Assembly (NCBI GenBank): GCA_039815385.1
Contig: JBCBZL010000088.1
Location: forward strand, 1 to 15,377
Source: Cyanobacteria bacterium P01_A01_bin.114
GTDB taxonomy: Bacteria; Cyanobacteriota; Cyanobacteriia; Phormidesmidales; Phormidesmidaceae
Direction of reading: 5' to 3'
Length of the DNA stretch: 15,377 nt
Shown here: positions 1 to 15,377 of the stretch, one piece after another
How the letters are laid out: each line of letters opens with the position of its first letter
Position numbering within the stretch: the stretch's first letter is position 1
Program-made: the position numbers and the translations under genes
The notes under the pieces: model-generated
What the model was told of the DNA's origin: nothing
The model's database searches: none
What the model saw: the letters and a program-made list of their open reading frames with translations, nothing else

Positions 1-135
1 CGCTGGGTGTTTCCACAGAGTTAAACCTCCGCGAGATATCAATCAATAATTTGGTGCTGCTGCCCGCATCGTTTTCTAGGCTGGAGAACAGGGGATTGAG
101 GGGGCGGGGGAGCCTCTTTTCCACCTACTCACGGC

Positions 136-259
136 ATGTGCAACTTTTCTACTCCCCCCTTTCTCAAGGGGGGTTGGGGGGATCTCAATCTGTCAAAGGG
201 TAGGTCGATCCCCCTCGGTCCCCCTTGAGAAGGGGGATGTTCACTCAAAAGTTGCACAT
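136..259. repeat. Imperfect nested inverted-repeat element (MITE-like or large stem-loop) immediately 3' of the D2 paralog
   Basis: ATGTGCAACTTTT (136-148) is the exact reverse complement of AAAAGTTGCACAT (247-259). Each arm carries its own hairpin: CCCCCCTT-tctc-AAGGGGGG at 154-173 and CCCCCTT-gag-AAGGGGG at 220-236. A central pair GGGGGATC (177-184) / GATCCCCC (207-214) is also present. The right end lies 5 nt from the psbD3 stop codon. Confidence 0.7.
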
Positions 260-263
260 CGCG

Positions 264-1322
264 TTACTCAGAAAACCCCCTCGGTAAAACCTCTTCTGGA
301 AAGACAAACTTTTTCGCAGGCTGATCAAGCTCTGATACCCAGGCGCGTACCCCTTCATTGAGCAAAACATTTTTAGTGTAAAAAGTTTCGAACTCGGGAT
401 CTTGTGCCGCTCGGATTTCTTGACTCACAAAGTCATACGCTCGTAAGTTAAAAGCCAAACCCACCATGCCGATAGCGCTCATCCACAAGCCTGTTACCGG
501 CACAAACAGCATAAAGAAGTGGAGCCAACGCTTGTTAGAAAACGCAATCCCAAAGATTTGTGACCAAAAGCGATTAGCCGTCACCATCGAGTAGGTTTCT
601 TCTGCCTGAGTCGCGGAGAACCCACTAAAGGTGTTTTTACCTTCAGAATCTTTGAAAAGGGTATTTTGCACCGTTGCGCCATGAATCGCGCAGAGCAAGG
701 CCGCCCCCAGCACCCCGGTAACCCCCATCATATGAAAGGGATTGAGAGTGTAATTGTGAAACCCCTGGAAAAATAGCAGAAATCGGAAGATGGCAGCAAC
801 CCCAAAACTCGGTGCAAAAAACCAGCTTGACTGACCCAGCGGATAGATCAAAAATGTCGCGACAAAAACTGCAATGGGGGCTGAAAATGCGATCGCATTA
901 TAAGGCCGAATCCCCACCAAGCGAGCAATCTCAATCTGCCGCAGCATAAAACCCATCAGGCCTAGCACACCGTGGAAGGCGGTAAAATTCCACAGGCCGC
1001 CAATTTGGCACCAGCGGACAAAGTCCCCGTTGGCCTCTGGCCCCCACAAAAACAACAGTGAATGCCCCATGCTCTCGGCGGGGGTAGAGACGGCAGTTGT
1101 GAGAAAATTGCAGCCTTCTAGGTACGAGGTGACCAAGCCGTGGGTATACCAGGAGGTGACAAAGCTAGTGCCGGTAAACCAGGCCCCGATGGCTAAATAA
1201 GCACAGGGAAATAGCAACAGCCCTGACCACCCGATAAATACAAAGCGATCTCGTTTTAACCAGTCGTCAAGCTCGCCTATCCAGCTTCTAGCTGGCTTCA
1301 GCGCTCCCATTGAAATCGTCAT
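264..1322 (-). CDS. psbD3: Photosystem II D2 protein, divergent far-red (FaRLiP) paralog
   Basis: The 352-aa ORF is collinear with D2 from MTI... to ...[10 protein letters not shown]2 hallmarks are present: [27 protein letters not shown] (TyrD context), NPFHMMGV and CAIHGATV (His ligands), [11 protein letters not shown]. Many substitutions relative to the standard D2 I recall (e.g. [16 protein letters not shown]-terminus PRGFSE) and its position in a paralog cluster indicate a second copy. AAGGAG Shine-Dalgarno lies upstream of the ATG. Confidence 0.92.
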
Positions 1323-1349
1323 AATAGTCTCCTTGGGGTTATGTGTGTT

Positions 1350-1883
1350 TTAAGCAACTGACTCACTTTGACCGATACCGTCGTTCATGAAATAAGGAGG
1401 CCCCGGCAGGGCCAGCTCCTGAATAATTTCATCAAAATAAGGAACGATCGCTGCTGCATCGGCCTCTGTTAACTGTGCGATCGCTTCAGCTTTGAGGCAG
1501 CGCATATATTGCAAAATGTTTGTGAGGGGAATCCCGATATTGGTATACAGATCTTTCATCCCCACCAGGCCGATCTCTCTCAAGGGGCGATCGTCTCCAG
1601 CTAGCAAGCAGTAGCTAATCAAGCGAATATACCAACCGACATCTCGCTTGGCTGCCTCAGTTTTGCGACGATTGCCGCTGTTGCTAGGCGTCTTAGGACA
1701 GACCCGCCAAAATTGTCGAGTGCCTCGATCTACAATTGTTTGAGCCTGTTGCTCCAAAGTTTTGGCTAAGCGAATTCGCTCCGCTCCGGTTTTGCAAAAG
1801 GTGCGAATCATCCGCAGCTCACCGGGGGTAGGATAGCGCAGCTCTTCATCGGCGTTGAGAATAACTTGTTTAACGATACTCAT
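1350..1883 (-). CDS. apcD3: Allophycocyanin alpha-type subunit (ApcD-like, far-red paralog) lacking the canonical bilin-binding Cys and carrying a C-terminal extension
   Basis: I place the start at the ATG at 1883 (MSIVKQVILNADEELRY...), the normal phycobiliprotein alpha N-terminus. The track's 209-aa version starts at a TTG at 1979. It shares FWxxCxxTPSNSGN, GWYIRLISY and MRCLK with the other two alpha paralogs in this window. The aligned chromophore Cys (SC[LQ]RD in the paralogs) is Ala here (EAAKRD, codon at 1650-1652). The paralog number is assigned from gene order only. Confidence 0.8.
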   Translation of the reverse strand: MSIVKQVILNADEELRYPTPGELRMIRTFCKTGAERIRLAKTLEQQAQTIVDRGTRQFWRVCPKTPSNSGNRRKTEAAKRDVGWYIRLISYCLLAGDDRPLREIGLVGMKDLYTNIGIPLTNILQYMRCLKAEAIAQLTEADAAAIVPYFDEIIQELALPGPPYFMNDGIGQSESVA

Positions 1884-1890
1884 GGCTCTA

Positions 1891-1950
1891 CAGTTCGGAA
1901 TGTGGCAGCTCGGAATGAGATAATCCGGAAGGCAATAATTCGGAATACTG
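1891..1950. repeat. Four tandem 15-bp units, each containing TCGGAAT/CCGGAAG, directly upstream of the apcD3 start codon
   Basis: Units are cagTTCGGAATgtgg (1891-1905), cagCTCGGAATgaga (1906-1920), taaTCCGGAAGgcaa (1921-1935) and taaTTCGGAATactg (1936-1950). The core recurs at an exact 15-bp period (1895, 1910, 1925, 1940). The array ends 8 nt from the ATG at 1883 on the minus strand. Confidence 0.75.
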
Positions 1951-2100
1951 GGATCTGGGATAAACGCACACGCCTCCAAACCAACCGATATGGATGTGAT
2001 AGTCCAGGGGGTTGAAGGGCTGACAGAACAGCCTTAACCGTCTTAACGATTCTTTAGTGATAGGTTTCATGGGTCAGGTTCTCGATGTTAAAAGAACAAT

Positions 2101-4533
2101 TTAGGACTGGGCGCTGATCTCAGAGTCGACCGTATCCGCAACCGGCACTGTTTGTCCGTCAGGCGAGACCGCTTCTGTACGCCGCTCGCTATTGTCAGAA
2201 GAGATTGGTATGTTTTGCGTAGGCCGGTCTTGCTGGAGCAAATGCGATGGCTGAGCTTTAGACGGTTGAGTATCGTTAGGTGCTCGCTGAGTTTGACGAC
2301 TCGGGGCCATGACAGCCACGCTAGACCGATTCCCGATGCTAGAAACCGGATAGGGATGGTCGCGCATCCATTCACCTGCGGTGGGTGGGTTCTCTCTGGG
2401 CTTTGACCAGGCGACCGGGCCCTGGGGCGATCGCAACGCAAACCCACGCGGCGTCAGGTAGCGCTCGTAGGGGACGATATCTTCCCCAAAGACATCGCCA
2501 TATTCAGCACTGTCGACCAGGGTATCGACAAAGGCATAAAAGCCCTGGCGACCACAGATATCGTAGTAATGAGCCATTTCTCGTCGTCCGTAGGTGGGTC
2601 GCCCCAGCAACCGTCGATGGATATACTCAATTGCCTTGGTGACGTAGAGTTTTTCCCAGGTCATCTGACGAAACCAGCGAGTCTTGGCCAGCTGACGAAT
2701 AAACTCTCGCAGCGTGATCTGGCCTGCCTTGAGCTGAGTTTCGGCCACAGACTGTCGTTGAGTGTCAAAAACCTCGCGGCCAAACACCTGGCGATAGGCT
2801 GCTCGGATAACCGCTTCATGGGAATGGTGGGTGAGGTTCATGCTAGGCGGCGGTCCGGCTGTCGACCGGGCCAAATGGCCATTTCTAACCTGCCTGACCT
2901 GGCCAGACTCCCACCTCAGCACGTGACGGCCTAGGGAACCGGGGGCTCTGCCCAAATGGTTGCCCAGATGGCTGCCATTAACGCTGCCATTAGCGCCTCC
3001 GTTAGTGCTGCCGTGGCCGTTCCCCGCCCCGCTGCCAATTAAAATGCGGCGGCTGTCTTCGCTAAAATGAGCGGGTTGCGCTCTGGGGTCGCGAGTTTCT
3101 TGAGGGAAGATCGCCCCAAATTGAATTTCTAGCGGGTCGTTACCCACACCGTAGACATGTTGATTGGGTAAGGGCTGTTGATAGCTGGCAAAGGTGGTAA
3201 CAAACTGTGGCACCTTGCGAACAGGCGCACTGTACTTAAACAGATCTAGCTGCGGCCCCCAAATTCGGCATTCCTGGGCCTCTAGTCCCAACCCCCTGAG
3301 GAAAGGAACCGTCTCTTCACCAAAATAGTCGGCGTATTCCTCAGAGTCGATGAAGGTGTCTACCAGGGCTGGAAATCCCTGGGCCGAGATCACCTCAAAG
3401 CAGGTCTGAAACTCTTCCATGCAGCTTAACCCCCGTCCGAGAAAGTGGCGGCAGGCTAGCTCAATGCTGCGGCTGATCGTATAGGGCTCGTAATACAGCC
3501 GTCGATAGAGTCGCGATTTCCCCAGCTGACGAATAAACTCTTTCATCGACCAAAGACCGCTTTTAACCTGGGAGGTCAGCTCCGCCACAGCAGGCGCGTA
3601 GGGATGGGTAATATCGCGCTCGAAGACCTGTCGGTAAGCCGCCCGTATCACCTCATCTTTTTCAATGTCAGGCAGATCACGCTTCATCACCCATCGGGGT
3701 CGGGGGCTGCCGCTGTCACCATAGCTCTGGGGTAGCTGTAAGCCTGGATGATGCTTAGAAACCCCAACCCGCAGCCGAGGGGCCGGTTTTTCGACCCAAT
3801 AATCCGTAATCAGCACGTCAAAATACCGCTTGACTAGCGCCGCCGCTGCCGACTTAGCTGAAAAATAGGTGAGGGCTTTCCACTGCATTTCTTGCAGGGC
3901 GACAACGGTGGCCAGGGTGACATCCTCTGGAATCACGCCCCGCAGGCCTCGGGTATTGACACTGATGATGCTAGTGTCACCGGCCACAATGGCGTAGGTC
4001 ACATATCGCAAAAACCAGCTGAGATCCCGCAGCGAGCGCTTCATTCGAACGGGACCGTAGCGAGCGATGTCAATGGCCCGAAATCGACTGGGAACAGCAG
4101 GTTTACCCCCAGCCATCATGCCTTTAACCCACTCCATCAAACCGTTGGAGGCGTCTACAGAGCGGGGGCGATCTTGGACGACAGCCCGCTCTCGCTTTTG
4201 TCGGGTCGCTGCAGAGAGAAAGTCTTCTCCGACGTAGTAGCCTGAGCCCGGCAAACCCAGGGGGTCTTCGGGACGCTCTAGATAGGCCATCGCATTGCCC
4301 CCGACAAAGATGCGATTAGCCCCGGCAGCCACAATTTTGTCGGCTTGCTGAGTCAGGGTCTGGGCAATCTCTAGTCGCTTGAGTCCTGAGCTAAAGAAGG
4401 CTGAGAGTTCTTTGGCCTCGCTCTGGGTTAGATAGCGATCGCGCTGTTGCGCCTCAACAACTACCGCAGTCGGCACAGTGTGATACAGCTGCGGATGGAC
4501 AACTGGGCTGCCCCCGTTAATCTGATCGGTCAT
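2101..4533 (-). CDS. apcE2: Short phycobilisome core-membrane linker (ApcE paralog) with two REP/linker domains and a cysteine-free phycobiliprotein domain
   Basis: 810 aa. The N-terminal phycobiliprotein-like domain has a PB-loop (..PQLYHTVP..DRYL..RLEIAQTLTQQADKIVAAGANRIF..RYGPVRMKRSLRDLSWFLRYVTYAIVAGD..VALQEM). Only two linker (REP) repeats are present: EVIRAAYRQVFERD...FGEETVPFLRGLG (aa ~294-416) and EAVIRAAYRQVFGRE...FGEDIVPYERYLTPRG (aa ~573-697). Housekeeping ApcE has 3-4 REPs. Confidence 0.92.
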   Translation of the reverse strand: MTDQINGGSPVVHPQLYHTVPTAVVVEAQQRDRYLTQSEAKELSAFFSSGLKRLEIAQTLTQQADKIVAAGANRIFVGGNAMAYLERPEDPLGLPGSGYYVGEDFLSAATRQKRERAVVQDRPRSVDASNGLMEWVKGMMAGGKPAVPSRFRAIDIARYGPVRMKRSLRDLSWFLRYVTYAIVAGDTSIISVNTRGLRGVIPEDVTLATVVALQEMQWKALTYFSAKSAAAALVKRYFDVLITDYWVEKPAPRLRVGVSKHHPGLQLPQSYGDSGSPRPRWVMKRDLPDIEKDEVIRAAYRQVFERDITHPYAPAVAELTSQVKSGLWSMKEFIRQLGKSRLYRRLYYEPYTISRSIELACRHFLGRGLSCMEEFQTCFEVISAQGFPALVDTFIDSEEYADYFGEETVPFLRGLGLEAQECRIWGPQLDLFKYSAPVRKVPQFVTTFASYQQPLPNQHVYGVGNDPLEIQFGAIFPQETRDPRAQPAHFSEDSRRILIGSGAGNGHGSTNGGANGSVNGSHLGNHLGRAPGSLGRHVLRWESGQVRQVRNGHLARSTAGPPPSMNLTHHSHEAVIRAAYRQVFGREVFDTQRQSVAETQLKAGQITLREFIRQLAKTRWFRQMTWEKLYVTKAIEYIHRRLLGRPTYGRREMAHYYDICGRQGFYAFVDTLVDSAEYGDVFGEDIVPYERYLTPRGFALRSPQGPVAWSKPRENPPTAGEWMRDHPYPVSSIGNRSSVAVMAPSRQTQRAPNDTQPSKAQPSHLLQQDRPTQNIPISSDNSERRTEAVSPDGQTVPVADTVDSEISAQS

Positions 4534-4565
4534 GGTGTTTCCAAATCTCCAAATTCAACACTGCA

Positions 4566-5045
4566 CTAGGGCATTAGCCCTTGAATCAGATAGTCAAAGT
4601 AGGGGGCTACCTCCGCCGCGTCCTCTAGACTGAGGAAGTCTAAGGTGACTTCCTTGAGACAGCGCATACACTCCACTAAGTTTCTGAGGGGAATCTCCAA
4701 GGAGAGATACATTTCTTTGGCTCCTCTGATGCCGCTAGCCTGAAGCGGATCAATATCACCGACCACCACTGCATAAGAAATCAGGCGGATAAACCAACCC
4801 TGATCGCGCAGGCAGGAGGCCCGAAAGGTTGGGTTCCCGCTATTGCTGGGGGTGACTGCACAGCGCTGCCAAAAACGCTGGCTACCTTTTTCAACAATTG
4901 ACTGGACATTGTTAGTCAGAATAGAAGCAATTCGAAGCCGCTGCTGCCCATCTTGAAAGAAATGGCTAATGGTATCCAGTTCTCCTCGACTGAGATAGCG
5001 GGCCTCTCGATCGGCATTAGAGATTGCCTGGGTAATGATGCTCAT
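4566..5045 (-). CDS. apcD2: Allophycocyanin alpha-type subunit (ApcD-like, far-red paralog)
   Basis: 159 aa, MSIITQAISNADREARYLSRGELD... It retains the chromophore Cys (RASCLRDQGWFIRLISY) and shares FWQRCAVTPSNSGN and ECMRCLK with the other alpha paralogs here. The paralog number is tentative, from the order apcD5-apcB2-apcD2-apcE2-apcD3. Confidence 0.8.
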   Translation of the reverse strand: MSIITQAISNADREARYLSRGELDTISHFFQDGQQRLRIASILTNNVQSIVEKGSQRFWQRCAVTPSNSGNPTFRASCLRDQGWFIRLISYAVVVGDIDPLQASGIRGAKEMYLSLEIPLRNLVECMRCLKEVTLDFLSLEDAAEVAPYFDYLIQGLMP

Positions 5046-5083
5046 GATGAATGGGTTACCTTAACTAATATTCGATTTTGATA

Positions 5084-5210
5084 GGTGAGGGCGCTGCGCT
5101 GGTGAGGGCGCTGCGCTGGTGAGGGCGCTGCGCTGGTGAGGGCGCTGCGCTGGTGAAGACGCTGCGCTGGTGAGGGCGCTACGCTGGTGAGGACGCTGCG
5201 CTGGTGAACA
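5084..5210. repeat. Tandem array of a 17-bp unit GGTGAGGGCGCTGCGCT (about 7.5 copies)
   Basis: Four exact copies lie at 5084-5151. Variant copies follow: GGTGAAGACGCTGCGCT (5152-5168), GGTGAGGGCGCTACGCT (5169-5185), GGTGAGGACGCTGCGCT (5186-5202), then a partial GGTGAACA. The array sits in the apcB2-apcD2 intercistronic spacer. The unit length is not a multiple of 3 and no ORF spans it. Confidence 0.9.
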
Positions 5211-5220
5211 GTGAAGACTT

Positions 5221-5290
5221 CATCACCTACTCACCTACTCACCTACTCACTCACTCACCCACTCACCCACTCACCACTCACCCCCTCGCC
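5221..5290. repeat. Degenerate octamer array (CACCTACT x3, then CACTCACT, CACCCACT x2, CACCACT, CACCCCCT)
   Basis: The sequence reads catCACCTACTCACCTACTCACCTACTCACTCACTCACCCACTCACCCACTCACCACTCACCCCCTCGCC. Its CTCACC cores are the reverse complement of the GGTGAG cores of the adjacent 17-bp array. The array ends 7 nt before the apcB2 stop. Confidence 0.85.
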
Positions 5291-5296
5291 TAACGA

Positions 5297-5782
5297 CTAG
5301 CTGAGCCCCGAGCAGATATGGTCAAAGCAAACTCCCATTTCTCGACCGGCTTCTGCCCCTAGCATCTCGTTGACCACTTCCTTCATCGCCTGCACAGAGC
5401 GTACTGTAGCCCCCACTGGTACCCCCAGAGAGTTGTAAGTTTCTTTTAAGCCGTTGAGCACGCGCTCATCTAAAATGGACGGATCGCCCGCCAGCATGGC
5501 GTAGGTCGCATAGCGCAAGAAATACTCGACGTCACGAACACAGGCCGCATAGCGGCGACAGGTATACATATTGCCGCCGGGGCCAGTAATGTCGGTATAG
5601 AGGAGCGCTTTGGCGACTGTTTTGGTAACAATTGTGGAGGTGTTAGCGCTGATGGACATCGCTGCCCGCGCTCGCAAATCGCCACTGCGAAAATAGGATT
5701 GCAGATTTTCTAATGAAGCGTCGTCTAAATACTTACCTTGCACGTCAGAAGAATTGATCAAGGTGGTGATGGCGTCTTGCAT
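5297..5782 (-). CDS. apcB2: Allophycocyanin beta subunit, far-red paralog
   Basis: 161 aa, [20 protein letters not shown]... with the beta-type chromophore site [23 protein letters not shown] and [20 protein letters not shown] Shine-Dalgarno upstream. It lies directly downstream of an alpha-type gene, as in apcA-apcB operons. Confidence 0.9.
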
Positions 5783-5847
5783 GTTTTTCTCCTTAAGGGT
5801 TTGAAAATGATTGAATGATCTGTTGGCTATTAAAATTTGCGTCTTGA

Positions 5848-6324
5848 CTACAGCAGAGAATGGATAATGAGATCAAAATAGGGAGCCACCTCTTGGGCAT
5901 CTTCTTCGCTCAAGACGGTCATGGCTTCTTCCTTGAGACAGCGCATGCACTCTGCAATATTCCTAATCGGGATTTCTAGATTGTTGTACATTTCTTTGAT
6001 GCCCACCGTGCCAATTTCTTCTAGGGGGCGTTCGCTGCCTGCCAAGATAGAGTAGGCAATCAAGCGAACATACCAGCCTTGATCGCGCTGACAGGAGGCT
6101 GTCTTACGCTCATTGCCGCTGTTGCTTGGGGTATTTGGGCAGCGCTCCCAGAACTTTTGACTGCCGTTTTGGACAATCCGCTGTTCATTTTCGGCCAGGG
6201 CCCTGGCAATGCGAATGCGCTGTTCTCCCGTTTTGACAAAGTCTTGAAAGATTCGAAGTTCCTTGGGCGCAGGGTAGCGAGCTTCACTATCTGCACTGAG
6301 AATGAGTTCTGTAACCAGGCTCAT
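5848..6324 (-). CDS. apcD5: Allophycocyanin alpha-type subunit (far-red paralog, first gene of the apc block)
   Basis: 158 aa, [23 protein letters not shown]... It retains the chromophore Cys ([17 protein letters not shown]) and has [14 protein letters not shown] and ECMRCLK. Its position immediately upstream of apcB2 suggests the gene originally called apcA2 and later apcD5. That symbol is tentative. Confidence 0.8.
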
Positions 6325-6497
6325 TGTAATTTCTCCCTGTTTAAACGTTAATAATCAACTGGGTTTTCAAGTTTTCGCTTTCAGTCATCACAGCAAGATT
6401 TGGCATATAAAATTTGAACTCTTGCGTTCTAGAAAACGCTGATATCTGCCTAGATATCTCCCAACAAGGGACTTGCGGCGAAATAACCTACCGCTAA

Positions 6498-6654
6498 GCC
6501 CTCATCCTAAATCCTTCTCCCAATCTGGGAGAAAGACTTTGATCTGAGCCAGCTTTTCCCTGGCGAAGGACTCTTAAAACAATCGAATTCTACGTTGAGA
6601 AAGGCTTGGCTCCCCTTCTCTCAGTACTGGGAGAAGGGGTTGGGGGATGAGGGC
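6498..6654. repeat. MITE-like inverted-repeat element in the apcD5/psbO divergent intergenic region
   Basis: The termini are exact reverse complements: GCCCTCATCC (6498-6507) and GGATGAGGGC (6645-6654). Imperfect ~40-bp arms each contain a CTTCTCCCA..TGGGAGAAG-type hairpin. The right arm ends in GGGGTTGGGGGAT, related to the element at 136-259. Confidence 0.7.
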
Positions 6655-6767
6655 CTGTGAGCATGCTAGCTACCAGTATGTTATCTGTTTGCAGGTCCCT
6701 AAATGCCCGTCAAGCCTCGGGGAGACTCTTCTTACTAAGGTTTGCAAGAAGAATAAGCAAAGAAAAT

Positions 6768-6871
6768 GGAGAACTTATGAAAATATGAAAACTGCTTAAT
6801 AAAGGTTAATAATTAGCGGTGAACAGATTTCGTCTTCAGATTTCGTCTTCATAAGTTCTCCAGTTTTTTTT
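6768..6871 (+). promoter_or_regulatory. 13-bp perfect inverted repeat enclosing a 13-bp x2 direct repeat and followed by a T8 tract, ~105-205 bp upstream of psbO
   Basis: GGAGAACTTATGA (6768-6780) is the exact reverse complement of TCATAAGTTCTCC (6849-6861). This is followed by AG and TTTTTTTT (6864-6871). Inside the loop are CAGATTTCGTCTT x2 (6824-6836, 6837-6849) and TATGAAAA x2 (6776-6791). The function is unknown; it could be an attenuator, an operator or a small MITE. Confidence 0.4.
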
Positions 6872-6974
6872 GGTTGAATTTGTATCGTGGGATAGCGCCT
6901 TGTAGTCGCTTTGTCAGCGTACGAACGCACAGGGGCTGCTATGCCAATAGAAGAGTCTATAAGAGAGTAAAGAG

Positions 6975-7805
6975 ATGAGATATCGCACTTTAATGATGAG
7001 TTTATTAGTCTTGTGTTTTGGAGTATTCATGGCTTGCAGTCGTGCGCCGAGCGCGCAAGCTGAAGGATTAAGCTACGACGACATTAAAGGGAGCGGACTG
7101 GCTAATAACTGCCCTGAGCTTTCGCAGAGCAGTCTAGATGCCATTGTTATAGATGCTGATCAGTCTTATCAACTGAATGGGCTGTGCTTACAGCCCGAAG
7201 CGTTTTTGGTGAGGCGAGCGCCCCTCATAAAGCGCCAGGAGAGCAAATTTGTGCGCACCAAGCCCCTCACTCGGGAGAGTTTTAGCCTCGATCAGGTTAG
7301 CGGTGCTCTACAGAGGGGGGCCGATGGAAATTTGGCGTTTGTTGAGCAAGGAGGATTTGACTTTCAGCCTGTGACGGTTCAACTGCCTGATGGCGAGCGA
7401 GTGCCCCTGCTGTTTACAGTTAAAGGATTAGTGGCTAAAAAACAAGATGATTCAAACAACTTCGGCCCCTCTACTCGCCTGGTGGGCACCTTTCAGGTAC
7501 CGCCCTACCGGACTTCTAGCTTTATTGATCCAAAGGGTCGGGGCTTAGCCGTGGGCTACGATGCGGCGGTGGGGCTGCCGAGTCAGGCAGACCGTGAAGC
7601 ATTTGCTCGTCAGAACATTAAGACGTTTGATATTGGGCAGGGACGGATTGCGCTGCAAATTAATCGGGTCAACCGCACAACCGGAGAAATTGCCGGTCTT
7701 TTTGAAAGCGAGCAGCCGTCTGATACCGACTTCGGTTCTAAAGAAGCGATGGATGTCAAAATTCGAGGGCAGTTCTACGGTCGCATTGAGCCGGCAGTCG
7801 TTTAG
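6975..7805 (+). CDS. psbO: PSII manganese-stabilising protein (PsbO) paralog with signal peptide
   Basis: 276 aa. An N-terminal hydrophobic signal (MRYRTLMMSLLVLCFGVFMAC..SAQA) precedes PsbO hallmarks: LSYDDIKGSGLANNCPE, LCLQPEAFLV, GGFDFQPVTVQLPDGERVPLLFTVKGLV, FIDPKGRGLAVGYDAAVGLP, TGEIAGLFESEQPSDTDFG and VKIRGQFYGRIEP. The conserved Cys pair is present. Confidence 0.92.
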   Translation: MRYRTLMMSLLVLCFGVFMACSRAPSAQAEGLSYDDIKGSGLANNCPELSQSSLDAIVIDADQSYQLNGLCLQPEAFLVRRAPLIKRQESKFVRTKPLTRESFSLDQVSGALQRGADGNLAFVEQGGFDFQPVTVQLPDGERVPLLFTVKGLVAKKQDDSNNFGPSTRLVGTFQVPPYRTSSFIDPKGRGLAVGYDAAVGLPSQADREAFARQNIKTFDIGQGRIALQINRVNRTTGEIAGLFESEQPSDTDFGSKEAMDVKIRGQFYGRIEPAVV

Positions 7806-7832
7806 TCGAGTTTTAATAAGAGGTTCTTTATC

Positions 7833-7967
7833 ATGACTAACTTGAATCGTGACCCAGAGATTATCTATCCTATCTTTACGATTCGGTGGCTGTCGGTGCA
7901 TGCACTGGCGATTCCGAGCGTATTTTTCTTAGGGGCGATCGCAGCGATGCAGTTTATTCAGCGCTGA
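7833..7967 (+). CDS. psbF: Cytochrome b559 beta subunit (PsbF) paralog; small ORF absent from the supplied track
   Basis: My own translation of ATG 7833 to TGA 7965-7967 gives [44 protein letters not shown] (44 aa). This matches the PsbF pattern YPIFT[VI]RWL[AS]VH..[AV][15 protein letters not shown], including the heme-ligand His. It starts 27 nt after the psbO stop. Confidence 0.88.
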
Positions 7968-8064
7968 GGCTGCACCAGGGCATAATCACGCTGAGAAGCC
8001 CGTAAATTGGATGGGGTGAAATACGCTTTCTGAATCGCAACCGCCTCTGAATCGCAATCGCCGT

Positions 8065-8098
8065 AGAAGCCGGATTTTCTAATCCGGCTTCTTTTCTT
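8065..8098 (+). terminator. Intrinsic terminator hairpin between convergent psbF and psbV
   Basis: A perfect 12-bp stem is formed by AGAAGCCGGATT (8065-8076) and AATCCGGCTTCT (8081-8092), with loop TTCT, followed by TTTCTT on the plus strand. On the minus strand the same stem lies 20 nt after the psbV stop but has no U-tract. Confidence 0.7.
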
Positions 8099-8111
8099 AT
8101 GGGCTGTCAAC

Positions 8112-8636
8112 CTAGCGGGCAGGTTTGCCGCCGGCCCACTTGTCGCCAATGATTTTAGGCTGGACCAAAATATAGCCTGCGATCGCAACTAAATCATCCT
8201 CAGTCAAATCTCGCATCTTGGGAAAGAGATCGGCTCTTGACATGGACGGGTGCAGTTCGGCAATCGAGGAAACCCCATCGTAGGTGGTGGGGTTCTCAAA
8301 ATAATCAACCAGGCTTTCAATATTGTCACGGGGTGGGGTTGCTAACGCCAACGCTTGAGGCCCTAGATCGACATCAGGATTAGGTTTGCTCACCCCATCT
8401 AAGTGACACTGGGCACAGCTGCCATTAAACTTGCGCTGACCCACAACGAGTTGTTCCAGGCTCAGCGTGAGGGTTTCCCCTGACGCGTTGAGCGGAACCG
8501 TGCGGGTAGCCTCGTCAATTTCAACGGCGAGCGCCCTATTAGCCCCGATCACCGCCCATAGAACAGATGAAAGGGATATCACCAGCACAGCGTATATAGC
8601 AAACTTGATTAAGTTTTTTTTGAAATAGGCAATCAT
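8112..8636 (-). CDS. psbV: Cytochrome c550 (PsbV) paralog with signal peptide
   Basis: 174 aa. A signal peptide ends ..ANRALA. PsbV hallmarks follow: TVPLNASGETLTLS, heme motif CAQCH, LALATPPRDNIESLVDYFENPTTYDG, ELHPS (distal His), DLFPKMRDLTEDDLVAIAGYILVQPKIIGDKWAGGK. AGGAG Shine-Dalgarno upstream. Confidence 0.9.
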   Translation of the reverse strand: MIAYFKKNLIKFAIYAVLVISLSSVLWAVIGANRALAVEIDEATRTVPLNASGETLTLSLEQLVVGQRKFNGSCAQCHLDGVSKPNPDVDLGPQALALATPPRDNIESLVDYFENPTTYDGVSSIAELHPSMSRADLFPKMRDLTEDDLVAIAGYILVQPKIIGDKWAGGKPAR

Positions 8637-8737
8637 TTCGACATATCTCCTGAAAACGGTTTTGCCAAGTAAATAGCCATAACTAAGGGATCTGTGGGAT
8701 TTGCAACAAATAACATCTCGCTTCTAAATCGGGGGTT

Positions 8738-8840
8738 GGGTAGTGGGTAGTGGGTAGTGGGTAGTGAGTTGTTTGTTACTTGTTACTCGTTATTTGTAAT
8801 TGAAGTCACCAATCACCAATCACCAATCACCTACTCACAC
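8738..8840. repeat. STRR-like short tandem repeat block (GGGTAGTG x4, TGTTACT-like x3, CACCAAT x3, CACCTACTCAC)
   Basis: The sequence reads GGGTAGTGGGTAGTGGGTAGTGGGTAGTGAGTTGTTTGTTACTTGTTACTCGTTATTTGTAATTGAAGTCACCAATCACCAATCACCAATCACCTACTCACAC. It lies 100-200 bp upstream of the psbV start. Confidence 0.85.
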
Positions 8841-8972
8841 ACTCTGTCAGCTTTGACGAGCAGTTTATTTTTACGCCGATCCCTAAACTAAAGAAGATGA
8901 CATCTTCTTAAAAGATCTCCTTGAGGCAAACAAGTAGGTAAGCAAAATTATTTTCAGTACCACTTTCTGGTT

Positions 8973-9051
8973 GAGATCCCCCCAGCCCCCCTTAGCTCTA
9001 GCGAAGCGGCGGGCAAAGCCCGCGGGGGTGGCGCAGCCGGGGGGATCCCTC
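8973..9051. repeat. Inverted-repeat element related to the one at 136-259, in opposite orientation
   Basis: GATCCCCCC (8975-8983) pairs with GGGGGGATC (9039-9047), with an inner hairpin GCGGGC-aaa-GCCCGC (9009-9023). The reverse complement of 8973-8993 (AAGGGGGGCTGGGGGGATCTC) differs at one base from 166-186 (AAGGGGGGTTGGGGGGATCTC). Confidence 0.7.
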
Positions 9052-9347
9052 GGAAACGTGAAACAGTGAGTAATTTACTGACGCGGTACTTATTCTCCTC
9101 AAAGCGGAGTCAAGTTAGAGCTATATATCTAATAGCTTGAAAGTATCATACTCTTCTGGCCCTCAATGAATCAGATACCCTTTTTTGAAATAAGAAAGAA
9201 CAAAATTAGCATTCCCTTGTAACTTTTTCTAACACTGATCTTGGCCTTCATTAGTTCTCCATATTTCTCTTTTATTCTTGGCTTCACTGGCTGACAGACA
9301 GGTCGTACAGATCTAGTTGCGATCGTCAGAATAATTCGACTACAAAA

Positions 9348-9379
9348 CTATTCTCAGCTACTGTCTATTCTCAGCTACT
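9348..9379 (+). repeat. Exact 15-bp direct repeat CTATTCTCAGCTACT x2 (17-bp period) ~145-175 bp upstream of chlF
   Basis: Copies lie at 9348-9362 and 9365-9379, separated by GT, in an AT-rich region with no ORF. This is a candidate transcription-factor site, but only the repeat itself is observed. Confidence 0.8.
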
Positions 9380-9522
9380 AACATCTGTTGAGACTCAGCA
9401 GTCTCTGATCTATTTTCTGACCCGTATCTGGCTACCGCAGACAGCCTTTTATTGTGCTAAGCAGTTATTTTTGTGAACAACTTCAGTGACTTCAAAAAAT
9501 CAGTTAATACAGGAGCTTTAAG

Positions 9523-10764
9523 ATGACACAGTTTGGTAGAACGATCGCTTTTAATCGTCCTGACCAACTCCCTGGCCAACTCAAAGCGCCGGATAGCGTG
9601 TCTGACATCGAAAGCCTGTCCAGTGGTGTGAGCCCTCCAGATAGAGCCGCGATTCCAGAGCCCATTTCTCTTTGGGAACGCTTTTGTCGTTGGGTGACGA
9701 GTACTGAAAATCGGATCTACATTGGCTGGTTTGGGATGATTATGTTTCCCACCCTGTCTACGGCTGCCATTGTCTTTGTGCTGGCGTTTATAGCTGCGCC
9801 CGCAGTTGATATGGAGGGGACTGGGAGAGTCCTTTCGGGGGCTCTATTTGATGGAAATAACCTGATTACAGCCGCTGTTGTGCCGACTTCAGCTGCGATT
9901 GGGCTGCATTTTTACCCCATTTGGGAAGCTGCCTCTTTAGAGGAATGGCTCGTCAACGGGGGGCCGTATCAGCTAATTGTGCTGCATTTCATTATTGGCA
10001 TCATCAGCTATCAAGACCGAGAGTGGGAATTAAGCTATCGCTTAGGCATGCGCCCCTGGATTTCGCTGGCGTTTACAGCACCGGTTGCAGCGGCTGTCTC
10101 AGTGTTATTAATTTATCCGATTGGTCAGGGCAGCTTTTCGTCGGGCATGCCCTTGGGTATTTCGGGTACCTTTACCTTCATGCTGCAGTTTCAAGCCGAT
10201 CACAACATTCTGGCCAACCCGTTTCATCAGCTAGGGGTCATCGGTGTCTTTGGCGGTGCTTTGCTGTGTGCAGTCCACGGCTCATTAGTGACATCAGCCC
10301 TGATTCGACAAACTGACCACGGGTCTGATCGCGAATCTACGTTACCAGCGCGAGCTGAGTTGAAGAGAGCCCAAACAAAAATCCAGAGAAAAGCCCAGAA
10401 AACTTATAGCTTTGAGCATATCCAGGGCTACCAGCAGAAGCTGTTCTGGCGTGGGGTGAGTTTCAAAAACTCACGGTCTGTACACTTTGTTTTAGCGGCT
10501 CTCCCTGTGGCGGGTATCTGGTCGGCAGCATTGGGGATCGACATGGCTGCTTTTGGCTTTGATCAATTTTCTGGGTCTTCCAATGGATATTTCCAGAAAA
10601 CGGTCGTGCCCACCTGGTCTGATATTGTTGTTCGGGCCGATCTGGGGCTTCAGGCGGTTGAAGACACCCGTGAACCGATGTTCCCAATTTTTCTGGGAGA
10701 GGAGTCTGAATTTGATGTCAATACAGATGTCAATACGAATATTGCCGATCTAGACATGACTTGA
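9523..10764 (+). CDS. chlF: Super-rogue D1 paralog: chlorophyll f synthase (ChlF / PsbA4)
   Basis: 413 aa with a D1 fold ([70 protein letters not shown]). It has a ~37-aa N-terminal extension, a 12-aa basic insertion in the D-E loop and a C-terminal extension. The Mn4CaO5 ligand positions are replaced: D170>S (codon 10141-10143), E189>D, H332>E, H337>P, D342>F. The D1 Y-M-G-R triplet region reads Y-Q-D-R (QD codons 10012-10017). AGGAG Shine-Dalgarno upstream. Confidence 0.88.
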
Positions 10765-10814
10765 TTCATACCTAGACGGTTCAGCAAGCTTATTTAGCGA
10801 AAAGGAGTGTTGTA

Positions 10815-13166
10815 ATGACCACAAGTCCTCCGGAGCAGAGGCAGCAGGTTAGGGTTGTCGTCGATGATAATCCGGTTCCTACATCCTTTGAGAAGTGGGC
10901 AAAGCCGGGGCATTTTGAGCGAACCCTGGCACGGGGCCCCAAAACCACCACCTGGATTTGGGATCTGCATGCCGATGCCCATGATTTTGATAGTCATACC
11001 AGTGATTTGGAAGAGATTTCTCGAAAAATCTTCTCTGCCCATTTTGGTCATTTGGCCATCGTATTTATTTGGCTGAGTGGAATGTATTTCCACGGGGCTC
11101 GCTTTTCTAACTTTTCTGCTTGGATGAGCGACCCGACTCATATCAAGCCGAGTGCTCAAGTCGTTTGGCCAATTGTTGGGCAAGACATCCTCAACGCCGA
11201 TGTGGGGGGCGGCTTCCGGGGCATCCAAATTACCTCCGGGCTGTTTCAAATGTGGCGTGGACAAGGGTTTACCCATGAGTTCCAGCTTTACTGGACGGCC
11301 ATCGGTGCGCTAGTCATGGCGGCGCTGATGCTGTTTGCCGGCTGGTTTCACTACCACGTTCGGGCTCCCAAGCTAGAGTGGTTTCTCAACTGGGAGTCGA
11401 TGATGAACCATCACCTGGCAGGTCTGCTGGGGATGGGCAGTCTGGGCTGGGCTGGGCACCTGATCCATGTGGCACTGCCTACCAATAAGCTGCTGGATGC
11501 TGGGGTCGCCTTGGAAAACATTCCCCTACCCCATGATTTCATTCTGGATAAGGGGCTGATGGCAGAGCTCTATCCTAGCTTTGCCCAGGGTGTGAAGCCG
11601 TTTTTTACGCTGAACTGGTCGGCCTATACCGATTTTCTCACCTTTAGGGGTGGGCTCAATCCGGTGACGGGGGGCCTGTGGATGACGGATATTGCGCATC
11701 ATCATGTTGCGATCGCAGTCCTATTCATCATTGCAGGGCATTTCTACCGCACCAACTGGGGCATTGGCCACACCTTTAATGAGCTGCTGGACGATGCCAG
11801 AACCCCCAAAATGCTGCCCATCTTTAACTTTATTGGGCCGGTCGGACACCGGGGTCTTGAGAAAATCTTTGAGACGTCGTGGCACGCCAATCTCTCTATC
11901 CACCTGGTTCAGTTTGGTACGGCTAGTCTGCTGGTGGCTCATCACATGTACGCGATGCCGCCCTACCCCTACTTAGCCACGGACTATGCCACCGTGACCT
12001 CGCTGTTTACCCATCACGTCTGGATTGCAGGCTTCTGCATTGTGGGCGGGGCTGCCCATGCCGCCATCTTTATGGTGAGAGACTACAACCCCGCTGATCA
12101 CGTTAACAATGTGCTCGATCGGGTGTTACGCCATCGAGACGCGATTATCTCTCACCTGGCCTGGGTCTGTCAGTTCTTAGGCTTCCACAGCTTTGCCATG
12201 TACTGTCACAACGACACCATGCGAGCCTTTGGCCGTCCCCAGGATATGTTTTCTGACACCGGGATTCAGCTCCAGCCCATTTTTGCCCAGTGGATTCAGC
12301 ACATTCACACCATGGCGGTGGGCAGCCTGCAAGCGGCAGAGCCCCTGGGCAGTGCCTTTGGCGGTCTGCGTAACATCGAGCTGTCGGGCCTGGGCACCAC
12401 GGTTCCTGGAATGGCTGAGCCGGTCAGCTACGCCTTTGGCGGCGGCGTCCTGGCGGTGGGTGGCAAAGTCGCCATGATGCCCATTCCCCTGGGCACTGCC
12501 GATTTCTTAATCCATCACATTCACGCTTTCACCATTCATGTGACGGTGCTGGTACTGCTCAAAGGGGTGCTGTTTGCCCGCAGTTCTCGCTTGATTCCTG
12601 ATAAGGGCGAGCTGGGCTTCCGATTCCCCTGCGATGGGCCGGGCCGGGGGGGCACCTGCCAAGTGTCTGCCTGGGATCACGTGTTCTTAGGGTTGTTCTG
12701 GATGTATAACTCGCTTTCGATTGTGATATTTCACTTCTTTTGGAAAATGCAATCGGACGTCTGGGGCACGGTAAGCGCCGATGGCACCATTACTCATATT
12801 ACGGGGGGCAACTTTGCCCTGTCATCGATTACCAACAACGGCTGGCTGCGCGATTTTCTCTGGGCGCAGGCTTCCCAGGTGATCAACTCCTACGGCTCGG
12901 CACTGTCTGCCTACGGAATCATGTTCCTGGCTGGGCACTTTGTCTTTGGCTTTAGCCTGATGTTTTTATTCAGCGGTCGCGGCTACTGGCAAGAGCTGAT
13001 CGAGTCGATTGTTTGGGCTCACAACAAGCTGAAAATTACCACCGCGATTCAGCCTCGAGCCTTGAGTATCACCCAAGGACGAGCCGTGGGCGTTGCCCAC
13101 TACCTGTTAGGAGGTATTGTCACCACCTGGGCCTTCTTTTTGGCCCGTATGTCCGCAGTCGGATAG
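10815..13166 (+). CDS. psaA2: Photosystem I P700 apoprotein A1, far-red paralog
   Basis: 783 aa, collinear with PsaA: [31 protein letters not shown], the FX motif [19 protein letters not shown], and the C-terminal [36 protein letters not shown]. It has many substitutions and a ~24-aa insertion relative to the standard PsaA I recall. It lies 50 nt downstream of chlF, with AAGGAG Shine-Dalgarno upstream. Confidence 0.93.
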
Positions 13167-13211
13167 TGCCCAACCTTCTTCAATTGATCATTGAAAACTC
13201 AATTTAGAACC

Positions 13212-15377
13212 ATGGCGACAAAATTTCCAAAATTTAGTCAGGATTTACAGCGAGATCCGACCACCCGTCGGCTCTTCTATTCGATCGCCACGGCCCATGA
13301 CTTCGAAAGCCACGATGGGATGACGGAGGAAAACCTTTACCAGAGGATTTTTGCCTCCCACTTTGGTCATCTCGCCATTATCTTCCTGTGGATATCGGGC
13401 ATTTTGTTTCATGTGGCCTGGCAGGGCAATTTTGAACAGTGGATTCAAGATCCGCTGAACCGATCACCAATTGCCCACGCGATTTGGGATGCCCAGTTTG
13501 GACCGGCTGCGATTGAAGCCTATACCCAGGCAGGTGCCAGGAATCCGGTGGATATTTGCTATTCCGGGGTCTATCACTGGTGGTACACCATCGGCATGCG
13601 CACCAACAACGATCTGTTTGTGGGTGCTATCTTTTTGCTGCTGCTAGCCTCGGTAATGCTCTATGCCGGGTGGCTACACCTACAGCCCCGCTTTCGCCCC
13701 AACTTAAGCTGGTTTAAGAATGCCGAGTCTCGCCTAAACCACCATCTAGCTGGTTTGTTTGGGGTCAGCTCCCTGGCCTGGGCTGGGCACTTAATCCACG
13801 TGGCCATTCCTGAATCACGGGGCCAGCATGTGGGCTGGGATAACTTTCTAGCTGTGCCGCCCCATCCCGCCGGGCTGACGCCGTTTTTCACCGGCAACTG
13901 GGGAGCCTATGCTCAAAATCCTGATACGGCAGAGCATATTTTCAACAGCTCTCAGGGCGCAGGCACCGCAATTCTCACCTTTCTAGGAGGCTTCCACCCC
14001 CAGACAGAATCCCTGTGGCTGACGGATATGGCCCATCACCACCTGGCAATCGCGGTGATCTTTATCATCGCGGGTCACATGTACCGCACTAACTTTGGCA
14101 TCGGTCACAATATTAAAGAAATGACCGAAGCCCTCCAGGGGCCAGGGTGGAAAGGGTTCTTTATTGCGCCTCGCACCGGGCGCGGTCACAAGGGTATCTA
14201 TGATGCCTACAACAACTCTCTGCACTTTCAGCTGGCCTGGCATCTGGCCTGTTTAGGCGTCGTGTGCTCCCTGGTGGCGCAGCACATGTATTCAATGCCG
14301 CCCTATGCCTTTATGGCTCGCGACTACACCACCATGTCGGCCCTCTATACCCATCACCAGTACATCGCTGGGTTCCTGATGGTGGGGGCATTTGCCCACG
14401 GGGCGATTTTCCTGGTGCGCGACTACGACCCAGAAGCCAACAAAGACAACGTGCTGGCTCGGGTGCTAGACCACAAAGAGGCGATTATTGCCCACCTTAG
14501 CTGGGTGTGCTTGTTCCTAGGTTTCCACACGCTGGGGCTCTACGTTCACAACGACTGCGAGGTGGCCTTTGGCGCGCCCGAAAAACAGATTCTGGTTGAG
14601 CCCGTCTTTGCCCAGTGGATTCAAGCCTTTCACGGCAAAGCCCTCTATGGCATCAACACCCTGCTGTCTAACCCGGACAGCATTGCCACCACGGCCTGGC
14701 CCAATCACGGCAACGTCTGGCTGTCGGGCTGGCTAGAAGGGATCAACAGCGGTGCCAACTCGCTGTTTCTGACCATTGGACCAGGCGACTTTTTGGTACA
14801 CCATGCGATCGCACTGGGCCTCCACGTCACCACTCTAATTTTGGTGAAAGGAGCCTTAGACGCTCGCGGCTCGAAGCTGATGCCAGACAAAAAAGACTTT
14901 GGCTATAGCTTCCCCTGTGACGGCCCCGGTCGCGGCGGCACCTGCGACATCTCCGCCTGGGATTCTTTTTACCTGGCCATGTTCTGGATGCTCAACACGT
15001 TAGGCTGGGTTACCTTCTACTGGCACTGGAAACACCTGGCCATTTGGGGTGGCAACGTTGCCCAGTTTAACGAAAGCTCAACCTACTTAATGGGCTGGTT
15101 CCGCGACTATCTGTGGCTCAATTCATCCCAGCTGATCAATGGCTACAACCCTTACGGCACCAACAACCTGGCCGTTTGGGCCTGGATGTTCCTGTTAGGC
15201 CATCTCGTCTGGGCGGTGAGCTTTATGTTCTTAATCACCTGGCGAGGCTACTGGCAAGAACTGATTGAGACCCTGCTGTGGGCCCATGAAAATACCCCCC
15301 TCTCCTTTGGCTATCCCAAAGATAAGCCCGTTGCCCTGTCTATCGTGCAGGCTCGACTGGTCGGGCTAACCCATTTC
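13212..15377 (+). CDS. psaB2: Photosystem I P700 apoprotein A2, far-red paralog (3' end truncated by the window; missing from the ORF track because no stop is reached)
   Basis: My own translation from ATG 13212 gives [60 protein letters not shown]... The frame stays open for 722 codons to 15377. It contains [28 protein letters not shown] (from 14880) and ends ...[46 protein letters not shown], about 20 residues short of a normal PsaB C-terminus. Confidence 0.93.

Follow-up and report, generated by a model that had tools for sequence, protein, structure and literature searches.

A probable central segment of a gene cluster for far-red light photoacclimation (FaRLiP) in an uncultured marine Leptolyngbya/Nodosilinea-like cyanobacterium

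FaRLiP clusters allow growth on far-red light: the photosystems and the antenna are rebuilt, and chlorophyll f is made. In relatives of the organism considered here, RfpABC act as master regulators, and far-red light induces a chlF promoter (PMC10127269). The signature residues of chlorophyll f synthase, ChlF, have been published (PMC10535343). A class of FaRLiP intergenic motifs has been described, and psbO2, psbV2 and psbF2 have been assigned to the optional FaRLiP genes (bioRxiv 10.1101/2024.05.15.594131). In Synechococcus 7335, the cluster-adjacent isoforms PsbO1, PsbV1 and PsbF2 dominate the far-red PSII (FRL-PSII).

The stretch of DNA analyzed here (the window, 15,377 nucleotides) is a complete contig (~15.4 kb) of the NCBI MAG P01_A01_bin.114, with ends that fall inside psbC2 and psaB2. 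We are highly confident that it is the central 15.4 kb of a FaRLiP gene cluster that has the "group VI" architecture of Nodosilineales and stems from an uncultured marine Leptolyngbya/Nodosilinea-like cyanobacterium. Twelve genes are complete in frame, except for the contig-cut psaB2, and a thirteenth, psbC2, is present as its first five codons at the left edge. From left to right, the psbC2 fragment, psbD3, apcD3, apcE2, apcD2, apcB2 and apcD5 point leftward, followed by psbO and psbF pointing rightward, psbV leftward, and chlF, psaA2 and the cut psaB2 rightward. The first-pass annotation had named these twelve genes, together with an apc order alpha-beta-alpha-apcE-alpha followed by psbD and a chlF-psaA-psaB run. 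TIGRFAM and Pfam profiles and structure matches confirmed the place and name of every gene, and both arrangements are seen as described. Its FaRLiP interpretation is likewise supported by the far-red paralog scores, the ChlF signatures and the gene order shared with related genomes. At least 16 Nodosilineales-type genomes share this order of 12 genes, among them cultured Nodosilinea, Leptolyngbya cf. ectocarpi, Oscillatoria sp. CS-180 and Vasconcelosia. The full clusters of close relatives continue into psbB2/psbC2 on the left and into psaL2, a psaI2-like gene, psaF2, psaJ2, rfpB and rfpA on the right. The contig itself contains none of rfpA/B/C, psbA3, psbB2, psbH2 and psaL2/I2/F2/J2; we infer that these remaining FaRLiP genes, presumably on other contigs, and the white-light copies are present in the source genome.

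The gene at 9523-10764 (forward strand) is chlF, encoding a 413-aa "super-rogue" D1 paralog whose score of 460 bits stays below the psbA cut-off of 596. Judged by its residues, this D1-like protein shows every published ChlF signature. It has the QD motif at D1 positions 127/128 and the eight residues conserved in ChlF; L117, S144, L145, F147, Q252 and S285, in the same numbering, are all there. Y161, H190, H198, H215 and H272 are kept. Compared residue by residue with D1, the Mn4CaO5 site carries the changes D170S, E189D, H332E, E333D, H337P, D342F and A344G, so that the Mn-ligand-deficient D1 proposed earlier is indeed found. With five of the Mn4CaO5 ligands missing and the ChlF QD motif in place, the protein cannot support water oxidation. 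It is 67% identical to ChlF of Synechococcus 7335 and 74% identical to the H. hongdechloris protein, and homologs from Synechococcus PCC 7335, Leptolyngbya cf. ectocarpi and others are named "light-dependent chlorophyll f synthase". An alternative is that the window holds the ordinary, sole photosynthesis genes of the organism, clustered by chance rather than as a far-red set. All of the genes do belong to core photosynthesis families, but a D1-like protein without the five ligands and with the QD motif does not fit such a set, and the closest model organism carries both gene sets. With the paralog scores, the ApcE domains and the isolated psbF described below also speaking against it, this alternative is hardly credible.

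The placement of the proteins as far-red or white-light forms relies on bit scores against solved-structure chains. In this paralog comparison, of the kind that the first-pass annotation had suggested, every protein tested scored best with the far-red paralog and not with the white-light one. The product of psaA2 (10815-13166, forward strand; 783 aa) matches best PsaA of H. hongdechloris 6KMX (6kmx_aA, 1704 bits), compared with 1342 bits for the white-light 6KMW of the same organism. Its top matches are the FRL-PSI chains 6kmx_aA, 9eys_A, 7s3d_A and 6pnj_A (782-788 aa), whereas white-light PsaA proteins, mostly of 739-764 aa, reach at most 1385 bits. About 30 residues of extra length are common to PsaA2 and the FRL PsaA proteins. 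The gene psaB2 (13212-15377, forward strand) is cut by the contig end after 722 of ~743 codons. Its structure matches give 1598 bits for 6kmx_aB and 1567 for 7s3d_B versus 1449 for the white-light 6kmw_aB, from the same organism as 6kmx. Far-red scores above white-light scores, including this same-organism pair of 6KMX and 6KMW, argue against a set of ordinary genes. In PSII, psbD3 (264-1322, reverse strand; 352 aa; TIGR01152, 703 bits) encodes a D2 paralog that matches best the FRL-PSII structures of Synechococcus 7335, 7SA3 (7sa3_D) and 8EQM, with 736 bits versus 681 for the best white-light D2. It is 88.9% identical to the product of the Synechococcus 7335 cluster gene. Only the start and five codons (M-E-T-P-S) of psbC2, the far-red CP43 paralog, lie before the contig end (1-16, reverse strand). 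The GTG start at 16-14 has a Shine-Dalgarno GGAGG directly upstream on the reverse strand and aligns with the psbC2 starts of loci L075, L076 and L073 (Synechococcus 7335), which all begin METP; psbC2 follows psbD3 at these three loci too.

The allophycocyanin genes lie on the reverse strand in an operon that opens with apcD5 and runs on through psbD3 into psbC2. The main far-red alpha subunit, ApcD5 (formerly apcA2; 5848-6324; 158 aa), matches best 8uhe_A "ApcD5" (320 bits) and is 92% identical to the Synechococcus 7335 protein. The beta subunit ApcB2 (5297-5782; 161 aa) matches best 8uhe_B "ApcB2" with 306 bits, versus ~265 bits for canonical ApcB. Two further alpha-type proteins are ApcD2 (4566-5045; 159 aa; 8uhe_I "ApcD2", 256 bits) and ApcD3 (1350-1883; 177 aa; 8uhe_C "ApcD3", 298 bits); for the latter, the 209-aa open reading frame at 1350-1979 has its true start at the ATG at 1883. 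All three alpha-type proteins fall far under the ApcA profile cut-off, and canonical ApcA and ApcD score only ~100-170 bits against them. The bilin-binding Cys is absent from ApcD3 (KTEAAKRD), and therefore its phycocyanobilin is expected to bind non-covalently, as reported for ApcD3 (PMC10810746). The core-membrane linker ApcE2 (2101-4533; 810 aa; PF00502 and two PF00427 domains) has two REP (linker) domains and a phycobiliprotein domain without the Cys, with Ser in RMKRSLRDLSWFLRY. Two REP domains and a non-covalent bilin have been described for ApcE2 (PMC10810746). Its best match is 8UHE_K "ApcE2" (1022 bits), with white-light proteins at 918 bits or less. Having just two REP domains and lacking the bilin Cys, this ApcE also speaks against a set of ordinary genes. 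The LoLiP apcD4-apcB3 system and the Acaryochloris-type chlorophyll d system likewise use red-shifted antenna or photosystem paralogs and were considered in place of FaRLiP. However, the alpha subunits score 256-320 bits with ApcD5/D2/D3 of 8UHE but only 153-181 bits with the helical far-red ApcD4 of 8DDY, the window contains a ChlF gene with full signatures, and the synteny is that of FaRLiP clusters. These three observations refute both systems, which leaves them a practically negligible probability.

Three exact 15-nt motif cores are found in the window, where none is expected by chance, and each is oriented toward its operon (chlF, apcD5 or psbO). The chlF motif (9218-9280, forward strand), delineated from an alignment of 19 upstream regions, is a T-rich element of ~61 bp with a 5' box TGTAACTTTTTCTAA and a 3' box CTTCATTAGTTCTCCA, located 243 bp upstream of the chlF ATG. 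It fits the description in bioRxiv 10.1101/2024.05.15.594131, and its profile finds matches upstream of chlF in 46 loci. With the same profile, nhmmer detects a "long" motif facing the apc operon (6751-6807, reverse strand; E = 9e-5), with the core TTCATAAGTTCTCCA at 6781-6767. This reverse-strand core occurs in all 17 syntenic sequences, window included, and the motif is kept upstream of apcD5 in 14-17 loci; it is presumed to be an RfpB-dependent promoter element. A "short" motif faces psbO-psbF (6841-6869, forward strand), identified by the profile and by an exact core match at 6848-6862. The long and short motifs form a divergent pair (inverted repeat I6, 91% complementary). A 13-bp tandem duplication (6824-6851) has stretched their spacing to 67 nt, whereas most relatives have 52-54 nt. 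Between psbV and the chlF motif lies a second conserved non-coding block (9129-9203; nhmmer), which always takes this position in relatives. It was found only in the nearest relatives, eight of them at E <= 1e-9 (nine loci, two of them the same contig), plus two weak matches. A TATGAT on the reverse strand suggests that the block may be a divergent psbV promoter; in the window, repeats of ~400 bp lie between the block and psbV.

The genes psbO, psbF and psbV are syntenic orthologs of those in the Synechococcus 7335 operon psbO1-psbF2-nblA-psbV. The psbO paralog (6975-7805, forward strand; 276 aa; Pfam MSP, 328 bits) is called psbO2 by Antonaru et al. (bioRxiv 10.1101/2024.05.15.594131) and PsbO1 in Synechococcus 7335. 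Its best structure match is 8eqm_O (369 bits, with other PsbO proteins at 303 or less), a chain that is exactly the product of the Synechococcus 7335 cluster-adjacent psbO gene. The second cytochrome b559 beta copy, psbF2 (7833-7967, forward strand; 44 aa; TIGR01333, 84.5 bits), stands alone with no adjoining psbE; it keeps the heme-ligand His and is 77% identical to the cluster-adjacent PsbF2 of Synechococcus 7335. PsbF2 has been modelled in FRL-PSII (PMC8689208, PMC9843442). The cytochrome c550-type psbV paralog (8112-8636, reverse strand; 174 aa; TIGR03045, 214 bits versus a cut-off of 178) has a preserved CAQCH heme site and distal His and is 63.5% identical to the cluster-adjacent PsbV of Synechococcus 7335; its place and strand are the same in at least 16 loci. 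The genes psbF2 and psbV converge on a spacer of 144 bp, where a strong hairpin with a 12-bp stem followed by a T-run (8065-8092, forward strand) is the likely psbO-psbF terminator. Far-red specificity is less secure for these three genes than for the core genes, because FaRLiP induction in the nearest model, Synechococcus 7335, is modest (~5-fold for chlF) and its two psbF genes were described as "not modulated by FaRLiP". They could instead be lineage-specific constitutive neighbors, perhaps the main copies, as the names PsbO1/PsbV1 of the syntenic Synechococcus 7335 genes and their omission from the cluster by Gisriel et al. would suggest. In addition, psbV has no FaRLiP motif core of its own in any of 17 sequences (16 loci and the window), and PsbO identities leave no gap between cluster-linked proteins (as low as 59%) and other PsbO proteins (53-57%). 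Conversely, the window, 9 of 16 related loci and Synechococcus 7335 all have a FaRLiP core directed at psbO, and purified FRL-PSII is enriched in the cluster-adjacent isoforms. Antonaru et al. cite experiments in favor of far-red psbO2/psbV2 and also find psbF2 among the optional FaRLiP genes, and a psbF without psbE/L/J is clearly an extra copy beside psbEFLJ, which also counts against ordinary genes. A constitutive role of the three genes thus appears rather unlikely, although it retains appreciable weight.

Several non-coding regions of the window are enlarged by repeats, which extend the apc operon leader, the psbV leader and two intra-operon spacers. The psbD3-psbC2 spacer, 247 bp compared with 45-169 bp in relatives, contains a GC-rich palindromic element (131-264; inverted repeats I4 and I11), one arm of which recurs at 8971-8993 (I3, 96%). 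The apcB2-apcD2 spacer measures 251 bp compared with 44-108 bp in relatives and is filled by tandem arrays (5067-5292; D1 and D3) of a 17-bp unit repeated ~7 times and an 8-bp unit repeated ~8 times. Such swollen spacers and leaders would be compatible with a true FaRLiP fragment of a reduced, split or decaying cluster that no longer provides full far-red photoacclimation. The sequence covers just 15.4 kb, split and partial clusters are documented (bioRxiv 10.1101/2024.05.15.594131), chlF/psa lie away from apc/psb in Synechococcus 7335 itself, and the window has no nblA in the psbF2/psbV spacer, where nine related genomes carry an nblA paralog. However, other syntenic loci, including those of cultured Nodosilinea strains and Oscillatoria sp. 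CS-180, are also without nblA. Every one of the 12 reading frames is intact and can be aligned over its full length with functional homologs, the three motif cores are exact, and close relatives have complete clusters. Contig ends inside the conserved psbC2 and psaB2 are expected of assembly breaks at paralogous sequence, not of biological truncation. A reduced, split or decaying cluster is therefore quite improbable.

From the window sequence and experiments in relatives, we propose how the cluster would work. In far-red-enriched shade, the phytochrome kinase RfpA would signal through RfpC to the DNA-binding regulator RfpB, which would switch on promoters bearing the conserved T-rich motif, presumably by binding it. 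Three such promoters in the window would drive chlF-psaA2-psaB2, running on into psaL2-I2-F2-J2 in relatives; apcD5-apcB2-apcD2-apcE2-apcD3-psbD3-psbC2, running on into psbB2 (close relatives) and psbH2 (Synechococcus 7335); and psbO-psbF. ChlF, a D1 paralog unable to hold the Mn4CaO5 cluster, would generate chlorophyll f by photo-oxidation of chlorophyll a (or chlorophyllide a). PsaA2/PsaB2 and PsbD3/PsbC2 would take the place of their white-light paralogs, binding chlorophyll f and, in PSII, also chlorophyll d. ApcD5/B2/D2/D3/E2 would assemble into small bicylindrical allophycocyanin cores with absorption near 710 nm, with the non-covalent bilins of ApcE2 and ApcD3 as the red-most terminal emitters. 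The linked PsbO, PsbF and PsbV copies would provide those lumenal and cytochrome b559 subunits that far-red PSII preferentially contains. For the source organism, far-red induction and chlorophyll f synthesis are predicted.

In its gene order, the window agrees with the FaRLiP architecture that Antonaru et al. (bioRxiv 10.1101/2024.05.15.594131) call "group VI". This type of cluster has already been published, and the window is a clean but ordinary further example of it.

The open reading frame listing and family scans of the window place the twelve genes named in the first-pass annotation where it had implied them, all with intact reading frames. The twelve-gene observation is thus confirmed, and its interpretation as a far-red light photoacclimation (FaRLiP) cluster is supported. 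On the minus strand, the family scan identifies psbD (264-1322, psbD3), an alpha-type allophycocyanin gene (1350-1883, apcD3), and apcE (2101-4533, apcE2), the latter two also as the ApcD3 and ApcE2 matches of 8UHE, the far-red allophycocyanin core. The same structure identifies a second alpha gene (4566-5045, apcD2), the allophycocyanin beta gene (5297-5782, apcB2), and a third alpha gene (5848-6324, apcD5), likewise on the minus strand. The scans also recognize psbO (6975-7805, plus strand), psbF (7833-7967, plus strand), and psbV (8112-8636, minus strand). The plus strand then carries a D1-like gene (9523-10764, chlF), assigned by family scan and ChlF signature residues, followed by psaA (10815-13166, psaA2), which also matches 6KMX, and psaB (13212-15377, psaB2), open to the window end. 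The earlier description of these genes as divergent copies is justified for the three alpha subunits and the D1-like protein, since these score far below the model cut-offs (136-163 bits against an ApcA cut-off of 270, and 460 bits against a psbA cut-off of 596).

A thirteenth gene, missing from the original list, is present as a fragment of psbC2 at the left edge (1-16, minus strand), comprising the GTG start and the first five codons. Straight translation of window 1-263 yields no PsbC. The last 16 bases of the minus strand read GTG GAA ACA CCC AGC G, with a GGAGG ribosome-binding site just before them, and align with the psbC2 starts (METP...) of three relatives; by the same alignment, only these 16 bases of 1-263 belong to psbC2, the remainder being repeat-filled spacer. 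The window spans the whole contig, which starts in psbC2 codon 6 and stops in psaB2 codon 722. Both breaks fall within genes that have close paralogs, which is the appearance expected of an assembly break.

The Mn-ligand-deficient D1 had been taken for a chlorophyll f synthase, and an alignment with D1 (D1 numbering throughout) bears this out. Q127-D128, the "QD motif", replaces M-G in the D1-like protein; placed in D1, this motif reportedly lets chlorophyll f form in vivo (PMC10535343). The further residues that the literature gives as conserved in ChlF are all present (L117, S144, L145, F147, Q252, and S285). The Mn4CaO5 ligands are replaced (D170S, E189D, H332E, E333D, D342F, and A344G), while Y161/H190 (YZ/H190) and H198, H215, and H272, the P680 and non-heme-iron ligands, are kept. 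Light-dependent chlorophyll f synthase is the annotation of its closest named homologs, among them the Synechococcus 7335 protein (67% identity). The QD motif, the lost ligands, the conserved residues, and the named homologs together support, at the level of sequence, the assignment of the D1-like protein as a probable chlorophyll f synthase. The cluster therefore includes a chlF, whose product bears the group 1 "super-rogue" D1 residue signature. Among ChlF proteins in the collections, the nearest shares only 86% identity, and the window thus represents a distinct lineage.

At 413 residues, the window ChlF ranks among the longer proteins in the match list. It is extended by ~45 residues at the N-terminus and by ~20 residues past the D1 processing site, and its D-E loop carries an insertion of 11 residues. 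The extended ends are encoded at 9523-9660 and 10700-10764, and the extension and its start context (AGGAGCTTTAAGATG) are kept in close relatives.

Far-red and white-light paralogs were distinguished by comparing the window proteins with all solved structures, which include far-red and white-light complexes and one pair from the same organism; the identity of the PDB entries was confirmed in the papers reporting them. D2 scores 736 bits against chain D of 7SA3/8EQM, the far-red photosystem II (PSII) of Synechococcus PCC 7335, compared with 681 for the best white-light D2. ApcE reaches 1022 bits with ApcE2 of 8UHE and at most 918 with canonical ApcE. The alpha subunits separate cleanly in 8UHE (ApcD5, 320 bits; ApcD2, 256; ApcD3, 298), and the beta subunit is ApcB2 (306 bits versus about 265). 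The same-organism pair is formed by the two Halomicronema hongdechloris photosystem I (PSI) structures: PsaA scores 1704 bits against far-red 6KMX and 1342 against white-light 6KMW, and PsaB 1598 and 1449, respectively. The four top PsaA matches are far-red PsaA of 782-788 residues, and the window PsaA has 783. Because the scores are higher to the far-red chains, clustering with the white-light paralogs does not occur, and the far-red identity originally proposed holds. psaA2 and psaB2 accordingly group with far-red PSI, as in other FaRLiP clusters, and the far-red PSII paralogs in the window are psbD3, which matches far-red D2, and the first five codons of psbC2; psbB2, psbH2, and psbA3 would lie beyond the contig.

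The five far-red apc genes of a FaRLiP cluster are present with their expected features. ApcE2 has two REP domains and a phycobiliprotein domain without any Cys, with Ser at a position shared with the 7335 protein. The bilin-binding Cys of ApcD5 and ApcD2 is Ala in ApcD3. In the literature, the non-covalent, extra-red bilins of the far-red core are attributed to the lack of the bilin-binding Cys in ApcE2 and ApcD3 (PMC10810746).

A synteny scan that took one genome per species found 72 loci with a gene for a ChlF relative, and at least 16 of them carry the twelve window proteins in exactly the same order and orientation. Cultured strains among these include Leptolyngbya cf. ectocarpi LEGE 11479, Oscillatoria sp. 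CS-180, Vasconcelosia minhoensis, Nodosilinea sp. P-1105, LEGE 07298, and LEGE 07088. In two close relatives on longer contigs (L075 and L076), psbC2 and psbB2 lie on the left side. On the right side, psaL2, a small psaI2-like gene, psaF2, and psaJ2 are found directly downstream, followed by rfpB and then rfpA in L076 and by rfpB in L075. The window contig itself carries no rfpA, rfpB, or rfpC. In these relatives, rfpB encodes receiver, winged-helix, Hpt, and receiver domains, and rfpA a GAF-PHY-PAS-kinase arrangement. The group VI layout, as given in the preprint text of Antonaru et al. 2024, runs from chlF to psa to rfp, with psbO2, psbV2, and psbF2 optional (bioRxiv 10.1101/2024.05.15.594131). 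The window has chlF directly upstream of psaA2-psaB2, apc followed by psbD, and psbO/psbF/psbV between the two arms. Both the apc order with psbD and the chlF-psaA-psaB run, which the first-pass annotation had matched to published clusters, recur in at least 16 loci and in group VI. The closest relatives are assigned to Nodosilineales, to which Nodosilinea and Halomicronema both belong.

Alignment of the 450 bp upstream of chlF in 19 sequences revealed one strongly conserved block of ~61 bp (window 9218-9280), in which a gap of variable length separates the 5' box TGTAACTTTTCCTAAAG from the 3' box CTTCATTAGTTCTCCATTTTTC. The block agrees with the chlF motif as described in the preprint text (bioRxiv 10.1101/2024.05.15.594131). 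Searching with a profile built from it gave matches ahead of chlF in 46 loci and ahead of apcD5 in 14. Further matches in the window lie at 6807-6751 (minus strand), toward apcD5, and at 6841-6869 (plus strand), toward psbO. Three copies of the 15-nt core TTCATWAGTTCTCCA are present in the window, each pointing at its operon, with 0 expected by chance, and a repeat finder independently picks up the motif copies (inverted repeats I1 and I6). A T-rich intergenic motif is therefore present upstream of chlF and of other operons, as is characteristic of FaRLiP clusters. Among 17 syntenic sequences, including the window, the core faces apcD5 in all 17, psbO in 10, and chlF in 16; a psbV-facing core was found in none of the 17. 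We also considered a FaRLiP motif for psbV and rejected it, as its sole profile match is weak (E = 0.72) and no relative has the core there.

The apcD5-psbO spacer contains two divergent cores, which are also present in Synechococcus 7335 (9717/9814 in its locus, L073). The cores are separated by 52-54 nt in most relatives, by 67 nt in the window, and by 97 nt in Synechococcus 7335; the window value results from a 13-bp tandem duplication at 6824-6851. RfpABC are the established master regulators, and a chlF promoter is far-red inducible in a reporter (PMC10127269). We infer that RfpB may act through the T-rich motif. No Rfam RNA family was detected in the window at E <= 0.1, and a sigma-70 promoter scan gave 14 matches versus 11.8 in shuffled sequence. 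As the matches are no more than shuffled sequence gives, the scan is not counted as evidence.

The far-red specificity of psbO, psbF, and psbV is less certain than that of the other genes. In Synechococcus 7335, a psbO-psbF-nblA-psbV unit directly adjoins the apc/psb arm, and the orthologs of the window trio are second copies. Gisriel et al. found that 7335 PsbO1, PsbF2, and PsbV1 outnumber PsbO2, PsbF1, and PsbV2 in purified far-red PSII (PMC9843442, PMC8689208). With chain O of 8EQM, the exact product of the cluster-adjacent 7335 gene, the window PsbO reaches 369 bits; with other PsbO it reaches at most 303. This synteny, the isoform abundance, and the chain O match identify the window psbO, psbF, and psbV as syntenic orthologs of genes whose products are physically present in far-red PSII. 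These three genes may instead be constitutive, lineage-specific neighbours rather than far-red-specific paralogs: the 7335 psbF genes are stated not to be modulated by FaRLiP (PMC8689208), and PsbO identities run from the cluster-linked copies into other PsbO without a gap. Gisriel et al. also leave the 7335 operon outside the FaRLiP cluster (PMC9843442). We regard the constitutive alternative, which concerns these three genes only, as rather unlikely.

A tentative proposal, to which we give slightly less than even chances, is that psbO-psbF(-nblA) and the neighbouring psbV truly belong to the RfpB regulon in Nodosilineales, the psbO-psbF(-nblA) unit being driven from the divergent core pair shared with the apc operon. 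If so, the lumenal cap and the cytochrome b559 beta subunit of PSII would also be swapped in far-red light, in addition to the chlorophyll-binding core. The window would then indicate that nblA is dispensable in the module, that the promoter pair tolerates a 13-bp change in spacing, and that repeats totalling a few hundred bases can be inserted into the apc leader without harm. Antonaru et al. already put forward most of this proposal; only the geometry of the divergent pair and its variation would be new.

A small nblA paralog, encoding a phycobilisome-degradation protein, lies between psbF and psbV in nine related genomes, including Synechococcus 7335 (L073 11059-11280) and the two close relatives on longer contigs (L075 9563-9730; L076 8912-9088). 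It was not found in the window psbF-psbV spacer (7968-8111), where a strong hairpin terminator occupies part of the 144 bp in its place. PMC8689208 mentions the paralog for 7335; the main text of the Antonaru preprint does not.

Two observations concern the PsbO N-terminus. The NCBI annotation begins at a later ATG and gives 258 residues, whereas the 276-residue frame agrees with the homologs. The window protein has FMAC followed by an AQA|EG signal-peptidase-I-type site, and its nearest relative has LTAF; a lipobox-like LTAC precedes the mature N-terminus in nearly all PsbO homologs retrieved (P0121-P0241). A lipoprotein-type signal peculiar to far-red PsbO was therefore rejected, since near-universality among the retrieved homologs means that LTAC is not far-red specific.

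Several intergenic regions of the window are enlarged by tandem arrays or palindromes (131-264, 5067-5292, 6480-6655, 8737-8831, and 8960-9050), with a MITE-like inverted repeat at ~6506-6644. The psbD3-psbC2 spacer is enlarged by a GC-rich palindromic element, GAGATCCCCCCARCCCCCCTT, located at 166-188 with a copy at 8971-8993. An 8-bp array and ~7 copies of a 17-bp unit enlarge the apcB2-apcD2 spacer. The apcD5 leader, from motif to ATG, measures 427 bp, compared with 67-460 bp in relatives, and the psbV-chlF spacer is 886 bp long and contains heptamer arrays. The heptamers seen in the enlarged regions are TGGGTAG, TTGTTAC, and TCACCAA. A second conserved non-coding block, common to the closest relatives only, lies at 9129-9203, just upstream of the chlF motif. 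It has TATGAT on the minus strand, is separated from psbV by ~400 bp of repeats in the window, and may be the psbV promoter. The absence of nblA, the repeats, the duplication, and the second block leave the FaRLiP classification unaltered.

The literature already covers this type of cluster in detail, including its gene order and intergenic motif, and the current understanding of the FaRLiP system is unaltered. Orthology suggests that the organism would respond to far-red light by inducing these genes, would synthesize chlorophyll f, and would carry the remaining cluster and white-light copies; white-light paralogs elsewhere in the genome do exist in Synechococcus 7335. With the window, the catalogue of chlorophyll f producers probably gains a further lineage, marine and uncultured, and the gene order is the one proposed to be nearest the ancestral FaRLiP cluster. 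Loss of nblA, altered motif spacing, and expanded leaders are among the natural variants that the window offers in the regulatory region and in the optional psbO/psbF/nblA/psbV module. Such variants could help to tell essential from dispensable parts of the cluster and its promoters, which would be of use in engineering far-red photosynthesis.

The closest known systems are the group VI clusters of L. cf. ectocarpi LEGE 11479, Nodosilinea spp., Oscillatoria sp. CS-180, and the MAGs P01_H01_bin.26 and P01_A01_bin.123. They share with the window all 12 genes in order and orientation, psa after chlF, psbD/C after apc, the optional psbO, psbF, and psbV between the arms, and the motif layout, at protein identities of 59% to 97%. 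In contrast to them, the window lacks the nblA paralog, has the 13-bp duplication within the divergent motif pair and four intergenic regions enlarged by tandem or palindromic repeats, and carries only the central part of the cluster.

Synechococcus sp. PCC 7335 serves as the structural model (far-red PSII, 7SA3/8EQM; far-red PSI, 7S3D; far-red allophycocyanin core, 8UHE). It has orthologs of every window gene, the apcD5-B2-D2-E2-D3-psbD3-psbC2 arm beside divergent psbO-psbF, the motif pair, ApcE2 and ApcD3 without the bilin Cys, and a ChlF of 67% identity. However, its psbV runs in the same direction as psbO-psbF, and nblA separates psbF from psbV, whereas the window psbV is inverted and nblA is missing. 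Its chlF-psaA2-psaB2 genes lie elsewhere in the genome, but in the window they are on the same contig as the apc arm, and its psbO/psbV isoforms carry other numbering (PsbO1/PsbV1).

Halomicronema hongdechloris yielded the first chlorophyll f and the PSI structures 6KMW (white-light) and 6KMX (far-red); among solved structures, it gives the top matches for PsaA2 (1704 bits) and PsaB2 (1598 bits). The species falls in the same order, Nodosilineales, and its ChlF is 74% identical, with the same H332E, E333D, and E189D changes (PMC10535343). Positions D170 and D342 are Ala and Val in H. hongdechloris (PMC10535343), but Ser and Phe in the window. The clusters of Leptolyngbya sp. JSC-1 and the Nostocales type (groups I-V) have the core gene families in common with the window and follow the same regulatory logic, in which RfpABC act and a chlF promoter responds to far-red light (PMC10127269). 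They differ from the window in having another arrangement of chlF, rfp, and psa, and psbO/psbF/psbV usually lie outside the cluster.

Follow-up and report, generated by a model that had tools for sequence, protein, structure and literature searches.

Gene content of the locus

The DNA analysed here, a window of 15,377 nt taken as a whole, carries a FaRLiP gene cluster in the order psbD3-apcD3-apcE2-apcD2-apcB2-apcD5 / psbO2-psbF2 / psbV2 / chlF-psaA2-psaB2. The following genes were delimited:

264..1322, minus strand: psbD3, a far-red D2 paralogue (TIGR01152 psbD, 702 bits), downstream of apcD3 and in the same place in relatives
1350..1883, minus strand: apcD3, 177 aa from the ATG; best PDB match 8uhe_C, 'ApcD3'
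2101..4533 including the stop codon, minus strand: apcE2, 810 aa, from the open reading frame and its translation, with Pfam matches to PF00502 and twice to PF00427
4566..5045, minus strand: apcD2, 159 aa, bilin Cys kept (RASCLRD); best PDB match 8uhe_I, 'ApcD2'
5297..5782, minus strand: apcB2, the far-red beta subunit, 161 aa; best PDB match 8uhe_B, 'ApcB2'
5848..6324, minus strand: apcD5, the bulk far-red alpha subunit, 158 aa, Cys kept (KTASCQRD); best PDB match 8uhe_A, 'ApcD5'
9523..10764, plus strand: chlF (psbA4), the chlorophyll f synthase, a PsbA paralogue matching PF00124
10815..13166: psaA2, after chlF
13212..15377: psaB2, partial, after psaA2

The chlF product scores 460 bits against the psbA model, under its cutoff of 596 bits, and is thus a divergent PsbA. 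It contains the string YQDREWE, which we take to be the 'QD' site of ChlF, and the presence of this gene places the window in a FaRLiP context. A conserved motif, TTCATNAGTTCTCCA, occurs upstream of apcD5, psbO2 and chlF and is possibly identical with the T-rich FaRLiP motif of the literature. The rfp genes (RfpABC) are not encoded within the 15,377-nt window. Eight related loci are present in the genome collection; gene order is identical in three of them (L003, L005 and L006) and identical or largely so in four others (L001, L002, L004 and L007). The contig comes from an uncultured cyanobacterium of Nodosilineales type and is probably of marine origin, as the closest relatives are MAGs from the sea.

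Domain organization and family identity of ApcE2

The 810-aa ApcE2 frame is unbroken, the window contains no ambiguous bases and the N-terminus agrees with those of homologues. Pfam recognizes exactly two PF00427 (REP) stretches and one PF00502 stretch in the protein, whose features, all on the minus strand, are these:

3784..4533: phycobiliprotein (alpha-like, bilin-binding) domain, residues 1-250, PF00502 match, without Cys
4078..4281: residues 85-152, the PB-loop insertion, in which residues 93-108 form the ApcE2-specific motif GLPGSGYYVGEDFLSA
3994..4029: conserved bilin-pocket helix RDLSWFLRYVTY, residues 169-180
3919..3936: VIPEDV motif, residues 200-205, a far-red ApcE2 marker replacing the ENACS-like motif
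3919..3921: GTC codon of Val205, the site of the ApcE1 bilin-attachment Cys
3280..3672: REP1 linker domain, approximately residues 288-418, PF00427, containing C361, the first Cys
2458..2832: REP2 linker domain, approximately residues 568-692, with the best PF00427 stretch at 570-691

REP1 matches the REP domains of PDB entries 2l06, 3osj and 9k9w_a9, with a Foldseek TM-score of 0.95 (normalised by target length) against 3osj. The full-length AlphaFold model, built without ligand, is confident inside the domains only (mean pLDDT 56, pTM 0.32), its arms and tail being disordered when modelled in isolation, and it was used for domain-level fold matching alone. The best fold matches are 9i1r_K (E = 3e-45) and 8uhe_K, both from FaRLiP cores. 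By sequence, the top PDB match is again 8uhe_K, named 'ApcE2', at 1022 bits; C. thermalis ApcE2 (9i1r_K) scores 908 bits and ApcE1 chains score at most 918 bits.

Length and identity likewise place the protein with the far-red paralogues. Full-length ApcE2-like matches span 726-842 aa and ApcE1 matches 1085-1140 aa, and the identity of the bilin domain is 58-90% to ApcE2-like proteins (mean 72%) versus 47-51% to ApcE1 (mean 50%). The nearest database relative is a MAG protein with 83% identity, in which the folded domains are 90-99% identical and divergence is confined to the arms. At all 11 fixed columns that discriminate ApcE1 from ApcE2 the protein has the ApcE2 state; seven of these columns lie in the bilin domain, either at or near the attachment site (199, 202, 204, 205, 206) or in other parts. 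The assignment is based on these columns, the identity distributions and synteny. A search of NCBIfam found no ApcE model and only sub-threshold CpcG and ApcA matches, and did not name the protein. The far-red ApcE2 identity proposed in a sequence-only reading of this DNA is thus borne out by the discriminating columns, the VIPEDV motif, the best PDB match and the surrounding cluster.

Substitution of the bilin-attachment cysteine

Translation places the Cys residues of ApcE2 at 361, 371, 378, 422 and 660 only. The segment 3799..4533, which corresponds exactly to residues 1-245, contains none, and residues 1-360 as a whole are Cys-free. The sequence-only reading had described residues 1-250 as lacking Cys and had located the first one in REP1 (ELACRHF), and was right on both counts: it is C361, in SIELACRHF. 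By itself a Cys-free stretch of 245 aa is unremarkable, as its chance probability is ~0.09-0.16 at a Cys frequency of 0.7-1%. To judge from the alignment, the non-random element is the site and not the bare Cys count. In the attachment column 53/53 long ApcE1 sequences have Cys, the residue to which housekeeping ApcE attaches its bilin autocatalytically; of the 67 short ApcE2-like proteins, 65 have Val there and two have Ile. In the window protein Val205 replaces the attachment Cys.

As this Cys is the sole one of the bilin domain in 52/53 ApcE1, having no Cys at all amounts to having the attachment Cys substituted. Total absence of Cys was considered as a signature of the family and rejected: 24/67 ApcE2-like relatives have one or two Cys at other places in the domain, such as those equivalent to positions 223 and 246.

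The surrounding sequence tells the same story. VIPEDV, described as a marker of far-red ApcE2 (Antonaru et al. 2020, PMC7608106), is present exactly at residues 200-205, where the window protein has GLRGVIPEDVT versus GLREIIEnACS in ApcE1. The protein does not belong with ApcE1: where the latter has its autocatalytic Cys within an ENACS-like motif, the window protein has Val205, in PEDVT. Since the domain contains no Cys, a thioether from the domain to the bilin is impossible.

Bilin pocket and proposed mechanism

A Cys-less ApcE2 with a non-covalent, red-shifted bilin was reportedly predicted by Gan et al. in 2014 and is by now a known hallmark of the family, with biochemistry dating from 2016 and cryo-EM from 2023 and 2025. 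In the 8UHE cryo-EM structure the bilin of Synechococcus 7335 ApcE2 has no covalent link (Gisriel et al. 2023, PMC10810746), and the ApcE2 phycocyanobilin of the C. thermalis core is likewise non-covalent (2025 structure, PMC12152189). The suggestion that the sequence fits a non-covalent bilin agrees with both homologue structures and with the lack of a domain Cys.

The pocket that would hold the chromophore is retained. Residues R169, D170, W173, F174, Y177 and Y180 of the pocket helix are invariant in 53/53 ApcE1 and 67/67 ApcE2 (120 sequences). With numbering mapped through PDB alignments, the counterpart of W173 in C. thermalis ApcE2 is Trp177, a residue stacked on ring D (PMC12152189), and that of F174 in Synechococcus 7335 ApcE2 is Phe172 (8UHE, PMC10810746).

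These observations suggest the following mechanism. The alpha-like domain would keep its bilin pocket, with Val205 in place of the ApcE1 Cys that forms the thioether to C3(1) of phycocyanobilin. With this Cys replaced, the bilin would be held by non-covalent contacts only and would keep its ring-A ethylidene double bond, extending the conjugation. Extended conjugation, together with a more planar chromophore, would move the absorption from ~660 nm to ~700 nm, making ApcE2 the putative lowest-energy terminal emitter that feeds chlorophyll-f-containing PSII. Each REP would thread one allophycocyanin hexamer (ApcD5/ApcB2, with ApcD2, ApcD3 and ApcF), and two ApcE2 copies would form a rod-less bicylindrical core. 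For the window protein we infer bilin binding, non-covalency, spectrum and core architecture from homologues that are 61% identical overall and 66% identical in the bilin domain. Overall, we are highly confident that the ORF, which lies in a FaRLiP cluster, is apcE2 and encodes the far-red core-membrane linker paralogue of the phycobilisome, with a non-covalent red-shifted bilin.

According to Miao 2016, as relayed in PMC7608106 and PMC5578081, recombinant Synechococcus 7335 ApcE2 absorbs at ~700 nm versus ~660 nm for the covalent form. The sequence-only reading had ascribed the ~700 nm absorption to non-covalent PCB binding; these homologue wavelengths support it in part, but beyond the lost thioether the more coplanar rings and a Trp stacked on ring D contribute as well (PMC12152189), the share of the missing thioether alone being ~40 nm (PMC4390838). 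The remaining red shift comes from the protein environment, and some positions of the window protein differ from those of the characterised homologues.

The step from two REP domains to a bicylindrical far-red core also needs qualification. Bicylindrical cores were inferred for ApcE2 with only two REP domains (PMC4390838), and one has now been solved as a structure (PMC12152189). The REP count given by Pfam and the homologue core thus favour the proposed architecture, but two REP domains are not specific to far-red ApcE, being found also in the white-light ApcE of Synechococcus 6301/7942 (PMC4390838); a 705-aa protein of this kind, 9wg7_N2, is among the PDB matches.

Alternative explanations

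A covalent link to the bilin could instead be made by a Cys that lies beyond the phycobiliprotein domain, such as C361 or C371 of REP1, or by a Cys of a partner subunit. Both REP1 cysteines are specific to the ApcE2-like clade and have no assigned role. Yet Synechococcus 7335 ApcE2 contains both (sielacrhflgrglscmeefq) and its bilin is non-covalent in cryo-EM, while C. thermalis ApcE2 lacks both (ielaarhflgrglss) and its bilin is equally non-covalent; REP1, moreover, is a separate domain inside the allophycocyanin ring, away from the bilin pocket. Attachment elsewhere is therefore highly improbable.

An equally poor prospect is that the Cys-less domain is free of chromophore and that ApcE2 acts as a scaffold only. 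Bilin binding by the window protein is, to be sure, a reading from its homologues, but phycocyanobilin is present in ApcE2 of both homologue structures. According to Miao 2016, as relayed in PMC5578081, ApcE2 of Synechococcus 7335 has Val for Cys, and its recombinant domain binds PCB, with fluorescence at 714 nm. The invariance of the six pocket residues over 120 ApcE1 and ApcE2 sequences argues in the same direction, as does the attachment site, where selection retains a small aliphatic side chain and the relatives encode Val by synonymous codons.

Still less credible is that the missing Cys reflects a sequencing or assembly artefact, or a decaying apcE pseudogene, even though the window consists of just one metagenomic contig, 15.4 kb long. 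The 810-aa ORF is intact, and GTC is separated from every Cys codon by two substitutions. Seven relatives from independent assemblies have, at this site, GTC, GTT or GTG for Val, ATC for Ile or GCC for Ala, and never TGY; these two facts make a sequencing error implausible, and the same class of residue recurs in the 67/67 relatives. Decay is contradicted by domains conserved at 90-99% with divergence in the arms alone, a pattern of purifying selection, and by the preserved synteny. Sequencing error and pseudogene were thus rejected on the intact ORF, the relatives' codons, domain conservation and synteny, and so was a white-light ApcE of the two-REP Synechococcus elongatus/Trichodesmium type that lacks Cys by happenstance: it shares the REP number (as in 9wg7_N2) and has next to no probability, the S. 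elongatus two-REP ApcE scoring 729 bits, below both ApcE2 chains (1022 and 908) and below ApcE1 with three to four REP, and the window protein combining VIPEDV and 11/11 ApcE2 states with flanking apcD2, apcD3, apcD5, apcB2, chlF, psaA2 and psbD3.

Comparison with related systems

The non-covalent ApcE2 of Synechococcus 7335 (8UHE_K) is laid out like the window protein: a phycobiliprotein domain with PB-loop, REP1, an arm, REP2 and a tail. The two have in common the Val in VIPEDV, the pocket Trp and Phe and the REP1 Cys, and the operon partners are the same, among them an ApcD3 with Ala in place of Cys. The two proteins are 61% identical overall and 66% identical in the bilin domain, with 80% in the C-terminal half of the latter. 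By length the window protein exceeds its 7335 counterpart by 27 residues; its PB-loop is only 41% identical, and it is essentially unrelated to the 7335 protein in arm 2 (residues 496-567, a low-complexity stretch rich in G, N and S; 19% identity) and in the C-terminal tail (731-810; 5% identity).

ApcE2 of Chroococcidiopsis thermalis PCC 7203 (9I1R_K, PMC12152189), from a different order, Chroococcidiopsidales, also has VIPEDV and two REP domains, shares the PB-loop motif GLPGSGYYVGEDFL with the window protein and carries a non-covalent ZZZ,ssa bilin in its solved structure. It differs in that Ala and Ser stand where the window protein has C361 and C371, and in its Cys-less partner ApcF2, for which the window contains no gene.

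ApcE1 (LCM), exemplified by Nostoc 7120 (4XXI, 7EYD), Synechocystis 6803 (7SC7) and T. vulcanus (7VEA), resembles ApcE2 in fold, pocket helix, PB-loop position and REP domains, and in being terminal emitter and membrane anchor. Unlike ApcE2, it has the autocatalytic Cys in an ENACS-like motif, usually three to four REP domains and absorption at ~660 nm; it also differs from the window protein in lacking EDYLSA in the PB-loop and in its bilin-domain identity of ~50%.

The Cys-less far-red subunits ApcD3 and ApcF2 follow the same principle, in which a lost thioether leads to non-covalent PCB and a red shift. They are, however, small alpha- and beta-type subunits without linker domains, and their attachment site is on another helix (position 81 type) than that of ApcE. 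The ApcD3 of the window lacks the canonical bilin Cys and has Ala instead (KTEAAKRD, aligned with KTEAAQRD in 8uhe_C), a replacement described previously (PMC4390838); ApcD3 keeps the Cys in ~27% of species (PMC12152189).

The window protein is an ordinary member of the ApcE2 family: its sequence is that of a new orthologue and the phenomenon is already known, with VIPEDV already in use as an environmental marker of chlorophyll-f photosynthesis. The importance for wider biology is small, and the practical gain is one of annotation, in that the contig can confidently be called a FaRLiP cluster. As one more ApcE2 variant found in nature, divergent in its arms and tail, it belongs to a kind that could help the engineering of near-infrared fluorescent proteins or comparative work on the tuning of far-red antennas.

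PB-loop and REP1 cysteines

Two further features distinguish ApcE2-like proteins. The PB-loop motif G[LM]PGSGY[YF][VI][AG]EDYLSA (93-108) is found in 65/67 of them, and its residues 103-108, the six-residue EDYLSA, form an insertion missing from 53/53 ApcE1. The PB-loop is absent from the 8UHE model and is expected to face PSII (PMC10810746). In REP1, Cys is present at position 361 in 53/67 ApcE2-like proteins and at position 371 in 64/67, where 53/53 ApcE1 have Phe and Ser, respectively. Far-red-specific roles for the motif and these cysteines, such as docking to chlorophyll-f PSII, a redox-sensitive site or a second site for pigment, are conceivable but unlikely. In both the PB-loop motif and C361/C371 the window protein resembles its relatives and is not exceptional among them.

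Replacement of the attachment cysteine

The apcE2 reading frame and the sites within it that bear on chromophore attachment, as read from the ORF and its translation, are:

2101..4533, minus strand: apcE2 ORF, 810 codons
3799..4533, minus strand: first 245 codons of apcE2
3919..3921, minus strand: codon GTC of Val205
3451..3453 and 3421..3423, minus strand: C361 and C371 of REP1

A script run over the 810-aa translation, from a window with zero ambiguous bases, placed cysteines at residues 361, 371, 378, 422 and 660 only. This bears out the sequence-only reading that the phycobiliprotein (PBP) domain lacks any cysteine, the nearest being residue 361, and that the first one lies within SIELACRHF of the first REP domain. 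Because a cysteine-free stretch of 245 residues has a chance of ~0.09-0.16 at a cysteine frequency of 0.7-1%, bare absence is not improbable, and it is the identity of the missing residue that is informative.

The top 120 relatives from the homology search, aligned at the attachment site, fall cleanly into two length classes: 53 long proteins of more than 1000 aa, which are ApcE1, the white-light counterpart, and have 3-4 REP domains, and 67 short proteins of at most 900 aa. The attachment column holds Cys in 53/53 long proteins and Val (65) or Ile (2) in the 67 short ones; in the window ApcE2 the replacing residue is Val205, within GLRGVIPEDVT versus GLREIIEnACS in ApcE1. As the attachment cysteine is the sole one of the domain in 52/53 ApcE1, "no cysteine at all" amounts to its replacement. 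Total absence is common among ApcE2-like proteins (43/67), yet not family-defining, with 1-2 cysteines elsewhere in the PBP domain in 24/67. In Oscillatoria sp. CS-180 ApcE2 a Cys occupies the Arg195 equivalent, ten residues upstream of the site. At eleven columns each group is fixed for residues that the other never shows; the window protein sides with ApcE2 at 11/11.

Related loci from independent assemblies use GTC, GTT, GTG, ATC or GCC at this site, where selection keeps a small aliphatic residue and a sequencing slip is implausible. The variants are Ala (GCC) in Leptolyngbya cf. ectocarpi LEGE 11479 (10001..13172 of locus L003) and Ile (ATC, in a VMPEDI context) in locus L004.

Could the bilin be held covalently through another cysteine? 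Position 361 is Cys in 53/67 and 371 in 64/67 relatives, versus Phe and Ser in 53/53 ApcE1, and both residues are characteristic of this ApcE2 clade. Synechococcus 7335 ApcE2 has both, unlike that of C. thermalis, and its bilin is nevertheless non-covalent, which contradicts such an attachment.

Pocket, fold and proposed mechanism

Pfam assigns one phycobilisome protein domain (PF00502) and two linker/REP stretches (PF00427). Among PDB sequences, 8uhe_K, the Synechococcus 7335 chain deposited under the name "ApcE2", scores highest at 1022 bits; ApcE1 chains and 9i1r_K of the C. thermalis far-red core come next. An AlphaFold model built on a 42-sequence alignment is confident in the three folded domains only, as expected of a protein whose arms depend on the surrounding allophycocyanin core for folding; with this model as query, the top two Foldseek hits are 9i1r_K and 8uhe_K. 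The pocket helix RDLSWFLRYVTY is conserved, with R169, D170, W173, F174, Y177 and Y180 invariant in 120/120 sequences. By numbering mapped through PDB sequence alignments, W173 and F174 are the Trp177 and Phe172 discussed as pocket residues in the two ApcE2 structure papers (PMC10810746, PMC12152189). Both this invariance of the pocket and the structures of homologues contradict a scaffold without chromophore. The ORF carries every ApcE2-defining feature that sequence can test.

The sequence shows a missing attachment cysteine, an intact pocket and two REP domains; the mechanism is drawn by analogy with characterised homologues (PMC4390838, PMC7608106, PMC5578081, PMC10810746, PMC12152189). 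Phycocyanobilin seated without a thioether would keep its ring-A ethylidene double bond conjugated; together with a more planar chromophore and ring-D Trp stacking, this would move absorption from ~660 to ~700 nm, with emission at ~714 nm. ApcE2 would be the terminal emitter, passing energy to far-red PSII. Each REP domain would organise one hexamer, two ApcE2 copies giving a bicylindrical, rod-less core. The earlier interpretation (non-covalent bilin, ~700 nm, bicylindrical core) is supported by this analogy, with two amendments: the red shift ascribed to non-covalent binding holds for homologues, but the missing thioether is not its sole published cause (PMC12152189), and the count of two REP domains stands in Pfam but is not far-red specific in itself (PMC4390838).

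Conserved and diverging segments

Three further segments of ApcE2 are:

4210..4257, minus strand: PB-loop motif G[LM]PGSGY[YF][VI][AG]EDYLSA, residues 93-108
2833..3048, minus strand: G/N/S-rich low-complexity part of arm 2, residues 496-567
2101..2343, minus strand: C-terminal tail, residues 731-810

The PB-loop motif, kept in 65/67 ApcE2-like proteins, holds a six-residue insertion missing from 53/53 ApcE1; the loop has no model in 8UHE, and a PSII contact is suspected (PMC10810746). ApcE2 is the fastest-diverging protein of the cluster relative to its nearest counterpart, in MAG P01_G01_bin.38 (83% identical; flanking genes 91-99%). Divergence is concentrated in arm 2 and the tail, which in C. 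thermalis touches the opposing cylinder (PMC12152189), while the folded domains are 90-95% identical. This unequal divergence, the intact ORF, a codon two steps from Cys and conservation of the site in independent assemblies contradict an artefact or pseudogene.

Gene neighbourhood

The neighbouring genes with coordinates are:

1350..1883, minus strand: apcD3
6975..7805, plus strand: psbO2 (PF01716)
7833..7967, plus strand: psbF2, 44 aa (below the 60-aa ORF cutoff), no psbE adjoining
8112..8636, minus strand: psbV2, cytochrome c550 paralogue with CAQCH

The small neighbours find their best PDB matches in the 8UHE chains ApcD3, ApcD2, ApcD5 and ApcB2. The N-terminus of ApcD3 (MSIVKQ, from the ATG at 1883) is common to 8uhe_C, and the listed 209-aa TTG ORF (1350..1979) probably extends too far at its start. 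Where the canonical bilin-binding Cys would stand, ApcD3 carries Ala (KTEAAKRD), like its Synechococcus 7335 and C. thermalis counterparts; Cys is kept in ApcD2 (RASCLRD) and ApcD5 (KTASCQRD). With Val in ApcE2, the operon therefore codes for two Cys-less bilin proteins, and two non-covalent bilins per cylinder are predicted, as in Synechococcus 7335.

The window also encodes PsbD, PsaA, the start of PsaB and a divergent PsbA paralogue identified as ChlF, whose QD site we take its sequence YQD to be. The order psaB2-psaA2-chlF-psbV2-psbF2-psbO2-apcD5-apcB2-apcD2-apcE2-apcD3-psbD3 recurs in L. cf. ectocarpi LEGE 11479 and several marine MAGs; the psbO2, psbF2 and psbV2 trio is found in related loci L001, L003-L006 and L008. 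This order matches that described for the early-branching Nodosilineales FaRLiP lineage, in which chlF runs in the same direction as the psa genes, and psbO2, psbV2 and psbF2 are optional members. A white-light ApcE with two REP domains is contradicted by motif, score ranking and synteny. The Cys-less ApcE2 phenomenon is already known, and the present ApcE2 sequence is a new but unremarkable orthologue.

Non-coding elements

The non-coding features are:

5046..5296: apcB2/apcD2 spacer, enlarged by tandem repeats
5084-5207: 17-nt unit GGTGAGGGCGCTGCGCT, x7.3
5223-5287: 8-nt unit TCACCCAC, x8
6767..6781 (minus), 6848..6862 (plus) and 9247..9261 (plus): 15-nt motif TTCATNAGTTCTCCA, then a T-rich run
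156..236 and 8971..8993: G/C-rich palindromic repeats, AAGGGGGGTTGGGGGGATCTCAA and complement

On the mRNA strand the spacer reads (GGUGAGU)n, then (CUCACCAGCGCAGCGCC)n, with a predicted fold of -100 kcal/mol (z = -3.7). The spacer is 137 nt with fewer copies in the nearest relative and ~50 nt in others. Because the repeat separates bulk-subunit from single-copy-subunit genes, it might, speculatively, affect transcript stoichiometry.

The three copies of TTCATNAGTTCTCCA (0.10 expected) are all oriented alike relative to the downstream gene and lie ~440 nt upstream of apcD5, ~113 of psbO2 and ~262 of chlF. Exact copies occur in 6/8 related loci, in intergenic spacers adjoining apcD5, psbO2 or chlF. 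The motif probably corresponds to the T-rich FaRLiP regulatory motif that bioRxiv 10.1101/2024.05.15.594131 proposes. The palindromes, downstream of psbD3 and within the psbV2-chlF spacer, resemble small cyanobacterial interspersed palindromic repeats.

Follow-up and report, generated by a model that had tools for sequence, protein, structure and literature searches.

We analysed the whole of contig JBCBZL010000088.1 (15,377 nt, hereafter the window) from the uncultured marine metagenome-assembled genome (MAG) 'Cyanobacteria bacterium P01_A01_bin.114'. Profile matches identified a far-red type apc operon with psbD on the minus strand (264-6324) and, on the plus strand, a chlF-like divergent psbA (9523-10764) and psaA (psaA2; 10815-13166). 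Flanked by the far-red allophycocyanin operon on one side and chlF-psaA2 on the other, at a position inside the far-red light photoacclimation (FaRLiP) cluster, lie three photosystem II (PSII) genes: psbO of the far-red-cluster type (6975-7805, plus strand), encoding a manganese-stabilising protein precursor of 276 aa; a putative psbF paralogue (7833-7967, plus strand), encoding a cytochrome b559 beta subunit of 44 aa; and psbV of the far-red-cluster type (8112-8636, minus strand), encoding a cytochrome c-550 precursor of 174 aa and convergent with psbO-psbF. These open reading frames match the coordinates of the initial annotation exactly, and its placement of psbO, psbF and a convergent psbV within the cluster agrees with our strands and family scores.

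The psbF gene starts 27 nt past psbO and has its own ribosome-binding site (AAGAGG), and we therefore take it to form an operon with psbO. It is thus detached from psbE, unlike psbF of the canonical psbEFLJ operon, and psbE, psbL and psbJ are absent from the window; the psbEFLJ context is a mark of the housekeeping locus, and not of the PsbF protein family. A hairpin resembling an intrinsic terminator (8065-8092, plus strand; a 12-bp stem with 6 G-C pairs, then TTTCTT), separated by 20 nt from the stop codon of psbV, is predicted from its sequence to mark the end of the psbO-psbF transcript.

The PsbO translation matches the Pfam MSP family PF01716 with an E-value of 2.6e-98 and 328.5 bits (cut-off 25), its residues 32-271 aligning with profile positions 3-242 of 242. 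An N-terminal hydrophobic signal peptide, MRYRTLMMSLLVLCFGVFMACSRAPSAQA, ending AQA and followed by EG, can be read from the translation, and in alignments to solved PSII chains Cys46 and Cys71 coincide with the disulfide pair of T. elongatus. The NCBI call for this gene (P0001) is a protein of 258 aa that begins at an internal Met and has lost the signal peptide; the full 276 aa are covered by homologues. The best solved match is chain O of 8EQM, the far-red PSII of Synechococcus sp. PCC 7335 (1.2e-109, the next match being 1.5e-89).

For the comparison with other PsbO sequences, we used 13 positions chosen because they discriminate cluster-linked from outgroup PsbO. Known cluster-linked proteins score 7-13 on these positions and the canonical outgroup 0-3; the window PsbO carries 13/13 signature residues, and falls inside the cluster-linked NJ clade. 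The signatures of this clade include Asp55, Ser102, Arg168 and Phe253, where canonical PsbO has Gly, Thr, Asp and Met, respectively. One further PsbO, P0063, was considered as the housekeeping copy of the MAG and rejected: it comes from another bin (P01_A01_bin.84), and it has the far-red signature (12/13) and the cluster motif, and is therefore not a canonical PsbO copy.

PsbF scores 84.5 bits against TIGR01333 (cyt_b559_beta; cut-off 61.15), and its haem ligand, His23, corresponds in alignment to the PsbF His of 7SA3, 8EQM and other structures. Its best solved match is chain F of 7SA3/8EQM (PsbF2 of PCC 7335), and at 44 aa the protein is too short for its clade placement to be resolved. PsbV scores 213.8 bits against TIGR03045 (PS_II_C550; cut-off 177.75), with C74-A-Q-C77-H78 and the distal His129 (ELHPS) aligning with canonical PsbV. 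It lies within a cluster-linked clade of 170-179 aa proteins, canonical PsbV being mostly 163 aa, and has Q67, D80, Y155 and a C-terminal KPAR where the canonical protein has K, G, H and KIYY; across the cluster-linked PsbV sequences, the differences from canonical PsbV include, besides Gln67 and Tyr155, Asp80 just after CXXCH-L and a C-terminal KPxR in place of KIYY. The translations and alignments thus bear out the intact PsbO Cys pair, PsbF His, and PsbV CAQCH with distal His described in the initial annotation. In end-to-end alignments, canonical proteins (e.g. those of Thermosynechococcus) have family, Cys pair, haem ligands and length in common with the window PsbO, PsbF and PsbV.

We identified a conserved motif, TTCATWRGTTCTYCA, upstream of psbO, the apc operon and chlF in the window. 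The copy upstream of chlF serves as the reference for this regulatory motif of the cluster; it is of the long, chlF type, with the core TTCATTAGTTCTCCA at 9247-9261 (plus strand), 262 nt upstream of chlF, and a 5' box, TTGTAACTTTTTCTAA, at 9218-9233. The copy upstream of psbO (TTCATAAGTTCTCCA then a T-run; 6848-6862, plus strand) lies 113 nt upstream of the ATG and is of the FaRLiP-type 'short' form, without the 5' box, and corresponds to the short motif that Antonaru 2024 described ahead of psbO (bioRxiv 10.1101/2024.05.15.594131). An exactly matching copy faces the far-red apc operon (6767-6781, minus strand). Together these two copies form part of an inverted repeat of 23 nt (6759-6781/6848-6870; 91% complementary), which is a candidate divergent control region for the apc operon and psbO. 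The window contains 3 exact motif matches against 0.18 expected. In 18 related loci, PCC 7335 included, the motif also precedes psbO, at a distance of 86-239 nt. Across 492 kb of related loci all 54 matches (54/54) are intergenic and lie ahead of apc, psbO or chlF in the same orientation; the canonical psbO loci L030, L031 and L033 are preceded by none of them.

We investigated the arrangement of these genes in 29 genome loci retrieved by similarity to the window PsbO, which are therefore uninformative on prevalence among all FaRLiP clusters. In 25/29 loci, including Halomicronema hongdechloris and PCC 7335, psbO and the far-red apc operon are direct neighbours in divergent orientation, and the position between apc and chlF is conserved across three subclades. 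The next gene after psbO is psbF in 20 of the 24 assessable loci, and psbV is kept in 21/21; in an Elainellaceae MAG, the arrangement is shared for psbO only. A paralogue of nblA is seen in many of the related loci; in the window, no nblA remnant was found between psbF and psbV at a score of at least 22 bits. The named relatives of the window are Nodosilineales.

The cluster of H. hongdechloris C2206 has the same architecture as the window, with a far-red apc operon divergent from psbO (XM38_010880), a convergent psbV and then chlF-psaA2-psaB2-psaL-psaF-psaJ-rfp. Its cluster PsbO is 60% identical to that of the window and carries 7/13 signature residues, and unlike the window it has no psbF between psbO and psbV, which are separated only by a gap of 152 bp. 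This PsbO was identified as the 274-aa version of the protein. The additional PsbO and PsbV of the H. hongdechloris cluster are reported to rise in far-red light (Chen 2019, PMC6416890).

The initial annotation had suggested that a minority of strains, possibly Synechococcus sp. PCC 7335, carry such extra genes, and this strain proved to have psbO-psbF-nblA-psbV divergent from its far-red apc/psbD3-C2-B2-H2 operon. Relative to the window, its PsbO is 63% identical, its PsbV 62%, and its PsbF shares 35/44 residues. As in the window, the psbO operon adjoins the far-red apc operon directly in divergent orientation, and psbO is preceded by the same motif; unlike the window, psbV is co-directional, psbF and psbV are separated by the nblA paralogue, and the operon is followed by the housekeeping genes hfq and dapF, and not by chlF/psa. 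Both PCC 7335 and H. hongdechloris possess a second PsbO and a second PsbV, and it is only for such complete genomes of relatives that the status of paralogue, or extra copy, is verified.

The products of the PCC 7335 psbO and psbF are known from its far-red PSII. Chain O of 8EQM is the cluster-adjacent PsbO and chain F of 7SA3/8EQM its PsbF, and PsbO1 and PsbF2, the isoforms found to be more abundant in PCC 7335 far-red PSII (Gisriel 2022, PMC9843442), are the products of the cluster-adjacent genes. The orthology of the PsbO and PsbF in these structures to the cluster-embedded genes, together with the motif of the operon, argues for membership of the far-red regulon over unrelated duplicates.

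Taking these data together, we consider it likely that the psbO, psbF and psbV of the window are lineage-specific FaRLiP accessory genes of Nodosilineales-type cyanobacteria, corresponding to psbO2, psbF2 and psbV2 of Antonaru 2024, who described these as optional FaRLiP genes of lineage VI (Nodosilineales) (bioRxiv 10.1101/2024.05.15.594131). Nothing material differs between these optional genes and the window, with the same genes, the same lineage and the same short psbO motif. By analogy with the orthologues, for which far-red induction of the proteins and the presence of PsbO and PsbF in far-red PSII have been shown in the literature, a similar behaviour may be expected in this organism. 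In far-red light, the RfpABC cascade would activate transcription at the T-rich motif that precedes chlF, the apc operon and psbO, with RfpB as the presumed regulator, and the psbO-psbF transcript would start downstream of the motif at 6848-6862 and end at the hairpin at 8065-8092. Once expressed and assembled, PsbO would be exported to the lumen and cap the Mn cluster on a core of the far-red paralogues PsbA3, PsbB2, PsbC2 and PsbD3, PsbF would combine with a housekeeping PsbE into cytochrome b559, and the cluster-type PsbV, expressed from its own promoter, could substitute for canonical cytochrome c-550.

The position of psbV within this scheme admits a second reading, in which the module is far-red regulated and only psbO and psbF act in far-red PSII, psbV being a variant under separate regulation whose role is different or minor. 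With an nhmmer profile, no copy of the FaRLiP motif was detected ahead of the convergent psbV, either in the window or in any of the relatives' loci, and in many relatives a promoter-like block that includes an extended -10 element is present there instead. Moreover, the PsbV in the far-red PSII structure of PCC 7335 is the canonical PsbV1, which clusters with the canonical PsbV set, the cluster-adjacent PsbV being about half identical to the modelled chain over the aligned residues; if the cluster-adjacent PsbV is the isoform that the authors call PsbV2, it yielded only 2 peptides. Thus, of the remodelling of the lumenal face and of cytochromes b559 and c550 in far-red light proposed in the initial annotation, the parts for PsbO and PsbF are supported by their orthologues in PCC 7335 far-red PSII, and cytochrome c550 is the weakest part because the structure carries canonical PsbV. 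However, the extrinsic subunits of 8EQM have an occupancy of only about 25%, so that isoform assignment there is weak, the cluster PsbV of H. hongdechloris increases in far-red light alongside the cluster proteins (PMC6416890), and psbV is retained in every assessable locus and shares the direction of psbO-psbF-nblA in loci of the PCC 7335 type. We therefore regard a separate role for psbV as possible but rather unlikely.

It is less probable still that psbO, psbF and psbV are ordinary constitutive genes that adjoin the FaRLiP cluster, with neither far-red specialisation nor far-red regulation. This would accord with the treatment of PCC 7335 by its authors, who named the adjacent gene product PsbO1, described the two psbF genes as 'not modulated by FaRLiP' (Gisriel 2021, PMC8689208), treated the PsbO, PsbV and PsbF isoforms as outside any FaRLiP cluster (Gisriel 2022, PMC9843442), and regarded the operon as a unique, recent duplication outside the cluster (PMC8689208, PMC9843442). 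The window PsbF and PsbV also pass the canonical equivalog models, and second copies are verified for relatives only, the MAG itself being represented by one contig. It is opposed by the conservation in three subclades of the position between apc and chlF, by the PsbO and PsbV clades and signature residues that differ from the canonical proteins, by a motif common to chlF, apc and psbO and absent at canonical psbO loci, by the second PsbO and second PsbV in each of PCC 7335 and H. hongdechloris, and by the far-red induction of the H. hongdechloris cluster copies (PMC6416890). Finally, the identification of the window psbV as PsbV2 in the Thermosynechococcus sense (TIGR03046; a c550-like protein with different axial ligation), and not as a true cytochrome c-550, which the preprint name 'psbV2' invites and to which a partial, weak match of 79.6 bits might point, is refuted by the family scores (the TIGR03046 cut-off of 148.35 being far above this value, and TIGR03045 being passed) and by the alignment of the distal His and CXXCH with canonical PsbV, leaving it with practically no probability.

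Within the reading of these genes as FaRLiP accessory genes, a broader proposal, which we advance tentatively and rate somewhat short of an even chance, is that the four genes psbO-psbF-nblA-psbV form an ancestral module of the FaRLiP regulon, under the control of the cluster motif, in Nodosilineales and Phormidesmis-type cyanobacteria. If so, this would include PCC 7335, whose operon has been placed outside the cluster in the literature and whose psbF genes have been described as beyond FaRLiP modulation, and the module would couple the replacement of donor-side subunits to NblA-driven phycobilisome turnover; the nblA paralogue is not among the optional genes in the list quoted from Antonaru 2024. 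Changes on the donor side are of mechanistic interest because far-red PSII oxidises water with less energy per photon. The substitutions in the cluster PsbV, namely the loss of the C-terminal Tyr-Tyr and the Asp by the haem motif, might on this reading have a functional effect, altering the lumenal proton exit or the haem environment of far-red PSII.

The arrangement itself is already known, having been published for related strains: in the literature, additional PsbO and PsbV encoded by FaRLiP clusters date from 2019 and psbF2 from 2021-2024, and the window adds one further marine example.

We identified psbO (6975-7805, forward strand; 276 aa; PF01716, 328.5 bits, above the curated threshold), psbF (7833-7967, forward strand; 44 aa; TIGR01333, 84.5 bits against a cut-off of 61.15) and psbV (8112-8636, reverse strand; 174 aa; TIGR03045, 213.8 bits against a cut-off of 177.75) exactly where the initial annotation had placed them, each above its family threshold. 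The genes are flanked by the far-red-type allophycocyanin (apc) operon with psbD (264-6324, reverse strand) and by a chlF-like divergent PsbA (9523-10764, forward strand; psbA-family score 460.5, under the 596 cut-off), with psaA on the forward strand 3' of it. Alignments to solved PSII chains recovered every residue feature previously read from the sequence: the signal peptide and Cys46/Cys71 pair of PsbO, His23 of PsbF, and C74-A-Q-C77-H78 and the distal His129 of PsbV. As psbF starts 27 nt past psbO with its own ribosome-binding site, and a hairpin with a 12-bp stem and T-tail lies at 8065-8092, the sequence reads as a two-gene psbO-psbF operon convergent with psbV. The window spans one whole contig, of 15.4 kb, from the NCBI MAG 'Cyanobacteria bacterium P01_A01_bin.114'. 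The NCBI PsbO call (MEO0456736.1; P0001, the deposited protein) is a 258-aa product from an internal Met that leaves out 6975-7028 and drops most of the signal peptide; full-length homologues span all 276 residues, supporting the longer ORF.

The PsbO signal peptide (residues 1-31, 6975-7067) has FMACS where relatives have a lipobox-like LLTAC(S/G), a signal-peptide end found in most related precursors, both cluster-linked and canonical (loci L030 and L033; homologues from L002-L033). L005, the closest relative of the window and 93% identical to it, has TAFS at this site, with no Cys. It is unusual for PsbO to be described as a lipoprotein.

Using the window PsbO as query, a single scan of species-representative genomes gave 29 loci, in which we investigated the synteny of these genes by mapping the window proteins with tblastn. 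In 25 loci, psbO adjoined the far-red apc operon in divergent orientation, psbF came next after psbO in 20/24 assessable loci, and psbV was present in all 21 assessable loci, counts that show conserved linkage, not frequency among all FaRLiP (far-red light photoacclimation) clusters, as every locus was PsbO-retrieved. Two architectures were found. The window type (psbO > psbF > (nblA >) < psbV, then chlF > psaA2 > psaB2) occurs in Leptolyngbya cf. ectocarpi LEGE 11479, Oscillatoria sp. CS-180, Vasconcelosia minhoensis, Nodosilinea sp. P-1105 and several MAGs, and also in H. hongdechloris, but without psbF; the named relatives of the window are Nodosilineales. In the Phormidesmis / PCC 7335 type, psbO > psbF > nblA > psbV > is followed by housekeeping genes; the initial annotation was correct in naming Synechococcus sp. 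PCC 7335 as a possible carrier of such genes. In an Elainellaceae MAG with an Oculatellales-type cluster (L037, JBNPEG010000167.1), psbO stands alone between apc and rfp/psa genes, with no psbF or psbV; a 112-aa gene without a Pfam hit (10963-11301) lies 3' of psbO, followed by the rfp genes. According to Antonaru et al. 2024 (bioRxiv 10.1101/2024.05.15.594131), FaRLiP has a core of 19 genes, to which psbO2, psbV2 and psbF2 are optional additions found mainly in lineage VI.

Many related FaRLiP loci, PCC 7335 included, have a paralogue of nblA between psbF and psbV (L002:9563-9730, L034:11059-11280 and about 15 others), encoding a phycobilisome-degradation protein of 55-73 aa. The paralogue was found neither between psbF and psbV in the window (7968-8111) nor in L005, Oscillatoria CS-180, Nodosilinea P-1105 or H. 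hongdechloris, and nblA is not among the optional FaRLiP genes in the list quoted from the same study (bioRxiv 10.1101/2024.05.15.594131). The paralogue may connect far-red acclimation to phycobilisome turnover.

PsbO and PsbV from the cluster also group apart from the canonical copies. In a neighbour-joining tree of 136 PsbO sequences, 27/27 cluster-linked proteins fell in one 80-tip clade, and 13 positions separate cluster-linked from outgroup proteins; on these selected positions, proteins of known cluster linkage score 7-13, the canonical outgroup 0-3 and the window PsbO 13/13. The cluster-linked PsbV clade (82 tips, all 170-179 aa) has Gln67, Asp80 (right after CXXCH-Leu), Tyr155 and a C-terminal KPxR, at which positions canonical PsbV, mostly 163 aa, has Lys, Gly, His and KIYY. 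In canonical PsbV, a lumenal hydrogen-bond network has its exit at the C-terminal Tyr, whose loss from cluster-type PsbV could therefore have functional consequences. For PsbF, the sequence is too short to define a clade; among solved chains, PCC 7335 PsbF2 matches it best.

We counted three copies of the sequence TTCATWRGTTCTYCA in the window, where 0.18 would be expected: at 6848-6862 (forward strand, 113 nt upstream of psbO), 6767-6781 (reverse strand, facing the apc operon) and 9247-9261 (forward strand, 262 nt upstream of chlF). Allowing one mismatch, we found 54 matches in 492 kb of non-redundant related loci, each in an intergenic region upstream of apc, psbO or chlF and in the orientation of that gene or operon, and none in the canonical psbO loci L030, L031 and L033. 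The chlF copies have an additional 5' box (CTGTAACTTTTyCTAA) absent from psbO copies, in agreement with the motif classes named 'chlF', 'long' and 'short' in Antonaru 2024. In PCC 7335, the motif lies 173 nt upstream of the psbO operon. A far-red-type psbO in MAG P01_A01_bin.84 (L001 / L028, JBCCDM010000491.1, 3338-4203; signature 12/13, motif 91 nt upstream) has a DEAD-box helicase gene as upstream neighbour, not the apc operon; therefore, either far-red-type psbO is in some cases physically separate from the apc genes, or this MAG has a rearranged cluster.

The initial annotation had taken the three genes for extra subunits that remodel PSII in far-red light, and orthologue data from H. hongdechloris and PCC 7335 suggest that this is essentially right. 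The H. hongdechloris cluster contains additional psbO and psbV, whose proteins rise in far-red light (Chen et al. 2019, PMC6416890), and we found this locus to be orthologous to and syntenic with the window. In the far-red PSII of PCC 7335, chain O (8EQM) is the cluster-adjacent PsbO and chain F (7SA3/8EQM) the cluster-adjacent PsbF, identical except for the GTG start codon; the cluster-adjacent PsbV differs from chain V. PsbO1 and PsbF2 are the more abundant isoforms in this complex (PMC9843442). The PCC 7335 operon has been called a unique recent duplication, with the psbF genes of this strain described as free of modulation by FaRLiP and the isoforms as encoded outside any FaRLiP cluster (Gisriel 2021, PMC8689208; Gisriel 2022, PMC9843442); contrary to this description, synteny and the motif argue that the operon is probably part of the far-red regulon. 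The finding is real but has been published before (Chen 2019; Gisriel 2021, 2022; Antonaru 2024); to this work we add, modestly, explicit orthology of the cluster genes with the 7SA3/8EQM chains, the motif copy 5' of the PCC 7335 operon, the PsbO/PsbV signatures and the frequent nblA paralogue in the psbO-psbF-psbV module. From orthologues only, we infer for this organism a mechanism in which far-red light would switch on the Rfp cascade, transcription would start from the shared motif, exported PsbO would cap the Mn cluster of a PSII core of far-red paralogues, PsbF would partner housekeeping PsbE, and cluster-type PsbV would act as an alternative cytochrome c-550.

No copy of the motif was found upstream of the convergent psbV, where many relatives have in common a promoter-like block with an extended -10 element. 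In its place, the psbV-chlF intergenic region has three adjacent heptamer tandem arrays (8737-8831; TGGGTAG x4.3, TTGTTAC x3.6, TCACCAA x3.7), similar to the short tandemly repeated sequences of cyanobacteria. Immediately 5' of the psbO motif, and overlapping it, lies a perfect 13-bp tandem duplication (CAGATTTCGTCTT, 2.2 copies, 6824-6851), which explains why the back-to-back apc/psbO motifs are farther apart in the window, at 81 nt between their starts, than in relatives such as L005, at about 68 nt. GC-rich inverted repeats in both intergenic regions (6506-6644 and 8975-9047; for example CCTAAATCCTTCTCCCA / TGGGAGAAGGGGTTGGG and GATCCCCCCAGC / GCCGGGGGGATC) could be small inserted palindromic elements, and those at 6506-6644 may explain why the apc-facing motif lies 443 nt from the apc start in the window and 187 nt in L005.

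What the first reader, a model, noticed from the sequence alone, without database searches (positions are those of the whole stretch)
9523..10764. D1 paralog that cannot bind the Mn4CaO5 cluster and carries the Y-Q-D motif: predicted chlorophyll f synthase
The reaction-centre scaffold residues are kept: the TyrZ context IYPIGQG, the His190-equivalent ADH, and the His198/His215/His272 equivalents. The water-oxidation ligand positions are substituted: GSFSDG>GSFSSG, and the C-terminal MHERNAHNFPLDLA region becomes [14 protein letters not shown]. The D1 segment CYMGRQWELSY reads [11 protein letters not shown]. As I recall, the QD pair at D1 positions 127-128 was reported as the determinant that converts D1 into a light-dependent Chl a to Chl f oxidoreductase. 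Three further features are visible in the sequence: the N-terminal extension, the basic D-E-loop insertion ([16 protein letters not shown]) and the acidic C-terminal tail ([21 protein letters not shown]). I do not know of a function for any of them.
Basis: partly seen in the sequence, partly recalled or inferred. Interest (0 to 1): 0.85.

Follow-up and report, generated by a model that had tools for sequence, protein, structure and literature searches.

The report
Chlorophyll f synthase gene (chlF)
This gene encodes a typical member of the known chlorophyll f synthase family, a photosystem II D1 look-alike that makes the far-red pigment chlorophyll f instead of splitting water, and it sits in an ordinary far-red-light gene cluster of a Leptolyngbya-like cyanobacterium.

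Summary
ORF 9523-10764 (+) encodes a 413-aa D1 paralog. It keeps every charge-separation residue (TyrZ, H190, H198, H215, H272). It has lost the Mn4CaO5 ligand set (D170S, H332E, H337P, D342F, A344G plus an uncleavable-looking tail; E189D and E333D are conservative). It carries Y126-Q127-D128 and all six other published ChlF signature residues. It nests in a QD-bearing clade (100/100 unrooted bootstrap) with proteins named chlorophyll f synthase from Synechococcus PCC 7335 and Halomicronema hongdechloris.

The context is a far-red (FaRLiP) cluster of the Nodosilineales type: FRL-type psbD, five apc genes, psbO and psbV paralogs, then chlF-psaA-psaB. The published bipartite "chlF motif" lies about 250 nt upstream.

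The three "unexplained" features are traits of the ChlF clade. They are weakly constrained (dN/dS 0.37-0.45 against 0.02 in the core), predicted disordered, and here each enlarged by an in-frame 12-bp tandem duplication.

This is a new, generically annotated member of a well-known family. Enzyme activity and the form of the complex remain untested.

The parts
9523..10764 (+). chlF coding sequence (413 codons plus TGA): D1 paralog, predicted light-dependent chlorophyll f synthase
   Evidence: ORF. Pfam Photo_RC E 3e-80. NCBIfam psbA 460.5 bits, below the 596 cut-off. 100% identical NCBI protein from MAG 'Cyanobacteria bacterium P01_A01_bin.114'. Sits in the ChlF clade.
10009..10017 (+). Codons for Y163-Q164-D165 (D1 Y126-Q127-D128): the QD motif, the proposed active-site determinant
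   Evidence: Mapping. Invariant in 109/109 database ChlF-like proteins and 54/54 genome loci. The literature says QD is critical for activity.
10141..10143 (+). Codon S207 (D1 D170 to S): loss of the high-affinity Mn site ligand
   Evidence: Among 109 ChlFs this position is S 73, A 28, E 5, V 2, D 1.
10657..10698 (+). [14 protein letters not shown] (residues 379-392), replacing D1 MHERNAHNFPLDLA: H332E, E333D, H337P, D342F, A344G
9523..9657 (+). N-terminal region before the D1-like core (residues 1-45, about 37 residues longer than D1). It has a conserved [16 protein letters not shown] head and a variable linker, and contains a 12-bp tandem duplication at 9559-9582 (PDQL/PGQL).
   Evidence: dN/dS 0.45. 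Low pLDDT, no secondary structure predicted.
10306..10404 (+). Variable part of the D-E loop (residues 262-294, D1 225-245): 33 residues with net charge +5, against 21 residues and -4 in D1. The basic insertion [16 protein letters not shown] is at 10354-10401 and the 12-bp x 2.7 tandem array at 10368-10399.
   Evidence: dN/dS 0.39.
10699..10761 (+). Acidic C-terminal tail (residues 393-413, net charge -7), with a perfect 12-bp duplication at 10714-10736 (DVNT/DVNT)
   Evidence: dN/dS 0.37.
9511..9515 (+). Shine-Dalgarno-like AGGAG, 7 nt upstream of the ATG
   Evidence: Conserved k-mers spanning the SD and the start codon in 10-17 related loci.
9218..9274 (+). Bipartite 'chlF motif': TGTAACTTTTTCTAA, a spacer, then CTTCATTAGTTCTCCATATTTCTCTTTTA. 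Probable far-red-responsive promoter or regulator site.
   Evidence: Conserved in 40 chlF upstream regions. nhmmer E 9e-12. Matches the ~61-bp motif described in bioRxiv 10.1101/2024.05.15.594131.
6841..6869 (+). Short copy of the motif's 3' box, facing psbO
   Evidence: nhmmer E 7.5e-5. One arm of inverted repeat I4.
6754..6781 (-). Short copy of the motif's 3' box, facing the apc operon
   Evidence: nhmmer E 2e-4. One arm of inverted repeat I4.
10815..13166 (+). Far-red-type psaA, 50 nt downstream of chlF, probably co-transcribed
   Evidence: TIGR01335 1438 bits. Best PDB matches are far-red PSI PsaA chains (6kmx 1704 bits; 9eys, 7s3d and 6pnj 1531-1587), against 1385 or less for standard PsaA. 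No terminator-like site in the 50-nt gap. The order chlF-psaA-psaB is seen in 39 loci.
13212..15377 (+). psaB (far-red cluster copy), cut off by the contig end
   Evidence: Open frame from ATG 13212 to the window end. 88-95% identical to the psaB next to chlF in related loci.
8112..8636 (-). psbV paralog (cytochrome c-550), divergent from chlF
   Evidence: TIGR03045 213.8 bits, above the 177.75 cut-off. Same position in 18 related loci with the full arrangement.
6975..7805 (+). psbO paralog (manganese-stabilising protein)
   Evidence: Pfam MSP E 2.6e-98. Syntenic in related loci. An optional far-red psbO2 is described in the literature.
1350..6324 (-). Allophycocyanin block: alpha-like (1350-1883/1979), apcE-like core-membrane linker with two linker repeats (2101-4533), alpha-like (4566-5045), apcB (5297-5782), alpha-like (5848-6324)
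   Evidence: Syntenic in related loci.
264..1322 (-). Far-red-type psbD (D2)
   Evidence: TIGR01152 702.6 bits. The best PDB match is the D2 of 7sa3/8eqm at 735.8 bits, against 681 or less for standard D2.

Best explanation
The gene is chlF. Its product folds like the D1 subunit of photosystem II and keeps the cofactor ligands needed for light-driven charge separation: P680 (H198), TyrZ/H190, pheophytin (Y126, E130) and the non-haem iron (H215, H272). It has lost the ligands for the water-splitting Mn4CaO5 cluster. Inferred from characterised orthologs: on illumination the strongly oxidising donor side is used to oxidise the C2 methyl group of chlorophyll a (or chlorophyllide a) to a formyl group, giving chlorophyll f. 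This occurs at or near a chlorophyll site shaped by Q127/D128. The enzyme would work either within a D2/CP47/CP43-containing 'super-rogue' PSII or as a ChlF homodimer; that question is unresolved in the literature. The gene is probably switched on by far-red light through the conserved bipartite motif at 9218-9274 and co-transcribed with the far-red psaA-psaB. This would supply Chl f to the far-red photosystems and accompany the far-red allophycocyanins encoded alongside. The N-terminal extension, the enlarged basic D-E loop and the acidic C-terminal tail are clade-wide, weakly constrained and probably disordered appendages. In this gene each has grown by slippage-type 12-bp duplications. They are more likely to modulate accumulation or assembly than catalysis.
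For: Shown here:
- Intact ORF with a conserved SD and start.
- Photo_RC fold family, but below the psbA equivalog cut-off.
- All redox residues kept and Mn ligands replaced.
- All 8 published ChlF signature residues present.
- Y126/Q127/D128 invariant in 109/109 ChlF-like database proteins and 54/54 genome loci. Every QD sequence lacks D170 and H332, and every non-QD D1 keeps the full ligand set.
- QD versus non-QD split 100/100 bootstrap. The window nests with the H. hongdechloris and Synechococcus 7335 proteins, which UniRef names 'Light-dependent chlorophyll f synthase'.
- Strong purifying selection on the core: dN/dS 0.023 at dS 0.59.
- Neighbours are far-red paralogs, in an order repeated in 18 related loci.
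- The chlF upstream motif is present as described in the literature.

From the literature:
- ChlF is required and sufficient for Chl f synthesis, and it lacks Mn ligands but keeps charge-separation residues (PMC11946780).
- QD is critical for activity (PMC10535343).
- The N-terminal extension is dispensable and its removal raises Chl f.
Against: No enzymatic or pigment data exist for this protein or this uncultured organism. The contig ends at both sides, so rfpABC, psbA3, psbB2, psbC2 and the minor psa genes are not seen. No rogue/sentinel D1 sequence could be included in the tree, so that exclusion rests on residue discriminators from the literature. Rooted with D2, the ChlF clade has only 60/100 bootstrap support, which reflects uncertain root placement. 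The structure model was poor (pLDDT 60.7), so nothing structural is shown about the insertions. E189D, E333D and H332E leave carboxylates near the former Mn site, so some metal binding cannot be excluded.
Confidence: 0.9

Rival explanations
1. It is a rogue/sentinel D1 (rD1, Group 2 of Cardona et al. 2015). This is an inactive D1 inserted into PSII to shut off oxygen evolution, for example during nitrogen fixation, and has no chlorophyll f synthase role.
For: Like rD1, it lacks a complete Mn ligand set and has an altered acceptor side. No rD1 sequences could be put into the tree.
Against: Published Group 2 features are not met. Group 2 keeps H332 (34/36), has A/S/G at 333 and strictly conserves N335, whereas this protein has E332, D333 and R335, the Group 1 pattern. 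It carries QD and the whole ChlF signature. It lies in a FaRLiP cluster directly upstream of far-red psaA-psaB, with the chlF-specific upstream motif.
Confidence: 0.02
2. It is a ChlF-clade protein that has lost or changed activity in this lineage. It could be a decaying copy, or one whose enlarged D-E loop and tail have redirected it to another role.
For: The D-E loop is among the 6 longest of 109 and differs by 12 residues from the nearest relative. The source is an uncultured MAG with no phenotype. The contig is only a partial cluster.
Against: The frame is intact and core dN/dS is 0.023. All invariant ChlF residues are present. The syntenic context and upstream motif are intact. D-E loops of 26-41 residues occur in the Synechococcus 7335 clade, which contains the protein UniRef names a chlorophyll f synthase. 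Ho et al. 2016 tested that gene genetically (my own recollection, not checked here).
Confidence: 0.05
3. It is the far-red water-oxidising D1 (FRL-D1/PsbA3), or another functional D1 isoform.
For: It lies in a far-red cluster and is annotated 'photosystem II q(b) protein' in NCBI.
Against: The FRL-D1-like sequences from the same kinds of genomes keep D170, E189, H332, E333, H337, D342 and A344 and form a separate 100/100 clade. This protein keeps none of these seven residues unchanged. It scores 460 bits, below the 596-bit psbA equivalog cut-off.
Confidence: 0.01

Closest known systems
ChlF / PsbA4 / super-rogue D1 (Group 1 D1). Examples are Synechococcus sp. PCC 7335 (P0065) and Halomicronema hongdechloris (P0042), plus the experimentally studied enzymes of Chlorogloeopsis fritschii PCC 9212, Fischerella thermalis PCC 7521 and Chroococcidiopsis thermalis PCC 7203.
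   Same: Same D1 scaffold and the same retained redox residues. QD motif and the full L117/S144/L145/F147/Q252/S285 signature. Loss of Mn ligands, H252Q and F255Q at the QB site, an N-terminal extension and an uncleavable-looking C-terminus. Position in a FaRLiP cluster upstream of psaA-psaB, and the same upstream motif.
   Different: 67% (PCC 7335) and 75% (H. hongdechloris) identity, so a distinct ortholog. It has a longer, more basic D-E loop than most (33 residues, +5) and one of the most acidic tails (-7), both partly made by 12-bp duplications. No experimental data exist.
Far-red D1 (FRL-D1, PsbA3) of FaRLiP clusters, as in the solved FRL-PSII structures 7sa3/8eqm
   Same: A D1 paralog encoded in the same regulon and expressed in far-red light.
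   Different: FRL-D1 keeps all Mn4CaO5 ligands and MG/LG at 127-128, has a 21-residue acidic D-E loop and a 16-residue cleavable tail. It is about 59% identical to this protein.
Rogue / sentinel D1 (Group 2 D1, e.g. Cyanothece ATCC 51142 PsbA4)
   Same: An atypical D1 without a complete Mn ligand set, expected to form a PSII that does not evolve oxygen.
   Different: Group 2 keeps H332 and N335 and has A/S/G at 333. It has no QD motif and is not part of FaRLiP clusters.
FaRLiP gene cluster of lineage VI (Nodosilineales), as described in bioRxiv 10.1101/2024.05.15.594131 and for H. hongdechloris (PMC6416890)
   Same: chlF is followed by psa genes, apc genes lie with psbD, and optional far-red psbO and psbV copies are present. 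The chlF motif and shorter derived motifs sit upstream of operons.
   Different: Only 15.4 kb is visible. rfpABC, psbA3, psbB2/C2/H2, psaL/I/F/J and psbF are off the contig, so completeness cannot be judged.

Membership tests
ChlF (chlorophyll f synthase, Group 1 / super-rogue D1) | D1/Photo_RC homolog that is clearly divergent from water-oxidising D1 | tested here: met
   Pfam PF00124 E 3e-80. TIGR01151 psbA 460.5 bits, below the 596.05 cut-off. About 60% identity to PDB D1 chains. Published range for Group 1: 55-63%.
ChlF (chlorophyll f synthase, Group 1 / super-rogue D1) | Residues for charge separation retained (Y161, H190, H198, H215, H272) | tested here: met
   All present. Invariant in 109/109 relatives.
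ChlF (chlorophyll f synthase, Group 1 / super-rogue D1) | Mn4CaO5 ligands lost | tested here: met
   D170S, H332E, H337P, D342F and A344G, with a 21-residue tail. E189D and E333D are conservative. Relatives show the same pattern.
ChlF (chlorophyll f synthase, Group 1 / super-rogue D1) | QD motif at D1 positions 127-128 | tested here: met
   Q164-D165. Definition from PMC10535343 citing Trinugroho 2020.
ChlF (chlorophyll f synthase, Group 1 / super-rogue D1) | Additional conserved ChlF residues L117, S144, L145, F147, Q252, S285 | tested here: met
   All six present.
ChlF (chlorophyll f synthase, Group 1 / super-rogue D1) | Phylogenetic placement with known ChlF, apart from other D1 groups | tested here: met
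   NJ tree, 317 columns. QD versus non-QD split 100/100 unrooted, and 60/100 when rooted with D2. Caveat: no Group 2 or Group 0 sequences in the tree.
ChlF (chlorophyll f synthase, Group 1 / super-rogue D1) | Encoded in a FaRLiP cluster with far-red paralogs of PSI, PSII and allophycocyanin | tested here: met
   psbD and psaA match far-red structures best. Synteny with 18 related loci. rfpABC not visible because the contig ends.
ChlF (chlorophyll f synthase, Group 1 / super-rogue D1) | Conserved bipartite chlF motif upstream | tested here: met
   9218-9274, nhmmer E 9e-12 against a profile of 40 loci. Description.
ChlF (chlorophyll f synthase, Group 1 / super-rogue D1) | Light-dependent conversion of Chl a (or Chlide a) to Chl f | not testable with these tools
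   Needs heterologous expression and pigment analysis.
ChlF (chlorophyll f synthase, Group 1 / super-rogue D1) | Assembly into a super-rogue PSII (with D2, CP47, CP43) or a homodimer | not testable with these tools
   The literature is divided. The PDB has no ChlF structure: the best hits are ordinary D1 at about 435 bits.
Rogue / sentinel D1 (Group 2) | H332 retained, E333 replaced by A/S/G, N335 strictly conserved | tested here: not met
   The window has E332, D333 and R335. Criteria from PMC4408414.
Rogue / sentinel D1 (Group 2) | Clusters with Group 2 sequences in a D1 tree | not tested
   No Group 2 sequence could be retrieved. The representative search collapsed the D1 family at 50% identity.
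Water-oxidising D1 (standard G3/G4 and far-red D1) | Complete ligand set D170, E189, H332, E333, H337, D342, A344 | tested here: not met
   None of the seven is unchanged. All 20 non-QD D1 sequences compared keep all seven.
Water-oxidising D1 (standard G3/G4 and far-red D1) | Reaches the NCBIfam psbA equivalog threshold | tested here: not met
   460.5 bits, below 596.05.

The most novel reading that the evidence does not exclude
The charge-inverted D-E loop and the acidic tail may be functional modules of the enzyme and not neutral appendages. The D-E loop is always 21 residues with net charge -3 to -5 in water-oxidising D1. In ChlF it is net positive in 74% of 109 sequences and is repeatedly expanded. 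Together with the near-invariant H252Q and F255Q changes, it might disable normal QB protonation or bicarbonate binding, or block binding of assembly factors such as Psb28. That would keep a long-lived oxidising donor side, or stop the complex maturing into an oxygen-evolving PSII. The window's extra-long basic loop would be an extreme natural variant for testing this.
Probability: 0.15. Interest if true: 0.4.

Novelty: new member of a known kind. Interest (0 to 1): 0.15.

Why it matters
The result corrects a generic database label ("photosystem II q(b) protein") to chlorophyll f synthase. It marks this uncultured Leptolyngbya/Nodosilinea-like cyanobacterium as probably capable of far-red photosynthesis. 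It adds no new biology: the enzyme family, its QD motif, the cluster architecture, the optional psbO/psbV copies and the upstream motif are all published.

There are two modest additions. First, across 109 ChlF sequences the D-E loop has the opposite charge to that of all water-oxidising D1s compared. Second, the three variable appendages of this gene grow by in-frame 12-bp duplications and evolve under weak constraint. These points may help people who engineer ChlF for Chl f production decide what can be trimmed.

Tried and rejected
1. The exhaustive representative search was meant to supply diverse D1 groups for a tree. At 50% clustering the whole D1 family collapses, and the list was mostly fragments and chimeric eukaryotic misassemblies. 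Only P0121, a ChlF representative, was usable.
Exclusion of rD1 therefore rests on residue discriminators taken from PMC4408414 and not on a tree.
3. The AlphaFold2 model built on the 109-sequence ChlF alignment was poor (mean pLDDT 60.7, pTM 0.44). It only weakly suggests a helix at 279-287 in the D-E insertion and disordered termini. No fold search was run on it.
4. The look-up of encoding contigs found no record of the exact protein, so the sample's origin was not traced.
5. The primary paper on QD (Trinugroho et al. 2020) is not held. Its finding is cited second-hand from PMC10535343 and PMC11946780.
6. The generic sigma-70 and terminator scan around chlF gave no more promoter-like sites than shuffled sequence. 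The conserved motif was found by comparative k-mer analysis instead.
7. The intergenic gaps 6324-6975 and 8636-9523 were checked for small genes, and none was convincing.
8. psbC is not immediately downstream of psbD within the 263 nt available.
Full report
**Observation**

All the quoted peptides are present. Mapping onto standard D1 numbering, with the D1 chain of PDB 9lp8 as ruler, gives 60% identity over 336 aligned residues.

- Retained: TyrZ (Y161), H190, H198, H215, H272, H118, Y126 and S264.
- Changed around the Mn4CaO5 site: D170S, E189D, H332E, E333D, H337P, D342F and A344G. Position 344 is followed by 21 further residues instead of a cleavable extension. Second-sphere changes are D61E, E65R, N181T and N298D.
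- The D1 segment C-Y-M-G-R-Q reads S-Y-Q-D-R-E, so Q127/D128 are present.

The start codon is well supported. An AGGAG lies 7 nt upstream, and the string AGGAGCTTTAAGATGACACAG is conserved at the nucleotide level in 10-17 related loci. The encoded N-terminal peptide MTQ[FL]GRxIA recurs in relatives.

**What it is**

Pfam assigns the product to the photosynthetic reaction-centre family (E 3e-80). Against NCBI's psbA equivalog model it scores 460.5 bits, below the 596-bit cut-off, so it is a divergent D1.

An identical protein is already in NCBI, from the metagenome-assembled genome 'Cyanobacteria bacterium P01_A01_bin.114', on a contig of 15,378 bases. It is labelled only 'photosystem II q(b) protein'. 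Relatives at 67-78% identity carry the UniRef name 'Light-dependent chlorophyll f synthase'. These include the Synechococcus sp. PCC 7335 protein, whose gene was shown genetically to be needed for Chl f (Ho et al. 2016, from my own knowledge).

PMC10535343 lists eight residues characteristic of ChlF: L117, Q127, D128, S144, L145, F147, Q252 and S285. [quoted passage not shown] 2020. All eight are present here.

**Family comparison**

A scan of one genome per species returned 72 loci. I extracted the D1-family ORF from each and tabulated 21 diagnostic positions.

- All 54 QD-bearing sequences keep the five redox residues and lack D170 and H332.
- All 20 non-QD D1s keep the full ligand set. This includes six far-red-D1-like sequences, some on the same contigs as chlF.

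In a neighbour-joining tree on 317 core columns the QD clade is monophyletic. Bootstrap support is 60/100 when rooted with the window's own D2, where the long outgroup branch makes the root unstable. It is 100/100 for the unrooted QD versus non-QD split. The window's nearest relative is another MAG (L001, 91.5% core identity). Core identity is 80.6% to the H. hongdechloris ChlF and 58-61% to every non-QD D1. In a separate set of 109 database proteins, Y126, Q127, D128 and the redox residues are invariant, H252Q occurs in 106 and F255Q in 101.

I could not obtain rogue/sentinel D1 sequences. Cardona et al. 2015 report that Group 2 keeps H332 in 34 of 36 sequences, has A/S/G at 333 and strictly conserves N335. 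Group 1 (super-rogue, the far-red cluster form) has D/E at 333. The window protein has E332, D333 and R335, which is the Group 1 pattern.

**Context**

The window is a piece of a far-red light photoacclimation (FaRLiP) cluster.

- psbD (264-1322, -) matches the D2 of the far-red PSII structures 7sa3/8eqm best, at 735.8 bits against 681 or less for standard D2.
- psaA (10815-13166, +) matches far-red PSI PsaA chains best. 6kmx scores 1704 bits, and 9eys, 7s3d and 6pnj score 1531-1587, against 1385 or less for standard PsaA. Which PDB entries are far-red forms is from my own knowledge and the titles.
- Between them lie three allophycocyanin alpha-like genes, an apcB and an 810-aa apcE-like linker with two linker repeats, followed by psbO and psbV paralogs.
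- psaB starts at 13212 and runs off the contig.

The order psbD-apc block-psbO-psbV-chlF-psaA-psaB recurs in 18 related Leptolyngbya/Nodosilinea/Halomicronema-type loci. chlF lies directly upstream of psaA-psaB in 39 loci.

This is the lineage VI (Nodosilineales) architecture described in bioRxiv 10.1101/2024.05.15.594131: chlF, then psa, then rfp, with optional far-red psbO, psbV and psbF, and chlF co-transcribed with the PSI genes. The extra psbO and psbV copies were reported as far-red-induced in H. hongdechloris (PMC6416890). The 50-nt chlF-psaA gap has no terminator-like site.

**Regulatory element**

Comparative k-mer analysis of the chlF upstream regions found a bipartite element at 9218-9274: TGTAACTTTTTCTAA, a spacer, then CTTCATTAGTTCTCCATATTTCTCTTTTA. 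The consensus over 40 loci from several lineages is cTGTAACTTTTtnTaAAg, a variable stretch of about 12 nt, then CTtCATtaGTTcTcCATTTTTctTttcTAt. A profile of it hits the window at E 9e-12.

The profile also finds two copies of the 3' half in the apc/psbO divergent intergenic region: 6841-6869 (+, E 7.5e-5) and 6754-6781 (-, E 2e-4). The same two copies were recovered independently as an inverted repeat (I4). This agrees with the published ~61-bp 'chlF motif' and its derived long and short motifs. That it binds RfpB is an inference; it has not been shown.

**The three 'unexplained' features**

These features are traits of the ChlF clade and are not peculiar to this gene.

| Feature | Water-oxidising D1 | ChlF clade | This gene |
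|---|---|---|---|
| Residues before W14 | 13 | median 42-48 | 50 |
| D-E loop (D1 225-245), length | always 21 | median 21, range 7-51 | 33 (among the 6 longest of 109) |
| D-E loop, net charge | -3 to -5 | positive in 74% of 109; only 4.6% at -3 or below | +5 |
| Segment after position 344 | 16 residues, near neutral | median 16-18 residues, acidic in 87% | 21 residues, -7 |

Against the nearest relative (dS 0.59), dN/dS is 0.023 and 0.11 for the two core parts. It is 0.45, 0.39 and 0.37 for the N-extension, D-E loop and tail. The appendages are therefore translated but weakly constrained.

Each of the three segments contains an in-frame 12-bp tandem duplication:
- 9559-9582 (PDQL/PGQL)
- 10368-10399 ([12 protein letters not shown])
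- 10714-10736 (DVNT/DVNT)

chlF holds three of the window's five period-12 rows, whereas psbD, psaA and psaB together have one low-score array. The D-E loop is 4 + 8 residues longer than in the nearest relative, and the 8-residue block coincides with the repeat array. Slippage in tolerant, probably disordered segments is the simplest explanation.

The literature fits this reading.
- D1 residues 225-241 of the DE loop and both termini are the fast-evolving, low-pLDDT parts across D1 groups.
- The DE loop engages Psb28 during assembly.
- The CtpA cleavage site has been lost in atypical D1s (PMC12096807).
- Removing 22 N-terminal residues of the Chroococcidiopsis ChlF raised Chl f from 0.1 to 1.4% of Chl a in Synechocystis. 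The extension is therefore dispensable for catalysis and seems to limit accumulation; the authors leave the reason open (PMC11946780).

My own AlphaFold2 model was too poor to add anything (pLDDT 60.7).

**Mechanism**

Shown: the sequence keeps what is needed for light-driven charge separation and lacks what is needed to bind the canonical Mn4CaO5 cluster.

Inferred from characterised orthologs: light-generated oxidising power on the donor side is used to oxidise the C2 methyl of Chl a or Chlide a to a formyl group, at a site shaped by Q127/D128. The enzyme would act within a super-rogue PSII containing D2, CP47 and CP43 (Trinugroho 2020; Qi 2025) or as a homodimer (Ho 2016; Shen 2019). This question is still open and nothing here bears on it. 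The near-invariant H252Q and F255Q changes and the charge-inverted D-E loop suggest a deliberately altered acceptor side, but this is speculation.

**Verdict**

The finding is a correct recognition of a known enzyme in a known cluster type. The gene is a new, under-annotated member of the ChlF family. Interest is low: a specialist would not be surprised, and no open question becomes newly testable beyond what the existing ChlF orthologs already allow. The residual novelty is the extra-long basic D-E loop as a natural variant, and the family-wide charge inversion of that loop.

Noticed in passing
window 9218-9274 (+); 6841-6869 (+); 6754-6781 (-): A conserved bipartite motif lies about 250 nt upstream of chlF. 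Two outward-facing copies of its 3' half sit in the apc/psbO divergent intergenic region and also form inverted repeat I4. It matches the published FaRLiP 'chlF motif' and its short derivatives. A very weak further match (E 7) lies at 8886-8909 (-), upstream of psbV.
   Followed up: yes
window 9559-9582, 10368-10399, 10714-10736: In-frame 12-bp (4-codon) tandem duplications occur in each of the three variable segments of chlF (N-extension, D-E loop, C-tail). This suggests the appendages lengthen by replication slippage. The photosystem core genes in the window (psbD, psaA, psaB) have only one low-score array (11442-11457, in psaA).
   Followed up: partly
ChlF family (alignment A1, 109 sequences; loci L001-L068): The variable half of the D-E loop is always 21 residues with net charge -3 to -5 in the water-oxidising D1s compared. 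In ChlF it is net positive in 74% of sequences and ranges from 7 to 51 residues. H252Q (106/109) and F255Q (101/109) accompany it. I found no paper that states the charge inversion explicitly.
   Followed up: partly
window 6975-7805 (+) and 8112-8636 (-): psbO and psbV paralogs sit inside the far-red cluster, between the apc block and chlF. The placement is conserved in 18 related loci but absent from the Synechococcus 7335/Phormidesmis-type loci. It is reported as optional, possibly ancestral, with function unknown.
   Followed up: partly
window 5084-5207 and 5223-5292: There is a 17-bp unit repeated 7.3 times (GGTGAGGGCGCTGCGCT) and an adjacent 8-bp unit repeated about 8 times (TCACCCAC). 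Both lie in the intergenic gap between an apc alpha-like gene and apcB.
   Followed up: no
window 8737-8831: Three adjacent heptamer arrays (TGGGTAG x4.3, TTGTTAC x3.6, TCACCAA x3.7) lie between psbV and chlF. They resemble cyanobacterial short tandemly repeated heptamers. The terminator scan mistakes them for long stems.
   Followed up: no
window 156-236 and 8971-8993: A G/C-rich palindromic element (AAGGGGGGTTGGGGGGATCTCAA and its complement) lies downstream of psbD. A 96% complementary copy lies in the psbV-chlF intergenic region. It may be a small dispersed repeat.
   Followed up: no
window 1350-1979 (-): The listed 209-aa ORF for the first allophycocyanin alpha-like gene probably starts at the internal ATG at 1883. 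The family match begins at residue 33 (MSIVKQV...).
   Followed up: no
P0002 (locus L001) and P0042 (H. hongdechloris): Some database entries for ChlF orthologs are annotated from downstream start codons and so lack the conserved MTQ... N-terminal extension. In L001 the longer ORF with the conserved start exists in the DNA.
   Followed up: partly
window 2101-4533 (-): The apcE-like core-membrane linker is only 810 aa with two linker repeats, as reported for far-red ApcE2 that builds a small bicylindrical core. It has low-complexity Gly/Asn/Ser stretches with 12-bp repeats at 2948-3012. Chromophore-binding residues were not examined.
   Followed up: no
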